Source: an archaeon
GTDB lineage: Archaea; Nanobdellota; Nanobdellia; Pacearchaeales; GW2011-AR1
DNA length: 64,000 bases
Assembly: GCA_018697035.1 (NCBI GenBank)
Contig: JABHSE010000002.1
Span: 155,160 to 219,159, forward strand
Reading direction: 5' to 3'
Part shown: in pieces, positions 1-64,000 of the stretch
How the letters are laid out: every line of letters begins with the position of its first letter
Position numbering within the stretch: the stretch's first letter is position 1
Notes under the pieces: generated by a model
Told to the model about the DNA's origin: nothing
Databases searched by the model: none
The model's input: only the letters and a program-made list of their open reading frames with translations
Position numbers and translations under genes: made by a program

Positions 1-297
1 AACATGCTTCCGCACTCCCTGAAAATTACCAACCTTCTTCAACTCAAACTTAATCTCATCTCGCAGATCCAAAGTAGAAACAATCACTCCCGTAACCTTC
101 ACCGATCCACCAACCCTCTCCAAACATCGCCTAACCAAAAAATTCGCATACTCAGCTCCAGTCTTCACCGCCCAATTCTTCGCCTGCCGTTTCCCCTCAA
201 TCAAATATTTATTACGATAAACCCCTCGTCCAAATTTCAAAAAAGCAACATGCACACCCTCGTCAAAATCACCATCAAAGATTTTTTTTATAATCAT
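1..297 (-). CDS. hypothetical protein, N-terminal 99 codons (3' end lies beyond the left window edge)
   Basis: Not in the ORF track. The reverse complement from ATG at 297 reads MIIKKIFDGDFDEGVHVAFLKFGRGVYRNKYLIEGKRQAKNW... and stays open to position 1. The coding strand is G+T-rich like native minus-strand genes. The listed + ORF 4..306 is its antisense shadow. Confidence 0.5.
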   Translation of the reverse strand, partial: MIIKKIFDGDFDEGVHVAFLKFGRGVYRNKYLIEGKRQAKNWAVKTGAEYANFLVRRCLERVGGSVKVTGVIVSTLDLRDEIKFELKKVGNFQGVRKHV

Positions 298-365
298 CCC
301 ACCTAAAAAGAATTTCTCTTTATAAGTTTTCCCAAACTTTATAAGTCCGGCAATCATATAATAAT

Positions 366-1382
366 ATGGCAGAATCCGGAGGCATAAAAAGAGTAGTGGC
401 ATCAGTTCTAATCCTAGCAATTTTTGCACTAACCTTTCTAATCTTAAAACCAATTATCATGCCAATAATTTTCGGACTCCTCTTCGCATACATCTTCGGC
501 CCAATCTATAGGTTCCTCAATAAGATAGTCAAAAACCAAAACATCGCAGCGTTCATAATAATAGCCGGACTCATATTAATAGTTTTAATTCCAACAATAT
601 ATTTTGTACCAGCAATAGTCAGTCAGGCATTCGAGATATCAGTTATGATACAAAACCTAAATCTCACAGAAGTAGTTCAAATTTTCATAAAAGGTAACAT
701 AGCCTCTACTATAGCAATAAATCTAGATAACATCATCGGACAATTCTTCACAACATTCCTAGTCCAATTTAAGAACCTCCTACTAAATCTTCCATCTCTA
801 GCATTCCAATTCGCAGTATTCCTGTTCACATTCTATTTCGCAACACGAGATGCAGAAAATCTAGGGACCTATATAAGATCACTTTCACCATTTTCCAAAC
901 CAACAGAAACAAGACTATTACAAGAGTTCCGAGGAATAACAAACGCAATAGTATTCGGACAAGTTCTTATCGGAATAACACAAGGTCTAGCGTTAGGGGC
1001 AGGACTCTTTTTCTTGGGTGTACCAAACGCACTAGTTTTAACCTTTATGGCATCACTTTTATCAATAATTCCAATCCTAGGATCGTGGTTAATATGGCTT
1101 CCAACCTCGATATATCTTCTAGTATCAGGACAAACTTTCGCAGGAGTTTTCCTTCTTCTCTATGGAGCACTCTTCGTCTCATCAATAGACAATCTCCTAC
1201 GACCATATCTCCTCTCAAGAAGATCTACACTCCCAATCGCATTAAGTCTAATCGGAACAATCGGAGGATTCCTATTCTTCGGAATAGCCGGTCTCGTCCT
1301 AGGCCCACTAATTATCGCATATACACTAATCATAATAGAATTTTACCGACAAGGTAAACTAAAAGATTTATTCAATAAATAG
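366..1382 (+). CDS. AI-2E family (PerM/UPF0118) membrane transporter
   Basis: 338 aa polytopic membrane protein. The C-terminal half (GQVLIGITQGLALGAGLFFLGVPNALVLTFMASLLSIIPILGSWLIWLP) is typical of this family. Confidence 0.7.
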   Translation: MAESGGIKRVVASVLILAIFALTFLILKPIIMPIIFGLLFAYIFGPIYRFLNKIVKNQNIAAFIIIAGLILIVLIPTIYFVPAIVSQAFEISVMIQNLNLTEVVQIFIKGNIASTIAINLDNIIGQFFTTFLVQFKNLLLNLPSLAFQFAVFLFTFYFATRDAENLGTYIRSLSPFSKPTETRLLQEFRGITNAIVFGQVLIGITQGLALGAGLFFLGVPNALVLTFMASLLSIIPILGSWLIWLPTSIYLLVSGQTFAGVFLLLYGALFVSSIDNLLRPYLLSRRSTLPIALSLIGTIGGFLFFGIAGLVLGPLIIAYTLIIIEFYRQGKLKDLFNK

Positions 1383-1392
1383 GAAGGAAAAG

Positions 1393-2865
1393 GTGAAACT
1401 AAAAACAAAAAATTTCAATTGGCACGCAGGAAGGCCAGTTGTATTTCTAAACGAAGAAGTGGCAACAAAAATGAACGTCTTCGTAGACGATAGAGTAGCT
1501 ATAACAAACAGCAAAAAGATTTATGCGATAGTGGATATATTCTCCAAATTGGTAAAAAAAAATCAAATCGGAATTTCCCATGAGTTAAATAGAATACTCA
1601 AGCTCAAAAGCGGATCTATAGTAGAAGTCTCAGCTTCAGAAATATCCGATGCATCATTTTTAATCAAGAAAAAACTAAACGGAGGAACACTTTCTGAAAA
1701 AGATTTGAGTTTCATAGTATCAGAGATAGTTCATAATAATCTAACTGAGGCCGAAATCGCATTCTTTACATCGGCCCAAAAACTAAACGGAATGAAGTTT
1801 AAAGAAACAATCAATCTAACGAAAGCAATGGTAAAAACAGGAGCAAGGTTAAAATTTAAAGGTAAATATGTGGCGAATAAACATTGCATAGGAGGAGTTG
1901 CGGGAAATAGAACTACACCGATTGTAATAGCAATATGTGCAAGCCTCGGAATAAAACTTCCAAAAACATCATCACGAGCGATAACATCAGCCTCAGGAAC
2001 AGCTGATGTAATAGAGACAATAGCTAACGTAGAAATATCACTTAAAAAAATAGTCAAAATGATAGAAAAGCAAGGTGCCTGTTTGGCATGGGGTGGCTCT
2101 CTAGGGTTAGCTCCCTCCGATGACAAAATAATCCAAGTCGAACGACTCTTAAATCTAGATGTGGAGCCACAGCTCCTAGCATCAATTATGTCTAAAAAAA
2201 TAGCAACAGGCGCAAAATATATTCTAATCGATATCCCATATGGACACGGTGCAAAAGTAAAAGATTTAGCAAGTGCAAAACGCCTAGGAAGAAAATTTCA
2301 TAAAATAGCAAAGCATTTCAAACTCAAAATGAAAGTTATATACACCGACGGAACCCAACCAATAGGTGATGGATTTGGTCCAGTTTTAGAAATGTTAGAT
2401 ATAATAGAAGTCTTCAAAAATAATGGACCCCAAGACCTGAAAGAAAAATCAATATATCTAGCAACCGAACTCATAAAACTCTGCGGTATAAAGAATGCAA
2501 AAACTAAAGCAACTGAAAGTTTAGAATCAGGAAAGGCCTATGAGAAATTTAAAGAAATAATAAACGCACAAAATGGAAAAAAGAATTTTAATAATAAATT
2601 AAAAGAACTGAAATTAGCCAAATTCAAAAAAATAATCCCAGCTCAAAAATCTGGAAACATAACAACAATTGACAACAAGGGAATAAATTCATTATGTAGA
2701 ATTCTTGGGACTCCAGAGACAATCGCCGCGGGAGTTTACCTTCATAAACATCTAGAAAAAATCAAAAAGGGTGAACCCTTGATAACTCTCTATTCAGAAT
2801 CCAGAACAAAAATGAAAGACGCCATAAAATTTCTAGAAGAGTTTAAACCAATACAAATCAAATAA
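1393..2865 (+). CDS. deoA: AMP phosphorylase (thymidine phosphorylase family, archaeal DeoA type)
   Basis: 490 aa with a GTG start. It has the N-terminal extra domain (MKLKTKNFNWHAGRPVVFLNEEVA...) followed by a glycosyltransferase family 3 core (HCIGGVAGNRTT, SSRAITSASGTADV, WGGSLGLAPSDD). Confidence 0.8.
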   Translation: MKLKTKNFNWHAGRPVVFLNEEVATKMNVFVDDRVAITNSKKIYAIVDIFSKLVKKNQIGISHELNRILKLKSGSIVEVSASEISDASFLIKKKLNGGTLSEKDLSFIVSEIVHNNLTEAEIAFFTSAQKLNGMKFKETINLTKAMVKTGARLKFKGKYVANKHCIGGVAGNRTTPIVIAICASLGIKLPKTSSRAITSASGTADVIETIANVEISLKKIVKMIEKQGACLAWGGSLGLAPSDDKIIQVERLLNLDVEPQLLASIMSKKIATGAKYILIDIPYGHGAKVKDLASAKRLGRKFHKIAKHFKLKMKVIYTDGTQPIGDGFGPVLEMLDIIEVFKNNGPQDLKEKSIYLATELIKLCGIKNAKTKATESLESGKAYEKFKEIINAQNGKKNFNNKLKELKLAKFKKIIPAQKSGNITTIDNKGINSLCRILGTPETIAAGVYLHKHLEKIKKGEPLITLYSESRTKMKDAIKFLEEFKPIQIK

Positions 2866-3180
2866 TCATTGATTATATGTTTTGTAAATAAAAGGATTAT
2901 AAGCTATCTCAATTAATCCATTGATATCCCCATTAATACAACTAGCAATTTCCTCGAGTTCAACCTGGCTATCCGAACCAAACGATAAAGGTAAAAGATA
3001 ACCATCACAATTATACGACGTTTCAAAATCGGACACCCTTTCCCTATCAGGAACATTACCACACATCACCTCATAAAATTTCTTAGCATAATCAACACTC
3101 TCAAATTTTAACTCAATATTCAAAACAAAAGCGTTCTCAAGAGAAATCTTGCCATGTTTATAAGAGTTAAACATAATCAA
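2866..3180 (-). CDS. hypothetical protein
   Basis: 104 aa ORF abutting the deoA stop. Low-GC, T-rich on the plus strand, which is compositionally atypical. No motif recognised. Confidence 0.45.
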   Translation of the reverse strand: MIMFNSYKHGKISLENAFVLNIELKFESVDYAKKFYEVMCGNVPDRERVSDFETSYNCDGYLLPLSFGSDSQVELEEIASCINGDINGLIEIAYNPFIYKTYNQ

Positions 3181-3219
3181 AAGATAACAACATATACTAT
3201 AAATACTTTTATATAAAAA

Positions 3220-3834
3220 TTAAAGAACAACAGCCTTTAAAATCACAACATCTTCAACTGGCTTATCACGAGCGCCAACAGCAACTCCAGCAATCTTATC
3301 CACAACATCCATGCCCTCGACAACCTCACCAAACACCGGATGCTTACTACTCAACGGCTGCTTATCATAATCCAAATTACTATTGTCAACCAAGTTAATA
3401 AAAAACTGACTCGACCCCGTATTCGGTCCAGCATTAGCCATAGAGATAGTCCCACGAACGTTACTATGTCCAGCAACAAACTCATCTGCAATCTTAGGAA
3501 TCTTTGGGTCTCCCATTCCAGTACCAGTAGGGTCCCCGCCCTGAATCATAAAACCATTAATAATCCTATGAAAAATAACACCATCGTAAGTCCCAGCCTC
3601 AGTAAGCCCCTTAAAATTCCCAGCAGTCACAGGCATATCCCCATATAACTCAATCACAATATCCCCATGATTCGTCTCAAGTTTTACTTTTACATTTCCC
3701 ATATTTTCATCAATATTACTAAACGCGACTACCACAAGCCACGTAAACAAAACAACCAAACCCACACTTAAAAAGATTGCCACATCTTTTCTTTTCAACA
3801 ATTTTTTTACACCCTTCATCACGAGCAATAACAT
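3220..3834 (-). CDS. cyclophilin-type peptidyl-prolyl cis-trans isomerase with N-terminal membrane anchor
   Basis: HGDIVIELYGDMPVTAGNFKGL, FHRIINGFMIQGGDPTGTG and SMANAGPNTGSSQFFI are cyclophilin signatures. The N-terminal hydrophobic helix is VAIFLSVGLVVLFTWLVVVAF. Confidence 0.85.
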   Translation of the reverse strand: MLLLVMKGVKKLLKRKDVAIFLSVGLVVLFTWLVVVAFSNIDENMGNVKVKLETNHGDIVIELYGDMPVTAGNFKGLTEAGTYDGVIFHRIINGFMIQGGDPTGTGMGDPKIPKIADEFVAGHSNVRGTISMANAGPNTGSSQFFINLVDNSNLDYDKQPLSSKHPVFGEVVEGMDVVDKIAGVAVGARDKPVEDVVILKAVVL

Positions 3835-3897
3835 CTACTCTTTATAAAATTAATCCATCAAACAAATTTAAAAACCTCTACCTCAATTCATTATTAG

Positions 3898-3974
3898 GCC
3901 CACATCGCATACCATCGCTTCAAAGAAGCTCGGACACGAAAACTTAAAAGTTTTCTACGCAATGATGGACTAAA
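3898..3974 (+). other. tRNA-Ser 5'-end duplication followed by a structured spacer
   Basis: GCCCACATCGC (3898-3908) is identical to the first 11 nt of the tRNA at 3975. The spacer has hairpins GCTTC-AAA-GAAGC (3917-3929) and GAAAAC-TTAAAA-GTTTTC (3938-3955), enclosed by CCATC (3912-3916) / GATGG (3964-3968). TTAAAAG may also be the tRNA TATA box. Confidence 0.4.
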
Positions 3975-4055
3975 GCCCACATCGCGTAATGGTATCGCAC
4001 TGGTCTTGAACACCAGACCCTTCGGGGTATCCCCGTTCGATTCGGGGTGTGGGCG
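3975..4055 (+). tRNA. tRNA-Ser (anticodon UGA)
   Basis: Hand-folded. Acceptor GCCCACA/TGTGGGC, anticodon stem CTGGT/ACCAG with loop CTTGAAC, long variable arm (CCC-TTCG-GGG), T arm CCCCG-TTCGATT-CGGGG, discriminator G. No encoded CCA. Confidence 0.8.
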
Positions 4056-4070
4056 TCCTAAAAAGGAAAA

Positions 4071-4151
4071 GCCTGTATCGCGTAATGGTATCGCACGCGG
4101 CTCGAACCCGCGGTCTTTCGAGACATCCCCGTTCGATTCGGGGTACAGGCG
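4071..4151 (+). tRNA. tRNA-Ser (anticodon CGA)
   Basis: Acceptor GCCTGTA/TACAGGC, anticodon stem CGCGG/CCGCG with loop CTCGAAC, long variable arm (GTCT-TTCG-AGAC). The D and T arms are identical to the neighbouring tRNA-Ser. No CCA. Confidence 0.8.
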
Positions 4152-4153
4152 TT

Positions 4154-4687
4154 ATGAGCGAAATTCATCATAAGATAGTTAGAGAAATAATAGAAGAGTA
4201 TCAAGTCAAAAAAGATGTTATAGGGATAGTCGTTTTTGGGAGCGTAGCCTCTGGAAGAGAAAGACCGGATTCTGATGTAGATATCGAGATTATTTATAAT
4301 TCAAAGAAAAAATGGGAACTACTTGACAAAACCAGGTATGGAATAAAAATAGATTTTGAAGAAGCTGGAATCGAAGAGTGGGAAAAGATGACAGAGAAAT
4401 ATCCATATCTATATTATTTTGAACATGACAAAATTGTTTACGATTCCACAGGGCTATTAAAAAAAGTTTTTGACAAACTGAAAAAATATTATAAAAATAA
4501 TGAAAAAGTCCAGGAGTTTTGGAGAAAAGAATGGAAAGAAGCAAAAAAATTAAAAGAGTCCGGAAAAAAGAAAGAAGTAATTCATTTCGCAGACATCTGC
4601 GACAAAGCAGAAATAAAATTTTCATCACATAAAAAAGTTAAAAGAAAAATCATGACAAAAGAATGGTTTAACAAGCATTCAAAATAA
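4154..4687 (+). CDS. nucleotidyltransferase-domain protein (MNT/KNTase-like)
   Basis: ATG at 4154 lies 3 nt after the tRNA. GIVVFGSVASGRERPDSDVDIEI is the minimal NTase G-S...D-x-D motif. Coding strand has G>C, atypical for a plus-strand gene here. The track ORF start 4049 overlaps the tRNA and is rejected. Confidence 0.7.
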   Translation: MSEIHHKIVREIIEEYQVKKDVIGIVVFGSVASGRERPDSDVDIEIIYNSKKKWELLDKTRYGIKIDFEEAGIEEWEKMTEKYPYLYYFEHDKIVYDSTGLLKKVFDKLKKYYKNNEKVQEFWRKEWKEAKKLKESGKKKEVIHFADICDKAEIKFSSHKKVKRKIMTKEWFNKHSK

Positions 4688-4699
4688 TAATCAATCGCA

Positions 4700-4766
4700 C
4701 AACTAAAACGACCCCATCATCCTTTCCGAAGAACAAGTCCAACTAAACAGACCCCATCCTTCGAAT
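4700..4766. repeat. imperfect direct repeat x2 in the 3' region of the P1 gene
   Basis: CAACTAAAACGACCCCATCATCCTTTCCGAA (4700-4730) versus CAACTAAACAGACCCCATCCTTCGAA (4740-4766). Confidence 0.5.
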
Positions 4767-4820
4767 CCAACAGCCAAGCCATTCCGACCTCGCCATCTCA
4801 AAATCTAACCTAAATTAAAT

Positions 4821-5114
4821 CTATCCGAACAACGAAGCCAAACCAGCAGCCGATTCGACCTTAGGTTCTTCCTTCTTCTCTTCTTCTTTCGGTGCATCAC
4901 CAGCAGGTGCAGCGCCACCAGCAGCCGGAGCCGCAGCAACACTAGCATTCGCCAACTTATCAGCAATATCTACGCCAGACAAACTAGCAACCATTACCTT
5001 AACCTTAGCTTCATCTACAGAAGCGCCAGTAGCAGCAACAACAGCTTTCAGATTGTCTTCGTTGATGTCCTTACCAACTTTGTGCAACAAAAGAGCAGCA
5101 TATGTGTATTCCAT
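4821..5114 (-). CDS. rpl12: 50S ribosomal stalk protein P1 (L12)
   Basis: [26 protein letters not shown]..., an Ala/Gly hinge, and an acidic tail ending GLASLFG. Confidence 0.9.
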
Positions 5115-5120
5115 TTTGTA

Positions 5121-5339
5121 TTATTTTCTACAAACCTTATTTTGCAATTTAGTTTGTTGAATTTGATAAGGAAAATGCTTTAGGTCATCATCCGTCATAA
5201 CAATAGCTCCAGGAGAAGATCTTGGCTTATCTGTATTGTAGCCAGGAATTCGGTCAAGGTAACTTCCTGTAGTATAAGTTTTATCTTCTGGAATATCTAA
5301 GCAATGAGATGCTCCAGATAAATTTATTGAAGAATTCAT
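5121..5339 (-). CDS. small hypothetical protein inserted between the P0 and P1 genes
   Basis: 72 aa. Its ATG directly abuts the P0 stop codon, and its stop lies 6 nt before the P1 ATG. T-rich, low-GC plus strand unlike the flanking r-protein genes. Confidence 0.4.
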   Translation of the reverse strand: MNSSINLSGASHCLDIPEDKTYTTGSYLDRIPGYNTDKPRSSPGAIVMTDDDLKHFPYQIQQTKLQNKVCRK

Positions 5340-6224
5340 CTATCCGAACAACGAAGCCATTCCAGCGCTCGCATCAACTGGCTTCTCCTCCTTTACTTCT
5401 TCTTTCTTTTCTTCCTCTGCAGGTGCTTCCTCAGCAACAGCTTCAGGCTCAGGTTCTCCAGTAATAACTCGAGTCAAAATTCCCTCTTCAGCATTAGCCT
5501 TCCCAATTATAGTATCAAGTGTTTCCGCATTAACAATCCCCAAATCAATAGCAAAAGCAAATGCCCTACCACAATCATACTCCAAATCTGCAACAGCCCC
5601 ATCAACATCAATCACAATGTCAGCGTAAACCTTACCATCCATAAAAGCAGCAACAGGATCAATCCCAACTTCAAACGGAATAATATCAAGCTTAGCCATA
5701 ATACTCGCAACAGCCTCAGTAACTTCCTTACCTTCCTTCAAAATAACCTTATCCTTCATAACTGCAATCTTCCCATTCTCAACCTTAGGAGCAAGCCCAA
5801 CAGCACTCAAAGCAGAAATGTCAGGACCAGGGACAAGCTCAGTAGGCCCAGCTTTAACTTCAATATCAAAAGGAGCAATCATCCCAGCCTTAGCCTTAGC
5901 CGGCGATTTCTCATTAGCCAAAATCCCACTAATAACAAAAGCATCTTCGTCCGAAAAAAGCATAGCAGTCGAATCCTCAACATAAGGAATCAAATCATTC
6001 AAAGCCTCAACCTTATTCTCATTCAAAGCAAAATTAATCAAACTCTTCTTAATAACCTGCACCTTAGCCTTACTCCTAAGCTTCTTCTTAATATCCTGAA
6101 ACTGCGCCGACGGCAAACCCTTGACCGAAATAACCATAACAGTTTTCTTTTTAAACAATTCAGCGAGCTCCTTAACTTTCGCTTTTTTCACATCACTAAC
6201 ATGTGTCTCTTGCATTGTGTTCAT
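5340..6224 (-). CDS. rpl10: 50S ribosomal stalk protein P0 (L10)
   Basis: 294 aa. The N-terminal L10 domain (KKAKVKELAELFKKKTVMVISVKGLPSAQFQDIKKKLR) and an acidic tail ending GMASLFG match the P1 tail. Confidence 0.9.
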   Translation of the reverse strand: MNTMQETHVSDVKKAKVKELAELFKKKTVMVISVKGLPSAQFQDIKKKLRSKAKVQVIKKSLINFALNENKVEALNDLIPYVEDSTAMLFSDEDAFVISGILANEKSPAKAKAGMIAPFDIEVKAGPTELVPGPDISALSAVGLAPKVENGKIAVMKDKVILKEGKEVTEAVASIMAKLDIIPFEVGIDPVAAFMDGKVYADIVIDVDGAVADLEYDCGRAFAFAIDLGIVNAETLDTIIGKANAEEGILTRVITGEPEPEAVAEEAPAEEEKKEEVKEEKPVDASAGMASLFG

Positions 6225-6406
6225 TTTATCATTTTCTCCAATTTTTTTGCCTCAGATTCCCTTAGACTAATAGCATTAATACGATTACATTCATGTTCCC
6301 CATTAGAATATAAAGCAATAACCTTTCCTTCCTCCAACCTATACAATCTCTTACAATTGTCTATAACACAGTCACTAAAACTAGGGCAAACATTGTACCC
6401 CTTCAT
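6221..6406 (-). CDS. small Cys-containing hypothetical protein inserted between the L1 and P0 genes
   Basis: 61 aa with ATGA overlaps at both ends (L1 stop/ORF start, ORF stop/P0 start). Contains CPSFSDCVIDNC...HEC. Compositionally atypical. Confidence 0.4.
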   Translation of the reverse strand: MKGYNVCPSFSDCVIDNCKRLYRLEEGKVIALYSNGEHECNRINAISLRESEAKKLEKMIK

Positions 6407-7026
6407 CGTCTCTCCAAAACAACAACCGGCTTAGTCATCGTAAATTTAACCAAAACATCCTTAACATTATCATTACCTCTCGGCAACTTCTTAGTCAACT
6501 CAACCACAGCAGCATCAATATTCTCAACCAAATCTTTATCCGACATACTCTCCTTTCCAACTCGAACCTTAATCGACATCTCCTTATTTTTAACCCTAAT
6601 CGCCTTCTTCATTTTATCAATCATAGCCTCAATCATAACATCATCCTCCTTAGGAACAATCCCAGCTAACGGAGACGGCATCTTGTTAATCGGACCGAAC
6701 ACACGACCAAACTTAGTAGCAACTTTACCCATCATCGGCGCAACGGCCAAAAACGCATCGTACTTCTTTGCCAAATTCTTAATATCCTTAGTATCCTTAT
6801 ACTTAACAAAATCCTCCTCGGTAATCGTATTAATCAAATCAGTCCTCTTACTAAAAAAAGCAGCAAGTTTCTTCTCCATCCCATGCGGCACAAAAACAAA
6901 AGTATTCAAAGCCTCACGACGAACATCAAAATTCTTCAAATTCACAATCAAGTCAACCGACTGATCAAACTTTCTCTTCTTCTCATTTCGAAGTTCCGCA
7001 ATTGCTTTTATTGTTTCCATGTCCAT
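6403..7026 (-). CDS. rpl1: 50S ribosomal protein L1
   Basis: 207 aa. KRKFDQSVDLIVNLKNFD and FDAFLAVAPMMGKVATKFGRVFGP are typical of L1. Confidence 0.9.
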   Translation of the reverse strand: MDMETIKAIAELRNEKKRKFDQSVDLIVNLKNFDVRREALNTFVFVPHGMEKKLAAFFSKRTDLINTITEEDFVKYKDTKDIKNLAKKYDAFLAVAPMMGKVATKFGRVFGPINKMPSPLAGIVPKEDDVMIEAMIDKMKKAIRVKNKEMSIKVRVGKESMSDKDLVENIDAAVVELTKKLPRGNDNVKDVLVKFTMTKPVVVLERR

Positions 7027-7168
7027 TAAACTGTTAGAATTTTTTCGGATTACTCCTTCTACTAACAGTAGTAATAACTAATCAAAATTTTACTTTATAA
7101 AAGTTACCATTACCAATTTCTAACCCAATCACAACAATCCTTAAATAACAAATCTTCTAAATAATAAA

Positions 7169-7522
7169 ATGGAACTAATAGCACTCTTATCAACCGGAAA
7201 GGGAACATGGGGACAAATCGCAGGTCTAATCCAAAAAGGCGAATGGGAAAAAGTAATAGTTGTCGGCCCACCTTTCGCAAAAGATTTCACAGTTAGTGGA
7301 GAACCCTTCGACTTCATAGAATTCGACCCCAATAAAAATTTAGTCCAACTAAAAAAAGAATTTACTTCTAAACTAAAAGGCAAGTTCAATGGACTAGAGG
7401 TAGCACTCTCAATCGCATCAGGAAACGGTAAAGAACACATGGCCCTCCAATCCGCTCTTCTAAATCTCCCAGTTGGCGTCCGATTCACAGCCCTAACAAA
7501 AGACGGCGTGATAATGTTATAA
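7169..7522 (+). CDS. hypothetical protein
   Basis: 117 aa (MELIALLSTGKGTWGQIAGLIQKG...). The opposite-strand ORF 7141..7488 looks like a shadow. No family recognised. Confidence 0.5.
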   Translation: MELIALLSTGKGTWGQIAGLIQKGEWEKVIVVGPPFAKDFTVSGEPFDFIEFDPNKNLVQLKKEFTSKLKGKFNGLEVALSIASGNGKEHMALQSALLNLPVGVRFTALTKDGVIML

Positions 7523-7524
7523 AA

Positions 7525-7833
7525 ATGGACATGCGAGAAGAGTGGAAGAGCATTGTAGAAGAATATCCTCCATTAGATTTTTGTAAGGAAAATTGTAAAG
7601 GTTCAGAATATACCGGTTTGATAGAACTTGAAGCTCCTGGTATAAATCTAGGTGGAAACGAGCACGCAGCAGGAAATTATTATTGGCAAATGTCTTTAGC
7701 AAGAAGAGCTCATTGTACTGAGTGCGAAGAAGCTATGATCTGGAAGTTAGGAGAAACAAAAAAAAATCTAATAAAAATAGCCAAAGAAGCAATAATAGAT
7801 TCAAAATTAAAAAATTTAATCAAAAAAATTTAA
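7525..7833 (+). CDS. hypothetical Cys-containing protein
   Basis: 102 aa. G>C on a plus-strand gene, which is atypical composition. Overlaps the 3' end of taw1 by 14 nt. Confidence 0.4.
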   Translation: MDMREEWKSIVEEYPPLDFCKENCKGSEYTGLIELEAPGINLGGNEHAAGNYYWQMSLARRAHCTECEEAMIWKLGETKKNLIKIAKEAIIDSKLKNLIKKI

Positions 7834-8947
7834 TCTTCATATCAACACTCTTCCGAACCAAAGCAACAACACAACTCCGATCATCCTCAGCCCCAACACT
7901 AAAATCCCCAAGCCTCTCTCCAAGTGCACGAGCAAACTCTTTAATCCCCTCATGCCAAACCTGATTATCATAACCCATCCTCTCCTTCGCATACCCAACA
8001 GCCTTATACCCCTTAACATGAACAAAATCCGGCTCAGCCCGCTTGATCAAAGAAACATACTCATCAATCATGTCGTCTTCCCCGACCCCCAACTCCCGAC
8101 CCCCAACTCCCGACTCTTTTACCATATTACTCATCTCCCCAAACTCACCCTCGCTACCCTCCTTAACAAGCGTCAACCGAACAACCCGCCTCACTTTCCC
8201 CTTTAGCTCTCTCATCACATCCAAACTTTCTCCAAACTTAACCCAAGCATCCCGAACAGAAGACCGATGCCATTTCAAAAACAATTCCTCATTAGGAGCA
8301 TTACAAGAAATAACAAGTTGAGTAGGCAATCCACTAACAAAATCCTGTTCCATTTTTTCATTGTCCGCGTTTGTCCGCGTAGTCCGCGGTTCATTTTTTC
8401 TCTCCACTCTCTCCAACCTTTTAATAGCCTCAGGATTCAACCCATTACTAACCAAAAAACTAACAGCTCCCCGTCGACGTATCTCCGCAAACATCTCCCC
8501 AAGCCGTGGATAAAGCGTAGACTCTCCACTAAGACTCATCGTAAAAAGGCTAGGCTCAATATCTTTTTCAAAACTCTCAGAATCAACATCCGCATTCCCC
8601 TTCATCCCCTGCAACATCTCACGCCGCTTAGCAACAATCCCATCCAATATCTCAACCGGATCATCCACGCTCGGCAACTCAGTCCCAAGATTCATCTCAA
8701 TCGGCCTCCAACAATGCAAACACTTATTCTCACACCACATCACCGACGGCGTCATCTGAACACACCCACTACTCTTGATCCCATAAAACTTCTCTTTCCA
8801 ACATCCCCTGTCTCCCTTTAAAGAATTCTTCGTCCATCGACAAATCTGCACAGCACTAGTCTCACCAACAAGACCATAGTTCATTTTTTCGAGCTTGTCT
8901 CGAACATTATTAGCTTCGCATTTACGTTTTGGATTATCCCTAGCCAT
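7820..8947 (-). CDS. taw1: tRNA 4-demethylwyosine synthase Taw1 (radical SAM), with two repeat-derived inserts
   Basis: SAVQICRWTKNSLKGDRGCWKEKFYGIKSSGCVQMTPSVMWCENKCLHCWRP matches the Taw1/TYW1 N-terminal cluster and radical SAM region. Inserts are ESGVGGRELGVGEDD and NEPRTTRTNADNEK. Confidence 0.8.
   Translation of the reverse strand: MARDNPKRKCEANNVRDKLEKMNYGLVGETSAVQICRWTKNSLKGDRGCWKEKFYGIKSSGCVQMTPSVMWCENKCLHCWRPIEMNLGTELPSVDDPVEILDGIVAKRREMLQGMKGNADVDSESFEKDIEPSLFTMSLSGESTLYPRLGEMFAEIRRRGAVSFLVSNGLNPEAIKRLERVERKNEPRTTRTNADNEKMEQDFVSGLPTQLVISCNAPNEELFLKWHRSSVRDAWVKFGESLDVMRELKGKVRRVVRLTLVKEGSEGEFGEMSNMVKESGVGGRELGVGEDDMIDEYVSLIKRAEPDFVHVKGYKAVGYAKERMGYDNQVWHEGIKEFARALGERLGDFSVGAEDDRSCVVALVRKSVDMKIKFF
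8082..8116. repeat. tandem 14-mer (two heptamers) array inside taw1
   Basis: (CCGACCCCCAACTC)x2 plus CCGACTC on the plus strand. In frame, it encodes SGVGGRELGVG. Confidence 0.85.
8347..8400. repeat. tandem decamer array flanked by direct repeats inside taw1
   Basis: TTGTCCGCGT x2 plus AGTCCGCGGT (8361-8390). Bracketed by GTTCCATTTTTTC (8347-8359) and GTTCATTTTTTC (8389-8400), 42 nt apart, so in frame. Confidence 0.8.
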
Positions 8948-9012
8948 AAAAACAAAACCCGATTCCCACTTATAAAATTAATTAATAAAAAATAAAATAA
9001 AAATTAAGAAGA

Positions 9013-9213
9013 TTACCTCTTCTTCTTTTTCTTAGCAACCTTTTTCTTGACCGCTTTTCTCTTAACTACTTTCTTCTTAGCAACCTTTTTCTTAGCCGGT
9101 TTCTTCTTAGCAGCTGCAGCAAGTTTCTTTTTTCTTTGTTCCATTGCAGTTACTTGTTTCTTAAGAGAACGAATCTTAATCACACACTGTTTTGGAGTTG
9201 TTGGTAAAGCCAT
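9013..9213 (-). CDS. small lysine-rich basic protein (possible nucleic-acid binding)
   Basis: 66 aa with C-terminal KKKPAKKKVAKKKVVKRKAVKKKVAKKKKKR. The tail is similar to the C-terminus of the 48822..49355 product. Confidence 0.5.
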   Translation of the reverse strand: MALPTTPKQCVIKIRSLKKQVTAMEQRKKKLAAAAKKKPAKKKVAKKKVVKRKAVKKKVAKKKKKR

Positions 9214-9282
9214 ATTTTATACACCTCATTTAGTTAGAGCAAAAGCTCAACATTAAGACGCCATCCCCCTTTAAATAACTTA

Positions 9283-10704
9283 TCAAATAACTCTCACGAA
9301 CCAAAAAAACATCATCAACGCAAACATAAATAATATCAAATAAGTCGCAACCTTATACGCATTCTTAGCTAACTTCTCCGAACCAAAGACGCTCAAAATA
9401 GCCAAGTAAAAAAACCGACCACCGTCGAGCATTCCAATCGGCATCATATTAAACAAAGCCACAAGCAAATTAATAATCATAATCCACCAAAGAAAATAAT
9501 AAATGAACCAAACAAAATCACCATTCCAAGTCGGTTTATAATAAGTAGATGACTCCTTGAACCCCATAAACTTCGCCAACAATCCCTGAATAACTCCTCG
9601 AGGATTAGCCTCATTGTGCCCAACACCCAAATAAGCCTTCGACGAATCCTCAGGGTGCTCACCCAACATAACATCATACTCCTCAATGCCATCAACACCA
9701 TTAACATTCTCAGTCACAAATCTAACAACATCCCCCGGATTCTTGTTCTCTAAAAACCATCTCAAATCATCAAGCCTCAAAATCTTCACATCATCAGCCT
9801 GAATAATCGCACCCTTCATCCCAGCCAAAACAGCAGGCGCCTCCACATAAGCAATTAAATATTCCGCACCAACAACATTAAGCTGCGAAGCAAGCCCATC
9901 ATCCAAATAATAATTCCCATCACTAGTCAACACTTTCTTTAAGCCATCAATATCTTCAAACCCACTCACATTATCCAACGGAATCGCAGCCACACCATAC
10001 GAATTAAAAACATATCCAGATGCCGCAAACGAACTAAAAAAGAAGCCAACATAAAGAAGATAAAATAACAACGCCATCAAAATATTAGCAAAAACACCAG
10101 CCCCCAAAACCGTCATCTGATTCAACTTACTCTTGCTTTTCAAACTCCTCTCACTCTGCTCAACAAACGCTCCAAGTATCGGTCCTAAAAAAATTAACCC
10201 AGTAGACTTAATCTTAATCTTAAACAGCCTCATAAAAACCCCATGACTAAACTCATGAGAAATAGCAACAATTGCCAAAGCAATCATAAAATAGGTTATA
10301 TAAAAAGTTGGAAAAAAAGACTTCATCCCAAACAACTGCGGAAAATACGGAATCAATGGAGCAATCGGAGGCGCCTTAATCACCTGCGTAATCTCAGGAT
10401 GAAGCAAATAAATAGAAGCAGTCTTCCCCAGCATCCAAACCATCGTTCCCATCAAAACAGCACCAACCCCAACAATCAACCATTTCATTTTCCTCATAAC
10501 TTCACCGAACTTATCAGCAAACCACGTAATAGCACTAACTCCAAATTGCGTTCTCCATAAAAACATCCAACCATCCCTACTCAATCCTTCTACAGATTTC
10601 CCCTTCTTCTTTAAAAAAATCGTCAACACAATTCCAAGCAATACCCAAAAACCAATGTCTGCAATCATAATCTTAGTCAGTTCAAGCCCCAAAATATTCA
10701 CCAT
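9283..10704 (-). CDS. site-2 protease family (M50) membrane metalloprotease
   Basis: HEFSHGVFMR (HExxH) sits in a TM helix, with a central soluble insert and a C-terminal NLLVALFNMMPIGMLDGG motif. First ATG is at 10704; the track start 10719 is TTG. Confidence 0.75.
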   Translation of the reverse strand: MVNILGLELTKIMIADIGFWVLLGIVLTIFLKKKGKSVEGLSRDGWMFLWRTQFGVSAITWFADKFGEVMRKMKWLIVGVGAVLMGTMVWMLGKTASIYLLHPEITQVIKAPPIAPLIPYFPQLFGMKSFFPTFYITYFMIALAIVAISHEFSHGVFMRLFKIKIKSTGLIFLGPILGAFVEQSERSLKSKSKLNQMTVLGAGVFANILMALLFYLLYVGFFFSSFAASGYVFNSYGVAAIPLDNVSGFEDIDGLKKVLTSDGNYYLDDGLASQLNVVGAEYLIAYVEAPAVLAGMKGAIIQADDVKILRLDDLRWFLENKNPGDVVRFVTENVNGVDGIEEYDVMLGEHPEDSSKAYLGVGHNEANPRGVIQGLLAKFMGFKESSTYYKPTWNGDFVWFIYYFLWWIMIINLLVALFNMMPIGMLDGGRFFYLAILSVFGSEKLAKNAYKVATYLILFMFALMMFFWFVRVI

Positions 10705-10738
10705 CGAAACAAAACACAAATTGACTTTAAAAAACTAC

Positions 10739-11287
10739 TTACCTTCTTCTATAAAATTCACAATCAAGTCCAGAATCTAACAACCTATCGTTGTCCCATG
10801 AAAATTGTCCAAAATTATGAGGAGAAGAATCATTTTGCCCAAACACCTTGATATATCTACCATCGACACTAGTACAAATTCCAGCTTTTATAATAGGAGA
10901 ATGCCCATAATCTTTTTCTTCAGGAATTTTGCGAACTACAACTAGACTACCTTTAAAGTCAGCCCGAATAATATAATTAATTTCCTCAAAATCTCTTTCT
11001 AATACTTTAGTAAATTCACAAGAAGGCGCAAATCCAGGACGTTTAATTCCATGAACTGCATATGTACTATCACCACTCTCACTATTGGGTAAACGCTCAC
11101 TATAATCCATTCCACAAACCCAAGCTACAGTTCCAAGAGAATTAGATTTAACATAAATATTATTTCCATTGTCTTTAATTTTTTTTATAACAACATCTCC
11201 CAAAGAAGGATTTTTCGCCAAAACTCTAATTCGAACCTTTTCCTTTAAAGAAAGACTTCCCCACGATTTACTACTCATGTAAATCAT
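10739..11287 (-). CDS. hypothetical protein
   Basis: 182 aa ORF. Low-GC, T-rich plus strand (atypical). No motif recognised. Confidence 0.45.
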   Translation of the reverse strand: MIYMSSKSWGSLSLKEKVRIRVLAKNPSLGDVVIKKIKDNGNNIYVKSNSLGTVAWVCGMDYSERLPNSESGDSTYAVHGIKRPGFAPSCEFTKVLERDFEEINYIIRADFKGSLVVVRKIPEEKDYGHSPIIKAGICTSVDGRYIKVFGQNDSSPHNFGQFSWDNDRLLDSGLDCEFYRRR

Positions 11288-11330
11288 AACAAATATAACT
11301 TTTTAATTTTTACTGTAAAACAATATATAC

Positions 11331-11495
11331 TTACTTCTTCCGAACTGGCCTAAACTCACGAGCCTTACACTTTCGACATCTAACCTTCCCACCAATTATC
11401 TTCAAAGGCTCAACCTTCATTTTATGCTTACAGACCTTACATACAAAAGCATTCTTGTACAATCGATTCTGCGCAGCAGGAATTTTAGTCGCCAT
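11331..11495 (-). CDS. rpl40e: 50S ribosomal protein L40e
   Basis: Below the ORF-track cut-off; hand-translated as MATKIPAAQNRLYKNAFVCKVCKHKMKVEPLKIIGGKVRCRKCKAREFRPVRKK (54 aa). It has the C-x2-C...C-x2-C zinc ribbon and basic tail of L40e. Confidence 0.75.
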   Translation of the reverse strand: MATKIPAAQNRLYKNAFVCKVCKHKMKVEPLKIIGGKVRCRKCKAREFRPVRKK

Positions 11496-11543
11496 AATCA
11501 AACATCAAAAATTCACTTTAAAAAACTTCCTACTCCTTAAATA

Positions 11544-11930
11544 TCAAAGAGCCCGTTTCAACAACATCTCGCCTTCAATATCCCAATATTCAATCTCAGC
11601 ACCCTCAACAATTCCATCAACTCCTTCCATGATCTCTAAATCCATATTTTCAAAACTCTCCGAATCCATAACACTAGCCATATTCCCAGCAACCGACAAA
11701 ACCTGCCCATTTCTCTTATCAATCATAGGAACTTCAACCTTATCATGCCCAGGAATAACACCAACCTTTTTCTTTCCAGTAAAAGCATTCATGGCTTCAT
11801 AACGAACCTTAGCGTGCCCATGTTTACCAGTCTTAGAAGTATCCGCTTTTCTAACCTGGTGCGCAACATCATCAAGCAATACATAACCACCTACACGCAT
11901 TTCCGTAGCACAAATAACTCTAGCAACCAT
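11544..11930 (-). CDS. eif5a: translation initiation factor 5A (aIF5A)
   Basis: Hypusine loop TSKTGKHGHAKV. First ATG is at 11930; the track start is TTG. Confidence 0.9.
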   Translation of the reverse strand: MVARVICATEMRVGGYVLLDDVAHQVRKADTSKTGKHGHAKVRYEAMNAFTGKKKVGVIPGHDKVEVPMIDKRNGQVLSVAGNMASVMDSESFENMDLEIMEGVDGIVEGAEIEYWDIEGEMLLKRAL

Positions 11931-12099
11931 TAGCAAAAATCTTTAGATTTTTGATAGGCAAGGACTTTGTCATTGCATAAAATAAAACCTATTTTCTCCG
12001 TATAAATTATCATATATCACTAAAATTTATTTCTTTTATAAAACTTTGCGTAAAATTTCCCAAGCTAAACCTTAAAAACCCAAAACCTCACAAACATTC

Positions 12100-12756
12100 A
12101 TGATAAACAAAAACGACTTCATAGAAATAGACTTCACAGGAAAGATAACAAGCACAAATGAAATCTTCGACACAACAAAAGAAGCCGACGCAAAATCCCA
12201 AGGCTTCAAAACCGAAGGCATCAAGCCCCAAATAATTTCCGTAGGTCACGAAATGCTCCCAAAAGGCTTCGATGCTGACATAGAAGGAAAAGAAGAAGGA
12301 AAAGAATACACTCTAGACCTAAAACCCGAAGAAGCATTCGGCAAAAGAAACAAAGACCTAATAAGGATGATACCAACAAAACATTTCCACGAACAAAAAA
12401 TCGCTCCAGAAAGAGGAATGAGTCTAAACCTGGATGGCCAAATAGTCAAAGTCCTATCGAGCGATAAAGGCCGAACTTTAGCCGACTTCAATAACCCACT
12501 AGCCGGCAAACCAATCACCTATATATATAAGATAAACAAAAAAATCACAAACCAAAAAGAGAAAATCATCGCACTTCAAGATTTCTTTTTCAGACAAATA
12601 TTCGATTATGAAGTGGAAGAGAAAACAATAATATTCAAAGTTCCAAAAGAAGCCGAGCAATTCATTAAAATGTTATCTCCAAAATTCGAAGAGATACTAG
12701 GTATGAAGGCAGATGCAAAAACAATCGAACCCAAAAAAGAAGCAGAGAAAAAATAA
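12100..12756 (+). CDS. FKBP-type peptidyl-prolyl isomerase (long archaeal type)
   Basis: FIEIDFTGKITSTNEIFDTT..., and LAGKPITYIYKI is typical of the FKBP/SlyD fold with an IF insert. Confidence 0.75.
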   Translation: MINKNDFIEIDFTGKITSTNEIFDTTKEADAKSQGFKTEGIKPQIISVGHEMLPKGFDADIEGKEEGKEYTLDLKPEEAFGKRNKDLIRMIPTKHFHEQKIAPERGMSLNLDGQIVKVLSSDKGRTLADFNNPLAGKPITYIYKINKKITNQKEKIIALQDFFFRQIFDYEVEEKTIIFKVPKEAEQFIKMLSPKFEEILGMKADAKTIEPKKEAEKK

Positions 12757-12809
12757 TTCTACCACTTTAAGCCACAAATTCTTAAAAACCCAAACAACCA
12801 ACCTAACTC

Positions 12810-13928
12810 ATGGAAGACATACTAAGCAATAGCATCCCAGAAGCAATACCAACCCAATCATTCTCAACCAATGCAAACGCAGAAATCGACCGAGAACTAG
12901 AACAAATTCTACAAAAACAATCCGCAAGAATCAAAGTAATCGGAATCGGAGGAGGAGGTGGAAACACAACGTCTAGAATGCGAGAAATCGGAATCAAGGG
13001 CGGAGAAATCATAGCAATAAACACAGATGCACAGGATTTACTCTACGCAAACGCAGATCAAAAAATCCTAATCGGACGCGAAATCTCAAAAGGTCTAGGT
13101 GCAGGATCAAACCCAAGAATCGGGCAAGAAGCCGCAAAAGAACAAGCCCAAGACATAAAGAAGAAACTAGCAAACTCCGATCTAGTCTTCGTAACCTGCG
13201 GACTTGGAGGCGGAACCGGAACAGGTGCGGCACCAGTCGTAGCAGAAATGGCAAAAAAACAAGGAGCCTTGGTAATAGGTGTGGTAACTCTACCCTTCAC
13301 AGTCGAGGGAGCAAAACGAATTGAAAACGCAATGGAAGGCTTAGAAAGAATGGAAGGAATCGTGGACACACTAATCGTAATCCCAAACGACAAGCTCCTA
13401 GACCTCGCACCAGACTTACCCTTGCCAACAGCCTTCAAAGTAGCCGACGAAATCCTAACAAACGCGGTAAAGGGAATCACGGAACTAGTGACATCTTCAG
13501 GATTAGTAAACTTAGACTTCGCAGACATCAAAGCAATCATGGCAAACGGCGGCGTCTCACTAATTGGAATGGGAGAATCCGACTCAAATAACAGAGCAGA
13601 CGAAGCAGTCGAGAAAGCACTAAACAACCCACTCCTCGACGTCGACATAAAAAATGCATCCGGCGCCCTAGTAAACGTAATCGGCGGAACAGACCTTTCC
13701 TTGGAAGAATACAAACTAGTAGTCCAAAAAATAGGAGAACAACTTTCCCCAGACGCAAAACTAATCTCAGGAGCCCAAATATCAAAAGATATGGAAAAAG
13801 CAATAAAAGTAATGGTCGTAATAACCGGCGTCAAATCTCCACAAATATCAGGCGAACGGCTTCCAGTAGAAGAAGCCAGGAGAAAAGATATGGAAGGCGA
13901 ATTAGGCATCAAGTTCTTTGAAGAATGA
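12810..13928 (+). CDS. ftsZ: cell division GTPase FtsZ
   Basis: GIGGGGGNT, the GLGAGSNP-type T4 loop, VTCGLGGGTGTGAAP, NLDFADIK. Confidence 0.95.
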   Translation: MEDILSNSIPEAIPTQSFSTNANAEIDRELEQILQKQSARIKVIGIGGGGGNTTSRMREIGIKGGEIIAINTDAQDLLYANADQKILIGREISKGLGAGSNPRIGQEAAKEQAQDIKKKLANSDLVFVTCGLGGGTGTGAAPVVAEMAKKQGALVIGVVTLPFTVEGAKRIENAMEGLERMEGIVDTLIVIPNDKLLDLAPDLPLPTAFKVADEILTNAVKGITELVTSSGLVNLDFADIKAIMANGGVSLIGMGESDSNNRADEAVEKALNNPLLDVDIKNASGALVNVIGGTDLSLEEYKLVVQKIGEQLSPDAKLISGAQISKDMEKAIKVMVVITGVKSPQISGERLPVEEARRKDMEGELGIKFFEE

Positions 13929-13968
13929 TCATGCGAAGTTTTTAAAAACCAACAACTTATCTAACTAC

Positions 13969-14151
13969 ATGGTAAAAAAACTAACAAGAAAAATCTCATC
14001 CCAATACCACAAGTATCTTCGAGTATGGCGACTCCTTAAAAAACCAACAATGGAAGAATTCAAAACAATCTCAAAAGTTTCCGCCATAGGACTTCTTGTA
14101 ATTGGAGCACTAGGTTTCCTAATATCAATCGCCATCAAGAGTGTATCATAA
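13969..14151 (+). CDS. secE: protein translocase subunit SecE (Sec61 gamma)
   Basis: 60 aa starting at an internal ATG. LLKKPTMEEFKTISKVSAIGLLVIGALGFLISIAI. Sits in the conserved position upstream of spt5. Confidence 0.8.
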   Translation: MVKKLTRKISSQYHKYLRVWRLLKKPTMEEFKTISKVSAIGLLVIGALGFLISIAIKSVS

Positions 14152-14249
14152 TCAGAATACCACATAATCACAAACCCAAATATTTAAAAAAGAAATTTTT
14201 CTACTAATTATATCTAGTTCTTAGAAATTTTTGAACTAGCTCAAGCAAA

Positions 14250-14903
14250 ATGGCAATTGGATATGACGACGAATTTGACTACCTCTCTGAAGAGGAAGAT
14301 GATAGTGTAGCTGAAAGTTTCGCACCAAAAATTAAAGGAGCAAGTGACTCGTCGTTAATGTCAGAAGAAACAGATGCAGAACCAACGCCAGAGCCAGAAA
14401 AAATTAAAGAAGAAATCAAAGTTGAAAAACCAAAAAGAGAATTCGAATCTCAGATATATATTGTAAAAGTAACAACAAATAAAGAAGACAAAGCACTTGA
14501 AATGATAGCCGACAAAGTAAATAAGAAAAAAATTGGCATTTATGCAATAGCACGACCTCATGGATTAAGAGGATATATTTTTCTAGAAGCTCCAGATCAC
14601 AAGCATGCAGAAGATGCGGTATTCAATCTCCCATATGTTAAAGGAATTATTGGAGAAACGGTAACATACGATAAGGTAAAACAAATGCTAGAACCAGTCA
14701 CGGCCGATATCAAAATAGAAAAGAATGACATAATAGAAATTATTTCTGAACCATTCAAGAATGAAAAGGCAAAGGTGGTCAGAGTAGACAAGCCAAAGAA
14801 CGAATGCGTGGTATCACTATTGGGAGCAGCAGTGCCAATCCCAGTTACAGTAAAGCTAGACAACATCAGGGTAATAAGAAGGGAGGAACTCGAAGAAGAG
14901 TAG
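14250..14903 (+). CDS. spt5: transcription elongation factor Spt5 (NusG) with N-terminal acidic extension
   Basis: NGN domain (IYIVKVTTNKEDKALEMI...GYIFLEA) plus KOW (IISEPFKNEKAKVVRVD). About 65 aa of D/E-rich leader. Confidence 0.85.
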   Translation: MAIGYDDEFDYLSEEEDDSVAESFAPKIKGASDSSLMSEETDAEPTPEPEKIKEEIKVEKPKREFESQIYIVKVTTNKEDKALEMIADKVNKKKIGIYAIARPHGLRGYIFLEAPDHKHAEDAVFNLPYVKGIIGETVTYDKVKQMLEPVTADIKIEKNDIIEIISEPFKNEKAKVVRVDKPKNECVVSLLGAAVPIPVTVKLDNIRVIRREELEEE

Positions 14904-14937
14904 TTAGTTTTAAAAACTACTTTTTCAAAAATCTAAA

Positions 14938-15585
14938 ATGGCAGTTATCAAATTAATGGTCGAAGGTGGAAACATGACACCAGGTCCAGCAGTTGCACAA
15001 CAGTTAGGACCAATGGGAGTTAATATGGGAAAAGTAATTTCCGATGTAAACGAGGCAACGCAAGAATTCAAAGGAGTAACTCTTCCAGTTCATCTAACAG
15101 TCAATGCAGATACAAAAGAAGTAACAATCAAAGTCTTATCTCCACCAACTTCCGAACTAATCAAAAAAGAACTAGGAATTGAAAAAGCTTCAGGCGCTAG
15201 ACTAAAACAACGAGTAGGGAACTTTGCAGTTGAGCAAGTAATCTCAGTGGCAAAAGCAAAGCACGATTCGATGTTATCAAATGATTTCATGGCAACAATA
15301 AAATCAGTAATAGGAACATGTCAAGCCCTAGGTGTACTAATCGAAAACAAGGAAACAAAAGAGATTATGCAAGATATCAATGAAGGGAAGTTCGCAGAAG
15401 AAATCAGCGCTAAAAAAACTGACGTAGATTCAGAAAAACGGAAGGCATTGGACGATTACTTTGCAACAATTGCAGAAAAGCAAGAAGCAGTTAAGAAGGA
15501 AGAGGACGCAGAAAAGGCAGCTGAAGAAGAAAAGAAAGCAGCTAATGCAGTTGCTCCAGAAGCAACACCAGAAGCAAAGAAATAG
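14938..15585 (+). CDS. rpl11: 50S ribosomal protein L11 with K/E/A-rich C-terminal extension
   Basis: KLMVEGGNMTPGPAVAQQLGPMGVNMGKV. At 215 aa it is visibly longer than the L11 core, with tail ...EEKKAANAVAPEATPEAKK. Confidence 0.9.
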   Translation: MAVIKLMVEGGNMTPGPAVAQQLGPMGVNMGKVISDVNEATQEFKGVTLPVHLTVNADTKEVTIKVLSPPTSELIKKELGIEKASGARLKQRVGNFAVEQVISVAKAKHDSMLSNDFMATIKSVIGTCQALGVLIENKETKEIMQDINEGKFAEEISAKKTDVDSEKRKALDDYFATIAEKQEAVKKEEDAEKAAEEEKKAANAVAPEATPEAKK

Positions 15586-15617
15586 ATTTATTAATAGATA
15601 AATCACCTCATATTTAT

Positions 15618-15690
15618 GGGGCCATGGTCTAGCCTGGTATGATTCGAGGTTTGGGACTTCGCGACCGCAGTTCAAATCTGCGTGGCCCCA
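15618..15690 (+). tRNA. tRNA-Pro (anticodon UGG)
   Basis: Acceptor GGGGCCA/TGGCCCC, anticodon stem CGAGG/CTTCG with loop TTTGGGA, T arm CGCAG-TTCAAAT-CTGCG, discriminator A. No CCA. Confidence 0.8.
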
Positions 15691-15818
15691 TTCAAAATCA
15701 AGAAAGAACGCGATTTGGACCTTGGTTCAAGTCTGTGGCGAACGATTCGCTTCGAGAAACGGAAAAGGTTAAGTACCGTTTCGAAATGCAAATTGTGAGA
15801 GAAGCCCCATATCAAAAT
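15685..15818 (+). other. structured 105-nt segment bracketed by a direct repeat of the tRNA-Pro 3' end
   Basis: GCCCCATTCAAAAT (15685-15698) versus GCCCCATATCAAAAT (15804-15818). Between them are hairpins GCGAA-CGA-TTCGC (15738-15750) and TTCGAGAAACGG...CCGTTTCGAA (15751-15785). This may instead be the L37Ae leader. Confidence 0.4.
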
Positions 15819-15836
15819 AAAAACAAAAAAACAAAA

Positions 15837-16067
15837 ATGGCAGTAAAGAAGAAAAAAATCGGAAGCGCAGGAAGATTTGGCGCAGGCTACGGTAAAGTAA
15901 AGCAAAAACTAATAGCTGTAGAGAGAAAGCAACGAATTAAGCAAGAGTGCCCATTTTGCAAAGGGCACGCAAAAAGGGTAAAACTATCAATTTGGCTTTG
16001 TAAGAAGTGTGATAAAGAATTCGCTTCCGGAGCGTATCATTTAAAAAACCAAAAAACTAAGAATTAA
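15837..16067 (+). CDS. rpl37ae: 50S ribosomal protein L37Ae (L43e)
   Basis: MAVKKKKIGSAGRFGAGYGKVKQK...CPFCKGHAKRVKLSIWLCKKCDKEFASGAY. The track start 15639 overlaps tRNA-Pro and is rejected. Confidence 0.9.
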   Translation: MAVKKKKIGSAGRFGAGYGKVKQKLIAVERKQRIKQECPFCKGHAKRVKLSIWLCKKCDKEFASGAYHLKNQKTKN

Positions 16068-16068
16068 A

Positions 16069-16206
16069 ATGGCAGGATATAAATGTTTTCAATGTGGAAA
16101 GAAACTAAAGTCAGAAGACTTAAAAAAACGATTCGTATGTCCGGAGTGCGGCTCAAGGATTTTCTACAAACCACGAACTAAAATGAAAACAATAACTACA
16201 GATTAA
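16069..16206 (+). CDS. rpoP: DNA-directed RNA polymerase subunit P (Rpo12)
   Basis: Hand-translated 45 aa: MAGYKCFQCGKKLKSEDLKKRFVCPECGSRIFYKPRTKMKTITTD. Zinc ribbon, in the conserved position between L37Ae and prefoldin beta. Confidence 0.8.
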   Translation: MAGYKCFQCGKKLKSEDLKKRFVCPECGSRIFYKPRTKMKTITTD

Positions 16207-16207
16207 A

Positions 16208-16591
16208 ATGGCAGAAGAATGTAAAGACCCAACACACAATCACGCAGATCCTCTAGCAAACCTAGATCAAGAGACACAACAACAAATCCAACAACTCCAA
16301 ATGATGGAGCAATCATTCCAACAATTATTAATGCAAAAAAACGCTTTTTCTATGGAATCAAATGAAACAGACCTCATAATCAAAGAAGTTGAAAAAACCG
16401 AAGGCGAAGTATCTAGAATAATTGGAAATCAAGTTGTAATTAAAGCAACAAAAGAAGAAATTCTCGAAGATATGAAAAATAAGAAAAAGCTTCTCGATAC
16501 AAGAATGAAAACTATCGACGAGCAAGAGCAAGAGTTCTCTAAAAAGATGGAAGATATTAGAGAAGAAGTAATGAAAAAGATTCAAGGATAG
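16208..16591 (+). CDS. pfdB: prefoldin beta subunit
   Basis: Coiled-coil QQIQQLQMMEQSFQQLLMQKNAFSMESNETDLIIKEV, plus the conserved L37Ae-RpoP-PfdB synteny. Confidence 0.8.
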   Translation: MAEECKDPTHNHADPLANLDQETQQQIQQLQMMEQSFQQLLMQKNAFSMESNETDLIIKEVEKTEGEVSRIIGNQVVIKATKEEILEDMKNKKKLLDTRMKTIDEQEQEFSKKMEDIREEVMKKIQG

Positions 16592-16685
16592 ATTCTGAGG
16601 ACACAATAAAATATTAACAAAACTACACTAGAGATACTACTCCGTCACATAAATATTTAAATACCAAACATCATCAAATTACATC

Positions 16686-17078
16686 ATGGCATTCAACCCA
16701 TTCAAAAAAATGTTAGGACAAGATGAAGAGTTCTCTCCAGATTTCATCGAAATAGACTTAGAGCAAGAAAAATCAGATTCCAAAGTTCTAATAAAAACAT
16801 TCAATCTAAAAGTTTACGAAGACATAAGCCCAGTTCTAAACGCATTGCGAGAAGGCTATACGATCGCGGTAATCGACATCCGAACTCTAAAGTCTAAAGA
16901 CGTGATAGAGCTAAAAAGAGCAATTTCTAAAATCAAAAAAACAGTAGAAGCACTAGAAGGGAAAATCGCAGGCTTCGGAGAAAATACAATTATAGCAACA
17001 CCATCAAAAGTATTCGATATCCAAAAAGGCGTAACTGAAGCCCCAAGGTCAAGATCCGAAGAAATCGAACGATTCTAA
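16686..17078 (+). CDS. sepF: SepF-like cell division protein (DUF552)
   Basis: VLIKTFNLKVYEDISPVLNALREGYTIAVIDIRTLKSKDVIELKRAISKIKKTVEALEGKIAGFGENTIIATP fits the SepF core. Confidence 0.7.
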   Translation: MAFNPFKKMLGQDEEFSPDFIEIDLEQEKSDSKVLIKTFNLKVYEDISPVLNALREGYTIAVIDIRTLKSKDVIELKRAISKIKKTVEALEGKIAGFGENTIIATPSKVFDIQKGVTEAPRSRSEEIERF

Positions 17079-17113
17079 CAACTCTTAAAAAACCCCTATC
17101 TCCTATATATACA

Positions 17114-17767
17114 ATGAAAACTCTATTTATAGAAACAAAACGCAAATTCAAAGACTCCGACATAAACCTAAAACTCCTAGATTCCCTAAAAGGAAAAACA
17201 ATATCTTTAGCAGCAACAATCCAATACATAGACCTAATCCCAAAAATCAAATCCTATCTAGAATCTAAAAACAAAAAAGTAATAATCAAACAAGGCGCCC
17301 ACCACAAAGCCCACGTCCTAGGTTGCAACTCAACAGCGCTAGACAAAACAGCAGACGAAATACTAATAATAACCGACGGCAAATTCCACGCAATAAACAA
17401 CGCAATCCAAATCCAAAAGGAGGTCCACGTATTTTCAGGCCAAACTCTAGATAAAATAACCCAAAAAGAAATAGACCAACACAATAAAAAAACCCTCGCA
17501 AAACAAAAAAAATTCCTCCTCTCAGACACAGTCGCACTAATTCTCTCAACAAAATACGGACAACATCACAAACAAATCAACAAAATCAAAATCAAAATCC
17601 AAGCCTTAAACAAAAAAGTCTACATCTTCGAAGCAAACAATATCAATACACAAGAATTTGAAAACTTTCCACAAATCCAACTCTGGATAAACACTGCCTG
17701 CTATGGACTAGCAAGAGATGATCCAAGAATTGTAAACTTAACAGACATTCTAGAATTCCTAAAATAA
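17114..17767 (+). CDS. dph2: diphthamide synthase subunit Dph2, short two-domain form
   Basis: HVLGCNS, ITDGKFHA and WINTACYGLARDD align with the middle and C-terminal Dph2 domains. At 217 aa the N-terminal domain appears absent. Confidence 0.65.
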   Translation: MKTLFIETKRKFKDSDINLKLLDSLKGKTISLAATIQYIDLIPKIKSYLESKNKKVIIKQGAHHKAHVLGCNSTALDKTADEILIITDGKFHAINNAIQIQKEVHVFSGQTLDKITQKEIDQHNKKTLAKQKKFLLSDTVALILSTKYGQHHKQINKIKIKIQALNKKVYIFEANNINTQEFENFPQIQLWINTACYGLARDDPRIVNLTDILEFLK

Positions 17768-17796
17768 AAAACAAAATTAATAATAATAATTTACGA

Positions 17797-17946
17797 TTAC
17801 TTGTCCATAAGACCCATAACACCGATTACTAAAATAATCAATGCAAGAGCCCATCCAGAAAAGCTTTCTAAAGCAGTAACGCCGATCAATGGTAAAAGCA
17901 GCAAAACACCGATCGCAGTCACAAGTGAAGCATTTAATTTACTCAT
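17797..17946 (-). CDS. small membrane protein (49 aa)
   Basis: Hand-translated MSKLNASLVTAIGVLLLLPLIGVTALESFSGWALALIILVIGVMGLMDK. Strong SD (GGAGGTGAT) lies 7 nt upstream of the ATG. Confidence 0.55.
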   Translation of the reverse strand: MSKLNASLVTAIGVLLLLPLIGVTALESFSGWALALIILVIGVMGLMDK

Positions 17947-17991
17947 CATTTTTTATCACCTCCATTTTATTTAGTTCCCTCTTTACTATTA

Positions 17992-18360
17992 CTAAATCTT
18001 CGCCATAGCGAAAACACTCTTCAACGCAACAACAATCGTCGCTGGAACAAACAACAACAACAAACTTCCCAAAACATTCCGAAGCGAACTTACAACATAA
18101 TTATTAGTAGCAATATACTTCAAGGGCTCCATCCCAAGAGACCCAACAATAACAAGAGACAAACTAGCAAGTAAAAAAGTCATGGAATCTCTATCGCTAG
18201 TATTCATAACTCCAACAATCAAACCAATCAAAACCAAAGTCGAATAAAACAATCCACCAGCTGATTCAAGCGATTCATTAAATAATCCAAATATAACAGC
18301 CAAAACTACACCAATCAAAAACGCATACGCTCCAACCAAATTCTCCTTTGATTTCACCAT
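17992..18360 (-). CDS. membrane protein, about 4 TM
   Basis: 122 aa, hydrophobic throughout. No family recognised. Confidence 0.55.
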   Translation of the reverse strand: MVKSKENLVGAYAFLIGVVLAVIFGLFNESLESAGGLFYSTLVLIGLIVGVMNTSDRDSMTFLLASLSLVIVGSLGMEPLKYIATNNYVVSSLRNVLGSLLLLFVPATIVVALKSVFAMAKI

Positions 18361-18486
18361 AATTCATCGACGACAATACGATATTTAAACTTTCCTGTTA
18401 GTCAAAAACTATGGGACGAAACAGGTATGCAATTATTCAAGATCAACAGAAAACTTTATAAAGTGTAGTAATCCTAGAATTACAAC

Positions 18487-20250
18487 ATGGTAAAAAACAC
18501 ATTCGCAGTTTTTGGAATCCTAGCAGTCTTACTTCTAACATTAGGACTAACATCAGCCTATACATCTACACAAGATAGCATCAAAGTTACAACAACAACA
18601 GAATTACCAAATCCAGTAGCGCCAGGTTCAACATACATAGTAAAAGTAAACGTAACAAACAACAACGGAACAGCAGTTAATCTAAGTTGGGCAGACACAG
18701 CAGCAACTTCTGGAATAACAGCAACAGTTCCAGCGAACGACACACTTGCAAATGCAACATCAAAAGAGTATTCAATAACATATTCAATTCCATCAGGATT
18801 CACAGGAACAGTAGATCACAAGGTTGACGTAAATGCATATAGCGGCTCCACAAAGATAGCAGGCTTCCATCCATATTCTACAGCAAATTATACAAGCACA
18901 AGCGTAATCTCAGGTTGCACAGACCCAACAGCAACCAATTATAACTCAGCAGCAACAGTAGATGATGGATCTTGTACATATTCGTCAACAACAACATTCT
19001 GCGACGAATTCTCAGGAGAGAAGGGCGACCTAGAAATATCAGGATTCGAAATAATCAATAACGGACAAGGAGATGATGAAGAGTGGGAATACTTAGACGA
19101 AATCGAAATCGAAGTTACAATTGAAAACACGGGAAATGACAACATCAATGACGTAATGGTAGAAATTATGATAAAAGATGACAACAACAACATCATAACA
19201 AGAAAAGATGTCGACCTAAACGATGATGAAATCGACCTAGGAAGAATTAACGATGACGACGAAGAAACTGCAACATTCAAGATTGGAGAACTACCAATCG
19301 ATATGAGTGAAGGAGATTATAGAATATATGTAAGAGCATATGAAGATGGAAATGAAGATAGTGAATGCGCATCAAAATCAAACGATTTTACAAACACTGC
19401 AGAAACATACTACGAATTTAAAATAGTAGGAAGCGACGGAGCAACAGTGATAGTTAAAAAGGATTCAACAAAAACACAGACCTCTTGTGGAAGTGAGAAT
19501 GTTGAAGTAAGATTCATGGTTTATAATACAGGGAGCAACGACGAGGATAAAATTTTAGTGATATTAGAAAACTCTCAGCTAGGAATCTATGAGAAGGCAG
19601 TAATCGATAACTTGCGAGACGGAAAAGGAAAAGAAGTAGCATTCTATATATCAATCCCAGAAGAAGTTGCAAAAACAACTAACGAATTAAAAATTTACAC
19701 ATACTACGATTACGATGATGACGAAGACGAACTAGACGAACTACTAGCATATGGAGAAAGTTCAGAGGACGAGGGAGACGACTTCTCAACATTACTAGAA
19801 GTTTTATCTTGCCAATCACCAACTCCAACTGTTTCGGCAAATCTAGAGTCAGAAACTGAAATTGGAAAAGAATTAACAGTAAAAGCTCTAGTTACGAACA
19901 ATGGAGAAGAAAACGATTTCGTGATCTCTGTATCTAGCTTTGAAGCATGGGCAAGCTTAGTAAGCGTAACACCACAAACAGCTTCGATTAAGAAAGGCGA
20001 ATTCCAAGAAGTAGTAATTAAGTTGATGCCAAAGACAGCAGGAATACAATCTTTCAATGTAGAAACTATTATCGATGGAGAAGTCTACACACAATCAGTA
20101 TCTGTAAACATCGCAGAAGAACCAACTATATTCAGTGGAATCAGCGACACAACATTCTACCTAATCACAGGAATCGTCCTACTATTAGTCCTAATATTCT
20201 TCGTTGTTCTAGTAAAGGTAATCAGCAGGCCAAGAAAACAAGAATTTTAA
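18487..20250 (+). CDS. secreted surface protein with C-terminal TM/sorting-like tail (candidate archaeosortase substrate)
   Basis: N-terminal signal (AVFGILAVLLLTLGLTSAYT), T/N-rich Ig-like segments with NxT/S sequons, and acidic repeats. The C-terminus is TFYLITGIVLLLVLIFFVVLVKVISRPRKQEF. Located directly upstream of the sortase-like gene. Confidence 0.6.
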   Translation: MVKNTFAVFGILAVLLLTLGLTSAYTSTQDSIKVTTTTELPNPVAPGSTYIVKVNVTNNNGTAVNLSWADTAATSGITATVPANDTLANATSKEYSITYSIPSGFTGTVDHKVDVNAYSGSTKIAGFHPYSTANYTSTSVISGCTDPTATNYNSAATVDDGSCTYSSTTTFCDEFSGEKGDLEISGFEIINNGQGDDEEWEYLDEIEIEVTIENTGNDNINDVMVEIMIKDDNNNIITRKDVDLNDDEIDLGRINDDDEETATFKIGELPIDMSEGDYRIYVRAYEDGNEDSECASKSNDFTNTAETYYEFKIVGSDGATVIVKKDSTKTQTSCGSENVEVRFMVYNTGSNDEDKILVILENSQLGIYEKAVIDNLRDGKGKEVAFYISIPEEVAKTTNELKIYTYYDYDDDEDELDELLAYGESSEDEGDDFSTLLEVLSCQSPTPTVSANLESETEIGKELTVKALVTNNGEENDFVISVSSFEAWASLVSVTPQTASIKKGEFQEVVIKLMPKTAGIQSFNVETIIDGEVYTQSVSVNIAEEPTIFSGISDTTFYLITGIVLLLVLIFFVVLVKVISRPRKQEF

Positions 20251-20290
20251 TTTTCAATAGATTTTTTAAGTTAGATTCATTTCTCAAAAA

Positions 20291-20809
20291 ATGCAAAACC
20301 AAGCTAAAAAGATTCTAAGTCTTTTTATGAGATATATCGCAATCATAGCAATCGGACTAGGAAACCTCTACATATTATACAAAGTTCTAACTCCCCTAAC
20401 CATCCACGCTACAAACTCGATCCTAAGCCTCTTCACTCGAACATCGTTAGCAGGAAACATCATCCACATAAGAAACGCTATAATTGAAATAGCACCACCC
20501 TGCGTCGCAGCATCAGCATTCTTCTTATTAATAGCCCTAATCCTCTCAACCTCAAATATAAAGCCTAAGACTAGAGCATACGCAATCCTAGCAGCTACAG
20601 CAACCCTATTTACATTAAATATAACAAGAATCCTCCTACTTATCCCCTTTATAGGTCAACCCTACTTCGAAACACTACATTGGATATTCTGGCATCTCAT
20701 ATCAATCGTCTTAGTCTTGGTAACATACCTCACAATAATAAAAACTTACAAGATAAAATCAATCCCAGTATATTCAGATTTCAAATACCTAAAGTCCTTG
20801 GCAAGTTAA
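20291..20809 (+). CDS. exosortase/archaeosortase-family protein (small variant)
   Basis: 172 aa polytopic protein. It has the family's Cys/Arg/His triad in the expected order and context: IEIAPPCVAASAFF (Cys71), TLNITRILLL (Arg113), ETLHWIFWHL (His130/135). Confidence 0.65.
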   Translation: MQNQAKKILSLFMRYIAIIAIGLGNLYILYKVLTPLTIHATNSILSLFTRTSLAGNIIHIRNAIIEIAPPCVAASAFFLLIALILSTSNIKPKTRAYAILAATATLFTLNITRILLLIPFIGQPYFETLHWIFWHLISIVLVLVTYLTIIKTYKIKSIPVYSDFKYLKSLAS

Positions 20810-21492
20810 ACTACTTCACGAGTCGCCCCAAAATCTTCAATAGATTTCACCATGAATTTCTCAATCCCCGAAATATCTTCACAATCCTTTGCTATAATAG
20901 TGTAACAATAAGGATTTTTCTCATCCTTAAAAACCTCAGCTTCTTCCCCAATCTCAACAATAACCAGAGTCCTATCTAAAACCGTATCACAAGTAGCAAA
21001 ACGCCTATCTTCCTCAATCGCAATGAATTCATCTGTAGAACCGCTCTCAAGAACCTCAACACCAACACCCTGTCTCAAAAACGCACTCAAATCAAAGACA
21101 CCTCTACCTATCTCACCTCGACACTTATCAACTCCAGAACTAAGCGAAACAACACCTCCATACTTAAAGGTGTCAAAAACACCAGTCGTAGAAACATCAT
21201 TATCTCGAGGATCAATCCTCAAAAAAATATTATAGTGTAAGTTTGGATTTCCAAAAGAGAGGAATCGTCCATGAAATATTTTCAAATAATCATAATCTTC
21301 GACAAGCCAGTCAGCACCGACATACTCAAAATTTTTAGAACTTTCAATCCAGAAGTATGGAACTAATACCCCCGCAAAAACAATCCCAACAACAACAAAA
21401 AACCAAATCAACTGCCGGTTCTCATTATCCCTAACACTCTTTCCAATATTCTTGCTAACCTTCTTCTTGGAAATAGTTTTCTTGTTTGCCAT
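20806..21492 (-). CDS. membrane-anchored hypothetical protein
   Basis: 228 aa. Basic N-terminus, one TM (LIWFFVVVGIVFAGVLVPYFW), and an extracytoplasmic domain with 4 Cys. Co-directional with and downstream of the S-layer gene. Confidence 0.55.
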   Translation of the reverse strand: MANKKTISKKKVSKNIGKSVRDNENRQLIWFFVVVGIVFAGVLVPYFWIESSKNFEYVGADWLVEDYDYLKIFHGRFLSFGNPNLHYNIFLRIDPRDNDVSTTGVFDTFKYGGVVSLSSGVDKCRGEIGRGVFDLSAFLRQGVGVEVLESGSTDEFIAIEEDRRFATCDTVLDRTLVIVEIGEEAEVFKDEKNPYCYTIIAKDCEDISGIEKFMVKSIEDFGATREVV

Positions 21493-21496
21493 TTAT

Positions 21497-22123
21497 CTAT
21501 ATATCCAATATATCATATAAAAATGCATCGACTCCTTTCAAGAAATCACCCTCAATAAAAACGCAATTATTATCTCCATAAACCCTCGTCTCATTCCCGA
21601 TATCAAAAATAATCAAGTTAGAATCACAATCCTTAATCGGCAAATTCTCATCGCAGAACACATCAGAATTATTAGTTAAGTTGCCCAAATCATCCGACCA
21701 CCGACCACCGACCACCGACTCTCGGGAATCTTGCTGCAAGCAAGATTCCTGATATCTCAAAATATATCCGCCCAAATTATTCAAGACCTCACCAACGCCT
21801 TCATTCGGATTTACAAAATACAACGCCTTCCCGGAATAATCTCCAAACTCCACCGACACGTTCACATCAACATCCTCAACCTCCGAAGGCAAATATTGAA
21901 AACCAAAAACACTCTCATCTAAAATCAACTTCCACATTCCACCATCCCGAACAAATTCAAACCCCAACTCCTCAACAACACTTTCCTCCTCGCTATCAGC
22001 ATTCATAATAGCAAACCCAGCAGTAGAAGCTAGAAGCAAAAAAATCATACCAACTCCCATAATAATATTATTTCTCCGTCGAGCCCTCTCGATATCAGCG
22101 ATACTCTTAATCCGTCTCATCAT
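21497..22123 (-). CDS. membrane-anchored hypothetical protein
   Basis: ATG at 22123 (MMRRIKSIADIE...), one TM, Cys-containing ectodomain. TATA-like TTTATATT lies about 20-27 nt upstream. Contains a heptamer array. Confidence 0.55.
   Translation of the reverse strand: MMRRIKSIADIERARRRNNIIMGVGMIFLLLASTAGFAIMNADSEEESVVEELGFEFVRDGGMWKLILDESVFGFQYLPSEVEDVDVNVSVEFGDYSGKALYFVNPNEGVGEVLNNLGGYILRYQESCLQQDSRESVVGGRWSDDLGNLTNNSDVFCDENLPIKDCDSNLIIFDIGNETRVYGDNNCVFIEGDFLKGVDAFLYDILDI
21694..21721. repeat. tandem heptamer array (CCGACCA)x3 plus CCGACTC
   Basis: Read directly. In frame inside the 21497..22123 CDS, where it encodes ESVVGGRWSD. Confidence 0.9.
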
Positions 22124-22172
22124 ACAAAAAACAATTCCCCAAATATAAACCTTACTAAAAACCAAATGACAT

Positions 22173-22202
22173 AAAAAAAGCCCGACCTTTTTGGGGTCGG
22201 GC
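22173..22202 (-). terminator. hairpin plus T-run terminator of the S-layer gene
   Basis: On the minus strand: GCCCGACC-ccaaaaa-GGTCGGGC followed by TTTTTTT, about 40 nt after the stop at 22243. Confidence 0.7.
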
Positions 22203-22242
22203 GAGAAAATAAAAAATAAATAATTTTCTTTATGTATTAACT

Positions 22243-24375
22243 TTATGCAGTAACTACACTAGCTTCAGTAGCAGATGTACCCTTCATTTTAGTCCCGACA
22301 GTTGTATCAACGTCGTTATTCAATAAATAAGTAACAGCCTTCTCAGTATCAGCAGCATTGTAACCAGCAACTAGCAAAGCAGTCTTTCCAGCCCTACTAA
22401 AGGATTGGATCAAAAACTCACCAGCAGCAACATCTGTAGCAGATGTAAATGCGCTTTCACTCAAAGCACCACCAAGTAATTCAGCAGCAACAGAGTTGAT
22501 AGCAGAACCACCAACAACTACTAAATTCTTACCAGAAACAGTAGCAGCATCAGCATCGTCAACCGTCATGACACCAGCATCTCCGCTCTCACTAGCTTCT
22601 CCGCCAGCAACAACCGAAACAACAGCATAAACACGATCACTTGGAACACTAACGATAACTTCGTCATTATCTAAGTTAGCCTCAGGAGTCTGGATAATTA
22701 GACCATTTGTAGTCATAATATCATTATCGTAAGTACCGACATTTGTAGCAGCAACTAACATATCACCAGCAAGACCATCTTCTTTATCAGTAGCTTCAGT
22801 GTCTCCACCAAACCACTTCAATTCACCACTAGTCTCAGCTAAAACCTCACCACCTACATCAATAGTAAATGATTGGCCAGCTCCAGTATCTGTAAAGATA
22901 ACCTGTAAGTTACCAGCAACAACAGAAGCGTTCATAGCGACAACTGTATCTCCTACAATTAAATCACCAAGGTCAGCTTGTGCAATAGCGTTTCCGCTAG
23001 CAGCAACAGTAGGGTAAGCTACAGAGAATCTAGGTCGAATAGAATCTTGAATAGTTCCATCAACATCACTATAGAATACTTCCAAAGAAGCATTTGCCTG
23101 TGTACCCTGTGTTTCTTCATCGTCATCAGCCCACATTAAGTACATCTTAGAAGTCTCCTGATTACCAGTAGTCAATTTAATAGCATCTTTTGTACCATCA
23201 ACAGACTCGATAATCAAAACAGGAGCATCTAAAGTCTGTGCAGTTGAAGTCAAATCAGTATTATTCCAAAGATCCTCAGAATCATCGAAATAAATCTTGA
23301 AATCTTCATATGTTACATCAGTTATACCATCAAAACTAACTTCACCGAAGTTTTCAGGCAATAGGTAACTACCACCTTCATAAACTACGTCATCAGTATC
23401 TCTAGTTTCCTTTTGATTGTACTTAACACCGATGTATCCAGCAGCAGTACTCAAAGAGTCCAAATGCCATACCCAAGTTGGGTCATCTTCATCTTCACCG
23501 ATATATTCTTCTCCATCACTATATGTTTTAGAGATTTCAGGTCCGATTTGAAGAATTGTTTTACTTAGTTCAGGAGAGTTAGAATGGTATCCTATACTCT
23601 TAACCTTAACTTTTAATCCATCAATTTTTTTAGTAGAACCACTAGAAATCATCTCACCGTTAACCTGAACGTCACCACTAAAGATATCGTCCACAGTAAA
23701 TGTTTTACCATCTATAGTAACAGATTCTCCAATAGCAACAGAAACTTCCTCAGAAGTAACTACAGTAATAGAAGAAGCAGTCATAGCACTAACTTCGTAT
23801 GATTTTCCAAGAATTGTCAAGTAAAGATCATCAGCATCACTATCGCCAACACCAGTTACGTTGAACGCATCGTCAAATACATATCTGTACTCTAGTTGCT
23901 TGTCATTAGTCATAGCTAACAATTCCTCAAAATCATTATCATTAAATGAAGTGTGGATAGCCATTGTACCAAGAAGAATTTCTTCATGGATATTATAATC
24001 ATCAGCACCAGAAGCACCACCATCGTCCCAGTTTAACTTTGTATCAAGCAAAGATGGGATTTTACTATCTGTTAAAGTTGCCGCAGCAAGCTTACCAGTA
24101 GCATTAATAGCACCACCAAGAACAACTTCATCTTCAGTCTCACCTGTAGCACCAGTTAAGGTAGTAACAGAAGAACCTGCAGAAGCAGCGTCTAAGTTAG
24201 AAGCGATTTGAGAAGCAGCAATACCATCGGATGGAGCAGCAGATGCACCAACAACAATAGCAGTATTACTTGTAAAAGGAGTAGGATAGGATGCAGCAGC
24301 AGCCATACCAACAGTCATACCAATTAAAGCAGCACTTCCCGCGATATTCATAGCTTTTCTAAATATTTTTTTCAT
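22243..24375 (-). CDS. S-layer protein
   Basis: 710 aa. Signal peptide (AGSAALIGMTVGMAAAAS), A/T/S/G/D-rich with no Cys. The C-terminal KNLVVVGGSAINSVAAELL...ALLVAGYNAADTEKAVTYL resembles euryarchaeal S-layer termini. GGAGG SD, T-ending codon preference, strong terminator. Confidence 0.65.
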   Translation of the reverse strand: MKKIFRKAMNIAGSAALIGMTVGMAAAASYPTPFTSNTAIVVGASAAPSDGIAASQIASNLDAASAGSSVTTLTGATGETEDEVVLGGAINATGKLAAATLTDSKIPSLLDTKLNWDDGGASGADDYNIHEEILLGTMAIHTSFNDNDFEELLAMTNDKQLEYRYVFDDAFNVTGVGDSDADDLYLTILGKSYEVSAMTASSITVVTSEEVSVAIGESVTIDGKTFTVDDIFSGDVQVNGEMISSGSTKKIDGLKVKVKSIGYHSNSPELSKTILQIGPEISKTYSDGEEYIGEDEDDPTWVWHLDSLSTAAGYIGVKYNQKETRDTDDVVYEGGSYLLPENFGEVSFDGITDVTYEDFKIYFDDSEDLWNNTDLTSTAQTLDAPVLIIESVDGTKDAIKLTTGNQETSKMYLMWADDDEETQGTQANASLEVFYSDVDGTIQDSIRPRFSVAYPTVAASGNAIAQADLGDLIVGDTVVAMNASVVAGNLQVIFTDTGAGQSFTIDVGGEVLAETSGELKWFGGDTEATDKEDGLAGDMLVAATNVGTYDNDIMTTNGLIIQTPEANLDNDEVIVSVPSDRVYAVVSVVAGGEASESGDAGVMTVDDADAATVSGKNLVVVGGSAINSVAAELLGGALSESAFTSATDVAAGEFLIQSFSRAGKTALLVAGYNAADTEKAVTYLLNNDVDTTVGTKMKGTSATEASVVTA

Positions 24376-24585
24376 TATTTTTTAAACCTCCTTTCAGCAC
24401 TATTAGTTTAGCCGCCAACTTCTTGGCCTCGAAAAATTCGAGTTCAACTTTTTTCTAACAGTCTGGCAAGGTCTTATAACTTAGGGAGCGTTATAAGTTG
24501 TCATCACTAGGGGTCCCTATATGAACACTGACTAGTCAATGCATTATTGATGAACAATAACGCTAAACAAAGGACTCACTTTCCC

Positions 24586-24593
24586 TATATAAA
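24586..24593 (-). promoter_or_regulatory. candidate TATA box (TTTATATA) of the S-layer gene, implying a ~185-nt 5' UTR
   Basis: This is the only strong TATA-like element between 24376 and 24650 on the minus strand. The leader contains hairpin CTCGAA-TTT-TTCGAG. Confidence 0.35.
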
Positions 24594-24803
24594 GCTTATC
24601 CTTCAATCAGCGTCGAAAACTACCCAAAATACCCTATTTTACCCGGTTTATTTATAAGGCTTTTGGTACCACATAATAATATAACATATTGACAAAAAAC
24701 CGACTCTTAAAGAATTTCCATATTACAACATATATGGTACAAAATCCCACATATAACCAAAACATAAGACTTATATATCTAAACAAACTTACCATATATA
24801 TCA

Positions 24804-25160
24804 ATGGCACAAAAAACAAAAACAAAAATAAGATATGTAGACATAAATGTAAACAAAGAAAACTTCGTCTCAAAACTAATCGGAGAAAAAAAATCTCACG
24901 ACTTCTCAGATGTAAAACTCCTTAGAAACCTCCTCTCAAACGAAAAATCTCGAATCCTCTACGTCCTCAAAACTCAAAATCCCAAATCAATATACGCTTT
25001 AGCAAAATTATTAGGTAGAGATTTCAAATCAGTAAGAGATGACATTAGGGTCCTGGAAAGATTCGGATTTATAGAATTCCATTCAGAAAAAACAGGCAAA
25101 CGCGAAGCCCTAAAACCAGTCCTAATAATAGATAAACTCCAAATAATAATAGAAGTCTAA
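24804..25160 (+). CDS. winged-helix DNA-binding protein (predicted transcriptional regulator)
   Basis: 118 aa. SRILYVLKTQNPKSIYALAKLLGRDFKSVRDDIRVLERFGFIEF is a wHTH. TATA-like TTATATAT lies 26-33 nt upstream of the ATG. Confidence 0.6.
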   Translation: MAQKTKTKIRYVDINVNKENFVSKLIGEKKSHDFSDVKLLRNLLSNEKSRILYVLKTQNPKSIYALAKLLGRDFKSVRDDIRVLERFGFIEFHSEKTGKREALKPVLIIDKLQIIIEV

Positions 25161-25648
25161 GAGCTACAAATCCTCATCCGAACAACCAAACTCTCCCCAT
25201 GCGAAACAATACTCCTCTGTGCCCCATTACTCTGCCCCGTGCAATTACCTTCATCCCATTTCAGAATTCCCTCGCCTTCCCGAACAAAAAAATCCAACTC
25301 CCAACTCCCAACCATTGCATCACTCAGAACCATCGAAGAAACAACATCACCCAAACTCTCATTCAAATAATCACAAGCCGAAACATCCAAATTACTACAA
25401 TCATCCCCATCATGACAACTCTTAAACAAGTCCTCAAAAGAATCATATTTAGGCACAGCAATAATCGCACAATCAGTAGTAGTCCTCATTATAACATCTA
25501 ACATATTCGAAACACCAACACTATCCACACTCCCCCCATCATCTCGAACCGAAATCACCAAAAAAATCATCAGAGCTACCATTACCAAAACCACAATCAA
25601 AACAAAACCCACAATCTCCTGTTGCCCTCTTCTTTTCAAATATTCCAT
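25157..25648 (-). CDS. class III (type IV prepilin-like) signal peptide protein
   Basis: MEYLKRRGQQEIVGFVLIVVLVMVALMIFLV, then a Cys-containing ectodomain. ATG at 25648 is 2 nt after the upstream stop. Confidence 0.6.
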   Translation of the reverse strand: MEYLKRRGQQEIVGFVLIVVLVMVALMIFLVISVRDDGGSVDSVGVSNMLDVIMRTTTDCAIIAVPKYDSFEDLFKSCHDGDDCSNLDVSACDYLNESLGDVVSSMVLSDAMVGSWELDFFVREGEGILKWDEGNCTGQSNGAQRSIVSHGESLVVRMRICSS

Positions 25649-25649
25649 A

Positions 25650-26003
25650 TTATTTACCAATACTTTGTATAAATAAATTTAACTTTTTCCCCAATTTGTC
25701 AATTTCTTCAAAAATCAGAATCAAGTCACTCTCTGTTAAATAATCCAAATCTAAAGACAAAAAAATTTGAGATTCAACTTCCTTTAGGCTCCCCATAGCA
25801 TTATGTAAAAAATAAATCAGCTCTTTATTTGTTCTCCTTCCACATCCCTCAGCAATATTAGAACTTACACTAACTACAGCTCTCCTAACCTGCGAAGTCA
25901 ACCCATAAATCTCTTCTCTTGGAAATTCCCTACTCAAAACATAAATCATTTTATTTAATCCCCGAGCAATATTCCATATCTCCAATTCCTTAAAATTTCT
26001 CAT
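25650..26003 (-). CDS. four-helix-bundle protein (23S rRNA intervening-sequence protein family)
   Basis: FKELEIWNIARGLNKMIYVLSREFPREEIYGLTSQVRRAVVSVSSNIAEGCGRRTNKELIYFLHNAMGSLKEVESQ is the family signature. Low-GC atypical composition. Confidence 0.85.
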   Translation of the reverse strand: MRNFKELEIWNIARGLNKMIYVLSREFPREEIYGLTSQVRRAVVSVSSNIAEGCGRRTNKELIYFLHNAMGSLKEVESQIFLSLDLDYLTESDLILIFEEIDKLGKKLNLFIQSIGK

Positions 26004-26030
26004 AATAAAATAGCAAAGCCGAACAAGTCA

Positions 26031-26152
26031 CCGACTACCGACCACCCACCTCCGACATCCGAAATTTATCTCTCATAGTAAAATAGCAAAATTAGCCAAG
26101 TCGGCGACAACCGACTACCGAATTGCGACCTCCAGGTGGTCGACACCGACCA
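26031..26152. repeat. heptamer arrays and duplicated segment upstream of the four-helix-bundle gene
   Basis: CCGACTA CCGACCA CCCACCT CCGACAT CCGAAAT (26031-26065). CCGACTA CCGAATT GCGACCT ... CCGACCA (26111-26152). AAAATAGCAAA...CCGACTACCGA occurs twice (from 26007 and 26080). Confidence 0.8.
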
Positions 26153-26630
26153 CCAATTTCCCAATCTCACACCTGTCATAAACACTCCCGAACTCCTTCA
26201 TCCTTTTACAAATAGAAACATAAGACGAAAACTTCTCAACATTCCCCTGCCCCGAATCATAGACACCATAATAATTACAATTAGCAGAAGGACACGGCAC
26301 AATCGAATCAAACGCAGGATAAACTTTGTAAACCTCCAAGGAAGCAATCGGCCAAAACTCACCATAACTTTCCCCATAACCCTCAACCATAACCCTCAAC
26401 TTATCCTCGTCAAGACTCATAGATTCCCTGTCCCCATAACTAAGCTCAGGCATACCGGCAATAATCTCCAACGACGAAATCGCCTCCTCTCTAGACAACT
26501 CATCAGCACCACCACGAACATCCTTAAACATAATAACCAAAAAAAACAAACCAACCAAAACAAAAAAGAAAAACACTCCGATAATCATAAACGACATCTG
26601 CATAATCTTCATCTGCCCAAATTTTTTCAT
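26115..26630 (-). CDS. class III signal peptide protein (restarted after an insertion)
   Basis: MKKFGQMKIMQMSFMIIGVFFFFVLVGLFFLV. The last codons (VVGVDHLEVAIR) are encoded by the heptamer array. Confidence 0.55.
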   Translation of the reverse strand: MKKFGQMKIMQMSFMIIGVFFFFVLVGLFFLVIMFKDVRGGADELSREEAISSLEIIAGMPELSYGDRESMSLDEDKLRVMVEGYGESYGEFWPIASLEVYKVYPAFDSIVPCPSANCNYYGVYDSGQGNVEKFSSYVSICKRMKEFGSVYDRCEIGKLVVGVDHLEVAIR

Positions 26631-26782
26631 CTGCCCCACCTCTTAGGTTCAACTACCAAGTTTCTACAAGAAAGCGCGGTGCCGAAGGTGCTGTGATTTC
26701 TTGTAGAATAAAACCAACGACCAACGACCAACGACCAACAACCTCGCGAAGCGTTTGACATCTGCATAATCTTCATCTGCCC
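26593..26782. mobile_element. 138-bp hairpin-containing insert bracketed by a perfect 26-bp direct repeat
   Basis: GACATCTGCATAATCTTCATCTGCCC occurs at 26593-26618 and 26757-26782. The insert carries a 12-bp inverted repeat TTCTACAAGAAA (26662-26673) / TTTCTTGTAGAA (26697-26708) and (CCAACGA)x3 (26714-26734). The mechanism is unknown. Confidence 0.5.
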
Positions 26783-26833
26783 CCTTCTTCTCTCCCAGCT
26801 TCTAACTCCAAACTCCCAACTTTTTCTCACCAT
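26627..26833 (-). pseudogene. orphaned original 5' end (leader) of the 26115 pilin-like gene
   Basis: MVRKSWEFGVRSWERRRGQMKIMQMS matches the 26115 product through GQMKIMQMS, then runs into insert sequence. Its ATG overlaps the stop of the upstream gene, which is operon-style coupling. Confidence 0.55.
26793..26820. repeat. degenerate heptamer array TCCCAGC TTCTAAC TCCAAAC TCCCAAC
   Basis: Read directly. Encodes SWEFGVRSW in the orphaned leader. Confidence 0.7.
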
Positions 26834-27810
26834 ATCTTACACAGCTCCCCATTATTATTTCTATCCATACTCTCCGCAACGGTCTTCAACGCAACCAAAT
26901 CATCACTCGTAGCATTCCCAGCCAAGCTTCCCCAAACAATCAAATCTCCCCTTAGGTTAGTCCCACAGTCCCGAGCATCCATCAAGTCAGCCTTAGCAGA
27001 AAAAACACCAGCAATACTCTTCACTCGATACATCAACCTCTCAACATTGCACTCATAAACATCACTCTCAGAAAAAATCGCACCCCACATCAAATTTCCA
27101 ACATACCTCAAATCTCCAGACGGTTTCGACACAACACCCTCATCATAAATCGAATCACAACCACCCGAACACGAACCATAAACAATACTATCACAATCAC
27201 TACCACCTCCAAAACAAACCCTCTCAGAGTCACTACTACAATTATCAAAAACAATATTATCAATCCCCAAATCCAAAACCTCACCCGCAACAACATCCGG
27301 AGCATTCAAGAAACAATACTCCCTATCCATCAAAAAAATCAAATCACTAACCTCATACGGAAACTCAAACGGCTTAGAAAAAACATAATAATCAAATCCT
27401 TCATTCTCCCTATTTGAAAAAATATATTTATTATAAATCGAAGTAGCACCACCAGGCAAATTCCACTCATTCCCAACACCACTCCGCATCGCAACCGACA
27501 ACTCATTCTCCCCAAACCTTCCATCATTCAAACAATCATTAAACAACCGAGTCTCCTGCTTAAAAGAAATCTTTCCAAAAGAACCCTCCGAGAAACCAGC
27601 CTGCAACGGATCAGTCAAAATAGAAAAACTCTTCGCGGCCTCCGTATCACTTCCATATCTCAAACCATCACCAGCCTGCACCGCACCATAAATTGCCAAA
27701 GCCAAAATCGCACCCCCAGCCAAAATCGCAAATATCCAAACAAAATTGAACTGCCCTCTTTTTTGAGCCTGCGAAAAAAACGTAAAGATTTTCAATCTGC
27801 CTCTTTTCAT
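26827..27810 (-). CDS. class III signal peptide protein, Cys-rich ectodomain
   Basis: ...SQAQKRGQFNFVWIFAILAGGAILALAIYG. 327 aa. Includes CSSDSERVCFGGGSDCDSIVYGSCSGGCDS. Confidence 0.6.
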   Translation of the reverse strand: MKRGRLKIFTFFSQAQKRGQFNFVWIFAILAGGAILALAIYGAVQAGDGLRYGSDTEAAKSFSILTDPLQAGFSEGSFGKISFKQETRLFNDCLNDGRFGENELSVAMRSGVGNEWNLPGGATSIYNKYIFSNRENEGFDYYVFSKPFEFPYEVSDLIFLMDREYCFLNAPDVVAGEVLDLGIDNIVFDNCSSDSERVCFGGGSDCDSIVYGSCSGGCDSIYDEGVVSKPSGDLRYVGNLMWGAIFSESDVYECNVERLMYRVKSIAGVFSAKADLMDARDCGTNLRGDLIVWGSLAGNATSDDLVALKTVAESMDRNNNGELCKIW

Positions 27811-27848
27811 TATATAACATAAGAAAACCTCTTTATATTTTTATTGAC

Positions 27849-28349
27849 CTACGCAATCACAACAAACCGATCATAAAACCCCTTCTGAATCTTCAACCCA
27901 TCCTCAACATCAACACAATAAGGATTCGAAGTCGCCGTAATCTTCGTCACATTAATCCGCTCAATCAACTTCCATGCCATACCACTAGCTTCCTGCGGCG
28001 GAACCAAAAAAACATTAGCATCATAAAAATCAAAATCCTCTATCGCATCATAATCATCCCCAGGATTAGTTATTCTCTCATTCAAATTCCCAAAACAACC
28101 CCTCTCAATCCCCGACGGTAAACTTATATCAAAATCACTATCGCTCTCCTGCCCCTGAACAGCATTATCCACAGCCGCCTGGAAATCATCATAAAACATC
28201 CCAACCCTAGCACTATCTCCAATATCCAAGAAAGACCTAACAGCAATCCCAGCAATAACAAGAAAAACCACAATCAAAAAAATAGCAAAGATCATCCCAA
28301 ACGACATGCCCACAGCCTGCTGTCCACGTTTATCAATCACACTCCTCAT
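27849..28349 (-). CDS. class III signal peptide protein
   Basis: MRSVIDKRGQQAVGMSFGMIFAIFLIVVFLVIAG. ATG at 28349; the track start 28364 is TTG. Confidence 0.6.
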   Translation of the reverse strand: MRSVIDKRGQQAVGMSFGMIFAIFLIVVFLVIAGIAVRSFLDIGDSARVGMFYDDFQAAVDNAVQGQESDSDFDISLPSGIERGCFGNLNERITNPGDDYDAIEDFDFYDANVFLVPPQEASGMAWKLIERINVTKITATSNPYCVDVEDGLKIQKGFYDRFVVIA

Positions 28350-28464
28350 CCAAAACCAAACCAAACATATTTTATAAAACTATTTAACACCCCGCCCCTC
28401 AACATTCCACATAAAAAATATCAACAGTTCCAAAGTTAAAAACCCACCGCCAAGCCCCCACGAA

Positions 28465-28563
28465 GTGAGCCTTCCCATTTTGTAAAACAAAATGAGCCCC
28501 ACCATGCAAAGCATGAGCTAATCCACAAAAGTGAGCCTCTCAGTAATTTTCAAAGAAAATTAC
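28465..28563 (-). other. array of three hairpins interleaved with a repeated (G/A)TGAGC(C/T) motif
   Basis: Hairpins are CATTTTG-TAAAA-CAAAATG (28476-28494), CATGC-AAA-GCATG (28503-28515) and GTAATTTTC-AAA-GAAAATTAC (28543-28563, overlapping the stop codon). Motif copies: GTGAGCC at 28465 and 28531, ATGAGCC at 28492, ATGAGCT at 28513. Confidence 0.5.
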
Positions 28564-30616
28564 TAGTCGGCCGTACAATAATAGAACACTCCGCACCCTC
28601 ATTCAAAAACTCATCCCGACATTTGATATAATAAGTCTCTTCTTCATTCCACTCAGCAACATGAATCGTCGTATTCCCATAAGGCATCTCAACACCCTGC
28701 TCAAACGAAAAAACACAATCATCGAACGAATACGAACACTCACTATCCCGAATCGTCACAATCTTCAACATATCACCCTCTTCATAAACCCGCGCAATCA
28801 TCGGAGGACTGCTATCAATATCAACCTCAAACTCCGCAACATCCTCAACTAAATTACCACCCCCATCAACACACTTCACATAATACTGATGCTCCCCATC
28901 CGTAAGATCCAACCTCTGCGTATGAATCCCATCTTCATTATTCGTATCAAAAAACTGAATATAATTAACCCCATCACTAGACCATTCACAAACAGCTTGA
29001 CCCTCATCACAACCAAACATAGTCTCGACATAAAGCTCAACAGGCGCAGGGCTCACTCCTCCAGAAATACTCCCATTCGGCCTCAACTCACTCAAAACTA
29101 AACCAGTACTCCCCCTCAAACTAAACTCAAAACTCTCCCCGTTCTCATTCCTATCATTCTCTTCCTCTCCCGGCTGATCCTTACACCGAACATAATAAGT
29201 CGCGCCATCTCTCGGAATCCCAGTAAGCTCAGTACTACATCCAAACAACTGCAAAGCATTAACCTGCTGATAAGAAGAAGAACAACTCATATCGCTCTCC
29301 ATCAAATCATAATCCTGGTCCTGAAAACTCCACTTACATTCCGAAGGCTCATTCACATAGAATATAACTTCGGCACTATCAACATCCTCAGCAACACAAC
29401 CCTCATTAACAATACTAGTCGCATCAATCCTCGGAGCCGTAGTATCAGGACTAGGGTCAATACAAAAATTCACAGCATATTCAGCCGAATTCTCGTTCCC
29501 ATTCTTATCCTTACACCGAACATAAAACATCATATCCTTTCCATTCTCCAAAACAAAACCACTCCCTAGAAGCTCCGCAGCCCCAGGCAAACTAAACACA
29601 TCACTATGATTATAACTATACAAATTACTCCCACCAAAGAAAGCAGTCATATCATCAAACTTCGTAGTATGATTAAAATCAATCTTACACTGCGCCGGCT
29701 CATCAGTCACAAGTCCAAATTCCAAAGGTGTAAACGCCATTAAACATCCATCCTCAGTCGCAACATTCACAATCTCAAAACCAGGTCCAGGCGGCGAATT
29801 CTTAACATTCTTATACTCATGACCCGTCGACAACTCATCATAATTCGGCTTAATAATAGGAGGGTCAACATCCCTAGGATTAACATAAACACATCTCTCC
29901 TCCTCCGTCCCCTCATTCACAATCTCACAAGCCTGCCCCAAAGCCTTACACCTATACTCACTACAAGGCAAATCATCATCATTACAAACCTCACAAGAGT
30001 CCCCACCATTAGGTGCCTGCCAAGGCATACAATCAAAAGTCACAACCTTCATCTCAACATCCTTATACATCAAAGCAAAAACCAAAACACCAACACCAAG
30101 TCCAATCCAACCAGCATTAGAGACTATTGACCCACCCTTAGCAAGTGCTCCAGTCCCAGTCGTATACGAACTAAAGGCCTTATACACCCCGAGTCCAGCC
30201 GCCAAACTCATCCCCAAAGCCTCCGAATTACCTTCATCCATACCAAACATATCTCCAAGCATTGTCCCAGCAAAATAAGCCAAAGCAGCCCATTGCAAAC
30301 CAGAAACAAGAGCACTCGGTCCACTTCCAGGAGTCATCTTAAATATACCAGATAAATAAGAATCAGAAGCTGTTGTAGGCAAGTTTACAGTACCAGGAAC
30401 TTCCGCTAATATACCCTTTCCCGCAGGAGAACCAACTGCTTCCCAGCCGACTCCATCAGAAACCCATAATTTATCAGGCGAAAGCATTCCTTTAGCTGAA
30501 GTGTAGATAGGATAAGAACCCCCACTAACAATCCCCATCATACCAACAACACCAATAAATCCAAAAACCAACAGCCAAACCTGCAACATCGCCACGCCCC
30601 TAACACCAAATCTCAT
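28550..30616 (-). CDS. large Cys-containing membrane/surface protein (paralog of the C-terminal half of the 36194..40054 product)
   Basis: ATG at 30616, with TTTATAAA 22-29 nt upstream. It has a signal anchor, a Gly/Ala-rich multi-TM region, and four repeats ending in YY[VI][RK]C-x-D. See findings. Confidence 0.65.
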   Translation of the reverse strand: MRFGVRGVAMLQVWLLVFGFIGVVGMMGIVSGGSYPIYTSAKGMLSPDKLWVSDGVGWEAVGSPAGKGILAEVPGTVNLPTTASDSYLSGIFKMTPGSGPSALVSGLQWAALAYFAGTMLGDMFGMDEGNSEALGMSLAAGLGVYKAFSSYTTGTGALAKGGSIVSNAGWIGLGVGVLVFALMYKDVEMKVVTFDCMPWQAPNGGDSCEVCNDDDLPCSEYRCKALGQACEIVNEGTEEERCVYVNPRDVDPPIIKPNYDELSTGHEYKNVKNSPPGPGFEIVNVATEDGCLMAFTPLEFGLVTDEPAQCKIDFNHTTKFDDMTAFFGGSNLYSYNHSDVFSLPGAAELLGSGFVLENGKDMMFYVRCKDKNGNENSAEYAVNFCIDPSPDTTAPRIDATSIVNEGCVAEDVDSAEVIFYVNEPSECKWSFQDQDYDLMESDMSCSSSYQQVNALQLFGCSTELTGIPRDGATYYVRCKDQPGEEENDRNENGESFEFSLRGSTGLVLSELRPNGSISGGVSPAPVELYVETMFGCDEGQAVCEWSSDGVNYIQFFDTNNEDGIHTQRLDLTDGEHQYYVKCVDGGGNLVEDVAEFEVDIDSSPPMIARVYEEGDMLKIVTIRDSECSYSFDDCVFSFEQGVEMPYGNTTIHVAEWNEEETYYIKCRDEFLNEGAECSIIVRPTSNFL

Positions 30617-30757
30617 ACTAAAACATTGCATCACACATTTATAAATTCTATCATCTTCCCAAATACAAAACGAGGCAACCAATGGTAACCATATATAGAA
30701 AAAATTTATGTGCAAGCAATCATGGGAAAACCCACACATAAATTTTAATATCGTTCT

Positions 30758-32968
30758 TCAATAAGTATTAAACTTGAAGTTACGCGGACTTTTGGGAATA
30801 TTAAACAATATTACCATAAAGGGCAACTCACTATTTGCAGATATATTCTGATGGGATTTACTACATTCCCTTAGTTTATCAGATACTTCCCGTTTACTAT
30901 AACGAAATACTTCATCATCTTCCATTAAGCATCCAACATAAACTCTTCCATAGGTTCTGGATTTCTTCCCCCTAAACTCACAAATAATCTTAGGGATTTC
31001 ATTAGAGGTATCGTGCTGATTTTTAATTTTCCCCCTCACAATATAAATTCTCCCATATCTGGGATGATTTTTAAATTGCCCAAATACTGTTCTATGATTA
31101 ATCCCAACCTCTTCAACCTGCCCGAATATCCACTTCTCCAAATCTTCTCCAAAGTCCTCAAATTCAAAATAATTTTCATAGGAAGCAAGATGAGACAAGA
31201 ATGAAATAATCTTCTCATTGGATACTTGAAGTAAAAATTTATCTCCTTCTCTTCTGATATCAACAATGCCAATAGCAGTTCGGATATCTTTGACAACCTT
31301 CGAAAAAATATTCAGTCCGTCAAGATAACCCGAAAAGTTATCAATAGATTTATCATAAAGATTTTTTATGGTTTGAGAAGAACCCACATCATTAGTTCCA
31401 ATAGAGAAACTAAGATGTCCATCCAAACCCAATTTTCCAGATACCAATCCCCATTGACCAACGGAAAGGATATCTAGTGCAGACATTAACGGCAGGCGCT
31501 TCCTGATTGAATTTATTTCATTCGCACCAAAATCCTCATCTACAGATTCTTTAATTTCTGAAAGTGCCCTAGGAGTAACCCTAACACCAGCAACAAATTG
31601 ACTATCCCTTGGAGCAGCGAGTATTAAGGGCAAGTGCCAATCAGAAGAATCAATATCAACTGAACTATCAGGCAGTTTACGATATATAAACCAGTCATCT
31701 TCCACCTCATACCCACTATATTCACACCCCTTACATTTCGGCGACAAATCAAACAAGAATTCAAAAATATCATCATAAGAAGAATCTGGCTTAATCTTAA
31801 TACCTATACCATAATTCCCAACCGGATCAGATACAAAGTAAATAAAAGATGCAACATCTCGCAAACCCTGAACAAATTCCTCCAACCCAAGAATCTCATT
31901 CCTAACCTCGGCAACAAGAGAATTACCAGTAGGCAGCATCTCATAAAGTTGCCCTGGCTTAATTGACCCAATATCTACAAGAGCAAAGAGGCAATTATCA
32001 TTTGACTTAAGGCTCTTAGGCAACGCAACGTTATGAATGTTTTCCACAATCCCAACTCCAACCTCATAAGCCATCCCCTCCAAACTCGCCCGCCTCACAG
32101 CCCCAGCCATATTCACCTCAAAAGTAAGATTCGGAATCTCCACAAAAATCTTATCATCCTTCTCCAGTTTGGAACTATCAAAGTTAAGAGAAATTTCTCT
32201 ACCAAGATGAGAGTACATCATGGATATGCCTTCAGGAACATAATAAGGAACCTTATACACAACATAACCAGCTCCATATTTTTCCCGAAGCTTCTCAATC
32301 ATTTCCTTATCCCGACTATCCATACCATACTTCACAGCACCCTTTACCAAATCCGCAGCCTTCCCATGCTTCCCAAAAAATCCAGTACTATTGTCGAATG
32401 CCATCTCAAGCTGAGTCCGATCATCATCACTCAAATCATAAGTCCCTTCAATAGAAGCATTGTACTTCATCAAGAGCCTAGATAATTCAGTATTCTCCGG
32501 AGAGCAAGCGCGCAGAGATATTTCTTTTTCAGTTACATTGTCCACAGCATCAATAGTTTGCGTCTCGCCATTAATAACCAATTTCTCAGGAAGCACCAAA
32601 TAAACATGCGTTCCTGTCATAACTTCTTGAAACAGCTGCTGAGAAACAGGGATACGGCCACTCAATTCTTGGACATTTTGGTCAGCACCATACTTCACCG
32701 TTAAAACATTTCCCGTCATATTTACCTCAACATCAATTTTCAAATGCGACCTAGGAGCAGATTCAACAGAAAGATAATTTCCAGACGATTTAACCTCATT
32801 TTCCTGAACCCTCAATAACCCCCTCCTAGCAGGTAACTGAGTGTTCAAGTTAGTAATATTTTTCCCCTGTGTAAAATAAGAATACTCCCCAGTTTTATCC
32901 TGATTAGCAGAAGCAACACCAGAAAGCCCAATAACCAATCCAGCAATTAAACAAACAAATTTTTTCAT
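30758..32968 (-). CDS. secreted hypothetical protein, compositionally foreign
   Basis: 736 aa. Sec-type signal MKKFVCLIAGLVIGLSGVASA. A-rich coding strand (plus strand 31501-31560: T25 A16 C14 G5), unlike native minus-strand genes. No family recognised. Confidence 0.6.
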   Translation of the reverse strand: MKKFVCLIAGLVIGLSGVASANQDKTGEYSYFTQGKNITNLNTQLPARRGLLRVQENEVKSSGNYLSVESAPRSHLKIDVEVNMTGNVLTVKYGADQNVQELSGRIPVSQQLFQEVMTGTHVYLVLPEKLVINGETQTIDAVDNVTEKEISLRACSPENTELSRLLMKYNASIEGTYDLSDDDRTQLEMAFDNSTGFFGKHGKAADLVKGAVKYGMDSRDKEMIEKLREKYGAGYVVYKVPYYVPEGISMMYSHLGREISLNFDSSKLEKDDKIFVEIPNLTFEVNMAGAVRRASLEGMAYEVGVGIVENIHNVALPKSLKSNDNCLFALVDIGSIKPGQLYEMLPTGNSLVAEVRNEILGLEEFVQGLRDVASFIYFVSDPVGNYGIGIKIKPDSSYDDIFEFLFDLSPKCKGCEYSGYEVEDDWFIYRKLPDSSVDIDSSDWHLPLILAAPRDSQFVAGVRVTPRALSEIKESVDEDFGANEINSIRKRLPLMSALDILSVGQWGLVSGKLGLDGHLSFSIGTNDVGSSQTIKNLYDKSIDNFSGYLDGLNIFSKVVKDIRTAIGIVDIRREGDKFLLQVSNEKIISFLSHLASYENYFEFEDFGEDLEKWIFGQVEEVGINHRTVFGQFKNHPRYGRIYIVRGKIKNQHDTSNEIPKIICEFRGKKSRTYGRVYVGCLMEDDEVFRYSKREVSDKLRECSKSHQNISANSELPFMVILFNIPKSPRNFKFNTY

Positions 32969-33207
32969 AACAATCTCCCAATTAAATTAAATAAAAATCA
33001 CACAAACCTCTACAAAAACACCAAGCCAAAAACATATTCCGACTCATTTCAAATATCAACCAAGATATTCCAACCCAAACACAAGTCAAAAGAAGTCTCC
33101 ACGCAAAAGCGCAAGTAGTCAGTGTAGTCTCTGTAAGTTTTGTGTATTGTTAATAATAAAGATTATCAATAACACATTAAAAAACTTCCTATTCTGGTTC
33201 CAAAAGT

Positions 33208-34959
33208 TTATTCTTCAAGACTTTTCTCGACCCCATCAACAACCCAGTTATACCCATCATCAGTATAAACCCCATCATAATTAACAGCCCCACCACAATC
33301 TCCAAGCGAACTACAAACAGCATTAGCACTCTCAGCCCACTCATTACCCAAACACTCAGCCCCCTCAACAATATCACTCCCACCAATCAAACCCTCTTCA
33401 TAAACCACAACACATCGAGCACTGGCCTGTCCACAAATAGTCCCAGCACTCCCCTCTTTCCAAAATTCTAGACCAGGCGGAAAATTAGGAACACAAATTC
33501 CATTAGGCCTATTAGTAGTAGTTCCCTCAATTTCTTCTTCATCATCATCCCCACCACCAAAAATCGAATCCCCAGTAATAGGCGCAATAACAGCAGCCGT
33601 AGGATTAGTAAACGCAGGAGTATCGGTATCACTTGTAGGATTAGAATAACTACTAGAACTACTACTTCCCCCACCCAAAATCATCCCCATAACAGAACCC
33701 ATCCACTTACAATCTCTCTGATCAATATTCAAACAATCTTCCTCATCAGCCTGCATCACACAATCTTGCCATCGATTAACCCGACAAGCCGCAGTCCCAA
33801 AATCCCCTTCATCCGTATCAATCGAGCCCTCTAAACAAACCTCATTCCTAAAATCACTACAAGGCTCAACCTTCACCTCACCATCAACACAAATCTCTCT
33901 GTAGTGCCGACTACCGACATCCGAACCCCGACTACCGAAATCCTCTACACACCAAGACTCCCCATTAATCCGCTTATCCCCCCCCCTATCTATACACTCA
34001 GTCTTCTGACAATAATGATCTCCTCCAACAGGTCCACCAATCATCCCATCGAACTCTTCACACCGAGTCCCCAATAAATAATCACAATTCCCACAATTAA
34101 GATCATCCCCATTATTTGCAGCACAAACCTCCACGTCTTCAGCAACTCGACCATTATTCCAACTCTTATCCTTATTACTCGAATAAACGTTTTCATTATT
34201 TCCACAAGAGTCTACCCAAAAAACATCACCCTGATAACAAGTAGTCGAAGTCTGCCTAGCGCAAGCCGTATTCAATTCCTCAGCCGAACAAAGATAATCT
34301 TTGTAAAAGGTCTTCCCACTCGCAACATCTAGGGTATCATTTTGAGCAACAATCTCAACTTCATTAACAGCACCACACTCTCCTCTCGTCGTAAACTCAC
34401 AAATATTTTCAAAATCACTTTCATAAACACAAGCACCTTTATCTTGTGCCTGAGCCTCCGCAATACAACTAACCTCGTCGGTAATATCAGTCCTATAATC
34501 ATTCTCAACACCAAACAAAGTCGACAATCTCTTACATCGAACAAGCGGAACAAACGCAGCCTGGTCCGCAATCACACAACATCCCAACTGACACTGCGGT
34601 ACCTCATCAACTTCTCTCTCGTCCCAAGTCCCACCATTCTCATTACAAACATTTTGCGGCGTATTCCCCATACAAATTCCCTCCTCACTCTCATAACAAG
34701 TTCCAAGTCGACAATACGAAGTAGTCTCGCACGAAGTCGGCGCAACATTATAACTAGTATCACAAGCACTCTCTTCGTCATTCACACACCACGCTCCCTC
34801 AGTTGTCTTCTCACAACAATAACTAGCTTCACTAGTCGCAGCCATTCCAAGTCCAGCTAACAAAATAATCATAACAAAAAACAACCAACCCGGGCGTAGC
34901 CCCCGATCTCCTAACCCCCAACTCCTAACCCCCAACTTATGAAAATTCCCTATTTTCAT
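33208..34959 (-). CDS. Cys-rich secreted protein (paralog of the N-terminal half of the 36194..40054 product)
   Basis: 583 aa. Dozens of Cys in CxxC-poor, EGF-like spacing. GESWCVEDFGSRGSDVGSRHYREICVDGEVKVEPCSDFRNEVC and LGDCGGAVN are shared with the fusion protein. ATGA overlap with the upstream gene. Confidence 0.65.
   Translation of the reverse strand: MKIGNFHKLGVRSWGLGDRGLRPGWLFFVMIILLAGLGMAATSEASYCCEKTTEGAWCVNDEESACDTSYNVAPTSCETTSYCRLGTCYESEEGICMGNTPQNVCNENGGTWDEREVDEVPQCQLGCCVIADQAAFVPLVRCKRLSTLFGVENDYRTDITDEVSCIAEAQAQDKGACVYESDFENICEFTTRGECGAVNEVEIVAQNDTLDVASGKTFYKDYLCSAEELNTACARQTSTTCYQGDVFWVDSCGNNENVYSSNKDKSWNNGRVAEDVEVCAANNGDDLNCGNCDYLLGTRCEEFDGMIGGPVGGDHYCQKTECIDRGGDKRINGESWCVEDFGSRGSDVGSRHYREICVDGEVKVEPCSDFRNEVCLEGSIDTDEGDFGTAACRVNRWQDCVMQADEEDCLNIDQRDCKWMGSVMGMILGGGSSSSSSYSNPTSDTDTPAFTNPTAAVIAPITGDSIFGGGDDDEEEIEGTTTNRPNGICVPNFPPGLEFWKEGSAGTICGQASARCVVVYEEGLIGGSDIVEGAECLGNEWAESANAVCSSLGDCGGAVNYDGVYTDDGYNWVVDGVEKSLEE
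33907..33941. repeat. heptamer array CCGACTA CCGACAT CCGAACC CCGACTA CCGAAAT
   Basis: Read directly. In frame inside the 583-aa CDS, where it encodes FGSRGSDVGSRH. Confidence 0.85.
34909..34936. repeat. perfect (TCCTAACCCCCAAC)x2 heptamer-pair array
   Basis: Read directly. Lies in codons 8-17 of the 583-aa gene (LGVRSWGLG). Confidence 0.9.
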
Positions 34960-35705
34960 ATATCATATCCCGCCGGAAATACTAAGCTCCGACTCGCAAA
35001 TTTAAATTTATTACCAAATGTCTTATGCTCCAAAACATAAATCGTCGTCCCCTCTCCTCGCTTAATCTTCTCAATGTAATAATCAGGATAATAAAGCATC
35101 ATACTCGAAACATCACTGTCACCATACTTAGTCTCAAACTGCAAAATCGAAGTCGCAATCATAACCATATCATAAACAGGAGCATTAGCTTCAACACTAA
35201 ACCTAGCAAAACTCTGCGACCCAACAGATACAGGCGCATCAATCTCAAGTCGAACAGCTCCAGGTTCAATCTCAACATTATAATCAACCGCACCAGAATC
35301 AACATCATATCCCTCCTCCCTCAAACTAGCCAAACTCGCATCATAACAAGCATCAACATCATCCCTAATTAAAGCCTCTAAATTCTCATCAAACACATTC
35401 TTCAAAAACGGAACCTGCACAACACAAGTCTCATAAAAATTATTAGTATAACAAAGGTAAGTCAACTCCTCTCCATTATACGAATATGTAAAATCAGCCT
35501 CGATAAAACCAGCTTTCCCCTCAAGTTCACTAATCCCACTTTCAAGAGCATCCTCAACACATCCTTCAAATCCCTTTATCCCAACTCCCTCAGAAAAATA
35601 AGTAGGTTGCGCCCACAAAAAGAAAACCAAAAGAACAGATACTATCATAATAGCCACTATAATAAAAATCGTCACCTGTCCCCCTTTTCCGTCAAAACTC
35701 CTCAT
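34956..35705 (-). CDS. class III signal peptide protein (paralog of 40051..40848)
   Basis: MRSFDGKGGQVTIFIIVAIMIVSVLLVFFLW. The C-terminal KFKFASRSLVFPAGYDI matches EFKFAVRSCAFAPGI of the paralog. Confidence 0.65.
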   Translation of the reverse strand: MRSFDGKGGQVTIFIIVAIMIVSVLLVFFLWAQPTYFSEGVGIKGFEGCVEDALESGISELEGKAGFIEADFTYSYNGEELTYLCYTNNFYETCVVQVPFLKNVFDENLEALIRDDVDACYDASLASLREEGYDVDSGAVDYNVEIEPGAVRLEIDAPVSVGSQSFARFSVEANAPVYDMVMIATSILQFETKYGDSDVSSMMLYYPDYYIEKIKRGEGTTIYVLEHKTFGNKFKFASRSLVFPAGYDI

Positions 35706-35739
35706 AATAACTCTAACATTTCCATATTTATAAAATCTC

Positions 35740-36105
35740 TCATCTCAATTCACTCTTCCTAATATACTCAATAAAAGAAAATAACTTCATCTCAAGACCA
35801 ACAACCTTATTATTCAACTCATTAAATCCACCTTCCGTGAGATAATCCAAATCTTTGGCAAGAAACAATTGAGATTCAATTTCTTTAAGACTTCCCATGG
35901 CATTATGCAAGAAAGAAACAAAATCTTTACTAGTCCTCCTACCACACCCCTCAGCAATATTAGAAGAAACACTAACCGCGGCTCTTCTTAGTTGATTAGT
36001 CAATCCATAAATCTCATCTCTAGGAAAATCTCCAGTAGCAACATAAACCAATTTATTCAACTCTCGAGCAATTTTCCAAACATCCAATTTCTTAAAGTCC
36101 CTCAT
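35740..36105 (-). CDS. four-helix-bundle protein (23S rRNA intervening-sequence protein family), second copy
   Basis: FKKLDVWKIARELNKLVYVATGDFPRDEIYGLTNQLRRAAVSVSSNIAEGCGRRTSKDFVSFLHNAMGSLKEIESQ. Low-GC atypical composition. Confidence 0.85.
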   Translation of the reverse strand: MRDFKKLDVWKIARELNKLVYVATGDFPRDEIYGLTNQLRRAAVSVSSNIAEGCGRRTSKDFVSFLHNAMGSLKEIESQLFLAKDLDYLTEGGFNELNNKVVGLEMKLFSFIEYIRKSELR

Positions 36106-36193
36106 ATTATTTACCCAAGTCCCGCGCGTAGCGCTACCATCGCAACGAAGTTGCTACCATCCACTATCGACCCTCCGAAAATGCTTCGCATTT

Positions 36194-39100
36194 TCATACA
36201 GCAACCACCTCAATAGAACACCCGTCAGGCACATTCCCAAAATCATCCTTACATTTGATGTAGTAAGCATTACCATTTATGACACCAATAGAATGCTCTT
36301 CTCCACTTCCAGCATCCTCTCCATCTCCCCAACTAAACCTACAGGTCTCCATAGAATATTTACACTCCGCATCCTCAGTCGTAATGAAATGAAGTCTACT
36401 ACCAGCTTGCCAAACACGAGCGACAATAGGAGTCGAACTGTCTCGAACAATCTCAAACTCCGTCAAACCCCTATCAAAATCTCCAGTCTCATCTCGACAT
36501 TCAACAAAAATTTCATTAGAGCCAGCAGGACGATTCAAACTCTGAACATGCGTTCGACTTTCTCCCGTCTCAAACATTTCAATCATAGTATCATATCCAG
36601 AAAACGAATAAGAACAAAAATGAGAATCCCCACCACCACTAGTCGCAACCTTCAGCTCAATCGTCGTATAATCAGTATTAACCTCAAAATCACTATCAGG
36701 CTCAACTTTGTCAATTGAAATTTTCGAACTAGGCTTCTCTAAACTCAAAACAAAACTCTCCACGTTAGCATTTCTGTCACTGGTTTCATTCTCCCAAGGT
36801 TGATCCATGCATCTAAAATAATAATCCCGACTCGAATTCCCAATATCCAAAACTCCACTACACTCATACCCAAAAACACTCGAAGGTCTCCCCAACAAAT
36901 CAAGACAAACCAAATCATTACTCATACTAGAATACGAGACATCAACTAAGTCCCACCTACATTCCGCAAGCTCATTCGTCACAATCAAAGCACTAACATT
37001 CACAGCATCAAACGAAACAATGTCCCCACTTTCAGGCTCACTGCCAACAACAACCGGCGGCGTCACATCATCTCCCTCAACAACACACATATCAACCTCA
37101 AAAAACTCAGGACTAATCATACCATATCTATCTTGACATTTGATATACAAAGTTAATTCCGAAGTCCAATTCAATCCCTGACTTTCCCCATGACTCGGGT
37201 CTGGCAAACTAAAAACCGTACTATGATTATATGTATAACTATGGCTACCCAATTCGTAACTCATCTCCTCGAACTCATTCGCAACAACATCAAACCGACA
37301 CTGAGCAGGCTCACTTGTCACAATACCAAATTCCAAAGGAGTATAAGCATCAACACATCCACCACCTTCACTAACAACACTAAACCCATTTTCACTATCT
37401 ATATAACTCCCACCCGCAAAACCAATCGCAATATTCCGACGAACAATCGGCGGCGTCACATCGTTAGGATTCCCACTAACACAAAGCTCGTCCCCACTAC
37501 CCTCATTAATAAACTCACATCCAGCACCCAAACTCTCACACCGATATTCCGAACACGGCTTCAATAAGTCCCCATTGCATTCCTCACAAGAGTCACCTCC
37601 GATTGACGCCTGCCACGGCTGACATTCAAACTCAATTTCAATAGGTGGACAATCCGCCATCCCAAAGAATAGGGATAAAACTATAAGGAAAATACCAACC
37701 CAAAGTAAAGCAGTATAAACTGCTGCGGATAACACCTTCGCTCCCATGAGAGCTGCTCCAACCATTCCCCCTCCAATCGACATAAGCATACTACCACCCT
37801 CACTAAGCCCCAACCACTGAGCGAGCATCGCGCCAGCAACCATACCAATCCCAGCACCAATAGCAGCACTAGCAAATCCAGCCATACTAGCACCCTGAGC
37901 TGTAGACCCACCAATACCAGAAGCAAGTTTAGCTCCAACAGGTCCACCTTTAGCTAAAAGATATCCTTTTGCAACCTCCCCTCCAATCAACCCTCCTCCC
38001 TTCAAAACCGCAAATCCCATAACCTTCCCAGTAAAAGCAAAGTTCATCGCCGCTCCAATTCCACTAAGTCCCTGCCCAATCATACTAATATCAAAAGGTT
38101 CATCTTCTTCTGGAGAACCAGGAGCACTAGGTCCTCCCCAGACTCCACCTGCTTCCAAATACTCCGAATAATCCTCAACCTCAGCAAACTGCCCAGGAAT
38201 AGGAAGAGCCAACCTACTCAACGCATCAATCCAATCACCACTAAGAAACATGCCCTCACTCAAAGCCCCATCTCGCCTAATAATATAATTCCCAGACCAC
38301 TCCCCTAAAATATTAACCGATCCACCACAGTCCCCAAGCCCTCGACAAAAATCATTCATCTCCTGCCCAAACGTCTCACCCAGACATCCTTCATTCGCAA
38401 CATATTCACACCCTCCCCACTTTTTCGGTTTCTGAATAACAGTACACTTCTGACTAGCCATCCCACAAAGAGCCTCAGCACTAGTCTGATATCTCTCATC
38501 ATTCAAACTAAAACCTCCCGGATAATCAGGCAAACAAACATCAAAACTAAACTTATTACCAATAACAATATTTTCAACTCTACAATTCAGAGTAGTAGCG
38601 CACTCATCCATCACACTCAATGCATCAGGTCCACCACAAGCAGCAATAGCATCATCAATACATTCCATTTTCTCAAAATCACCAGGATAAAGGGTATAGT
38701 TCCCACAATTTTGAGACAGCCCAGAGACACAGGCCTTATTCGAAGCCGCGCTCTGCTCACTCTCCTTTTTCCCATTCAAATCAATACAGCTCCTCCAATT
38801 ATTGGCAACACAAGCCGCATTCTCAAACTCAACAACCGTCCCATTCACTTCAAACTCCTTTGACTGCACACAAATTTGATTCCGATAATCCGCACAAGGC
38901 TCAATCTGCACAAGACCCTGCGCACAAACATATTTCCAATGCCGAGACCCAACAACATCATCTCCCTCGCCAATCGCCCCATCGTAAACACACCACGATT
39001 CCCCATTTTCATATTCAATCCCATCAAACATACAAGAAGTATCTCGACAATAAAACTCACCGATATCAACTTCGAAACTGTCCTCACTAGCAGAAGCACA

Positions 39101-40054
39101 TATTCCACCCGCAAACCTGTCACAATTTCCGCAACTCGGATTATCCGCATTCCCACCTTCAATATCCTCACTCCCACAAACGTCCTCAGCCTCGGCAACC
39201 ATGTCCCAATAATCCACATCCTCAACCTTTTCAGAATCATAGATATTCGCCCGGTTCCCACAAGAATCCATAAAATAAACCCCATCCTTCCCATCAACAC
39301 AACTAGTCTGCCTAGTCATCTCACAACTAGTATTAAGCGAATCAGAAGTACATAGATAATTATGATTAAAATCCCCATCATAAGAAAAGCAATCCGCCTC
39401 ATTCAAAAATTCACATCCCCCTTCCCCTAAAACACAAGCTCCCATATCCTGGACAGCAGCCAAATACAAACACTCTCCCGCATCAACATCACTCCTCCAA
39501 TCAACAATATCGGTATCTCCAAGCCCCCTGGAATAATCAACTTCACACTGCCCCTTAGTTTCAAAAATAGTTTGTTCCCCTAAAACACAACATCCAAGAG
39601 CAGCTCCAGGCAAATTACAATTAGGGTCATCTATCCAATCCGCTGAGCAAGCGAACTCCAAAACATTCTTGTCATAAATTCCAGCCCCATCATCATAACA
39701 ACATCCCTTTTCACAAAAAGCAGTCTCTTCACAAAGCGCACCCTCAGCAAACGGAGAATCCTCAACACAATTTTCAGGATCAGCAGTTCCACACACCTGT
39801 CCATCAATGCTCAAAAAACAACAACCTACATCATCAGCGCTACTAGAGATAGGATAGCTAGTCCATTTCTCATCCTCAATCAACTCTCCATACGTAAACC
39901 TATCAAGAAAGTCCTGAAGTCTATCCTCTTCCTCGTCTTCAATAGCAGAAACAAACCCAGTCTCATTTAAGCTCACAAAATAGCAAAACGAAAAAAGCAT
40001 TCCAACCATCAAAACCATTTCAAATCCAGCAACAATTCTTCTATTCATCATCAT
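36194..40054 (-). CDS. giant Cys-rich membrane/surface protein (fusion of the 583-aa-like and 729-aa-like modules)
   Basis: ATG at 40054 overlaps the upstream stop (ATGA). It has an N-terminal TM, a Cys-rich ectodomain, a central Gly/Ala-rich TM block, and four C-terminal repeats. The track start 40075 is inside the upstream gene. Confidence 0.7.
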   Translation of the reverse strand: MMMNRRIVAGFEMVLMVGMLFSFCYFVSLNETGFVSAIEDEEEDRLQDFLDRFTYGELIEDEKWTSYPISSSADDVGCCFLSIDGQVCGTADPENCVEDSPFAEGALCEETAFCEKGCCYDDGAGIYDKNVLEFACSADWIDDPNCNLPGAALGCCVLGEQTIFETKGQCEVDYSRGLGDTDIVDWRSDVDAGECLYLAAVQDMGACVLGEGGCEFLNEADCFSYDGDFNHNYLCTSDSLNTSCEMTRQTSCVDGKDGVYFMDSCGNRANIYDSEKVEDVDYWDMVAEAEDVCGSEDIEGGNADNPSCGNCDRFAGGICASASEDSFEVDIGEFYCRDTSCMFDGIEYENGESWCVYDGAIGEGDDVVGSRHWKYVCAQGLVQIEPCADYRNQICVQSKEFEVNGTVVEFENAACVANNWRSCIDLNGKKESEQSAASNKACVSGLSQNCGNYTLYPGDFEKMECIDDAIAACGGPDALSVMDECATTLNCRVENIVIGNKFSFDVCLPDYPGGFSLNDERYQTSAEALCGMASQKCTVIQKPKKWGGCEYVANEGCLGETFGQEMNDFCRGLGDCGGSVNILGEWSGNYIIRRDGALSEGMFLSGDWIDALSRLALPIPGQFAEVEDYSEYLEAGGVWGGPSAPGSPEEDEPFDISMIGQGLSGIGAAMNFAFTGKVMGFAVLKGGGLIGGEVAKGYLLAKGGPVGAKLASGIGGSTAQGASMAGFASAAIGAGIGMVAGAMLAQWLGLSEGGSMLMSIGGGMVGAALMGAKVLSAAVYTALLWVGIFLIVLSLFFGMADCPPIEIEFECQPWQASIGGDSCEECNGDLLKPCSEYRCESLGAGCEFINEGSGDELCVSGNPNDVTPPIVRRNIAIGFAGGSYIDSENGFSVVSEGGGCVDAYTPLEFGIVTSEPAQCRFDVVANEFEEMSYELGSHSYTYNHSTVFSLPDPSHGESQGLNWTSELTLYIKCQDRYGMISPEFFEVDMCVVEGDDVTPPVVVGSEPESGDIVSFDAVNVSALIVTNELAECRWDLVDVSYSSMSNDLVCLDLLGRPSSVFGYECSGVLDIGNSSRDYYFRCMDQPWENETSDRNANVESFVLSLEKPSSKISIDKVEPDSDFEVNTDYTTIELKVATSGGGDSHFCSYSFSGYDTMIEMFETGESRTHVQSLNRPAGSNEIFVECRDETGDFDRGLTEFEIVRDSSTPIVARVWQAGSRLHFITTEDAECKYSMETCRFSWGDGEDAGSGEEHSIGVINGNAYYIKCKDDFGNVPDGCSIEVVAV

Positions 40055-40848
40055 ATCCCCGGCGCAAAAGCACAACTCCTCACAGCAAATTTAAATTCCG
40101 CTCCGGTCCGTCGATCAATTACTCTATATATCTTACTATCAGAATAATCAATTCGCCGAATATCATATTCAGGATAAAGCAACATATAACCATTATACTC
40201 AAAATTACAAAATTGCGACTCACTATTCACGATCTCTCGAGTAACTCGAACCAAATCATAAATCGGCGACATAACCTCAACACCAAAATCATCAAAACTC
40301 TGCACCCCACCCAAACCCGAAACTTCAATATCCTTCATTAAATTAACCTCAATATATCCCGGCAACAAATCAATAGAATAATCAGTCCCACCCCCACTCA
40401 CATCGAAACCTCTATCTTCAAAATCCTCTCTCATCGCATTAAAACAACTCTGCACTTCGATACTTGTATCCTTCACAATCTCTTTTTCAATCTGCATCTC
40501 TAACATCGGATGAAGATTATAACATCCCTGATAATAATCAGCCTGATAACACAAATAATTCCATTCTCGCCCATCATACGAAATCGCCTGTGACGCTAAA
40601 ACCTCACCACCATTCCGCAACATCTTGTCAATCGATTCCTCCACAACATCCCGAACACATCCAACAACAATATCCCGAGGCTCCAAATCACTCGGCTTCA
40701 CACCATCTCCATCCTGCCCCATCAAAAAAACCAAACTCAAAATAGCGACGACAATCACAATACCAATTATAATAAAAATCGTCACCTGTCCCTTTCTGCT
40801 CCTAACTCCTAACTCCCAACTCCCAACTTGTTTTAGCGCATCAGCCAT
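40051..40848 (-). CDS. class III signal peptide protein with heptamer-encoded leader
   Basis: MADALKQVGSWELGVRSRKGQVTIFIIIGIVIVVAILSLVFLMG. 265 aa. Confidence 0.65.
   Translation of the reverse strand: MADALKQVGSWELGVRSRKGQVTIFIIIGIVIVVAILSLVFLMGQDGDGVKPSDLEPRDIVVGCVRDVVEESIDKMLRNGGEVLASQAISYDGREWNYLCYQADYYQGCYNLHPMLEMQIEKEIVKDTSIEVQSCFNAMREDFEDRGFDVSGGGTDYSIDLLPGYIEVNLMKDIEVSGLGGVQSFDDFGVEVMSPIYDLVRVTREIVNSESQFCNFEYNGYMLLYPEYDIRRIDYSDSKIYRVIDRRTGAEFKFAVRSCAFAPGI
40800..40827. repeat. heptamer array TCCTAAC x2 plus TCCCAAC x2
   Basis: Read directly. Occupies codons 8-16 of the 265-aa gene (GSWELGVRS). It is absent from the paralog at 34956..35705. Confidence 0.9.
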
Positions 40849-41018
40849 AAATTCACCCCCACTTTCTTAATCCTATCAATCTTCCCGTCAATCAACAACT
40901 CCATCAAACATTTCTCCGCAGTATTCCAAGATACCCCAAAAAACTCAGCAACCTCACTACTAGTAACAACCCTCTCTTTCTTAATCAACTTAACCAACTC
41001 AACACTATGAACCTTCAT
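40833..41018 (-). CDS. small winged-helix DNA-binding protein at the head of the cluster
   Basis: MKVHSVELVKLIKKERVVTSSEVAEFFGVSWNTAEKCLMELLIDGKIDRIKK. TTTATATA lies about 35-45 nt upstream of ATG 41018; the track start 41081 is TTG. The 3' end overlaps the next gene by 16 nt. Confidence 0.55.
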   Translation of the reverse strand: MKVHSVELVKLIKKERVVTSSEVAEFFGVSWNTAEKCLMELLIDGKIDRIKKVGVNLWLMR

Positions 41019-41101
41019 AATAATATACCTATTAGAATACCTATGAATATCCATATATAAATATTGCCATAAGTTGCTCAAATCTGCAAAATAAAATTTT
41101 A

Positions 41102-41137
41102 GGTTCAGGTGCCCACTCGAAAGAGAAGGGCGGAACC
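41102..41137 (-). terminator. possible PCNA terminator hairpin
   Basis: GGTTC/GAACC plus GCCC/GGGC stems with a 13-nt loop, followed on the minus strand by a T-rich run. Confidence 0.3.
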
Positions 41138-41259
41138 GTTAAGAAATTTTAGTTTGCATTAAATACGATATTTCAAATTGCATTTTTTATTAGAAAATGT
41201 GATTTGAAAGAATCGCTAACTAAGTTTTGATTCCAGGGAACCTTTTTCTAAAAGGGAGC

Positions 41260-41982
41260 CTAATCGTTCTCAACTCGCGGCGCCAAAACAAACCCAATTC
41301 CCATCTTCTCTCCAGGAAAGTCCAGCCTCAAAGGATAGTCGTCAGAAAAATTAACAACAACATTGCCACTAATCTTCATCCCCTTAACAAACTTCATCAA
41401 ATACTCTAAACTATATTTACTACGCCCTTGCCCAAACAACTCCAAATCCCCACCACTAAACTCAGCCCTAGCAGAATTAAGCGTCCCATTTCCCTCAACC
41501 GCAAAAACATCATCCTTCAAAACAAAAGCACAAGAATCCGAAACAACATTAGCATCCTCAACCGCTTGACTAAAATCCCGAGCATTCATCTCAACCCTCG
41601 CCCCAAAATTAAGCTCCGGAATATCCTTGTCCTCAGCACTAACCTCAATCAAAGCCAAACTAAAATTCCTCTTAATCTTATCAAAAACCGTAATCTTCAA
41701 CTTCCCTTCAACCTCTTCTAATGTCACCGAAGCAGCTCCCGAAGCCCTCTTCAAAATCTTCTTCAAATCCCCAAGATTAACCCCCCAAACCTCACTCCCA
41801 ACTTCATATTGAGAAAAAGATTCCTTAGGTAACCTAAAAATAACCAAGGCAACATTAGCCGGATCAACTGCCACCACGCTAAGTCCATCCTCAAGTAACT
41901 TAATCCGAACCTCAACAACAACATTCGAAATAATATCAATAGCGTCCCCCAACAACTTCGGATCATCCAGTTTCAAAATCAT
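41260..41982 (-). CDS. pcn: DNA polymerase sliding clamp PCNA
   Basis: 240 aa. The length and two-domain pattern fit (LSVVAVDPANVALVIF..., SKYSLEYLMKFVKG..., DYPLRLDF). Confidence 0.85.
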   Translation of the reverse strand: MILKLDDPKLLGDAIDIISNVVVEVRIKLLEDGLSVVAVDPANVALVIFRLPKESFSQYEVGSEVWGVNLGDLKKILKRASGAASVTLEEVEGKLKITVFDKIKRNFSLALIEVSAEDKDIPELNFGARVEMNARDFSQAVEDANVVSDSCAFVLKDDVFAVEGNGTLNSARAEFSGGDLELFGQGRSKYSLEYLMKFVKGMKISGNVVVNFSDDYPLRLDFPGEKMGIGFVLAPRVEND

Positions 41983-42335
41983 TCCAATGTTCCTCCAAGC
42001 CTAGAAGCTGGAGACTTCCTAGATCGAATGAGATCATATTTTGTACCATGCAAACTTTGAACACGCATAACTATATCTCCGTTAATTTCACACATTTTAG
42101 AGGAAAATCCATGTTTACCCAGGTCTCCGCATGTAGAATAAGAAAACACATCATCTTCATCCTTAGGAAAAATAGCAAATCGATCATTTTCAGAATCTTT
42201 TATAACATAAAACTTAATCCTAGGACTATCTGTCCTACTTGTAATATTAATATTCATAGAACCAATATCCACATATGCAAGAGCTCTTCCAAATTCACTG
42301 CCACGAAAATCACCTATGCCTTCACGAAATCTCAT
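41979..42335 (-). CDS. hypothetical protein (compositionally atypical)
   Basis: 118 aa. Its stop overlaps the PCNA ATG. T-rich low-GC plus strand. Confidence 0.45.
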   Translation of the reverse strand: MRFREGIGDFRGSEFGRALAYVDIGSMNINITSRTDSPRIKFYVIKDSENDRFAIFPKDEDDVFSYSTCGDLGKHGFSSKMCEINGDIVMRVQSLHGTKYDLIRSRKSPASRLGGTLE

Positions 42336-42395
42336 ACTCCAAAAACCCCAACTTCTTATTTAAAGATTATTATACTACAATTCAAAAATAAAATA

Positions 42396-42740
42396 TCAAC
42401 TGTTTTTAGGAGAGGAATAGAAATTAAAGACATCGCCATCTGAATTTTTTAATCCAAGGACTCCTTGATGGCTATGAGAAAAAGAAAATCCAACTTCACA
42501 TTTCCTTTCACTATCATCAACTAGTCCAATAATTTTAAGTGGTAAATAATTTTCCCTTCTAATGGAATAGGTATTTTTATTTTCACCTTGTTCATTTTCT
42601 ATATAAACTTTAACTTCATCCGTATTTTTATCAATAGGTCCCAGTTCTCCAGGAAGTGCGTCTAATTTTTCCAAAAAAGAGGCGGTATCTCTATGATTCA
42701 TATCAGGAAAATACAAATTGATAGATTCAGCCAGTTTCAT
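42396..42740 (-). CDS. hypothetical protein (compositionally atypical)
   Basis: 114 aa, same composition as its neighbour. Confidence 0.45.
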   Translation of the reverse strand: MKLAESINLYFPDMNHRDTASFLEKLDALPGELGPIDKNTDEVKVYIENEQGENKNTYSIRRENYLPLKIIGLVDDSERKCEVGFSFSHSHQGVLGLKNSDGDVFNFYSSPKNS

Positions 42741-42940
42741 AAGTGAAGGGAGTTTGATTTCTTTTTAATTATTGTTGTGGTAAAATATATGATATTTGGT
42801 ACGACATTATTTCCAATTCATCCGTACTCCCTTAAGTTTAGTTATTTAACACCTAATAATAACAAAAGTCAAAACAGCCTATGACCAATTTCCCACATCA
42901 CCACAACAATCCCTAAAAACTCAAAACCCCATATCTCATA

Positions 42941-44542
42941 ATGGCAACAGACCCAAACGCAAAACCCTCCAAAGCCTCTCACATAGCCGTCTCATACTAC
43001 TCCCGCCTAGACATCCAAAACGCCATGTTCCAATTCTGCAAAAACAGAGAAACAGTAGCAAACCACAACAACAACTTCTTCGCAAAACGCCCAGACACAT
43101 TTGACTACCCCTCAGACATCTTAAATCAAGCAAAAAACGGCGCAACCTCATTCCACACCTCAGAAGAAATATGGACAAACCCACTCGACATCAACACAGA
43201 CATGACCCCACAACAATACAACCAAATCAAAACCGGCTGGGACCTCCTAATAGACATCGACTCCCCATTCCTAGACTACGGAAAAATCGCAGCAAGACTC
43301 CTAATCAACGAACTCGAAAACCACGGCATCCACAACATCGGCATCAAATTCTCAGGCTCCAAAGGCTTCCATATCATCGTCCCCTTCAAAGCATTCCCAA
43401 AAGAACTAGGAGGTCTCCAAACAAAAGACCAATTCCCAGAATGGCCCCGAGCAATCGCAACCTACCTCTTCAAAAAAATCCGAAACCCAATGAACAAAGA
43501 AATACTAGAAATGTCATCCAAAGAAAAACTAATCGAACAAGGCGAGTTAGTCTCTGAGGCCACCTGCCCAAAATGCAACAAACCAACAATAAAAAAGAAA
43601 ATTCACAAGTACACTTGCCCAAACATAAAATGCAAATCAGTCCTAGAGGGATTCACAAAAAAAAGACTGGCAATGATATGCCCAAGTTGCAACACAAAAA
43701 TGAATCTCATAAACAGCCGAGAAGTAGATTTTTGTGAAACCTGCAAAATCAACACAGCAAAACTCGAAACGACATCTTCATTCGGAGGTATACGTCAAAA
43801 AAACATACAAGCAGGTTTCAAGGAAGAAGTCACAATCAAATCAACCGAAGACTCCGTCGACATAGTCCTAGTATCCCCACGCCACCTCTTCAGATCCCCA
43901 TACTCCCTCCACGAAAAAACCGCCTACGCTTCAATCCCCTTAACCAAAGATCAAATCCAATCCTTCAAACCTTCAGACGCAGACCCACTAAAAATAAAAG
44001 AAATAAAAAACTTCCAGCCCCAATCAGTCGAAGGCGAAGCAACCCTATTATTAGAGAGGGCACTAGAACAAGCCGAAAAAGAAAAGCCAAAAGAAAAACC
44101 CAACCGACCACCGACCACCCAACACCGAATACCCTTGAAGAATTTAGTTATAAATTCTTCAATGTACCCACCAATAATAAAACTCCTCCTAAAAGGAATC
44201 CCAAAAGACGGCCGAAAACGAGCCCTATCTCTTCTCCTTGCATTCTTCACATCCCTCGAATTCCCAGCCGACCATATCAAAGAAATCATCCAAACATGGA
44301 ACACAAAAAATTACGCCCCACTAAAAGAAGGATACGTCCGTGCTCAAATCGACTGGTCCCTGAAAAACAAACGACTTCCCCCAAACTACGACAAACCAAT
44401 CTACAAAGAGTTCGGAATAACTTCACCCCCAGCTCCCGGAATCAAAAACCCAATCAACTACACAATAAAAAAAGCGTTCGCAGCAAGACCTAGAGCTTCA
44501 GAACCTTTCTACGTAAAACCAAAACACAAAGGCCAAATCTAG
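42941..44542 (+). CDS. priS: DNA primase: PriS catalytic domain with zinc-ribbon insert and C-terminal helical domain (fused type)
   Basis: WDLLIDIDS and KFSGSKGFHIIVPF are AEP motifs I and II. CPKCNK...CPNIKC...CPSCNT...CETC are Zn ribbons. The C-terminal GRKRALSLLLAFFTSLEFPADHIKEIIQTWN is a helical bundle. Confidence 0.75.
   Translation: MATDPNAKPSKASHIAVSYYSRLDIQNAMFQFCKNRETVANHNNNFFAKRPDTFDYPSDILNQAKNGATSFHTSEEIWTNPLDINTDMTPQQYNQIKTGWDLLIDIDSPFLDYGKIAARLLINELENHGIHNIGIKFSGSKGFHIIVPFKAFPKELGGLQTKDQFPEWPRAIATYLFKKIRNPMNKEILEMSSKEKLIEQGELVSEATCPKCNKPTIKKKIHKYTCPNIKCKSVLEGFTKKRLAMICPSCNTKMNLINSREVDFCETCKINTAKLETTSSFGGIRQKNIQAGFKEEVTIKSTEDSVDIVLVSPRHLFRSPYSLHEKTAYASIPLTKDQIQSFKPSDADPLKIKEIKNFQPQSVEGEATLLLERALEQAEKEKPKEKPNRPPTTQHRIPLKNLVINSSMYPPIIKLLLKGIPKDGRKRALSLLLAFFTSLEFPADHIKEIIQTWNTKNYAPLKEGYVRAQIDWSLKNKRLPPNYDKPIYKEFGITSPPAPGIKNPINYTIKKAFAARPRASEPFYVKPKHKGQI
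44104..44131. repeat. heptamer array CCGACCA x2, CCCAACA, CCGAATA inside the primase gene
   Basis: Read directly. Encodes NRPPTTQHRI between the catalytic and helical domains. Confidence 0.85.
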
Positions 44543-44588
44543 ACCACTGACACCATTATATAATGACAAACCTTATAAATAAAAAATA

Positions 44589-45563
44589 ATGTATTTCATT
44601 ATGAAGAAAGTCCTACTACATACCAGGGAACTATCAGACGTCTATGCATTAAAAACACTAGAAGACTATCTAGTAGAGAATACCAGAGACATGGAGTTTT
44701 GTTTTAACGGAGGCACCATAGGAGGAGCAAGAGAAAGGGAAGTTATTGGAAAGTCTCCATTTGCAAAAATAGAAGAAAAAAGGGATTTGGGCATATTCAC
44801 ACTATCAGATCTGAGTGTTCCTTATGATCTTAAAAAAACTAACTCTCTAGGAATAGACACAGCCCTACTAAAAAATTTTACACAACCCCTTAGCTTAACT
44901 GAAAAGAGAAAGCTAAGAGTAAAATACGACTTAGAATCAGATTTACCAATTATAACAATAGGGTATGCCAGCTATGATGAAGAGCTACTCAAAAAATTTG
45001 TTACTAGTTTCTATAAAAGAAGCAAAATAATATTAGTAGCATCATATATGGATACAGGAAATTTTTCAAAAACAGCAAGACGGTCACTAAGAATTGTAAA
45101 AAGAGAAGGCGTCCTAAGGGATTATTTTTCCATGGCAGATATCAATTTATCAGGATATCATTTTGGTAGAAATGCTGCAACTCTAAATAATTTCGTAGAA
45201 TCCTCAGAGGGCGGCCCATTCTTCATATTTGACCCAGCGAATAAAGGACAATATGGATATAAAGAACTAGTAGCATCAAACAATATAAGGGAACACGATT
45301 CATTCGATTCCATCATGGAAAGAGTATCTGATTATATTAAAAATCTAGATTATGAAACAGCAGTAAAACACAAGCAAACATATGCTCGTCACATTTATAG
45401 AACAAGACAAGAATATCTTCCTCAAATTGCAGACAGCATAATCGCCCTAGCTCACGGCAAAAAACCATCTCTACCTAAAGGGTCAGGATTAGACCTAAAA
45501 ACCGGAATTTCTCACGCGGCAATAATGCACAAAGATACAACCAATTTCAAGTCCCACTTATAA
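44589..45563 (+). CDS. hypothetical protein (compositionally foreign)
   Basis: 324 aa. At 44701-44760 G=19 and C=8, opposite to native plus-strand genes. No motif recognised. Confidence 0.5.
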   Translation: MYFIMKKVLLHTRELSDVYALKTLEDYLVENTRDMEFCFNGGTIGGAREREVIGKSPFAKIEEKRDLGIFTLSDLSVPYDLKKTNSLGIDTALLKNFTQPLSLTEKRKLRVKYDLESDLPIITIGYASYDEELLKKFVTSFYKRSKIILVASYMDTGNFSKTARRSLRIVKREGVLRDYFSMADINLSGYHFGRNAATLNNFVESSEGGPFFIFDPANKGQYGYKELVASNNIREHDSFDSIMERVSDYIKNLDYETAVKHKQTYARHIYRTRQEYLPQIADSIIALAHGKKPSLPKGSGLDLKTGISHAAIMHKDTTNFKSHL

Positions 45564-45632
45564 AAATAACAAATCACAAAATCACACAGCCCAAATCAAA
45601 ATAGTTATAAACCACCAACCCCTCAAACCAAC

Positions 45633-47501
45633 ATGAAAAAGAGCGTAGCATTCCTAACCCTATTCCTAATCTTATTCTCATTCTCCACGGTCGCAGCAAC
45701 AGAAGGAGACGACTGCACATCAGACAACGATTGCGACACCGATGAAATCTGCGAAGACGACGAATGCACAGAAGAAGCCATATCAGACGAAGACAAAATT
45801 GAAGAAGCATTTGAATGCCTAGAAGAGAGAGCCGACGACTGCTCAAGTCTAACAACACAAGAACTAGCCCTAACAATAATGGCAACCCCAGATAACATAT
45901 TCGACGACTGCGTAGAAGAACTAGAAGACAGAGAGTCATCAGACCACTGGGGAAACATCCGTGACACCGCACTAGCAATCATCGCACTAAACCACGCAGG
46001 CAAAGACACCGAACCTTCCGAAGACTGGCTCCTAGACCAAACCCAAACACCAACAGACCTAATCTGGTATATACAACAAGACTCGAATCTAGAAACGGAA
46101 TGCCACATAGCATATGACTCACAAGACTTCACGGTCACAATCGGAGAAGATAAAAAAATAAACTCCAACGCCGGCTCATGCCTATCTTTAGCTCAACTCA
46201 ACTTCTGGCTACAAGTAGACACAGACTGCTACGAAGAAACATTCCAAATCGAATGCGACGAAGACTTCATAGCAAGCCTCTTATACAAAAATTCACAATC
46301 ATCAACAATCTACGTCTTAGATCAAACACTATCATCTCCAGCTTTCGGATCAATAGAATTAAGCGTAGACTCACAATGCTTAGGCGAAAGCTCATGTGAA
46401 TACGAAGCAACATTATGGGGAGCACTAGCGCTATTGGACACAGACCACGAAGTCGAAGAATTCATGCCATACATAATAGCATCATCAGAAGCAAACGAAA
46501 GATACCTACCTGAAGCATTCATCTACCTCCTAACAAGCTACGAAGATTACGCGAACAACCTAGTATCAGAACAGAAACTCGGAAACTACTGGGAAGCAAA
46601 ATCAACTCCATACAACAAATACTACGATACAGCACTAGCACTACTGGCCCTAACCTCATCATCATCAGAACAAGTCACAGAAGCAAAAGATTGGCTACTC
46701 TTCTCACAAAGCTCAAACGGATGTTGGCAGAACTCAGTAATGGAAACAGCCATGGTCTTATGGGCACTAGAAGGTAAAGCAGGTAGATCAAGTTCTTCAG
46801 GTGGCAGCAGCGTAACAATGTGTGAGGAAGCGGATTTCTTTTGTATACCAGAGAGCGAATGTATATTAGGGCAAGATGTAAGCGATAACTACTTCTGCGG
46901 AATCGGAACATCAATATGTTGCACCGACGAAAACATTAAAACCTGCTCAGAATACTCAGGTGAAGTATGCTTAGAAAACAAAGTATGCATAGGCAACTCA
47001 AAAAGAGCATCAGATACAGACAACTGTTGCACTGGCTCATGCGAAGATCGAGCGGAAGAAACCGAATGCGAAGCGAACTTCTACTCATGTAAAGACACAT
47101 GCTCAGACCTCCAAGAACCTATATCAACATACTCCTGCGACCAAGGCCAAACTTGCTGTAAAACAAAAACAACAACAGACGAAGGCTCAGTATGGTGGAT
47201 ATGGCTACTAATAGTTTTAATCATAGCAGTCCTAATCGCAATCGGTTACGTATATAGAGATAACCTAAAATTATACTGGTTTCAACTTAGATCAAAATTC
47301 AAAAAAGATAAAGGGAATAAGGGAACATCTCCAAAGGGACCAGGTCTTCCGCCACGTCCAGGATTCCCACCAGTAAGAAGAGGTCCAATGCCACATCAAA
47401 GAAGACCAGCCCCAAATCGTCCAACGCGAGCGAGAGCCTACGACAGAAGAGACAAAGCAATGTCAGAAACCTTCAGAAAACTCCGAGACATGTCTAGTTA
47501 G
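45633..47501 (+). CDS. surface protein with alpha/alpha-toroid (prenyltransferase/squalene-cyclase-like) repeats, Cys-rich stalk, TM and Pro/Arg-rich tail
   Basis: Signal peptide. Repeats GNIRDTALAIIALNHAG and YYDTALALLALTSS...NGCWQNSVMETAMVLWAL. Stalk CSEYSGEVCLENKVCIG...CCTGSC. TM WWIWLLIVLIIAVLIAIGYVY. Confidence 0.55.
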   Translation: MKKSVAFLTLFLILFSFSTVAATEGDDCTSDNDCDTDEICEDDECTEEAISDEDKIEEAFECLEERADDCSSLTTQELALTIMATPDNIFDDCVEELEDRESSDHWGNIRDTALAIIALNHAGKDTEPSEDWLLDQTQTPTDLIWYIQQDSNLETECHIAYDSQDFTVTIGEDKKINSNAGSCLSLAQLNFWLQVDTDCYEETFQIECDEDFIASLLYKNSQSSTIYVLDQTLSSPAFGSIELSVDSQCLGESSCEYEATLWGALALLDTDHEVEEFMPYIIASSEANERYLPEAFIYLLTSYEDYANNLVSEQKLGNYWEAKSTPYNKYYDTALALLALTSSSSEQVTEAKDWLLFSQSSNGCWQNSVMETAMVLWALEGKAGRSSSSGGSSVTMCEEADFFCIPESECILGQDVSDNYFCGIGTSICCTDENIKTCSEYSGEVCLENKVCIGNSKRASDTDNCCTGSCEDRAEETECEANFYSCKDTCSDLQEPISTYSCDQGQTCCKTKTTTDEGSVWWIWLLIVLIIAVLIAIGYVYRDNLKLYWFQLRSKFKKDKGNKGTSPKGPGLPPRPGFPPVRRGPMPHQRRPAPNRPTRARAYDRRDKAMSETFRKLRDMSS

Positions 47502-47531
47502 ATTTATTAATATCCAAACCTTCTCCAAATT

Positions 47532-48821
47532 ATGAAAAGAGGCATACTAATTTTACCACTCCTTTTACTGTCTTTAGTTGCCGCATCACCAACTTTAGAA
47601 TTCCAAAACGAACAAATCCAAGCAACAGAAACAATCTTCGCGACGATAACAACGTCAGGCGAATTCACAAAACAAATCGAATCTTCCGACATCAAATTCT
47701 TCAAAGGCCGAAAACAACTCTCCCTTGAGCACGACATAATATATTACGAAGGAACACACTACCTCTACATCTACACCACATCCCTAGGAAACCTAACACT
47801 CCAAATAGAAAACATCCTCTACAAAGAAAACGAAACTCTAAAATCCACAACAATCACAGAGCAACTAAACATCACGGAAAAAACAAACCAATCTCTAACA
47901 ATCAAACCCGGATTCATCTTCACATCCACATCAGCAATAATCAAACTAATCAACCCAACAAATCTCCAACTCAATCTAACCTACAACGACAACGAAACAT
48001 CCATTGACCCCTTCCAATCTTTCGAAGTCGAACTAACACCAACCCAAACTTTCTCACACTTAAACATCTCAACCTATAAAGACTTCTCAATACCAATCAT
48101 CTACTTCAACACAACAGGCAACATAACATTCGTTTCTCCAGAAACAAAGCCTAACTTAAGAGCCGAATTTGAGCTTATCCTCTTAGAGTTATTCACCAAC
48201 AATAAAACTCAACAAACAATAAAACTCTTCAACTTCGGTGACGACAATCTCACAAACCTAGAAGCGACATCAAACTCAACCTTCATAAAAATAGAAAAAC
48301 TCCGAGACATGTCAGGACGAGAAACCCAAAATCTAACATTAGAAATTAACTCAGAACTTTCTGGGTATTTCCAAGAAATAATCAATATATCATACATACA
48401 AAACGAGACAGAAAAAACAACAGAAGTAACACTAGTAATCTTTGTACTACCAGAAGGAATCTCTGAACCAAATTTTCAAATCCAGGAAGAAACATGCGAG
48501 CAACTGTCTGGACAAATTTGCGAACCAGGAGTAATCTGCAACGGGACAATAACCTTCTCAAAAAACAAAGAGTCCTGCTGTCTTGCTTCATGTATAGAAA
48601 TAAAAGATGATGATTCAGGGGATTCAAACGGCTTCGGCTGGCTGATAGCAATAGTAATATTCGCAATCCTAGGATTTATAGGACACTACTTTTATAAAAA
48701 ACAAAAATCACTTCAAACTCCTACTCCAAAACAATCCATGAAAACATCAACAGAAAAATTCGAAAAACGTCTGGTCGGAAACGAGAATAAAAGAACAACA
48801 GGCAACCTCACAAAATCCTGA
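47532..48821 (+). CDS. sequon-rich secreted glycoprotein candidate with the same Cys-rich stalk plus TM
   Basis: Signal peptide and more than 15 N-x-S/T sequons (NLT, NET, NIT, NQS, NTT...). Stalk CEQLSGQICEPGVICNG...CCLASC, then TM GWLIAIVIFAILGFIGHYFY. Confidence 0.55.
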   Translation: MKRGILILPLLLLSLVAASPTLEFQNEQIQATETIFATITTSGEFTKQIESSDIKFFKGRKQLSLEHDIIYYEGTHYLYIYTTSLGNLTLQIENILYKENETLKSTTITEQLNITEKTNQSLTIKPGFIFTSTSAIIKLINPTNLQLNLTYNDNETSIDPFQSFEVELTPTQTFSHLNISTYKDFSIPIIYFNTTGNITFVSPETKPNLRAEFELILLELFTNNKTQQTIKLFNFGDDNLTNLEATSNSTFIKIEKLRDMSGRETQNLTLEINSELSGYFQEIINISYIQNETEKTTEVTLVIFVLPEGISEPNFQIQEETCEQLSGQICEPGVICNGTITFSKNKESCCLASCIEIKDDDSGDSNGFGWLIAIVIFAILGFIGHYFYKKQKSLQTPTPKQSMKTSTEKFEKRLVGNENKRTTGNLTKS

Positions 48822-49355
48822 TTACTTTTTCTTAACAACCTTTTTCTTAACAGCTTTTTTCTTCACTTTCTTAACGGCCTTCCTCTTCTTCAACTTCGCA
48901 ATTTCCTCATCCCTCTCAGTCAAAACACCCTGCATCACTTTCAAATGCGCTTCCATCTGCTTATACCTCTCGCCCAAAATCTTTGCAATCTCATCATACC
49001 GATGCAATCTACCCGAAATATTATTCAACAAACCAGTTGCCTCACCAGAATCCAAATTAATATCACTAGGCTCAATAACCTCAATAGAACTCGGCATAAA
49101 ATCAAACATAGTTTCACTAAGTCTCGCAAAACTCGGAGCCTCAAAATCACACTCTGCAAAAGCCGTAAACATCTCCTCTCCCTTAACAACCTCCTTCCCC
49201 TCTTCAGCAGCAATAACCCTAGGCTCACTAACCTTAATCTCATGAATCTCCAAGTCCTTAACCTGCCTCAAAACCCCAACATGCTTCTCAATAGCCTCAG
49301 TCAAATGCGCAGCAGGCCGACCCGCCATCTCAACAATCATAATTACTCTTACCAT
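48822..49355 (-). CDS. hypothetical protein with Lys-rich C-terminal tail
   Basis: 177 aa with tail KKRKAVKKVKKKAVKKKVVKKK. Confidence 0.5.
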   Translation of the reverse strand: MVRVIMIVEMAGRPAAHLTEAIEKHVGVLRQVKDLEIHEIKVSEPRVIAAEEGKEVVKGEEMFTAFAECDFEAPSFARLSETMFDFMPSSIEVIEPSDINLDSGEATGLLNNISGRLHRYDEIAKILGERYKQMEAHLKVMQGVLTERDEEIAKLKKRKAVKKVKKKAVKKKVVKKK

Positions 49356-49403
49356 TCACAATCAATAATATTTCCACTTTAAAACTTTTCGGACTCATCA
49401 GAA

Positions 49404-50015
49404 TCATGCCACCTGAGACCAAACCAAAATCCCAACAAAAAAGATCAAAAACAGACAAAACACATAAGGTAACCAATCGACAACCAACCCATCTTTAGAG
49501 ACATAATCCCACTTGTCTTCAACATCCTCAATAACATCACCACTCAACGAAATAACCTCAGGCTCTACATCATCCAAAATAATAGAAACATCATCCACAC
49601 TCTCAACCATATCCCCCTCCTCAACAACCTTACTCTCCCGAACCTTAATCCGTCCAACATCAAACTCCTCCCTCCATTCCCCATCTCGCAACTTAACCAC
49701 AACATCATACCGCCCAGCCTCCACAACCTTCAACTTTACATCCTCATCATCCTCAATAAACTCCTTCAAATAATAATATCCACTCTGCCAATTCCCATCA
49801 TACCCATCCCAAATCCGCAGAATCGAATCTCTTTCCTTATCAACCTCAACTTTCAAATCATACCGAGCATCCCCTTCACTCACCTCAACCTCACACTCAA
49901 ATTCCTCATCAACAAAAACCTCATTAGGACAATCTAAATCAACATCAACCGCAGAAACAAATCCAATCAAAAAAACCAAAACAATAAATATTTTCAACAT
50001 TACAAATCTCCTCAT
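49404..50015 (-). CDS. secreted acidic protein with C-terminal TM anchor
   Basis: Signal MLKIFIVLVFLIGFVSA and C-terminal LPYVFCLFLIFFVGILVW. Confidence 0.5.
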   Translation of the reverse strand: MRRFVMLKIFIVLVFLIGFVSAVDVDLDCPNEVFVDEEFECEVEVSEGDARYDLKVEVDKERDSILRIWDGYDGNWQSGYYYLKEFIEDDEDVKLKVVEAGRYDVVVKLRDGEWREEFDVGRIKVRESKVVEEGDMVESVDDVSIILDDVEPEVISLSGDVIEDVEDKWDYVSKDGLVVDWLPYVFCLFLIFFVGILVWSQVA

Positions 50016-50077
50016 CCAAAACTTATATAATTTCCTGTCTCACAAAAACTTAAAAATCAACTTCCTTTAATCAAACT

Positions 50078-51601
50078 ATGACAACACAAAAAGAAGACCT
50101 ATCCACATTCATGAAAAGAAAAGGATTTGTTTATCAGGGTTCAGAAATATACGGAGGCTTAGCCGGAACATGGGAATTCGGGCACGTAGGGAAGTTGATG
50201 AAAGATAATCTTAATAGCATTTGGAAAAAATTCTTCCTAAATCTAGGCGACGACTTCTATGAAATAGAGGGTTCAGTCATAATGCCAGAAAATGTCTTCA
50301 AAGCATCAGGTCATCTAGATAATTTCGACGACCCACTAGCAGAGTGCTTCAAATGCGGAACAACCGAACGAGCAGACAAGATAATTGAAGAGAAACTAAA
50401 TCAAAGAGAAGAATCTGCAACAAACGAAGAGCTCTTAACAATATTACATGACAATAACCTAAACTGCCCGAAATGCAAGTCCAAGTTTGAAAAAGTAACA
50501 ACTTTCAATATGATGTTTCCAATAACATACGGCCCAAAAGGCGGACAGACAGTTTATCTCAGGCCAGAGACAGCACAAACACCATACCTGAATTTCAAAA
50601 TCCAACACGAACTCCTAAGAAAGAAACTACCAATGGGTTTAGCCTTAATCGGCAGAGCTTTCCGAAACGAAATTTCCCCAAAGAATTCCCTAATTAGATG
50701 CCGAGAATTCGAGCAAGCAGAGCTCCAAATATTCTTCAACCCAAAAAATATCAACAATGAAAAAATATCCGACACCACAAACTTTTCCGACATTAAAAAA
50801 GAAAAGTTAATAGTCATGTTGCAGAACGAACGAAACAAGCCTCTAAAAGAAATTTCCCCAGCCGAGCTACTAAAATACGGCATACCAAAATTCTATACAT
50901 ACCATATGGCAAAAGTTCAAGAATACATTCTAAACGTATTACAAATCCCAAAAGAAAAATTCCGATTCTACGAACTCAACGACAAAGAAAAAGCATTCTA
51001 CAACAAAAATCATTTCGACTTAGAATATTTCTCAGAAGAATTAAACGACTGGATAGAAATTGGAGGAGTTCATTATAGAACAGATCACGATCTAAGCGGA
51101 CACGAAAAAGTTTCCAAAACAAAACTAACAGTCCTAGACGAAGAGACAGGAGAGCGATTTATACCTCACGTTCTAGAATTAAGCTTCGGCCACTGGAGAA
51201 ACTTTTATATGTCCCTAGAGCAACATCTACATTACGACAAAACAAGAAAAAATAACGTCCTCAAGCTCCCAAAACAACTAGCCCCAATCAAAACTTCAAT
51301 TTATCCCCTAGTCAAAAAACCCGAATTCACAACCCTAGCAAGAGATATCCAAAAAGACCTAACAGAAAACGACATCATATCATCCTACGACAAATCCGGC
51401 TCAATTGGAAAACGTTATGCAAGGGCTGATGAAATCGGAACCCCATACTGCATCACGATCGACCACGATTCACTAGAAGCAGGCATCGTCACAATCCGAG
51501 ATAGAGACACAACCGAACAAGTAAAAGTTCACAAAGATAAAATCGCAGAAACAATTCAAAACCTAATAAAAGACAAAGTAGAATTCTCATCTCTAAAATA
51601 A
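50078..51601 (+). CDS. glyS: glycyl-tRNA synthetase (archaeal/eukaryotic class II type)
   Basis: RKGFVYQGSEIYGGLAGTWEFGHVG, GRAFRNEISP, and the C-terminal anticodon-binding domain GKRYARADEIGTPYCITID. Confidence 0.9.
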   Translation: MTTQKEDLSTFMKRKGFVYQGSEIYGGLAGTWEFGHVGKLMKDNLNSIWKKFFLNLGDDFYEIEGSVIMPENVFKASGHLDNFDDPLAECFKCGTTERADKIIEEKLNQREESATNEELLTILHDNNLNCPKCKSKFEKVTTFNMMFPITYGPKGGQTVYLRPETAQTPYLNFKIQHELLRKKLPMGLALIGRAFRNEISPKNSLIRCREFEQAELQIFFNPKNINNEKISDTTNFSDIKKEKLIVMLQNERNKPLKEISPAELLKYGIPKFYTYHMAKVQEYILNVLQIPKEKFRFYELNDKEKAFYNKNHFDLEYFSEELNDWIEIGGVHYRTDHDLSGHEKVSKTKLTVLDEETGERFIPHVLELSFGHWRNFYMSLEQHLHYDKTRKNNVLKLPKQLAPIKTSIYPLVKKPEFTTLARDIQKDLTENDIISSYDKSGSIGKRYARADEIGTPYCITIDHDSLEAGIVTIRDRDTTEQVKVHKDKIAETIQNLIKDKVEFSSLK

Positions 51602-51604
51602 AAT

Positions 51605-51629
51605 TCCGCGTCCTCCGCGTTTTCTGCGG
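51605..51629. repeat. TCCGCG-type hexamer x3 at a 9-nt period
   Basis: TCCGCG (51605), TCCGCG (51614), TCTGCG (51623), in the glyS/ABC intergenic region. Confidence 0.7.
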
Positions 51630-51677
51630 ATAAAATTTCCCCAAAAATCTTAAAAACCAATTTCTCGTCTTTAATAA

Positions 51678-53456
51678 ATGGTGATCGAATCTTCTAATCC
51701 AATCATAACAATGATGAAAACCGAGTGGCAACATCTCGGCCCAAACAAAAAAAGATACATTTTTTACATAGTTCTTCTAAGTATAGGAGGAATCTTTAGA
51801 TTAATTTCTCCATGGCTAATAGGAACGATATTCAATTCAATTCAAAATGGACAAGTCACAACCCAAACAGAACTCTATAATCTATTTTTTATGATTTCCC
51901 TGTTATTTTTCATAGAGCTAGGATTTTGGATTTTTCATGGAACAGCAAGAATAATAGAAATACTAACAGGGTTTACAACTCATAGAAATTATACTAACGA
52001 TAAAATAAGAAAAGTCGTAGAACTTCCAGTAAAATGGCACAAAGATAATCATTCAGGAGATACAATAGACAGAATAAATAAAGCAAGACTTTCTTTAGCG
52101 ACATATTCACAACATGAGTCATTCAAAATAATATCAATAGCACTAAAAATTTTTGGATCTTTGGGGATGATATTCTTTGTTAATGTAAAAATAGGCGCAT
52201 TCGCCCTCGCTTCATGTTTAGTGATTTTATTCGCAGCAATGAGTTTAGATAAAAAAGTAAAAGCAAGTTACAAAGAATTCAACAAATATGAACATCAATT
52301 ATCCGCTTCAATTTTTGATTACTTCAGCAATATAATAACAGTAGTTACATTAAGGCTGAAAAAAATAGTTAGAAAGAAATTAGATGAAAAAATAGGAATA
52401 AGTTATAGTGCCCATAAAAAAGCAACATACTTGATGACAATAAAATGGGGACTTGCAAAATTAGCAATAGTACTAATGACAGTATTAGCCCTAATTTATC
52501 AAGCTTACATTGATTTTTATATAACAGGTATGATTTTGATAGGAACACTCTTTATGCTTTACAGTTATCTAGACAGGGTGGGACAAGCATTTTTTGAATT
52601 CTCCCAATTCTACGGTTCCATGACAAAAAAAGCAGCCGATATAGAATCCGCCGAACCGATAGATGAAGCTTTCGGTAAAATAGAATCCCAACTAAAAACA
52701 ACCCTCCCAAAAACCTGGCAACAAATCGAAATCAAAAACCTAAACTTCACCTACAACCAAGAAGGAAGTATACAGCATCTGGACAACATAGATTTTAATT
52801 TCAAACACGGCCAAAAAATCGCCCTAATCGGAGAATCAGGTTCAGGCAAATCTACAATACTCTCCCTCTTAAGAGGTCTCTACCTCCCACAAAAAGCAAG
52901 TATAACTTGCGACGGAAAAAAATTAAAGCACGGCATCCAAACCCTAAAGCAATCCGTAACACTAATTCCACAAGATCCCGAAATCTTCAACGAAACAATC
53001 CGCTACAACATAACAATGGACATGTTCAACAAAGAAGCCGACCTAAAAAAAGCAATCCAAATGGCGCAGTTCGAAACAGTCGTAAACAGATTACCAAACG
53101 GAGTAGAAACCTCAGTTCAAGAAAAAGGAGTATCACTATCAGGCGGAGAAAAACAAAGACTAGCCTTAGCACGAGGCATCCTCGCAGCGAAAGACTCTGA
53201 TATAATATTACTAGACGAACCAACATCCTCAGTCGACTCAATCAACGAAAAGAAAATCCACGAAAATATCTTCAACGAATTCAAAGATAAAACAATCATC
53301 TCATCAATCCACCGGCTCCACCTTCTAGATAAATTCGACTACATCTACATGTTCGACCAAGGAAAAATAATCGGCCACGGAACATTTGAAAATATTAAAG
53401 AAAACTCAAAATTCAAATCCATCTGGAGAAGATATATCGGAAGCATGAAAAAATAA
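51678..53456 (+). CDS. ABC transporter, fused permease/ATPase (exporter type)
   Basis: 6-TM N-terminal half, Walker A GESGSGKST, signature LSGGEKQR, Walker B ILLDEPTS. Confidence 0.85.
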   Translation: MVIESSNPIITMMKTEWQHLGPNKKRYIFYIVLLSIGGIFRLISPWLIGTIFNSIQNGQVTTQTELYNLFFMISLLFFIELGFWIFHGTARIIEILTGFTTHRNYTNDKIRKVVELPVKWHKDNHSGDTIDRINKARLSLATYSQHESFKIISIALKIFGSLGMIFFVNVKIGAFALASCLVILFAAMSLDKKVKASYKEFNKYEHQLSASIFDYFSNIITVVTLRLKKIVRKKLDEKIGISYSAHKKATYLMTIKWGLAKLAIVLMTVLALIYQAYIDFYITGMILIGTLFMLYSYLDRVGQAFFEFSQFYGSMTKKAADIESAEPIDEAFGKIESQLKTTLPKTWQQIEIKNLNFTYNQEGSIQHLDNIDFNFKHGQKIALIGESGSGKSTILSLLRGLYLPQKASITCDGKKLKHGIQTLKQSVTLIPQDPEIFNETIRYNITMDMFNKEADLKKAIQMAQFETVVNRLPNGVETSVQEKGVSLSGGEKQRLALARGILAAKDSDIILLDEPTSSVDSINEKKIHENIFNEFKDKTIISSIHRLHLLDKFDYIYMFDQGKIIGHGTFENIKENSKFKSIWRRYIGSMKK

Positions 53457-53459
53457 ATT

Positions 53460-53789
53460 CTAATACATCAAAGACCCAACAAGCACAGTCAGATTAGCAA
53501 TAAACGAAAGCGCATAAGCAATCGTAATTGGTTTATCCTTATGCACAATTCCATAAATAAACCAAGGGATATTAAAGAGAGCATAAAGTCCCCAGGACAA
53601 ACTCGAAACTCCTGCCGCACTTTTTAATGCAAAAATCTGAAAAATCTGAGGCAAAGCAATCAACGGCCCAACAACAGCGATAACAATCAAAAACCTATCC
53701 AAAAACCGAACCCACTTATTCTGATGAGGATAACTCTCTAACTTATGATGTACTCTTTTCCTTTGATGTATATGATGTATCCCACTCAT
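53460..53789 (-). CDS. SemiSWEET/PQ-loop family small transporter
   Basis: 3 TM, with GPLIALPQIFQIF (the PQ motif) in TM1. Confidence 0.6.
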   Translation of the reverse strand: MSGIHHIHQRKRVHHKLESYPHQNKWVRFLDRFLIVIAVVGPLIALPQIFQIFALKSAAGVSSLSWGLYALFNIPWFIYGIVHKDKPITIAYALSFIANLTVLVGSLMY

Positions 53790-53819
53790 AGCAAGTTCTA
53801 CATAATTCCATTTAAGTAT

Positions 53820-54239
53820 TCATCGCATCCGTTTCTTAATCTCCAGAAAATCCAAGTACTCAACCCGAACCTTGCCACCCTTCCTTTCCTGCTTCTTACT
53901 CGCAATCAAGATCTGCGAAAAAATCCCATACTCCAACAACCAAGAACACTTCAACTTCTCCTCCCTCGACAACGTCCCATTCGTCTTAACCTCAATCCCA
54001 ATCACCTCAAACAAATTATCCCTCCTATCAAAAGCCACAAAATCCGGAAACCCAGTTCCAATCGTCATAACACCCTTACCAACTCCAAATCTCTTAAACA
54101 CCCTCCGACAAGGAACAACTTTTTTCAAATCCAAATCAACATTATTACTCCACTTATCAACGGTCCAACCCTTCTCCTCCAAATCTTTCCGAACTCTCAA
54201 CTCAAATTGCCCACCCCTAGCTCGACTCTTCGAACCCAT
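53820..54239 (-). CDS. Holliday-junction-resolvase-like PD-(D/E)xK nuclease (Hjc-like)
   Basis: GQFELRVRKDLEEKGW...GFPDFVAF...VIGIEVKTNG gives the E...D...E-x-K arrangement. The start at ATG 54239 is uncertain; the ORF is open to 54386. Confidence 0.5.
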   Translation of the reverse strand: MGSKSRARGGQFELRVRKDLEEKGWTVDKWSNNVDLDLKKVVPCRRVFKRFGVGKGVMTIGTGFPDFVAFDRRDNLFEVIGIEVKTNGTLSREEKLKCSWLLEYGIFSQILIASKKQERKGGKVRVEYLDFLEIKKRMR

Positions 54240-54401
54240 CTTAATCTTCGACTTCTTCTTCAAAACAACATTCCCATCATCCCCAACACTCGCCTTATAC
54301 TCAATTTCTTTTTCCGGCACCCTCAACTCCATACCTGACAAAAGCATCCAAGAATTATAAACCCTCCCAAAATATTTAAACATCAAAACATAAACAATAT
54401 C

Positions 54402-54590
54402 ATGATATCACTAGACAACATTCCAAAATCTGAAAGAACCAAAGAACTAGAAGATAAACTCCAAGAGATGTACGAAAATAGAGAAGAATTATTTCCAGAT
54501 TATGAAGGATACATTAATGAAAAATTAAGAGACCCCGAGGCACAAAAAAGATATCACGAAATAATAAACACTGTCCTAAACCAGATATAA
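54402..54590 (+). CDS. small hypothetical protein
   Basis: 62 aa, acidic/helical. No motif recognised. Confidence 0.35.
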   Translation: MISLDNIPKSERTKELEDKLQEMYENREELFPDYEGYINEKLRDPEAQKRYHEIINTVLNQI

Positions 54591-54755
54591 TCACAAATCC
54601 CGAGCATAAACAGTCCGCCTAAAATTCCTCTTCGCCCTTTCGCCCGCCTTCTTCAATATCCCATCAACCTGCTTCTCCAACTCAACCAACAAATCCTCAC
54701 CCAAATTCAAACCATCAAGATACCCTCGAAGCTTACTCTTATTAATCAACCCCAT
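54591..54755 (-). CDS. small histone-fold-like (DUF1931-like) protein
   Basis: Hand-translated 54 aa: MGLINKSKLRGYLDGLNLGEDLLVELEKQVDGILKKAGERAKRNFRRTVYARDL. The C-terminal R-x-V-x-x-RDL resembles DUF1931. Native composition. Confidence 0.45.
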   Translation of the reverse strand: MGLINKSKLRGYLDGLNLGEDLLVELEKQVDGILKKAGERAKRNFRRTVYARDL

Positions 54756-54786
54756 AACAAATCTAGAATATCCCCAATTATAAAAC

Positions 54787-55170
54787 TTACTCTAACCCAA
54801 CTTTATCCCGAATTCCCTTAACAGCTTCAATTCCAATCTCAAAAAACTCCCCCAAGTCAAGACCAGTCATCTCAATTTCCCGAATCAACTCTCGATTACA
54901 AGCAGCAGCAAAAGCCAAACTCTTAAACTTCTTCCGCAAACCCTTAACCTTCATATCACTAACCTTCCCTCCCCGCATCAAAGCATAAGCATATATGAGC
55001 CCAGTCAAAGTCTCCGCAGCAACCAAACTATACTCAATTCTTTCAGTCCTCTCCTTATCCTTCAAACTAGGAATAATATCCAACCCATATCCATGCGACT
55101 GCACAGTTCGAATAAACTCATCATCAAAACCTTTCTGCCTCAAAACCTCCTCAGCTTCAACACAATGCAT
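54787..55170 (-). CDS. HD-superfamily hydrolase, C-terminal portion only (HD motif region missing)
   Basis: HCVEAEEVLRQKGFDDEFIRTVQSHGYG...LVAAETLTGLIYAYALMR...FAAACNRELI aligns with the distal two-thirds of archaeal HD proteins of this type. There is no upstream coding sequence. Confidence 0.5.
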   Translation of the reverse strand: MHCVEAEEVLRQKGFDDEFIRTVQSHGYGLDIIPSLKDKERTERIEYSLVAAETLTGLIYAYALMRGGKVSDMKVKGLRKKFKSLAFAAACNRELIREIEMTGLDLGEFFEIGIEAVKGIRDKVGLE

Positions 55171-55270
55171 CTCCAAAGAAAGACTCCACTATAAAATCAA
55201 CCGCCTAAAAGAAAACCTAATCGACCCCTCCATAATCCTAAACTACCACAACCTAGACATCCCCTCCTAC

Positions 55271-55996
55271 ATGATACTCCTAGACAACCTAGAAGATTCA
55301 GAACTAGAAAAAATAAAACGAGAAGCTCCAATATTCGCACTATTCCAAGCAGTCGGCAAATACAACTACATCATCTACGCAATCACAGAAGACATCAATT
55401 CATTCTGCCAAGAATTCTTGTCATCAGAGCACTTTCAAATTTACCCCATAATAAGTTCTATACCAGATAACTACAATCCCTTCGACCTCCAAGTAAAGCA
55501 TCCCGAACCAATCAAAGAAGACAAAAAACTAATCCTAGACAAAAAAGATTACAAGCTCCTATATCACCTATCAAAATCCCCACTTTCACCAACAATAAAG
55601 CTAAGCGAAGAAACAGGGCTAGACCCAAAAACCATAAAGCTCCGAATAGAAAAAATGATAGACGCAAATTTAATTCAAAAAATAAGATTCGCCGCAAACA
55701 TCTTCAAAATAGGAGTCACCGCATATTTCGTGAAACTAGACATCATCCCAAAAAACAAACAAAAAATATTAACCACAATCCGAGCAAATAACTACTCTGG
55801 CTTCGTCTACGAAACCCACACCGGATTCTTCCTCTGGTATATGCCACCTTCCCACGCCGAACTTTTCGAATTTACCAAAACCTTAGAACACCTAGATAAA
55901 ACAATAAAAATAGACGCCATGCAATCAGTAGACATCCTAAAAATAGAAACCGTCCCAAAAGCCGTCCTAGAAATCTTCAAACAAAAATATCAATAA
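55271..55996 (+). CDS. Lrp/AsnC-like regulator; in-frame upstream remnant lacks a start codon
   Basis: LDKKDYKLLYHLSKSPLSPTIKLSEETGLDPKTIKLRIEKMIDANLIQKIRF is an HTH_AsnC, followed by a RAM-like domain. First ATG is at 55271. In-frame KERLHYKINRLKENLIDPSIILNY upstream looks like the tail of a second, decapitated HTH. Confidence 0.5.
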   Translation: MILLDNLEDSELEKIKREAPIFALFQAVGKYNYIIYAITEDINSFCQEFLSSEHFQIYPIISSIPDNYNPFDLQVKHPEPIKEDKKLILDKKDYKLLYHLSKSPLSPTIKLSEETGLDPKTIKLRIEKMIDANLIQKIRFAANIFKIGVTAYFVKLDIIPKNKQKILTTIRANNYSGFVYETHTGFFLWYMPPSHAELFEFTKTLEHLDKTIKIDAMQSVDILKIETVPKAVLEIFKQKYQ

Positions 55997-56008
55997 TTCC
56001 TCCCCCCT

Positions 56009-56034
56009 TCCGTGCTCGTCCGTGTAATCCGTGG
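56009..56034. repeat. TCCGTG hexamer x3 at a 10/9-nt period
   Basis: TCCGTG at 56009, 56019 and 56028, in a convergent intergenic region. Confidence 0.7.
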
Positions 56035-56065
56035 CTAAAAAATTAACAACCACTCCCAAAACCAA

Positions 56066-56428
56066 TCACCCAAAAACCCGCCTCTTAAAATCAGCCTTCT
56101 TCCCAAAATTAAATAACAATCCAACACTCTTCCCAGTCCCCTTCAAGTAATTCAACAACTGAGCATCATCAAAAGAATCCAAATCCTTCTTAGCCTTAAT
56201 CTCAACAACAACCTTATCTTCCACAATAAAATCAGCAATATAATCCCCAGCAATTTCCCCTTTATAGCGAACCTCAATAGGAACCTGTTTCCCAAAATTA
56301 ATTCCCTGCCTAGTAAACTCAAGTGCCATAGCATTCTCATAAACTTTCTCTAAAAAACCAGGACCCAATGTTCGATAGACCTCATAAAAAACACCAATTA
56401 TCTTTTCTGTTATATCTTCATGTTTCAC
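56066..56428 (-). CDS. GxxExxY family protein (PD-(D/E)xK-like)
   Basis: EKIIGVFYEVYRTLGPGFLEKVYENAMALEF...DFIVEDKVVVEIKA is the family signature. Confidence 0.8.
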   Translation of the reverse strand: MKHEDITEKIIGVFYEVYRTLGPGFLEKVYENAMALEFTRQGINFGKQVPIEVRYKGEIAGDYIADFIVEDKVVVEIKAKKDLDSFDDAQLLNYLKGTGKSVGLLFNFGKKADFKRRVFG

Positions 56429-56525
56429 AAAAAAGAAAACGCAAGGGTATTAATAAAACTTATTACAAGGCCAATCTTTCAAACTCTCCGACGGCATCCC
56501 CACCAACATCCAAAAATATACAAAC

Positions 56526-58016
56526 TCATTTCAGAGTCCCAATCAATTTAACAATTCTATCCTGTCCAACAGATAAAATCAAACTAGCCAACCTCGGGCC
56601 CTTCGACTTCCCGATAATCGCCCGATAACAAGCATCAAAAAACTCAGTATTACTAAGCCCACTCTTCTCACAAATATCATAAAACCTATCAAACAATTCC
56701 TTTTCATCAAACTCTTTCTCCCTCAAAATATCCTTCAACATAACCAAAGCTGCCTTCTCCTTATCACTAAACTTCCCCTCAATCTTTCCTCGAACTTCAA
56801 ACTTCATATCATCTCCAGCATACTTCTCAAGCCAAGCAGCAACTTTTTCCACACGAATCTTGTCATAATCATTCAAACCCTCAGTCCTCCCAATTTGAAC
56901 AGAATTAATAAGCCCCTTAAACCCGGCCCTCTTAGGTCTTTCTTTTGGAATCTCGACAATAGACATTTCATACATCCGCTTCTCCTTAGGATTACAATTA
57001 CCATCAAAATACTTTTTCTCAAGAGCATCAAACTTCTCATAGATACTAATAACATCATTATCAAAACTAATTTGAAAAACACTCTTCGGCTTAATCCCAA
57101 CAAACAAATATCTCAAAACCACCGGCTCATAAACCTCCCCAACCTCAGCCAAACTCAAAGCATTCCCACTAGAACTACTAAACGCCTCACCACCCTTAAT
57201 ATTAATCCATTCATAAGTCTGCTTTATCGGCCCATCAATCCCAAAAACCTTCTTGGCAATCTTATGCCCCGTCATCCTGGACCCACCATAAACATCATGA
57301 TCAATCCCGGAAGGCTCAAAATCAACATCCTCATATTTCCACCGAGCAGGCCAGTCCACCCTCCACACCAGCTTCACAATACCCTTCTTCCTAATGTCAA
57401 AAGTCTCACCAAATCCACACTCACATTCATAAGAAACATTATAGTCATCAATCTTAGTTATCTTAGTCAAGTCCTTCTTGCACTTATCACAATAAACCAT
57501 AATCGGCAACCAAGAATCCACCAAAGACTCCTTCCTAAACTTATTCAAAATCTCCTTAATATCATCCACACTATCAAGCGCAACCTTAATGAACTCAGCA
57601 TAAGCACATTTTTTATTCATCTCATTCTGCCTAATAAAAACAGGATTAACAAGAGCACTCTTCAAAGAATCCTCAAACTTCTTCTCGTTATATTCAGCAT
57701 AGCTCATCGAATCATCATGCGGAGAAGGAATCTCACTAATCGGCATCCCAAGATACTTCTCGTATTCTTCTGGAACACCCTTAGGCACTTTCCGAAACCT
57801 ATCAAAATCATCCCACGAATAAATAAACCGAACCTTTTTCCCCTTAGCCTCCAAAGCCTTCACCACCATATCAGTAGTAATCACCTCACGAAAATTTCCA
57901 ATATGAACCTGCCCCGAAGGCGTAATCCCAGAAGCACAGACATACTCAGCCTTATCTCCTTTCTCTTTGATTATTCTATCCGCAATACCATCAGCCCAAA
58001 AAAACTTATCTGCCAT
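56526..58016 (-). CDS. lysK: lysyl-tRNA synthetase, class I
   Basis: ASGITPSGQVHIGNFREVITTDMV (HIGN) and the overall class I LysRS layout. Confidence 0.85.
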   Translation of the reverse strand: MADKFFWADGIADRIIKEKGDKAEYVCASGITPSGQVHIGNFREVITTDMVVKALEAKGKKVRFIYSWDDFDRFRKVPKGVPEEYEKYLGMPISEIPSPHDDSMSYAEYNEKKFEDSLKSALVNPVFIRQNEMNKKCAYAEFIKVALDSVDDIKEILNKFRKESLVDSWLPIMVYCDKCKKDLTKITKIDDYNVSYECECGFGETFDIRKKGIVKLVWRVDWPARWKYEDVDFEPSGIDHDVYGGSRMTGHKIAKKVFGIDGPIKQTYEWINIKGGEAFSSSSGNALSLAEVGEVYEPVVLRYLFVGIKPKSVFQISFDNDVISIYEKFDALEKKYFDGNCNPKEKRMYEMSIVEIPKERPKRAGFKGLINSVQIGRTEGLNDYDKIRVEKVAAWLEKYAGDDMKFEVRGKIEGKFSDKEKAALVMLKDILREKEFDEKELFDRFYDICEKSGLSNTEFFDACYRAIIGKSKGPRLASLILSVGQDRIVKLIGTLK

Positions 58017-58048
58017 AAATCACTCAACCAAAACTAATTTATATATCT

Positions 58049-58327
58049 TTAGAATTTCAAAATCTTAAACTCACTAAAATCCCCACTCCACTTCTTCTCC
58101 TCAACCTTAACTCCACGAATTTGCGCATGCTCAGGCCCAGTCTTCAAAAACTCATTCAACCTCCCCAAACCCTCCGCCTCACCCTCAGCAATAACCTCAA
58201 CCTCACCACTCTCCAAATTCCTCACAAATCCCCTCAACTTCAACTCATCAGCATGCCCCTTAACAAACTGTCTAAAAAAAATCCCCTGAACAGTTCCCTG
58301 CACCACAAACCTCGCCGCTTTCTTCAT
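58049..58327 (-). CDS. acyP: acylphosphatase
   Basis: VVQGTVQGIFFRQFVKGHADELKLRGFVRNLESGEVEVIAEG. Confidence 0.8.
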   Translation of the reverse strand: MKKAARFVVQGTVQGIFFRQFVKGHADELKLRGFVRNLESGEVEVIAEGEAEGLGRLNEFLKTGPEHAQIRGVKVEEKKWSGDFSEFKILKF

Positions 58328-58425
58328 AAAACAAAAAAGCATCACCTCTTTTTATTCCTTCCTATAAAGTGTCCATGAGAAATACGGAGTCGAAGACTGC
58401 GCAATTTTTCATGGAATAAATCTTC

Positions 58426-58460
58426 TCCTAACCCCCAACTCCTAACCCCCAACTCCCAAC
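58426..58460. repeat. five-unit heptamer array TCCTAAC CCCCAAC TCCTAAC CCCCAAC TCCCAAC (intergenic copy)
   Basis: Read directly. Abuts the trmY stop codon, upstream of acyP. Confidence 0.9.
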
Positions 58461-59038
58461 TAACTTGACCTTCGATCAAGTTCATTATGCAAAATCACCG
58501 CAACCTGACTAGCAAACAAAACCCTCGGCCCAACACTAACCCCATCCACTCTCTTCAAAAATTTCTTCATCCCACTCGGAAACCCATCATGATCCCCAAT
58601 CACAAAAACAGCATCCTCTAGCTCAATCTCCCGAACATCCTTCCCCCTACCATCAAGCAACAAAACATTCTTCCCTTCCTTATCTAAATCCATCAAAACC
58701 TTCTCAAAACCCTTCCTCTCAATCGAACACCCCGGCACAATCTCCCGCAACCCCTCTTCATCCTTAGCCTTATATAACATCCGCTTAATCAACCCCGCAA
58801 CATTCTTCTTGCTTATCGGCATCTCCGAGTTACTCTCCATCACAATATGTCGCGGATTATTAGGCCCCCCATCAAAAATCAAATGTAACCGAACATTCTC
58901 CCTCATCGCATTAGAGACAAAAAACACACTCACAATAAAATTACAAACAATATCCATCCTCCCAGCCTGCATCAAATTATCCCCAATCAAATTCCCAGCT
59001 GTAACAGCATTCGCCGAATAGTAAACAAATTCTCTCAT
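58460..59038 (-). CDS. trmY: tRNA (pseudouridine54-N1)-methyltransferase TrmY (SPOUT, DUF358)
   Basis: MREFVYYSANAVTAGNLIGDNLMQAGRMDIVCNFIVSVFFVSNAMRENVRLHLIF. Confidence 0.75.
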   Translation of the reverse strand: MREFVYYSANAVTAGNLIGDNLMQAGRMDIVCNFIVSVFFVSNAMRENVRLHLIFDGGPNNPRHIVMESNSEMPISKKNVAGLIKRMLYKAKDEEGLREIVPGCSIERKGFEKVLMDLDKEGKNVLLLDGRGKDVREIELEDAVFVIGDHDGFPSGMKKFLKRVDGVSVGPRVLFASQVAVILHNELDRRSS

Positions 59039-59124
59039 AATGTATAAAGAGAAAATAGGTTTAAAGTGTTTTCTAAGACAACACAGAACAAATAATTTTT
59101 AAGTCGGCATACTTTTAGAATAGA

Positions 59125-59658
59125 ATGAGAATATTCCTAATTGGACCAGGAGGAGCCGGGAAGTCTACTTGCGGAAAAATATTGGCAGAAAGGATAGGAT
59201 ACAGGTTTATTGATTTAGATATAGAATTTTGTGACAAAATTGAAAACATTGGAGATTACATTTTAACGAAAGGCTATAAAAAATATTGTTTTGAAAATTC
59301 TAAACTATTCTATGAGCTCTTGAATAAAAATACAAAAGATGTCATTTTCTCCTTATCTTCAGGATTTTTAGTTCATAAAAACTTAGATGAATTAACATCA
59401 AGGCATAAACAAACCTTGAAAAATTCTGGTACATCTATTCTCTTTTTACCATCTACATCTCTAAATAAAAGTACAAAAATTATATTAGAAAGGCAACTTT
59501 CAAGAGGTTTTGGACTAAAGGAAAATAGGGAAAAAATAAAATTTATAAGACGTTTTAAATTATATAAAGAACTTGGAGACATAAAAATTTTTTCACATGA
59601 AAAACCTCAAGTTATAGTTGAAAAAATAGTAAAACAATTAAACCTATCTAAAACCTAA
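59125..59658 (+). CDS. P-loop kinase, bacterial shikimate-kinase-like (compositionally foreign)
   Basis: MRIFLIGPGGAGKSTCGKILAERIGYRFIDLD. G>C and low GC on the plus strand. The 3' end overlaps rbcL by 11 nt (convergent). Confidence 0.55.
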   Translation: MRIFLIGPGGAGKSTCGKILAERIGYRFIDLDIEFCDKIENIGDYILTKGYKKYCFENSKLFYELLNKNTKDVIFSLSSGFLVHKNLDELTSRHKQTLKNSGTSILFLPSTSLNKSTKIILERQLSRGFGLKENREKIKFIRRFKLYKELGDIKIFSHEKPQVIVEKIVKQLNLSKT

Positions 59659-60922
59659 CCTTTCCCCAATACTCCATAGCATCCCAAAGCTCCTTATGAC
59701 TCCTTCCATAATGCTCCAGAGTCTCACCTTTCATCACAGAGTCCACCGCCTGCCTCATCGCAACCGCACCAACTCGAGTCCCATCCGGATGCCCATGACA
59801 CCCACCACCAGCCTGAATAATAATATCCTTCCCAAAGTTCTTCATTAAATAAGGTATATGTCCCGGATAAATCCCGCCACTACAAACAGCAAACGTCGGC
59901 TTCAGTCCCTGCCAATCCTGCTCCAACCTATGCGCCGTCTTATCAACCCTCATCGCCTCAATCTCCTCTCGTATCTCAGCTACCTCTCTCTTCCCACCTC
60001 TCATCTTCCCAATACCAGTTCCAATATGCAAACTGTCCGACCCAGCCATCCGCGCAAAGTCAGCAACACACATCATAGAAAGCCCATGTTCTGGGTTCTC
60101 AGTAAAAGCCCCATGCATCGCCCGATGCGAATGAATCCCAAGCTTCGAATGTTGCCTCAAAGTTTCAAGACTACTAAATCCAGCCGTAATAACATCATGC
60201 ATAACAAATTTACCTCCAAGCTCCTTGACGATGTCAGCTCTCTTCAACATCAACATAGCCTCAGCAGTCACATTAATCAAATATCCTTTCTTCTCGCCAA
60301 CCTCTTCCGCCGCCTTATCACACATTTCCAAAGTCTTAGCAGCCCGCTTCTCAAACGGATTAAACTTCTGACTAGATAAATTTTCATCATCCTTAACCAA
60401 ATCACATCCTCCAACCCAAGCCTCGTAAGCAACCTTCGCATGATCCTTTGTCTTTAGCCCCAACTTAGGCTTAACAATAGTCCCAACTAAAGGTCTATCT
60501 TTAACTTTCAAAATCTTCCGATATCCTTCAACCCCAAACCTCGGTCCAGGAAAACTCTTCAACAACTTAGCAGGCAACTTAACATCTTCAAGTCGAAGCC
60601 CCTTAACACACTTCATCCCAAAAACATTCCCAGCAACACTTGATAGAATATTAGAAACCGAATTCTCCTCAAACAACTCCTGTGGATAAGCAACCTTAAC
60701 CCAATTCCCACTAATCGCATATGCCTTCGCCCCAAGCCGATTAACATATTTCTTATTAGACGAAACCTCACACCAAGTCCCCGTACTACTTTCCAAAGCA
60801 ACATTATTAATTGCCTCCTTGATACTCATAGAATCCGGCGTCACACGAAACAAACAAACCAAATCATTACGAGTCGGCTTATAACTCTGATCAACAAAAG
60901 GATACTTACGATTAATCACCAT
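59648..60922 (-). CDS. rbcL: ribulose-1,5-bisphosphate carboxylase, form III large subunit
   Basis: LVGTIVKPKLGLKTKDHA, GGCDLVKDDENL, HSHRAMHGAF, GGGCHGHPDG. Confidence 0.9.
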   Translation of the reverse strand: MVINRKYPFVDQSYKPTRNDLVCLFRVTPDSMSIKEAINNVALESSTGTWCEVSSNKKYVNRLGAKAYAISGNWVKVAYPQELFEENSVSNILSSVAGNVFGMKCVKGLRLEDVKLPAKLLKSFPGPRFGVEGYRKILKVKDRPLVGTIVKPKLGLKTKDHAKVAYEAWVGGCDLVKDDENLSSQKFNPFEKRAAKTLEMCDKAAEEVGEKKGYLINVTAEAMLMLKRADIVKELGGKFVMHDVITAGFSSLETLRQHSKLGIHSHRAMHGAFTENPEHGLSMMCVADFARMAGSDSLHIGTGIGKMRGGKREVAEIREEIEAMRVDKTAHRLEQDWQGLKPTFAVCSGGIYPGHIPYLMKNFGKDIIIQAGGGCHGHPDGTRVGAVAMRQAVDSVMKGETLEHYGRSHKELWDAMEYWGKVRF

Positions 60923-60936
60923 CTTAACATAATAAG

Positions 60937-61404
60937 TCAGTTTTTCTTAATAAACCTTTCTTTGAACTTCAAAACCTTCCCAGCAAAAACCCTATCCGAA
61001 AAAATCTTCCTCCCATGAACCCCGGGGTCACCAGAGTCATCCCTTTTTGGGGAAAACGCCCCAACCTTCATCTCTGGAATCAAATGATAATGCAAATGAA
61101 CAATCGACTTCCCAACTTCTTTCAAATTTCCCTCACGATAAAGCACCGTCACATTCTTATATTTTTTATGAAGCTTCCTCATCCCATAATAAATCAACTT
61201 CTCAACAGCATCCTTCTCAGCTCTAGACATCAAGTTTAATCTCATATGATGCTTCCGACAAGTCACAATCAAATGATCCCGACAATAAGGCGCCTGAGCC
61301 AAAGTCAAAACCGCATATTTATTTTTCTTAACAATTTCATTATCCTTCAAGGTACAAAACGGACAAACATTGTTCTCCTTCAAAAAATCATCATACTTCA
61401 TCAC
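60937..61404 (-). CDS. HIT-family hydrolase/transferase
   Basis: Histidine triad SIVHLHYHLIP and N-terminal CPFC. Confidence 0.7.
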   Translation of the reverse strand: MMKYDDFLKENNVCPFCTLKDNEIVKKNKYAVLTLAQAPYCRDHLIVTCRKHHMRLNLMSRAEKDAVEKLIYYGMRKLHKKYKNVTVLYREGNLKEVGKSIVHLHYHLIPEMKVGAFSPKRDDSGDPGVHGRKIFSDRVFAGKVLKFKERFIKKN

Positions 61405-62588
61405 AACTTCTCACTTCGCTCAATAAATTTAAGCTTGTACTTCTTCCTCTTCCCTCGCCACTTGAAAACCTTGTCAACCCCCATAGCAATCAGTCCCAAA
61501 GCAACAACAAACAAAACACCACTAAGGGCAATCTCCGGTAACCCTTGAGGCTTCAAATATTTCAGCAACCCAGCAACAACCCCAAGCCCAACCAAAAACT
61601 GAATCGACTTCAAACCCTTAAAGCTACTCTTCTTCTCAACATCCTCCAAAACCCTAATTCCACTCTGAACATAATCAAGCGTCATCGCCCAAACCTCCTT
61701 AATATATTCAAGCGTATTAAACAAATCCTCAAACCGATACTGGAACAATTCAATCAATCTCTTGTCGGCATTAACCCTAGAACTAATATCCCGACGAGTC
61801 CGCGCATAATTACTCATCTGATTGATCCTATTCTTAATCAAAGAAACTGTCTTCTCATAACTATCCAGCATCGCCTTATGTTTCGCAATATCCCCACCAC
61901 GAACAAACTTACTTTCCTTAATCGCACTAATCTCTTCCCAAATCTTCCGATGAATATCAAGATACTTATGTAGTTGCAACTTAAAGTCACTAAAAAAAAT
62001 CTGCATCTCCGTTAGCGTTTCAAGCTCCCTCTTCCGACTCGCCGCAATATCAACAACAATATTTTCCTTAGTCTTTGAAACTTTAATATGATTAGATCTC
62101 GTCTCCAAGTAAACCTCACCAAACTCCTTTCCAACTTTAGACTTCAAAGGATCCCTAACAACTCTTTCAATAACAAAGGGATGCCTCTCTTCCATATTCG
62201 ACAAAATCTTCGGAGTCGGAGCCCCAAGCGAAAACAAATACTGAATAGCCGGCTGCCACCTCTTATCAAAATAATCCTTAACGATTCTTTTTCCCTTTTC
62301 GATATCAACCCCTTCCCAAGACAAAACATAAAGCCCATCCTCAAAATACTTAACTCGAACCCCATCCTTACTCATCACATCCAAATACTCCAGCGACCCA
62401 ACAACCCTCTTCATCGACTTCAACTTCAGCCCATTCCTCAAAGCCTTTAACTTAACCTTAGACAAATCCAAGTCACTAGTCCCATGCAACAAAAACCGAT
62501 GCACCTCACTCAAATGCAACGTCGTCCTCTGATACCATCCACCAAAAACAACTCTAACCTTACTCACCATCTCAACTTTCCAAAACAA
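61401..62588 (-). CDS. hypothetical protein with C-terminal TM helices
   Basis: 395 aa. C-terminal FLVGLGVVAGLLKYL...SGVLFVVALGLIAMGV. No family recognised. Confidence 0.5.
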   Translation of the reverse strand: MFWKVEMVSKVRVVFGGWYQRTTLHLSEVHRFLLHGTSDLDLSKVKLKALRNGLKLKSMKRVVGSLEYLDVMSKDGVRVKYFEDGLYVLSWEGVDIEKGKRIVKDYFDKRWQPAIQYLFSLGAPTPKILSNMEERHPFVIERVVRDPLKSKVGKEFGEVYLETRSNHIKVSKTKENIVVDIAASRKRELETLTEMQIFFSDFKLQLHKYLDIHRKIWEEISAIKESKFVRGGDIAKHKAMLDSYEKTVSLIKNRINQMSNYARTRRDISSRVNADKRLIELFQYRFEDLFNTLEYIKEVWAMTLDYVQSGIRVLEDVEKKSSFKGLKSIQFLVGLGVVAGLLKYLKPQGLPEIALSGVLFVVALGLIAMGVDKVFKWRGKRKKYKLKFIERSEKL

Positions 62589-62603
62589 AAATACTTTTTA
62601 TAC

Positions 62604-63269
62604 CTAGCGGTGTTTCAAAACCCCAACTCTCTCACAGTATTTGGCAACCAAACATTCCGAACACCACGGACTAACCGGCAAACAAGTCTCCCTCCCAAAC
62701 TGAACAAAAGCCGAATTAAACTCCTTCCAATATATCTTAGGCAAAATCTCCATCAATGCTTTCCCCGTCTCCTCCGGCGTCTTCGTTTCAATCCAACCCA
62801 TCCGATTAGGAATCCTATGACAATGAATATCAATAGGCAAAACCAACTGTCCATAAGCAAAAGCCAAAACAATATTCGCAGTCTTCGGACCCACATGCTT
62901 AATCCCAATCAACTCATCATAAGTCTTAGGGACCTCACTATCAAATTTATCAATCAAATCAGAACTAACCTCCTTCAAAGCAGCAGCCTTCTTATTAAAA
63001 TGCCCACTCCGAAAAATAATCTTCTTGAGCTGTGCCATAGGTAACTTTACAATCGTCTCAGGCGTATTAGCAACCTTAAACAAATCCCGACTAACAACAT
63101 CCGTCACCTCATCCCGCGCCCTCAAAGAAAGCAAACAAGAAATCAAAATCTCAAAAGCACTAGCCTTCCCCCTCATAGTATTAAGCGTAGTCGTAGACCT
63201 AGGATACTTCTTTCCCAAAATCCGCATAGTCTTAGAAATATTAATCATATTAGAAAGGAGATAATCCAC
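62604..63269 (-). CDS. nth: endonuclease III (Nth)
   Basis: HhH-GPD (LIGIKHVGPKTANIVL) plus the Fe-S loop C-x6-C-x2-C-x5-C (CLPVSPWCSECLVAKYC). Confidence 0.85.
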   Translation of the reverse strand: MDYLLSNMINISKTMRILGKKYPRSTTTLNTMRGKASAFEILISCLLSLRARDEVTDVVSRDLFKVANTPETIVKLPMAQLKKIIFRSGHFNKKAAALKEVSSDLIDKFDSEVPKTYDELIGIKHVGPKTANIVLAFAYGQLVLPIDIHCHRIPNRMGWIETKTPEETGKALMEILPKIYWKEFNSAFVQFGRETCLPVSPWCSECLVAKYCERVGVLKHR

Positions 63270-64000
63270 TCACAGGAATACCCGGGATACTTTTAACCTT
63301 GAATCCCTCCTTTTCAATTTCACTTCTCAAATTATCTGAAGATTCATAGTTTTTATTTTTTCTCGCCTCATCCATCTTATCTCTAAGTTCTTCTATTTTT
63401 TTCGGTACCTCAACCTCATTCTTCTCCAACAAATCCAACCCCAAAACCTCATCCATCTTCTTCAAAGCTCCAACCTTCCCCTTCTCTTCCCCCCGAACTA
63501 AATCCCAAACAACAGCCAACCCACCAGGCATATCCAAATCATCACTAACCCTTTCCTTAAATTTATCAACAGCTTCCTCATTAACTTTCTTATCATCTTC
63601 GAGAGCCAAACAAGCATTTTTCAACTTCCGATACGAATTAACAGCCCCATCCATAGCCTCCTCATTCCAAGCCAAAGGCTTCCGATATTTAGCAGTCAAA
63701 CAAAGATACCTATAAGCAAGCGGATCAATCCCTTTGCTCTCCAAATCTCCAATAGTCTCAATCTTCCCCAAACTCTTACTCATCTTCCCACCCTTAACAG
63801 TTAAGAACGCAGAATGCACCCAGTAGTTCACAGCCCTCTTATCAAAACAACAATTCGACTGCGCAATCTCATTCTCATGATGAACAGGTATATGGTCTTC
63901 ACCTCCAGTATGAATATCAAAAGTTTCCCCCAAATATTTCGCAGCCATAGCCGAACACTCAATATGCCAACCCGGAAATCCAACACCCCACGGACTATCC
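63250..64000 (-). CDS. cysS: cysteinyl-tRNA synthetase, C-terminal part (5' end beyond the right window edge)
   Basis: The frame stays open upstream of the track's Met. Hand translation of 63949-63999 gives ...PGWHIECSAMA, followed by DIHTGGEDHIPVHHENEIAQS and KMSKSLG. Confidence 0.9.
   Translation of the reverse strand, partial: DSPWGVGFPGWHIECSAMAAKYLGETFDIHTGGEDHIPVHHENEIAQSNCCFDKRAVNYWVHSAFLTVKGGKMSKSLGKIETIGDLESKGIDPLAYRYLCLTAKYRKPLAWNEEAMDGAVNSYRKLKNACLALEDDKKVNEEAVDKFKERVSDDLDMPGGLAVVWDLVRGEEKGKVGALKKMDEVLGLDLLEKNEVEVPKKIEELRDKMDEARKNKNYESSDNLRSEIEKEGFKVKSIPGIPVSGLSPF

Follow-up and report, generated by a model that had tools for sequence, protein, structure and literature searches.

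The window, that is, the whole 64-kb stretch of DNA analysed here, comes from a tiny marine DPANN archaeon whose genome has 39% GC. A sequence-only reading of it had located two GC-rich micro-repeats at 8082-8116 and 8361-8390 within a radical-SAM gene, and both are confirmed by the letters themselves and by TRF (hereafter arrays B and A, respectively). They lie in the following gene:

7820..8947, minus strand: taw1/TYW1 (4-demethylwyosine synthase), 375 aa, the host ORF of both repeats
8711..8734, minus strand: radical-SAM cluster motif C72-x3-C76-x2-C79 (CENKCLHC), intact

The host ORF is a bona fide TYW1/Taw1, as the earlier reading had supposed. Its product matches the Pfam families Wyosine_form (4.5e-15) and Radical_SAM, its C-terminal domain scores 56 bits against PF08608 (cutoff 22), and PDB entry 2yx0 is matched with an E-value of 7.7e-63. 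The AF2 model (mean pLDDT 85.7) has a TM score of 0.86 to 2yx0 (Foldseek E 1e-29), followed by 6djt and 2z2u. In an alignment of 120 homologs the three cluster cysteines C72, C76, and C79 are invariant, and so are C36, C49, and C62, the N-terminal auxiliary-cluster cysteines. The product does not reach the cutoff of the curated family TIGR03972 (rSAM_TYW1; 277.8 bits vs. 317.95), because the inserts split the match and thereby push the score under the threshold. The locus is no assembly artefact, since 20 contigs, taken from several samples, code for an identical Taw1 protein.

Two repeat-cored inserts in taw1

Typical Taw1 orthologs are 331-339 aa long and have neither of the segments described here. 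Alignment of the protein's conserved blocks with 2yx0 and 2z2u leaves gaps precisely at residues 179-205 and 264-294. Both repeats keep the frame of the 375-aa ORF. Two of the checks proposed for them support the earlier reading: Neither segment occurs in archaeal orthologs that are unrelated or in the majority of close orthologs, and both fall in loops that AF2 predicts to be disordered. The term micro-repeat insertion applies in part, in that the repeats are real but form only the cores of longer inserts, of 25 residues (A) and 14 residues (B).

The features at the first of these sites, in order of residue number, are the following:

8361..8390, minus strand: array A, three 9-10-nt units with the core CGCGGAC (TRF)
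8333..8407, minus strand: insert A, 25 extra codons, residues 181-205, VERKNEPRTTRTNADNEKMEQDFVS (alignment gaps, AF2)
8347..8359, no strand assigned: copy 1 of the direct repeat beside array A, GTTCCATTTTTTC
8389..8400, no strand assigned: copy 2 of the direct repeat, GTTCATTTTTTC, at a distance of 42 nt from copy 1

Array A reads CCGCGGACT ACGCGGACAA ACGCGGACAA on the coding strand; on the plus strand, 8361-8390 consist of TTGTCCGCGT twice followed by AGTCCGCGGT (TRF: period 10, 3.0 copies, 89%). Its GC content is 67%, compared with 45% for the taw1 gene, and three of the four plus-strand occurrences of GTCCGCG in the 64 kb lie within it. It encodes (E)PRTTRTNAD(N), residues 186-196, and is the core of an insert placed between helix 172-177 and strand 210-214, which the PDB Taw1 structures lack, as do 66 of the 70 closest homologs. 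Mean pLDDT is 62 over residues 181-190 and 51 over 191-200. The units had been described as tandem and not palindromic. Tandem they are, and array B has no hairpin potential (fold -0.3 kcal/mol, z = +0.74), but in array A the CGCG cores give a predicted 5-bp hairpin, CCGCG/CGCGG (z = -3.5). An Rfam search returned no match for the repeats at E-values up to 1.

The bracket around array A had been taken for a duplicated target. It is a 12/13-nt direct repeat whose 42-nt spacing is real, but the exact common core is a low-complexity 9-mer, CATTTTTTC, and pairs of this kind occur about once per kb (61 exact direct-repeat pairs of ≥9 nt, 20-60 nt apart, in the window vs. 25 in shuffles). No such bracket is found at any other array, including array B. 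Copy 2 is partly retained in the related species L003 (GAAAAAAA/GAAAAAAT, coding strand). Deleting the 42 nt yields the junction VERKNEQDFVS, which aligns with VENKKKQD..DFVS of L006, a sequence without the micro-repeat; because this deletion restores an L006-like junction, a target duplication at array A may still have taken place, and the direct repeats are weak evidence for one. Array A is best explained as a separate CG-rich micro-repeat lying within an older insertion that is rich in K and E.

The second site is occupied by these features:

8079..8116, minus strand: array B, five G-rich heptamers with a 14-nt super-period (TRF)
8078..8119, minus strand: insert B, 14 extra codons, residues 277-290, KESGVGGRELGVGE (alignment gaps, AF2)
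8086..8111, minus strand: canonical G-quadruplex motif, four G3+ tracts with loops ≤4 nt (regex scan)

On the coding strand, array B alternates TCGGGAG and TTGGGGG twice and ends in TCGGGG(A), with GAG just before it; on the plus strand, 8082-8116 are CCGACCCCCAACTC twice plus CCGACTC. TRF reports 8081-8114 at period 14, with 2.4 copies and 100% matches. The array (69% GC vs. 45% for the gene) encodes E-SGVGGRELGVG-E, residues 278-290, and is the core of the 14-residue insert, which occupies the loop joining strand 253-260 to helix 290-304. Neither 2yx0 nor 2z2u has insert B, none of the 34 GTDB species representatives has it, and among the 70 closest homologs 67 lack it. Model confidence falls below 50 only at residues 1-10 and at residues 278-289, within this insert.

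A class of G-rich heptamer arrays in the window

Array B belongs to a class of G-rich heptamer arrays, typically of ~4-5 units and often built of 14-nt doublets, of which the window holds 10-11 with related units (consensus T-Y-R-G-K-R-G). Array A, with its period of 9-10 nt, lies outside this class. Array B mixes CCGAC- and CCCAAC-type heptamers, as had been noted from the letters, and both types recur elsewhere in the window. Four period-7 arrays of at least three copies are present, compared with 0.23 in shuffles, and under a looser cut there are six period-14 arrays, compared with 0.47. The period 7/14 is the sole enriched one that is not a multiple of three, all other such periods being at or below expectation.

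Around seven of the 11 arrays lie within ORFs, and in six of those the G-rich strand is the coding strand; in a plus-strand gene the C-rich complement is translated (NRPPTTQHR). Across the genes of the window the heptamers are read in all three frames, giving ESGVGGRELGVGE, ESVVGGRWSDD, VGSWELD, KLGVRSWGLGDRG, and QVGSWELGVRS, and the arrays therefore originate at the DNA level. Unit "dialects" differ among the arrays. Nevertheless a TTGGGGG-TYRGGAG doublet is common to three of them, and the taw1 array has GAGTTGGGGGT in common with the arrays at 34901 and 58422. Neither array B nor any of the other ten has terminal inverted repeats, a target duplication, or defined ends.

The G-quadruplex motif of array B is the only canonical one in the 64 kb (one, on the minus strand, vs. 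3.25 expected from shuffles). We rejected quadruplex potential as a property of the class, given this count and the absence of the motif from the orthologous arrays: The taw1 array alone has four G3 tracts, among the arrays of the window as well as among its orthologs.

Orthologous arrays and their carriers

Arrays orthologous to A and B occur at the same codons in species of ~67-70% protein identity, three with B and three to four with A, and ~95% of close Taw1 orthologs lack the two insertions. The inserts are thus lineage-specific, as had been proposed, in being missing from most orthologs, but they are not private to this species. At the place of array A, L003 (IRTARTDTD) and L007 have related CGGAC-based arrays. 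For B, the same a-b-a-b-c layout is found in the window and in L004 and L005. The repeated pair is TCGGGAG TTGGGGG in the window, TCGGGAG TCGGTGG in L004, and TCGGAGG/TCGGGAG TCGGTTG in L005, each present twice. Three of the five sites that differ between species are duplicated in both 14-nt repeats, and all between-species differences in the b unit occur in both copies, a pattern that, read from the aligned units, is one of concerted evolution. The orthologous arrays allow their evolution to be read directly: The five-unit layout is constant, and alternate units change in concert. In the three carrier species the length of insert B is 42, 39, and 51 nt, always a multiple of three, although the array itself spans 35 nt. 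A search limited to residues 262-303 for further carriers of B returned the query alone.

Array B of L004 matches that of the window at 87% identity, compared with 77% for the whole gene, as might be expected if the inserts were functional, either as flexible Gly/Val/Arg/Ser loops that contact tRNA or a partner or as a quadruplex that tunes taw1 expression. The B loop follows a beta strand and by topology would lie on the catalytic face of the barrel, the G-quadruplex motif is unique in the window, and the G-rich heptamers of Xanthomonas and Nostoc form quadruplexes in vitro, with four units preferred (PMC4692102). We nevertheless consider a function improbable: The arrays of L004 and L005 have no four G3 tracts, the window has, if anything, too few quadruplex motifs, the peptides vary from species to species and disorder is predicted for them, other genes read the same heptamers in three frames, and most close relatives manage well with neither insert.

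On a tree built from the flanking protein columns of Taw1, the carriers of B do not form a clade (AU test, P = 0.0014 for the whole protein, 0.0017 for the N-terminal part, and 0.020 for the C-terminal part), nor, more weakly, do the carriers of A (P = 0.049). A single gain would require 11 losses for B and seven for A. The distribution of carriers therefore conflicts with the gene tree, and repeated loss, repeated gain, or exchange of inserts must have occurred. Insert-less sisters retain the ancestral motif MSEEN(L/V)xE, which fits a site that never had the insert better than precise loss. The ancestral site of insert B, AGT GAG GAG, contains TGAGGAG, one to two changes away from TTAGGAG and TCGGGAG.

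A large recombinant tract was rejected as the general cause of this patchiness, since the N- and C-terminal trees both keep pairs of sisters of which one carries the insert and the other does not. Only the pair P0004/P0009 gives a mosaic signal, at residues 291-360 (22:17 vs. 56:120 informative sites, Fisher P = 0.0055; reciprocal test, P = 0.004), in a segment picked partly after viewing a sliding window. Recombination can explain why this pair has B in common together with a further insert of the relatives, insert C. The taw1 gene of the window itself shows no mosaic signal (P = 0.27 to 1). Insert C is as patchy as the others, although it has no repeats and occurs in taw1 alone, and patchiness in this gene therefore needs no mobile agent. 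Insert A or C as a dispersed element was rejected as well: In tblastn searches their peptides match taw1 loci only.

These data bear on a possible but doubtful explanation, namely that the arrays were copied in from a template, not born in place, and that taw1 gained B, and perhaps A, more than once. Copying could proceed by microhomology-mediated template switching to another heptamer array in the genome, or it could be the work of an as yet undescribed activity, small and mobile or "heptamer-writing", which would place unit blocks at sites that look like seeds; the outcome would be an insertion of the Rickettsia palindromic element kind, by way of a different agent. The rejection of carrier monophyly, the ancestral motif of the insert-less sisters, and the likeness of the empty site to the family units are all consistent with such copying. 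So are the two b units, which are identical within each species as if taken from a periodic template, a route that needs no frameshifted intermediates. The sequence that taw1 shares with the arrays at 34901 and 58422 and the direct repeats around array A, with their L006-like junction, point the same way. Against it stand the 11 arrays without element-like ends or target duplications, the different dialects within one window, the patchiness of insert C, and the mosaic of P0004/P0009. We also saw no genomic dialect common to the taw1 array and its neighbours in other carriers: The 15-20 kb around taw1 of the two other B carriers contain no second array in their taw1 dialect.

Arrays of the form TCGGGAG/TNGGNGG were found in at least 119 metagenome contigs by a pattern scan, in which a-b-a matches are partly built in because the pattern was designed from the array. 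None of the loci fetched lies within taw1. One in-frame a-b-a array, in an archaeal PheRS-beta, has b = TCGGTGG, like the taw1 of L004, and another, in a bacterial BirA, has b = TTGGGGG, like the window. The same array in unrelated genes and organisms, together with the doublets common to three arrays of the window, hints at a shared template or a preferred sequence, not random local seeds. That such arrays are made by a templated process common to DPANN archaea and many bacteria, acting repeatedly at seed-like sites and at the same taw1 codon, we regard as rather unlikely; if the origin is templated, the arrays would mark an undescribed mutational process across domains of life.

Within the species, both inserts are unchanged on 20 contigs and in a one-residue variant. 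Copy-number polymorphism was seen neither among these contigs, nor among members of the 90% cluster, nor in the Logan contigs of four runs, the latter being low-depth contigs and not raw reads. The presence/absence differences that were to be sought in relatives thus exist between species, in a patchy pattern, but were not seen among the contigs of this one. Since the unit length is not a multiple of three, each 7- or 14-nt slippage step would shift the frame, and the repeats could in principle be contingency loci that switch taw1 on and off in a population. Short-read assemblies (Logan contigs) do break at both repeats. The invariance of length, the mere 2.4 copies of the 14-mer, and the housekeeping role of taw1 in tRNA modification make such switching very improbable.

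Origin of the arrays and comparison with known repeats

On balance, we moderately favour the reading of A and B as tolerated products of slippage or template switching at the DNA level, in lineage-restricted loops, without a role in Taw1 catalysis. Slipped-strand mispairing or short-range template switching in replication would create and remodel the arrays, with GC-rich 7-mers stabilising misaligned intermediates in a 39% GC genome. Selection would retain only total lengths that are multiples of three, at places where a loop is permissive. On the time scale of species, the arrays would be homogenised, repeatedly lost, and sometimes exchanged between lineages, and taw1, still a working gene, would simply translate them as disordered loops at the protein surface. 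The data show that the arrays exist, lie in loop insertions whose lengths are compatible with translation, are homologous between species, change in concert, and are patchily distributed, and that B belongs to the heptamer class; the mechanism and the neutrality of the inserts are what we infer. Several observations speak against this reading. The carriers of B, and more weakly those of A, are not clades; the motif of the insert-less sisters fits precise loss less well; a 14-nt slippage step shifts the frame, and contraction and re-expansion therefore pass through broken intermediates; the same a-b-a array stands in unrelated genes and organisms; and the reading does not account for the 7-nt period.

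Whatever their origin, heptamer repeats are here translated as part of a conserved enzyme whose gene belongs to an ultra-small archaeon. The inserts also inflate the apparent protein novelty of DPANN and CPR genomes.

Several known systems resemble the arrays in part. Heptameric repeats are over-represented in bacteria for unexplained cause and are described as avoiding coding sequence; G-rich examples are the SSRs GGGAATC in Xanthomonas and GGGGA(C/T)T in Nostoc (Rehm et al. 2015, PMC4692102). Like these, and like the STRR heptamers of heterocystous cyanobacteria, the arrays of the window have a 7-nt period, are G-rich on one strand, and form short arrays of ~4-5 units with dispersed copies and related unit variants; the unit type GG(G/T)(A/G)GTC resembles GGGNATC. 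Unlike all of these, they belong to a DPANN archaeon of 39% GC. In contrast to the Xanthomonas and Nostoc SSRs, which prefer non-coding DNA and avoid the coding strand, they often lie in ORFs and on the coding strand, most are without four G3 tracts, and 14-nt doublets are common. The TAACTGA direct repeats of marine Beggiatoaceae are likewise abundant, dispersed heptamers of unexplained mechanism, but they are intergenic, A/T-rich, bacterial, and proposed to be regulatory, and in-frame loop insertions are not reported for them (PMC4679880).

The earlier reading had likened the inserts to in-frame colonisation of genes by Rickettsia palindromic elements, and the taw1 repeats do lie in frame in a conserved gene and at the protein surface, with a patchy distribution among relatives. 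Those elements, said to go back to Ogata et al. 2000, are reportedly ~100-150 bp long and palindromic, in sequence families with defined ends, and reportedly sit in frame in conserved housekeeping genes, translated at the protein surface with function kept. Here the likeness fails in length and palindromic structure: The taw1 segments are 30-42 nt long and tandem, no defined ends or element-like copies were found, and array B has no hairpin and array A only a 5-bp stem. The palindromic elements are summarised in a review of MITEs (PMC10969869). Unlike such multi-copy families, array B has units, and not ends, in common with other arrays. Low-complexity protein insertions made by slippage in AT-rich reduced genomes usually have codon-multiple periods and match the compositional bias. 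The taw1 inserts depart from these in their period (7/14 or 9-10) and in their GC-rich units on an AT-rich background, and they agree with them in being lineage-specific, disordered, in frame, at permissive sites, and of fast turnover.

Two repeat-bearing insertions in taw1

The sequence-only reading described two in-frame micro-repeats in taw1. We recovered both with exactly the sequences, coordinates, encoded peptides, and 42-nt direct-repeat spacing that it gave:

7820-8947, minus strand: taw1 ORF, encoding a 375-aa protein
8082-8116: array B, CCGACCCCCAACTC x2 + CCGACTC, peptide SGVGGRELGVG (insert B, residues 277-290)
8361-8390: array A, TTGTCCGCGT x2 + AGTCCGCGGT, peptide PRTTRTNAD (insert A, residues 181-205)
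starts 8347 and 8389: direct repeats (13/12 nt) around array A, spacing 42 nt

The identity of the host gene is borne out by matches of its product to Pfam Wyosine_form and Radical_SAM, to TIGR03972 (rSAM_TYW1), and to the solved Taw1 structures 2yx0, 2z2u, and 6djt. An AlphaFold2 model (mean pLDDT 85.7, pTM 0.86) superposes on 2yx0 with a TM score of 0.86. Judging by the names of homologs and related loci and by the runs in which the sequence occurs, the host is a marine DPANN archaeon of Pacearchaeota/Woesearchaeota type.

HMMER alignments to 2yx0 and 2z2u are interrupted at query residues 178-206 and 263-295, stretches that correspond to only 4-7 residues in the structures. Among the 70 closest homologs, typically 331-339 aa long, we find four variable hot spots: Insert A is present in four sequences, insert B in three, and other inserts occur near residue 265 (hot spot B0) in four. 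The fourth, insert C, consists of 14-46 extra, non-repetitive residues after residue 347 in about eight relatives and is absent from the window gene. Insert B occurs in none of 34 GTDB species representatives. Since the solved structures and most of these homologs lack both segments, they are insertions relative to orthologs, as first proposed, and the AlphaFold2 model places both in low-confidence loops. Only residues 1-10 and 278-289, the latter being exactly array B, have a pLDDT below 50, and insert A averages 62 (residues 181-190) and 51 (191-200). Judging by secondary-structure order, insert A would occupy a helix-to-strand loop at the far end of the barrel, and insert B a strand-to-helix loop adjoining the conserved GEF..TNM segment. 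At the nucleotide level, array B shows no potential to fold (z = +0.74), array A can form a 5-bp CCGCG/CGCGG stem (z = -3.5), and an Rfam search of 7000-9500 gave no match.

Array evolution and patchy distribution among relatives

In codon alignments of the window taw1 with DNA of relatives, the five-heptamer layout of array B occurs at one shared codon in three species, at ~77% nucleotide identity. On the coding strand, a and b units alternate:

Window, insert 42 nt: TCGGGAG TTGGGGG TCGGGAG TTGGGGG TCGGGGA
L004 (locus of homolog P0004), insert 39 nt: TCGGGAG TCGGTGG TCGGGAG TCGGTGG TCGTGGG
L005 (locus of homolog P0009), insert 51 nt: TCGGAGG TCGGTTG TCGGGAG TCGGTTG TCGAAGG

Each insert length is divisible by three, an argument for translation of the segment and for selection on its frame. 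Every between-species difference in the b unit is found in both b copies, giving three paired sites; the unpaired differences comprise two bases, both in one a unit. The paired differences rule out independent substitution in a frozen array: the units have either evolved in concert or been copied from a periodic template. On this comparison the taw1 arrays appear to predate this genome. For array A, related CGGAC-based micro-repeats occupy the same place in loci L003 (IRTARTDTD) and L007, and L006 has the flanking K/E-rich part of insert A and no micro-repeat. Removal of the 42 nt between the direct repeats from the window gene leaves VERKNEQDFVS, and this junction can be aligned with VENKKKQD..DFVS in L006.

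Within the species, an identical Taw1 protein is encoded on 20 contigs, and the 90% cluster adds one variant with a single residue changed outside the inserts. Precisely at the two micro-repeats (8100-8117 and 8352-8371), Logan short-read contigs from independent marine runs break off or overlap; both repeats thus fragment assemblies of taw1. Phase variation through repeat copy number is unlikely, since neither repeat varies in copy number among the assembled contigs, which end inside both repeats. In one relative (L043 5001-5530, MAG CSMAG_2291), taw1 has an internal deletion that joins ~123 N-terminal residues (query residues 1-127 by tblastn) to the last ~30, and the TAG stop codon that closes it belongs to the first unit of a (TAGTTGG) x7.6 array; it looks like a decaying gene beside a long heptamer array.

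Presence/absence polymorphism among relatives, raised by the sequence-only reading, is seen. In a maximum-likelihood tree of 39 taw1 homologs with all four insert regions removed, each carrier's nearest relative is insert-less: P0007 for P0009 (B and C; support 100/96), P0011 for P0004 (B and C; 97/64), and P0008 for the window protein (A and B; 92/91). P0014 (A and C) falls within a clade of 100/94 support whose remaining members lack the inserts. The minimum numbers of changes on this tree are four for A, three for B, and seven to eight for C; under one gain, seven, 11, and 15 losses are required, respectively. Monophyly of B carriers is rejected (AU test; P = 0.0014 for the whole protein, 0.0017 for residues 1-250, 0.020 for residues 251-375), and that of A carriers gives P = 0.049. 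Insert-less sequences keep the outgroup motif MSEEN(L/V)xE, and B carriers have (D/N/R)(M/I)I-DE in its place.

A templated or mobile origin of the arrays would fit both this conflict with the gene tree and the ancestral motif kept in insert-less sisters. However, insert C is equally patchy, non-repetitive, and matched only at taw1 loci, so that patchiness in taw1 alone needs no mobile element. Its sequence is at least as divergent as the remainder of the protein, and its three small hairpins are not significant (z = -1.5). In several relatives it is an in-frame segment of ~30-46 aa (GIGKAH..GKAQS.DW..SSQGDGGL):

L003 2336-2440: insert C
L004 3964-4071: insert C
L006 1994-2092: insert C
L011 5931-6068: insert C

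Recombination is probably one source of the patchiness. Within residues 291-360, the stretch between and flanking B and C, P0009 agrees with P0004 at 22 informative sites and with its sister P0007 at 17, versus 56 and 120 outside (P = 0.0055, Fisher). Testing P0004 reciprocally yields P = 0.004; both values are optimistic because the segment was partly picked after sliding-window inspection. The pattern suggests that fairly divergent Pacearchaeota lineages have exchanged segments of the gene. The window's own taw1 has no mosaic signal (P = 0.27 to 1). In the comparison with L168 and L008 over residues 291-360, the genes of P0009 and P0004 resemble each other more than either resembles its sister. 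In one relative, a reverse-transcriptase gene (RVT_1; L008 20690-21044) lies ~10 kb from taw1.

Heptamer arrays in the window and in metagenomes

Our genome-scale statements are based on the 64-kb window and the fetched loci. The window's plus strand consists of 36.6% A, 26.4% C, 12.7% G, and 24.3% T, with a GC skew of about -0.45 across most of its length. Period-7 arrays with at least three copies number four versus 0.23 in shuffles; at a looser cut, period 7 gives three versus 0.8 and period 14 six versus 0.5, and periods 4, 5, 8, 10, 11, 13, and 16 do not exceed chance. The 10-11 G-rich arrays are built of TCGGGAG, TCGGTGG, TTGGGAG, TTGGGGG, TTAGGAG, and TCGTTGG; GAGTTGGGGGT is common to the taw1 array and those at 34901 and 58422. 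About seven lie inside ORFs, the remainder at gene junctions, and they are translated in all three frames into different proteins. Flanking direct repeats are found at none of the other window arrays. The G-rich side is always the minus strand, the region's G- and T-rich strand, so that orientation follows the chromosome strand or its composition, not gene direction. An array at 44103-44128, inside the plus-strand primase-like gene 42941-44542, is C-rich on the plus strand, oriented as all others, and encodes NRPPTTQHR. Related loci (381 kb) have fewer arrays, with other units (TAGCTNT, CAGTTGA, TAGTTGG).

The 3′ ends of taw1 (stop 7820-7822) and of a plus-strand ORF (7525-7833) converge and overlap within a perfect 14-nt tandem duplication (AAAAAATTTAATCA, x1.9) at 7809-7835, which is A/T-rich yet has the 14-nt period of the G-rich arrays. 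Repeats of period 15/30/45 (CTTTTTCTTAGCAAC) at 9025-9112 and 48825-48888 encode lysine-rich tails (KKKVAKKK..) of a 66-aa protein adjoining taw1 and a 177-aa protein 40 kb off.

The window contains one canonical G4 motif, array B, against 3.25 expected from shuffles for that strand. The motif is missing from the orthologous arrays, so G4 formation is not conserved and does not characterize the class, and a functional role of the inserts, including G4-based regulation, is unlikely.

A scan of metagenome contigs for TCGGGAGTNGGNGGTCGGGAGT, derived from array B, gave at least 119 matching stretches, far above chance expectation for 20 specified bases. The matches listed are mostly TCGGGAG/TCGGGGG arrays in contigs of 55-72% GC, several with an inverted partner array close by, and none lies within taw1. 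Three low-GC cases among them fall within long ORFs, on the G-rich strand:

L121 1457-1510: archaeal-type PheRS beta subunit, B5 domain, in-frame a-b-a array SRESVVGSR; b = TCGGTGG, as in L004 taw1
L110 1541-1576: bacterial biotin-protein ligase, in-frame a-b-a array SRELGVGSQ; b = TTGGGGG, as in the window
Low-GC contig: family-2 glycosyltransferase, array at the C-terminal end

Across L049-L128, high-GC soil contigs abound in TCGGGAG/TCGGGGG arrays: large contigs have several, and a complementary array often follows 20-60 nt downstream, giving pairs able to form hairpins. Unrelated bacteria thus have the same unit. Recurrence of the a-b-a doublet in unrelated genes and organisms would also favor a templated or mobile origin, although recovery of this layout is partly built into a pattern designed from array B. 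We consider such an origin improbable, if a serious minority possibility.

Origin of the repeats and known systems

Both segments are best read as tandem repeats of DNA-level origin that sit in permissive loops of a functional Taw1. Slippage or short-range template switching would create and remodel them, and the resulting versions would be filtered for reading frame and translated as disordered peptides. They may then be inherited, homogenized, lost, and now and then exchanged over species-level time.

The literature searched gave us no account of heptamer arrays lying in frame in housekeeping genes of archaea. Among described repeats, the nearest are the G-rich heptamers of Xanthomonas and Nostoc and the STRR of cyanobacteria (PMC4692102), which are alike in unit length, G-richness, about four units, and genome-wide dispersal. 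However, those avoid coding sequence, unlike the window arrays inside ORFs. The likening of the taw1 repeats to Rickettsia palindromic elements holds for effect, both being in-frame, translated surface inserts in conserved genes, but fails for anatomy, which does not match (PMC10969869).

Follow-up and report, generated by a model that had tools for sequence, protein, structure and literature searches.

The gene block at positions 25157–41081 of the window (the whole 64,000-nucleotide stretch of archaeal DNA analyzed here) contains 13 co-directional minus-strand genes, and it is a real unit that is kept across the tiny symbiotic DPANN archaea (Pacearchaeota/Woesearchaeota). Its products include two giant Cys-rich membrane proteins, the second of them split in halves, and six pilin-like proteins. 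The cluster probably builds a surface attachment structure. We give about even chances to the reading that it is a conserved cell-surface module with ties to type IV filament (TFF) systems such as Methanococcus Epd ('system 1'), acting in adhesion or host contact and served in trans.

Organization and Conservation of the Cluster

A preliminary description of the region had listed about 12 co-directional genes joined by ATGA or short overlaps. The minus-strand open reading frames (ORFs) were all present at the coordinates it gave and the common orientation held, but 13 ORFs were found (g01–g13). Overlaps occur at the g01/g02, g02/g03, g05/g06, and g12/g13 junctions, while gaps of 18–239 nt separate the genes elsewhere. 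The small winged-HTH gene placed at the cluster head (g01, 40833–41018, minus strand; 61 aa from its ATG, with the ORF reaching 41081) was supported by Pfam matches above the cut-offs to DUF977 (E 1.5e-6) and HTH_DeoR (E 1.4e-4); a faint match to FaeA (E 0.012) lay under the cut-off. A g01 homolog stands ahead of the cluster in 30 related loci, and in the window g01 overlaps the start of g02.

The other end is closed by a convergent HTH regulator of the HVO_A0114 type (24804–25160, plus strand; Pfam PF25212, E 1.5e-17). It was matched in 10 related loci in total and follows g13 directly on the opposite strand in 9/9 related loci with g13. The block is flanked by two HTH regulators, and an S-layer-like gene adjoins it downstream (22243–24375, minus strand; Pfam S_layer_C, E 2e-9).

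All homologs came from Pacearchaeota, Woesearchaeota, or Nanoarchaeota, in agreement with the DPANN-type origin proposed earlier, and the module is present lineage-wide. The preliminary description had staked its reading on the conservation of gene order in relatives. Since the order g01-g02-g03-(extra pair)-g05-g06-g08-g09-g10-g11-g13 is kept in 79 related loci of these three groups, synteny does not refute it.

Two 23S_rRNA_IVP genes and the 736-aa g07, which had gone unmentioned in the preliminary description, also lie within the block. The first of them, g04 (35740–36105, minus strand), is a four-helix-bundle gene (Pfam PF05635, E 7e-35) to which the second, g12 (25650–26003, minus strand; PF05635, E 2e-33), is 62% identical. 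Of 81 related loci, only 4 have IVP genes inside the cluster, and the junctions they occupy vary; g04 is an insertion and not a conserved cluster member. The same holds for g07 (30758–32968, minus strand), a lineage-specific insertion at the g06/g08 junction that carries a Sec-type signal and only 8 Cys. It had no homolog in the 81 related loci, only 9 homologs among 5.8 billion proteins, and no phage match, and its residues 29–305 form a promiscuous module that also occurs in bacterial proteins. In addition, an insertion of ~135 nt with a 26-nt direct repeat cut g11 off from its ancestral start at 26833.

These IVP cassettes, the ~135-nt insertion with its target duplication, and the foreign g07, together with a number of pilin–giant pairs that varies from two to three per locus, are what could be expected of a variable, horizontally acquired island (a mobile element, virus-derived DNA, or defence-related surface variation) with no core machine. 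Nevertheless, we regard such an island as highly improbable, as it is largely refuted by synteny: the cluster always occupies one chromosomal position, between PCNA (at one flank in 61 related loci) and the S-layer-like gene (detected downstream by tblastn in 9 loci with a long enough flank), and core content and order are equal across Pacearchaeota and Woesearchaeota. Integrase and other mobility genes are absent, g07 gave no match to phage, and the insertions are lineage-specific extras in an otherwise stable core.

Prepilin-like N-Termini of Six Proteins

The first 45 residues of the window ORFs of at least 60 aa were scanned for [KR]x0-1[GAS]Q with a hydrophobic stretch (mean Kyte–Doolittle value of at least 2.0 over 17 residues) no more than 8 residues behind it. 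The scan picked 6 of 188 ORFs, exactly the six proteins previously described as prepilin-like, against an expectation of 0.2 per ORF set for shuffled N-termini. The assignment to archaeal class III (prepilin)-like signals gained support from the orthologs, in which K/R-G/A-Q at positions -2/-1/+1 is kept across dozens of genomes. The six families begin with a short basic leader, mostly of 5–9 residues, that ends in G/A and is usually followed by Gln and then by a hydrophobic helix of ~20–25 residues. As codons -3 to +1 differ synonymously between orthologs, selection acts on the protein and not on an RNA motif. This N-terminal segment is all that the families have in common, their globular parts being unrelated; pilins likewise combine a common N-terminal segment with unrelated globular parts.

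The two larger families are paralogous. The g02 product (40051–40848, minus strand; 265 aa; RSRKG followed by QVTIFIIIGIVIVV) is the partner of the giant g03, and that of g05 (34956–35705, minus strand; 249 aa; DGKGG followed by QVTIFIIVAIMIVS) is the partner of g06/g08; the two are 32% identical (E 3e-42). Q21 and F25 are invariant in the g02 family, and [GAS]Q precedes the helix in 71/72 members of the g05 family, which has orthologs in 71 loci. Among the small pilin-like proteins, g09 (27849–28349, minus strand; DKRG followed by QQAVGMSFGMIFAIFLIVV) has orthologs in 19 loci, and K[RK][GA]Q is present in 17 of the 19. The longest small protein, g10 (26827–27810, minus strand; 327 aa, 10 Cys; QKRG followed by QFNFVWIFAILAGG), keeps G/A at -1 in orthologs from 13 loci, with Q/F/Y/E at +1. 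The pattern K[KR][AG]Q[ML]K[IV]QQM was seen in g11 orthologs (26115–26630, minus strand; KKFG followed by QMKIMQMSFMIIGVFFFF; 11 loci) and K[RK][GSA]Q[EQ]E[MI]VGF in those of the last cluster gene, g13 (25157–25648, minus strand; LKRRG followed by QQEIVGFVLIVVLVMV; 9 loci).

A strict form of the FlaFind-type core pattern upheld the class III assignment for the g02 family (61/73 members; KGQVTI in g02 itself) and the g05 family (66/72), that is, for 84–92% of members, but not for the four small families, with 0–1 matching members each. Several results speak against the TFF-related reading. The +5 Glu seen in EppA substrates is missing from the four small families, and the cluster contains no candidate for a small major pilin. 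Members of the six families matched no pilin or class-III-signal HMM in Pfam and NCBIfam and no solved pilin in sequence searches. Neither the pilin-like nor the giant proteins matched PDB families, and none of them appears, from these comparisons, to belong to a described family.

In the AF2 model of g02 (pLDDT 83), a disordered linker of 13 residues joins a helix of 24 residues to a separate alpha/beta domain. The model has no structural neighbour in the PDB, it lacks the unbroken alpha1 helix that pilins pack on a sheet, and a pilin fold is not recognisable in it. Moreover, g02 is better conserved (59–82% identity for the best 120 of its 294 homologs) than the giants (~40–70%), which is unusual for pilins. 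Such a membrane helix, flexible tether, and compact domain, in a strongly conserved family of uniform length (~250 aa in each of 490 representative clusters, E<=1e-30), would suit a non-filamentous envelope complex, an alternative that we consider possible although rather unlikely. Its N-termini would be signal anchors, cleaved or not, that tether the globular domains and the giants to the membrane under the S-layer as a fixed scaffold, a pore, or a complex that anchors and organises the S-layer, with no TFF ATPase involved. The S-layer-like gene next to the block agrees with this, and many FlaFind-positive archaeal proteins, for example sugar-binding ones, are not pilus subunits (PMC4371748). 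However, a plain signal anchor has no need of Gln after a G/A that follows two basic residues, an arrangement seen here across six families that are otherwise unrelated, and the G/A-Q pattern after basic residues is the recognition motif of EppA (PMC3875500; PMC4371748). The fixed order of the four small proteins, which look like a minor-pilin set, also argues against a mere envelope complex.

Two Giant Cys-Rich Membrane Proteins

The preliminary description had counted three giant proteins of no assignable family. They are indeed Cys-rich and fall in no Pfam or NCBIfam family, but they represent two paralogs, one of them split. The first, g03 (36194–40054, minus strand; 1285–1293 aa), contains 71 Cys (5.5%) in its 1293-aa ORF, or 1285 aa when read from the ATG that overlaps g02 by ATGA. 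Its residues 85–594 align with g06 (30% identity, E 1e-49) and its residues 679–1290 with g08 (33% identity, E 2e-92). In one related locus (L002), the g06 and g08 parts are fused in one 1442-aa gene (57% and 52% identity, respectively). These alignments indicate that g06 and g08 together make up another copy of the g03 giant, split in two. The N-terminal half, g06 (33208–34959, minus strand; 583 aa, 41 Cys, 7.0%), overlaps g05 by ATGA and carries a TM anchor and a Cys-rich ectodomain. The C-terminal half, g08 (28550–30739, minus strand), carries Gly-zipper helices and Ig-like domains; it probably starts at Met42 (30616), which gives 688 aa of the 729-aa ORF, and has 28 Cys (3.8%) and a weak Pfam Big_13 match. 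Each pilin-like gene of ~250 aa is thus ATGA-coupled to its own giant (g02/g03, g05/g06).

Among the matches listed for g03, which has 473 homologs, a Pfam domain was present in 0/120. The AF2 model of a g03 ortholog (P0064; pLDDT 80) has an N-terminal TM helix, and its ectodomain of 500 aa is rich in beta structure and contains ~42 conserved Cys; Gly-zipper helices and about five Ig/FN3-like domains complete it. Each giant has ~64 conserved cysteines. Foldseek returned only generic tandem Ig/FN3 matches at 7–14% identity.

The three to four conserved Gly-zipper helices lie between two large predicted ectodomains, and the source of one homolog labels it a 'glycine zipper family protein'. The helices might form an intercellular channel, with the pilin-like proteins as its shaft, in an apparatus that penetrates the host membrane for feeding. 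The lineage-wide occurrence of the module fits this, as does a published study in which Pacearchaeota, with their minimal metabolism, appear strongly attached to hosts. We consider it improbable: neither structure nor sequence resembles a known pore former or fusogen, Ig/FN3 folds being all that Foldseek found, and the helices are most simply the giant's own membrane anchor.

Assembly Machinery

As the preliminary description had stated, the window contains no T2SSE/FlaI ATPase, T2SSF/FlaJ platform, or A24 peptidase; Pfam scans of ~50 further window ORFs revealed housekeeping genes only. Nor did a rough motif scan of the sequence up to 10 kb from the cluster in 81 related loci reveal any of the three. 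A machinery that is never linked is compatible with an envelope complex. However, pilin genes of M. maripaludis and Haloferax volcanii are routinely unlinked from ATPase and platform genes (PMC3875500; PMC4371748). Because this arrangement is normal in archaea, the missing machinery fits a locus served in trans, as had been suggested, and is no evidence for the other suggestion, a structure different from a canonical pilus. According to published surveys, TFF system 1 occurs among DPANN archaea, and most Woesearchaeota MAGs carry flaI/J/K genes. One study, in contrast, described type IV pilus components as missing from DPANN genomes, which counts against the TFF-related reading and for an envelope complex.

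Comparison with Known Systems

The K-G-Q-V motif is tabulated as a FlaFind-predicted processing site of M. maripaludis EpdB/EpdC (PMC4371748), and EppA, the prepilin peptidase of the Epd pilins, requires Gln at +1 (PMC3875500). Like the cluster, the Epd locus (EpdA–E) combines several class III-signal proteins with larger accessory or adhesin-like proteins in one operon, and the genes for its ATPase and its two platform proteins are found at another locus. The Epd sites K-G-Q-V/L/I and R-A-Q-I match g02 and g05 (K-G-Q-V) and the g11 orthologs (K-A-Q-M), and a leader length of 5–13 aa was counted as a further likeness. Unlike the Epd locus, the cluster has no EppA gene, no DUF361/Pilin_N-type HMM match, no +5 Glu, and no major pilin of 60–75 aa; the giant Cys-rich double-ectodomain membrane proteins and the pairs of a 250-aa protein with a giant are, in turn, absent from Epd.

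Four small pilin-like proteins in fixed order also occur in bacterial FimU-PilVWX with PilY1 and in GspHIJK, where very large adhesin-like proteins stand alongside and GspK resembles g10 in being clearly larger than the other small ones. No sequence or fold similarity to these T4P/T2SS sets was detected. The cluster signal is of the archaeal type, and the giants, unlike soluble tip proteins, are integral membrane proteins with TM helices of their own and no visible beta-propeller.

The Sulfolobus bindosome (Bas) resembles the cluster in its functional class III-signal surface proteins and few small pilin-like proteins, and it is an S-layer-associated structure with no long filament, as the structure built by the cluster may be. 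Its operon carries its own ATPase and platform, both lacking in the cluster, and its cargo of solute-binding proteins is absent here. That even the bindosome uses a TFF ATPase and platform weighs against an envelope complex that dispenses with them. Streptococcus sanguinis PilB is reportedly a modular type IV pilin whose pilin module bears a large adhesive module; in the cluster, the corresponding parts would be separate, translationally coupled proteins. The tandem Ig/FN3 domains in the C-terminal half of the giant (~five) recall Aureispira GhpA, one of the Foldseek matches, and this likeness to Ig-domain adhesins is one of general fold (7–14% identity). Bindosome subunits are among the substrates of PibD (PMC4371748).

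A Possible Surface Attachment Structure

The TFF-related reading rests on the specificity and conservation of the motif, the synteny, the ATGA coupling, the match to EpdB/EpdC, and the S-layer adjacency, as well as on families that are alike only at the N-terminus, the adhesin-like Ig/FN3 model of the giant, and the surveys of system 1 in DPANN. According to it, cleavage after G/A would be the work of an EppA/FlaK/PibD-type prepilin peptidase whose gene lies elsewhere. Once freed, the hydrophobic N-terminal helices would come together as a short pilus, pseudopilus, or bindosome-like stalk, and a TFF ATPase and platform, likewise encoded outside the cluster, would probably assist. The four small proteins may serve as a minor-pilin-like initiation or tip set, and each 250-aa protein may dock one giant. 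The role of a surface filament or host bridge is one that we infer from sequence: the Cys-rich ectodomain and the five Ig-like domains of the giant would project through the S-layer and may be the adhesive part with which these archaea contact their hosts.

Gene content of the cluster

Thirteen co-directional ORFs span positions 25157–41081 of the window, all on the minus strand. In transcription order, they begin with the gene of a winged-HTH regulator, g01 (40833–41018), followed by g02 (40051–40848), coding for a pilin-like protein of 265 aa, and g03 (36194–40054), coding for the first giant, a Cys-rich membrane protein of 1285–1293 aa. Then come g04 (35740–36105), which encodes a 23S_rRNA_IVP (IVP) protein, the pilin-like g05 (34956–35705; 249 aa), the Cys-rich g06 (33208–34959; 583 aa), g07 (30758–32968; 736 aa) and g08 (28550–30739; 729 aa, or 688 aa from Met42). 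The distal part comprises the small pilin-like g09 (27849–28349), the pilin-like g10 (26827–27810; 327 aa), the small pilin-like g11 (26115–26630), a second IVP gene, g12 (25650–26003), and the small pilin-like g13 (25157–25648). The preliminary description had proposed an operon-like cluster of about 12 minus-strand genes; the common direction and the ATGA or short overlaps hold (at g01/g02, g02/g03, g05/g06 and g12/g13, the other junctions being gaps of 18–239 nt), and the count is corrected to 13.

The profile-HMM searches assigned the pilin-like and giant proteins to no Pfam or NCBIfam family. An S_layer_C or other S-layer domain was absent from all cluster proteins in the Pfam search and was matched only by the neighbouring gene at 22243–24375 (S_layer_C). 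The Rfam scan of the window returned three tRNAs and nothing else.

Prepilin-like N-terminal signals

Among the 188 ORFs of the window that are 60 aa or longer, six have the pattern [KR]x0-1[GAS]Q and, after it, a stretch of 17 residues that is strongly hydrophobic. Shuffled N-termini lead one to expect 0.2, and the six are exactly the prepilin-like N-termini that had been claimed from the sequence alone. In each of these proteins, a short basic leader ends in G or A and runs directly into a hydrophobic helix some 20 residues long.

The conservation of the motif is seen directly in the orthologs. The [GAS]Q pair is kept in 73/73 orthologs of g02, 71/72 of g05, 17/19 of g09, 11/11 of g11 and 9/9 of g13, while those of g10 retain G or A at −1 and vary at +1 (the residues on either side of the presumed cleavage site). 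The consensus reads K-[KR]-[GA]-Q-[VIL]-T-[IL]-F-[IV]-[IV] for g02 and g05, in the alignment of which Gln at +1 and Phe at +5 are invariant, K-[RK]-[GA]-Q for g09, K-[KR]-[GA] followed by F, Y, E or Q for g10, K-[KR]-[AG]-Q-[ML]-K-[IV]-Q-Q-M for g11, and K-[RK]-[GSA]-Q-[EQ]-E-[MI]-V-G-F for g13. Counted from the nearest upstream ATG in the orthologs, the leaders are mostly 5–9 residues long.

The KRGQ motif was also considered as a Shine-Dalgarno-like RNA signal, and this was rejected because of its synonymous codon changes and the position of the ATG, 4–10 codons upstream in most orthologs. Gln at +1 is encoded by CAA or CAG among the orthologs, and variation along the motif is synonymous or conservative (GGN/GCN/TCG; AAR/AGR/CGN; CAA/CAG). 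As the codons vary synonymously, the constraint acts on the peptide and not on an RNA element.

Profile–profile comparison showed that the six families have only the N-terminal segment in common, which is the pattern known among pilins. The FlaFind-type core pattern, reportedly given by Szabo et al. in 2007 as [KRDE][GA][ALIFQMVED][ILMVTAS]x3, was matched by 61/73 members of the g02 family and 66/72 of the g05 family (84–92%). The same pattern was found in 1/19, 0/13, 0/11 and 1/9 members of the small families g09, g10, g11 and g13, respectively; of the window proteins themselves, only g02 has it. The HMMs for pilin and class III signals (Pfam Pilin_N and Class_IIIsignal/DUF361; NCBIfam archaeal pilin N-terminal) hit 0/73 members of the six families at E ≤ 1, and DUF7248 was weakly matched in four members. 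When five of the family profiles were compared with all PDB chains, nothing significant was obtained, the best hit being a hydrophobic-helix match to PilE1 (E 0.27).

Conservation and synteny

The g02 protein has 294 homologs, the best 120 of which are 59–82% identical to it. Its family is the most conserved of the locus: the HMMER profile, run against 1.84 billion representative proteins, retrieved 490 clusters at E ≤ 1e-30, a number that rises to 1154 at E ≤ 1e-10, nearly all of about 250 aa among the 150 listed. For the giant, 473 homologs were detectable. The 120 matches listed have no Pfam domain, come from Pacearchaeota, Nanoarchaeota or "archaeon" MAGs and are unnamed or hypothetical, save for one "glycine zipper family protein".

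The survey of related loci, with one genome taken per species, gave 289 confirmed stretches, the best 79 of which were used. Most of these carry the label Pacearchaeota, Woesearchaeota, Nanoarchaeota or unclassified archaeon, whereas two records are filed as "bacterium" and one as Methanosarcinales. Wherever the flanks of the best 79 loci reach, the gene order is g01-g02-g03-(extra pair)-g05-g06-g08-g09-g10-g11-g13, and the synteny of the module is thus kept across these relatives. The upstream backbone includes primase (48 loci) and PCNA (61 loci). At the other end, a convergent HVO_A0114-type HTH gene lies directly after g13 in all nine related loci that have g13, with an S-layer-like gene beyond it in nine related loci. 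By these comparisons the cluster is a stable chromosomal module and not an island; because the synteny is conserved, an origin as an island or mobile element is essentially excluded.

Further genes with a possible envelope function lie nearby. Beside the primase gene, 45633–47501 and 47532–48821 encode type I membrane proteins that bear signal peptides; in one of them, 32 Cys and a region weakly resembling terpene cyclases are present. Both are conserved alongside the backbone of the cluster, in 35 and 23 of the related loci, respectively, and may be part of the same envelope neighbourhood. Near the S-layer-like gene, ORF 20291–20809 encodes a short archaeosortase/exosortase-like membrane protein (weak EpsH match); its neighbours also include a surface protein with a CARDB domain and two proteins anchored at their N-termini (with 18487–20250 and 20806–22165). 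This set of genes suggests a wider cell-envelope neighbourhood.

Giant proteins and their pilin-like partners

The preliminary description had counted three Cys-rich giants of unassignable family. Their high Cys content (71 in g03, 41 in g06 and 28 in g08) and the lack of a Pfam or NCBIfam family stand, but they represent two paralogs and not three: residues 85–594 of g03 align with g06 (E 1e-49) and residues 679–1290 with g08 (E 2e-92). One gene of 1442 aa in a related Nanoarchaeota locus (L002) matches both, at 57% identity to g06 and 52% to g08. The second giant is fused in about seven related loci and is encoded by two adjacent genes in 28, of which 15 have a gap of less than 25 nt or an overlap. 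We rejected the possibility that g07 split a once-single giant gene, as g06 and g08 are separate in 28 loci, with nothing between them in 15. From this comparison, g07 is simply an insertion at a pre-existing g06/g08 junction.

The pilin-like proteins g02 and g05 are paralogous as well (32% identity, E 3e-42), and each gene lies directly 5' of a giant. Therefore, the repeating unit is a pilin-like protein of 250 aa plus a giant. This pairing is observed in two copies here and in three in the related loci L001, L002, L011, L028, L037 and L070.

Insertions and repeats inside the cluster

Of 81 related loci, only 4 have IVP genes, at differing junctions, and none has a g07 homolog; g04, g12 and g07 are not core members. 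The genes g04 and g12, whose products are 23S-rRNA-intervening-sequence proteins of the Avd-like four-helix-bundle type, are 62% identical and are inserted between cluster genes. IVP genes are present at other junctions of the same operon in L003, L013, L015 (three copies) and L017. At the 5' end of one of the cassettes there is a tandem duplication with a 73-nt repeat, and upstream repeats lie at 25995–26133. These genes look like mobile cassettes repeatedly targeting this operon. The Avd-like IVP genes prompted us to consider a diversity-generating retroelement, which was rejected: the window has no reverse transcriptase and no template/variable repeat pair, and the bAvd match is faint.

The secreted protein g07 contains, at residues 29–305, a module 46–57% identical to regions of Pacearchaeota, CPR, Spirochaetes and Planctomycetota proteins. 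The C-terminal domains of its carriers are unrelated (T2SS GspG pseudopilin plus ankyrin repeats, SecDF P1 head, Lcl_C), and the module is a promiscuous, horizontally spread domain. No match to g07 was found in phage genomes.

The ancestral start codon of g11 overlaps the stop of g10 and is parted from the rest of the gene by an insertion of about 135 nt at 26627–26833, flanked by the 26-nt direct repeat GGGCAGATGAAGATTATGCAGATGTC. This insertion, in which (GGTCGTT)x3 and a hairpin with a 12-bp stem occur, may represent a miniature mobile element that duplicated its target site. In addition, a G-rich heptamer repeat, (GTTGGGR/GTTAGGA)n, of 31–36 nt is present in five copies in the window (8078–8108, 26791–26821, 34907–34937, 40798–40828 and 58424–58454), two of them 100% identical. 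The first codons of g02, of g06 and of the ancestral g11 each contain a copy, which there encodes ..SWELGVRS..; of the other two copies, one is intergenic and one is within a wyosine-synthesis gene. The repeat may represent a mini-insertion, a G-quadruplex or an element with a leader or regulatory role.

Predicted structures

The AlphaFold2 model of g02 (52 sequences, pLDDT 83, pTM 0.72) has a helix at residues 20–43, a disordered linker at 44–56 and then an alpha/beta domain of three long helices and three sheets. A Foldseek search of the PDB with this model found no neighbour at E ≤ 1e-3; the best hit (E 7e-3, TM-score ≤ 0.11) was to a non-pilin protein. The predicted fold is unassigned and is not an obvious pilin fold. 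The tether-like shape of the model speaks for the main rival reading, a non-filamentous, membrane-tethered envelope complex, as do the strong conservation of g02, which is unusual, and the finding that no machinery genes are linked; we consider this reading possible though somewhat doubtful.

The giant was modelled from P0064, an ortholog of 1162 aa that is 48% identical to g03 (73 sequences, pLDDT 80). In the model, an N-terminal TM helix (residues 2–25) precedes a beta-rich ectodomain (36–535) in which about 42 Cys are invariant or nearly so, including those of three GCC-containing repeats. A disordered segment (538–606) and GxxxG-rich helices (603–672) lead to about five beta-sandwich domains (683–1162) with about 22 conserved Cys. 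By hydropathy, giant homologs have up to four hydrophobic/Gly-zipper helices in the centre. With the first helix N-in, both Cys-rich domains would lie outside the cell. The Foldseek matches of the model in the PDB and the viral library BFVD were tandem Ig/FN3 ectodomains, adhesins and phage tail/fibre proteins at 7–14% identity. A match of the N-terminal domain to a fusogen or pore-former was sought with the whole model in the same two libraries and none was found, all matches being Ig/FN3 ones to the C-terminal half. The Gly-zipper giants might build a conduit inserted into the host membrane, but the structural comparisons gave nothing in its favour and we hold it to be unlikely.

Assembly machinery

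The preliminary description had reported no ATPase, platform or prepilin peptidase in the window, and the Pfam search of about 50 larger ORFs bore this out: none matched the T2SSE/FlaI ATPase, T2SSF/FlaJ platform or A24 peptidase families. Most of the other larger window ORFs were covered by the scan and are housekeeping genes; among them are those of PCNA, primase, FtsZ, ribosomal proteins, tRNA synthetases, form III RuBisCO and an ABC transporter. The RuBisCO, of form III type, and an AMP/pyrimidine-nucleoside-phosphorylase-like gene (59648–60922 and 1393–2865) fit the nucleotide-salvage metabolism described for Pacearchaeota. The whole window has a very strong strand bias, with a GC skew of the plus strand down to about −0.5 where the genes are on the minus strand, so that the coding strands are markedly purine- and G-rich.

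The 10 kb left of the window hold ribosomal protein genes and no type IV filament (TFF) machinery family; the 222,746-bp contig runs on for about 3.5 kb beyond the window. The related loci, 81 in number and up to 24 kb long, were scanned roughly by motif rather than by HMM and gave no candidate with a T2SSE-type Walker A/Walker B/His-box or a GxGDxK peptidase motif. One might imagine a self-contained new apparatus with no dedicated TFF ATPase, in which the six class III-type helices are bundled with two or three Gly-zipper giants into a host-contact organelle of Pacearchaeota/Woesearchaeota, either a stalk or an intercellular conduit. We find this unlikely; if true, it would be an unrecognised use of prepilin-type proteins.

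The genes flaB/H/I/J/K have been reported in most Woesearchaeota MAGs (PMC11606122; PMC8407392) and a TFF "system 1" in DPANN (2026 preprint), whereas a contrary preprint describes T4P components as missing in DPANN. In Methanococcus maripaludis and Haloferax volcanii, the pilin genes are normally unlinked from those of the ATPase and platform (PMC3875500; PMC4371748), and the absence of machinery from the window is therefore not anomalous.

Comparison with the Epd pilins of M. maripaludis

The tabulated FlaFind-predicted processing sites of the M. maripaludis pilins are RAQI in EpdA, KGQV in EpdB and EpdC, KGQL in EpdD and KGQI in EpdE; the peptidase EppA cuts these pilins and needs Gln at +1, and mass spectrometry confirmed that residue at +1 (PMC4371748). 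The leaders are 5–13 aa long, with Gly at the end (PMC3875500). The K-G-Q-V of g02/g05 agrees exactly at four positions, and Gln at +1 is shared by g02/g05, where it is invariant, and by nearly all g09, g11 and g13 orthologs. However, position +5 is Phe in g02/g05 and not Glu, g13 has Glu at +2/+3 only, and the cluster families lack a DUF361/Class_IIIsignal match. Unlike the Epd operon, the cluster has no EppA, and neither it nor the related loci contain a polytopic peptidase-like gene.

The best-supported reading, to which we give about even credence, is a surface module that is related to TFF systems of the Epd/system-1 type and is made up of six EppA-type class III-signal proteins and adhesin-like giants. 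In such a module, the six proteins would be cleaved and probably assembled in trans. The four small ones (g09, g10, g11 and g13) would behave like a minor-pilin set, and two or three 250-aa proteins would each be coupled to an adhesin-like giant projecting through the S-layer; this stoichiometry and localisation, like a role in host contact, we infer.

Significance

No published description of the cluster was found in the literature. Castelle et al. (2021) reported Pacearchaeota-specific modules of membrane or extracellular families without predicted function (PMC8204110), and the cluster genes probably belong to these families. The signal type is already known; the six families, their giant partners and the paired architecture are undescribed.

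Both Pacearchaeota and Woesearchaeota are abundant, have minimal genomes and have yet to be cultivated; these archaea are thought to live attached to hosts. In a very small genome, this locus occupies about 16 kb, and its content and order are conserved in at least 79 species-level genomes. On evidence that is computational throughout, it is a concrete, lineage-wide candidate for a DPANN attachment apparatus. If it does encode an attachment or host-contact structure, its proteins would be targets for work on DPANN symbiosis by antibodies, cryo-ET labelling and heterologous cleavage assays, and the TFF superfamily would gain new pilin-like families together with a new class of giant partners.

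Follow-up and report, generated by a model that had tools for sequence, protein, structure and literature searches.

The locus analyzed here consists of two paralogous modules, each made of a pilin-like protein and a large cysteine-rich protein. The large protein is one fused chain (A) in the first copy and is split into two proteins (B and C) in the second. The comparison of these proteins with their relatives suggests, with a probability of roughly three in four, that the modules are two ancient copies, that the second was split by gene fission, and that B and C still form one assembly, likely used in adhesion or host contact. The window analyzed is a 64-kb stretch of contig JABHSE010000002.1 (assembly GCA_018697035.1, positions 155,160 to 219,159) from a tiny symbiotic (DPANN) archaeon. 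The features are listed below by their positions in the window.

41260..41982: PCNA gene, upstream of the first gene of the locus
40833..41081, minus strand: small winged-helix (DeoR/FaeA-like) gene (Pfam DUF977/HTH_DeoR), conserved first gene of the locus, downstream of PCNA
40051..40848, minus strand: E1, pilin-like protein of 265 aa in module 1, paralog of E2, carries a class III signal motif
36194..40054, minus strand: A, 1286-aa fused protein of module 1
38285..39823, minus strand: N (head) domain, spanning residues 78-590 of A, BLASTP homolog of B, AF2 pLDDT mostly 80-95
38054..38284, minus strand: junction region of A, residues about 591-667
37658..38053, minus strand: hydrophobic/glycine-zipper segments H0-H3 of A, residues 668-799, from hydropathy
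36197..37642, minus strand: C part, spanning residues 805-1286 of A, with a Cys knot of the form CxPWQ…CxxC before four Ig-like beta-sandwich domains
35740..36105: 23S_rRNA_IVP four-helix-bundle gene, between A and E2
34956..35705, minus strand: E2, 249-aa pilin-like protein of module 2, paralog of E1
33208..34959, minus strand: B, 583-aa head-only protein, signal peptide and Cys-rich N domain with 41 Cys
30758..32968, minus strand: D, 736-aa secreted protein at the B/C breakpoint, no homology to A, B or C
28550..30739, minus strand: C, 729 aa (or 688 aa from the ATG at 30616)
27849..28364, 26827..27810, 26115..26639 and 25157..25660, minus strand: four further pilin-like genes
25650..26003, minus strand: second 23S_rRNA_IVP gene, which interrupts the four further pilin-like genes
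22243..24375, minus strand: S-layer-like 710-aa protein (Pfam S_layer_C, E 2e-9), conserved end of the locus

The coordinates and peptides quoted in the original prediction were all found in minus-strand translations. Its two modules were confirmed, and its gene order had left out D between B and C and the 23S_rRNA_IVP gene between A and E2. Relatives were compared in a synteny survey of 85 loci (L001-L085). Winged-helix orthologs of 61-85 aa occupy the same position in L001-L004, and the S-layer-like gene does so in L003, L005 and a JGI contig. A diversity-generating retroelement was considered because the 23S_rRNA_IVP genes are Avd-like; the RT domain was absent from the window ORFs scanned.

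Homology and architecture of the large proteins

BLASTP aligned residues 78-587 of A with residues 48-566 of B (30% identity, 176 bits, E 1e-50) and residues 672-1283 of A with residues 59-722 of C (33% identity, 305 bits, E 2e-93). The pilin-like proteins E1 and E2 are 32% identical (E 1e-43). B and C did not match each other (E 2.4), and they match non-overlapping, collinear parts of A, as the components of a Rosetta-stone composite do. The matches of the two halves of A and the paralogy of the upstream prepilin-like genes had all been predicted, and all were recovered. The similarity could have been confined to low-complexity cysteine spacing, which the original prediction had named as the finding that would speak against it. 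Three controls exclude such an artefact and leave collinear homology of A with both B and C. First, shuffled versions of B or C (50 shuffles) reached at most 27 bits against A. Secondly, the alignments outlasted the replacement of every Cys by X, with E 2e-18 for A and B and E 7e-65 for A and C. Third, most identities are at residues other than Cys (143 of 178 for A and B, 209 of 230 for A and C).

A starts with a signal/anchor and a Cys-rich head. A linker joins the head to a glycine-zipper helical segment, and a Cys knot and then four Ig-like domains follow towards the C terminus. C has one or more N-terminal TM segments, glycine-zipper helices, the Cys knot and four Ig-like domains, and its N-terminal TM aligns with H0 of A. 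Mapping of the junction placed the break of the split paralog at A residues about 591-667. The AF2 model of A spans residues 87-1286 (mean pLDDT 79.9, pTM 0.64), and the junction (model residues 505-581) leads from the last helical elements of the head into a variable linker. The pLDDT is below 50 at model residues 553-643, which are A residues 639-729, and three helices are predicted in A at 725-748, 752-770 and 777-795. B, whose own model has a mean pLDDT of 77.8, ends directly after the conserved motif GDCGGxVNYxGxYTDDGYxW. The four hydrophobic segments of A would place both halves outside the cell, a topology that is ambiguous by hydropathy alone. For example, some split C proteins start with an ordinary signal peptide and three helices, and a naive reading would put their Ig-like part inside.

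The four Ig-like repeats are mutually homologous (hhalign probability 41-97%), and Foldseek matched the tail of A to tandem Ig/FN3 ectodomains with E 1e-11 to 1e-7, which identifies the tail as an Ig-like array. Pfam Big_13 (PF19077) is precomputed for some C orthologs and is sub-threshold in the window C (19 bits vs a cut-off of 27). None of the A, B, C, D and E proteins had a match above threshold in Pfam, NCBIfam or the PDB sequences. The best Foldseek match of the head domain (B model) in the PDB (to April 2026) was a tPA finger-EGF pair with E 1.1, and nothing among the BFVD viral predicted structures had an E below 0.25. A fusexin-like or viral-glycoprotein origin of the head was rejected because no Foldseek match in either set had an E below 0.25. 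No relatives turned up when the family profile was run against IMG/VR viral contigs.

Polarity and age of the split

The family is large. The family profile retrieved 3758 clusters at 50% identity, the best 150 of which are all fused (1006-1520 aa). The best 120 matches to A are fused or contig-truncated, and the best 120 orthologs of B and of C are 473-805 aa and 453-1024 aa long, respectively. No description of the A/B/C family was found in the literature on DPANN, pilins and cysteine-rich surface proteins. About 80 Pace-/Woesearchaeota species share the order E - NC - E - N … C. The second copy is split with C downstream in 47 cases, fused in 12, and without C within about 9.8 kb in three.

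The sequences indicate that the duplication is ancient rather than a local or recent tandem event, because B is closer to its orthologs in L002-L004 (57-64% identity) than to A (30%). The fused A orthologs in L002-L004 are only 38-52% identical to the window A. Thus, the predicted module duplication stands as two paralogous modules, one fused and one split; a recent or local event does not agree with an order that recurs so widely.

A neighbor-joining tree of 147 N domains (50 bootstraps, midpoint or paralog rooting) was built for this orphan family, which has no outgroup. The split state falls in one clade, found in 50 of 50 bootstraps, in which 62 members are split and 12 are fused. The other 73 N domains, which lie outside this clade, are all fused, against the direction from separate genes to fusion that the original prediction had implied. 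Fitch parsimony gave a fused root, a split ancestor of the B clade and about 10 re-fusions. The fused form is the common and probably the ancestral state, and B and C are more likely products of gene fission than A is of a late fusion. A single fission at the base of the large clade, in an ancestor that was fused, is the most likely origin of the split; many independent fissions would be the alternative if fission is intrinsically easier than fusion.

It is unlikely that separate B-like and C-like genes were ancestral and that the A type arose by joining them, as in a true Rosetta-stone fusion. Fusions are usually reported more often than fissions in genome surveys, which counts for this reading, and the fused members within the split clade demonstrate that joining does happen. 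Also, for a family without an outgroup, a root placed within the split clade or along its stem would leave the polarity undetermined or reversed. The uniformly fused state beyond the split clade and among the best 150 representatives argues against it, and so do the sisters of the split clade, which are fused proteins that are B/C-like in both halves. In addition, A-type and B/C-type copies occur in the same genomes. The duplication node, the natural root, therefore separates two lineages whose basal members are both fused. Fission as such is an ordinary evolutionary phenomenon.

B and C as a probable unit

The original prediction had held that the two large proteins act as one physical unit. 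The existence of split and fused paralogs is good, though indirect, evidence that B and C still work in this way. The inference is strengthened by several observations. First, C lies downstream of B, with order and orientation kept, in 47 of the 50 informative species loci, that is, those with enough flanking sequence. Secondly, B and C abut or overlap in about 18 loci, with gaps of -41 to +50 nt. Third, the two genes have been joined again in the 12 fused members. Lastly, a small linker module, Y, is found on the N protein, on the C protein or free-standing, depending on the species, so that the breakpoint moves around Y. B and C would thus most likely assemble non-covalently into the structure that A forms as one chain.

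After fission the two could have become independent, with B as a Cys-rich protein secreted in free form and C as an Ig-like protein of the membrane, in which case their paralogy would be silent on a present-day complex. B carries a signal peptide of its own and lacks a membrane anchor, up to 4.8 kb of unrelated genes lie between B and C in places, and C is missing near B in the three loci noted above. The AT-rich spacer of 239 nt upstream of D could also carry a separate promoter. Independence of this kind is nevertheless quite improbable given the retained order and orientation, the abutting or overlapping genes, the repeated re-fusion, and the exchange of Y between the two proteins, at the C terminus of N and the N terminus of C.

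Gene D is known only from the window and its closest relative, L001, where it is 52% identical, compared with 81-83% for the flanking B and C. It is absent from L002-L005, and none of the genes detected between B and C in L006-L085 is related to it. It has a lower GC content and a weaker skew. The B/C breakpoint is an insertion hot spot in relatives, some of which carry toxin-antitoxin genes there. Such insertions would fit a decaying, redundant paralog that D had broken into pseudogene pieces without a joint function, since D lies exactly at the break with a different composition and the toxin-antitoxin genes lie at the same site. The conservation data contradict this reading and make it extremely unlikely. 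B and C are intact and full-length in 47 or more species, and many relatives are split without any insertion. Between the window and L001, dN/dS is 0.15 for B and 0.19 for C, in the range of A (0.18). In addition, 108 B orthologs retain the invariant Cys pattern, and B retains its ATGA overlap with E2. By these measures the split state has persisted under purifying selection.

Two other ideas about the break site were tried and rejected. D as a diverged relative of a lipoprotein-like family (X) that precedes C in other species received no support from HMM comparison. Hint-type autoprocessing or trans-splicing via Y gave only a weak PT-HINT match (E 0.0066, 17 bits vs a cut-off of 27.7), and it was set aside because a profile search of the PDB with Y found nothing and A itself has no Y.

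Pilin-like proteins and known systems

E1 carries the class III signal motif RKG|QVTIFIIIG, and the [KR][GA]|Q junction is kept in 13 E proteins. In the four further pilin-like proteins of the window, a hydrophobic stretch comes after an RGQ or FGQ motif. Most of their orthologs in L001, L003 and L004 retain a G|Q (or A|Q) junction; the basic residue before the junction varies in these orthologs, and Q itself varies in one. The E family and most members of the 171, 327, 174 and 167 families have such a junction with a hydrophobic stretch behind it, as in class III signals. The leader is 5 to 32 aa long in the five families, and a preceding basic residue is usual, not invariant. None of the six pilin-like proteins matched a curated pilin family in Pfam or NCBIfam, and the E profile found nothing in PDB sequences with an E below 0.4. 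The window ORFs scanned, the called genes of L001-L005 and the JGI gene list include neither an ATPase or platform protein of type IV pili nor a prepilin peptidase, so that the secretion ATPase and TadC/FlaJ platform of a type IV filament (TFF) cluster are absent from these sets. The stop codon of E1 overlaps the start of A and that of E2 overlaps the start of B, both within ATGA, an arrangement typical of translational coupling.

The following arrangement is proposed. The module would be a DPANN-specific (Pace-/Woesearchaeota) cell-envelope unit in two ancient paralogous copies, each with a pilin-like E of about 250 aa coupled by the ATGA overlap to a large disulfide-rich protein. This protein would run from a Sec-type signal/anchor through a Cys-rich head of about 510 aa and a disordered linker to a glycine-zipper membrane segment, with a small Cys knot and then the four Ig-like domains behind it. 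Copy 1 is one 1286-aa chain, whereas the chain of copy 2 is interrupted in the linker, which leaves the head as B, and the membrane segment with the Ig-like stalk as C. The lineage-specific gene for secreted protein D would have been inserted at the break later, at a site that repeatedly took insertions and where the two genes were repeatedly re-joined. The A structure and the B and C structure would each have their own E partner. The function is most likely surface adhesion or host contact, in concert with the S-layer protein and all six pilin-like proteins encoded there.

Several known systems are comparable in part. Rosetta-stone composite proteins and gene fission-fusion pairs were reportedly described by Marcotte et al. 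and Enright et al. in 1999. As in such pairs, one chain here equals two separate collinear, non-overlapping proteins whose genes lie close together, and the logic that the components of a composite interact applies to B and C. Unlike them, the composite and the components are paralogs that share a single genome and locus, fission is the likely direction, and split, re-fused and three-piece states occur within one orthologous lineage.

Class III pilin-like genes clustered with very large non-pilin surface proteins recall the minor-pilin and large-adhesin tip complexes of type IV pili (bacterial PilY1 with PilVWX). Archaeal DUF2341 "PilY-like" proteins have been predicted, and some archaeal loci have components rich in conserved cysteines (PMC4858521); an adhesin belongs to archaeal subsystem 4A/B (bioRxiv 10.64898/2026.04.22.720090). 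However, no PilY1/DUF2341 adhesin was matched in Pfam or NCBIfam or was among the 50 best Foldseek matches listed. The large protein here also has its own glycine-zipper membrane segment, and there is no ATPase, platform or peptidase gene nearby.

The four beta-sandwich domains with B-F type Cys pairs resemble tandem Ig/FN3 adhesins (Bap BSP 7c7u, RTX adhesin 6xi1, GhpA grappling hook 9flw, PTP-delta/NCAM ectodomains), but TM-scores are low and only the generic fold is common to both. Here a membrane helical segment and a Cys knot precede the domains, and an orphan Cys-rich head is coupled to them. GxxxG-rich helices between the halves are shared with glycine-zipper membrane proteins, and NCBI names the ortholog P0087 a "glycine zipper family protein"; however, no glycine-zipper family was matched (Pfam, NCBIfam), and the segment accounts for little of the protein. 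A disulfide-rich, beta-rich ectodomain with C-terminal membrane helices is also known from archaeal fusexins (Fsx1, HAP2-like), but the head (B model) has no PDB Foldseek match with an E below 1 and is not a member of these class II fusogens.

Most lineage-specific protein families of Pace-/Woesearchaeota have no predicted function (PMC8204110). The locus is among the most conserved surface-gene arrays in these archaea, and the A/B/C family has thousands of members, no name and a head without a structural relative. The series of fission, re-fusion and three-piece forms predicts one complex of B with C, each with a pilin-like partner, and marks domain boundaries useful for constructs in structural work. 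The locus may bear on how Pace- and Woesearchaeota contact their hosts. More tentatively, the E and N-C modules, at two to three per genome in thousands of Pace-/Woesearchaeota lineages and beside the four further pilin-like genes and the S-layer gene, might be a hitherto undescribed DPANN-specific surface machine for host recognition and attachment, with a variable disulfide-rich host-binding head, an Ig-like stalk, a glycine-zipper segment, processed pilin-like subunits used to build or display it, and no dedicated pilus motor in the locus. If so, comparison of the split, re-fused and three-piece variants would show, in the manner of a natural experiment, where its subunits meet.

Homology between the fused protein and the split pair

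Every gene relevant to the finding is carried on the minus strand of the window:

40051..40848, minus strand: E1, pilin-like gene upstream of A
36194..40054, minus strand: A, large fused Cys-rich protein of 1286 aa
35740..36105, minus strand: 23S_rRNA_IVP four-helix-bundle gene between A and E2
34956..35705, minus strand: E2, pilin-like gene upstream of B
33208..34959, minus strand: B, head-only protein of 583 aa
30758..32968, minus strand: D, unrelated protein of 736 aa with a Sec signal, between B and C
28550..30739, minus strand: C, tail protein of 729 aa
27849..28364, minus strand: further pilin-like gene with a G/Q junction
26827..27810, minus strand: further pilin-like gene with a G/Q junction
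26115..26639, minus strand: further pilin-like gene with a G/Q junction
25157..25660, minus strand: further pilin-like gene with a G/Q junction

Residues 78-587 of A align with residues 48-566 of B at 30% identity (BLASTP, E 1e-50), and residues 672-1283 of A align with residues 59-722 of C at 33% identity (E 2e-93). The pilin-like E1 and E2 are 32% identical (E 1e-43). Formal alignment thus confirms all three matches of the original prediction, which had not mentioned D or the 23S_rRNA_IVP gene. Shuffled-sequence controls for the A-B and A-C matches gave at most 27 bits, and alignments with all Cys residues masked still gave E 2e-18 (A-B) and 7e-65 (A-C); therefore, the similarity is not confined to the spacing of Cys residues. 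Direct comparison of B with C identified no relationship between them. For B, the 120 best hits were all head-only proteins; for C, the 120 best were all tail-only. NCBI locus tags among these hits place B and C adjacent or one to four genes apart.

The window (GC about 39%, on a contig of 222 kb) comes from the chromosome of a DPANN archaeon with a small genome and has PCNA, primase, FtsZ, class I LysRS, form III RuBisCO and an AMP-phosphorylase-like gene among its housekeeping genes. The nearest homologs of the studied proteins are in MAGs labelled Pacearchaeota, Woesearchaeota or Nanoarchaeota. The form III-type RuBisCO large subunit and the thymidine/AMP-phosphorylase-like gene (59648..60922 and 1393..2865) represent a nucleotide-salvage pathway often reported for DPANN archaea. 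Three plus-strand ORFs (324, 622 and 429 aa; 44589..48821) without a Pfam match adjoin the primase gene, and L001, the closest relative of the window, and two further related loci (L003, L004) have ORFs of 601-607 aa, also without a Pfam match, at the equivalent place. The plus strand has a strong, sustained GC skew of -0.3 to -0.5 wherever minus-strand genes lie; the coding strands are therefore markedly rich in G over C.

Distribution and probable history of the split

The family is very large: a profile search matched 3758 clusters (50% identity), of which the best 150 were without exception fused proteins of 1006-1520 aa. Synteny was sampled in five fetched contexts, one context listed without DNA and 80 species-representative loci. 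The common order is (primase), PCNA, a small wHTH gene and a pilin-like gene with a fused protein once or twice, then a pilin-like gene with a B-type gene, C at varying distance, four pilin-like genes, an opposite-strand HVO_A0114-type wHTH gene and an S-layer-like protein. In some relatives there is a third module, in which an additional E-like gene precedes a protein of 449 or 568 aa (L001 20886..23004; JGI 3300072015 contig genes 14095..16555), and L002, L003 and L023 each have two fused modules; therefore, module copy number is two to three.

States of the B-type copy scored in the 80 species-representative loci
Split, C downstream, gap of -41 to +50 nt: about 18 loci
Split, C downstream, gap of 176-4845 nt: about 29 loci
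Fused B-type copy (1215-1443 aa): 12 loci
Split, no C within about 9.8 kb: 3 loci

The fused protein of L003 (1442 aa) shares 57% identity with B and 52% with C, against just 30% with A, so fused and split forms occur in one orthologous lineage. In a neighbor-joining tree of 147 N (head) domains, one clade found in 50 of 50 bootstraps holds all 62 clearly split proteins and 12 fused ones, while all 73 proteins outside it are fused. P0168, P0200, P0201, P0220 and P0230, more distant fused proteins whose two halves are both B/C-like, are sisters of the split clade. Fitch parsimony reconstructs a fused root and a split clade ancestor, with 11 changes overall. The most economical history is that a fused module was duplicated long ago, one of the paralogs underwent a single early fission, and re-fusions followed. 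Rejoining is easy when the two genes abut or overlap. Because the trees are distance trees without an outgroup, fission is preferred to fusion as the direction with a probability of about 0.8. Comparing the window with L001 gives dN/dS values of 0.14-0.19 for E1, A, E2, B and C, and D has a value of 0.27; B and C, the split genes, are not decaying.

On these comparisons, B and C are shown to be the halves of a paralog of A that was probably fissioned. Their association and order have been maintained under purifying selection, re-joining has recurred, and each large protein has a pilin-like gene as its partner. The original prediction, a tandem duplication whose split proteins act as one physical unit, is partly supported: it is strengthened in its one-unit inference for B and C and corrected in direction, age and adjacency. 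A versus B and C is a classical Rosetta-stone (composite/component) case, the likely direction being fission.

The breakpoint and its inserted genes

B ends just past a conserved GDCGGxVNYxGxYTDDGYxW motif, which corresponds to the start of a variable, disordered linker in A (about residues 591-667; 38054..38284). The B-C breakpoint is an insertion hot spot (D in the window; L005 11794..12434; L043, L044, L056, L067, L076). D is found there only in the window and L001, between which it is 52% identical compared with 81-83% for the flanking B and C, and its composition departs slightly from that of neighbouring genes. HepT/MNT toxin-antitoxin pairs occupy the break in several lineages (L043 has two copies), and further small genes without a relationship to these are also present there. 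Family X recurs immediately upstream of C in the window's sub-clade (10 loci, L002 22310..23029 and nine others), where the window and L001 hold D instead. These lipoprotein-like proteins of 134-330 aa mostly have, besides a DxNxNGxxD-type motif, a lipobox-like N-terminus (SGC), and had no Pfam match.

A linker module of about 100 aa, Y, combines a signal peptide with a KVSDLxxGDxIxDxxGxEI motif and an ITGN motif. Eight species (among L043-L055) encode it as a free gene; in five (L050, L054, L056, L061, L062) it makes up the C-terminus of the head protein, and in three (L004, L026, L029) the N-terminus of the tail protein. Y has a weak, sub-threshold PT-HINT match (E 0.0066); a Hint-like autoprocessing role is speculative, and a PDB profile search with Y gave it no support.

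Two minus-strand 23S_rRNA_IVP (Avd-like four-helix-bundle) genes, 35740..36105 and 25650..26003, are 62% identical and occupy intergenic slots of the operon at positions where L001 lacks them. Genes like them lie at varied intergenic sites (between NC, the fused gene, and E; E and N; E and NC) in 8 of 85 related loci, in every case oriented with the operon. They resemble small mobile genes; the window showed no reverse transcriptase.

Architecture and predicted role at the cell surface

The AlphaFold2 model of A residues 87-1286, built from 112 sequences (mean pLDDT 79.9, pTM 0.64), has a Cys-rich head of beta-rich and alpha/beta structure, about 90 disordered residues, three helices (725-795), a small Cys-rich unit (FxCxPWQ, CxxC, PCSEYRC) and four C-terminal beta-sandwich domains. 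That pTM, reached despite the disordered linker, hints that the head and stalk of A may be packed together. The sandwich domains are mutually homologous (hhalign probability 41-97%) and resemble, at the fold level only, tandem Ig/FN3 ectodomains and bacterial adhesins (Foldseek). The head modelled on its own as B (pLDDT 77.8) had no Foldseek match in PDB or BFVD, and the A, B, C and E proteins had no hit in Pfam, NCBIfam or PDB sequences. Between 47 and 80 positions are invariant in the alignments, mostly Cys. B has a Ser/Thr/Gly-rich low-complexity insert (33520..33690, residues about 425-480; pLDDT below 50 at 431-471), which could be a glycosylated or flexible loop, where A has a Cys-containing helical subdomain instead.

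Hydropathy identified four hydrophobic segments in A, H0 (668-684) and H1-H3 (728-799). H0 aligns with the N-terminal TM segment of C. Membrane topology is ambiguous: with four crossings, both Cys-rich halves would lie on the outside, in keeping with their presumed disulfides, but some C orthologs have an ordinary signal peptide at the N-terminus and three helices after it.

E1, E2 and the four further pilin-like genes share a G/Q junction followed by a hydrophobic stretch and usually preceded by a basic residue. Across orthologs the junction is kept and the leader ranges from 5 to 32 residues; a kept junction with a variable leader is a hallmark of class III (prepilin) signal peptides. E1/A and E2/B overlap in ATGA, an arrangement typical of translational coupling.

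B would bind C non-covalently and rebuild an A-like structure. The head and Ig-like stalk would be extracellular and disulfide-bonded, and the modules, together with the remaining pilin-like proteins, would work as a structure for surface adhesion or host contact. Functionally, the closest analogue is the pairing of minor pilins with a large adhesin in type IV pili (PMC4858521; bioRxiv 10.64898/2026.04.22.720090). However, the defining domains and motor genes of that system are absent at this locus, so it is not classed as a member of it; no pilus ATPase, platform or peptidase gene was found in the window or the flanks of the fetched loci. No description of the family was found in the literature on DPANN, pilins or cysteine-rich surface proteins, and it appears to be undescribed. 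The fission event itself is evolutionarily ordinary. For the surface biology of DPANN cells, the locus and its orphan family are moderately interesting.
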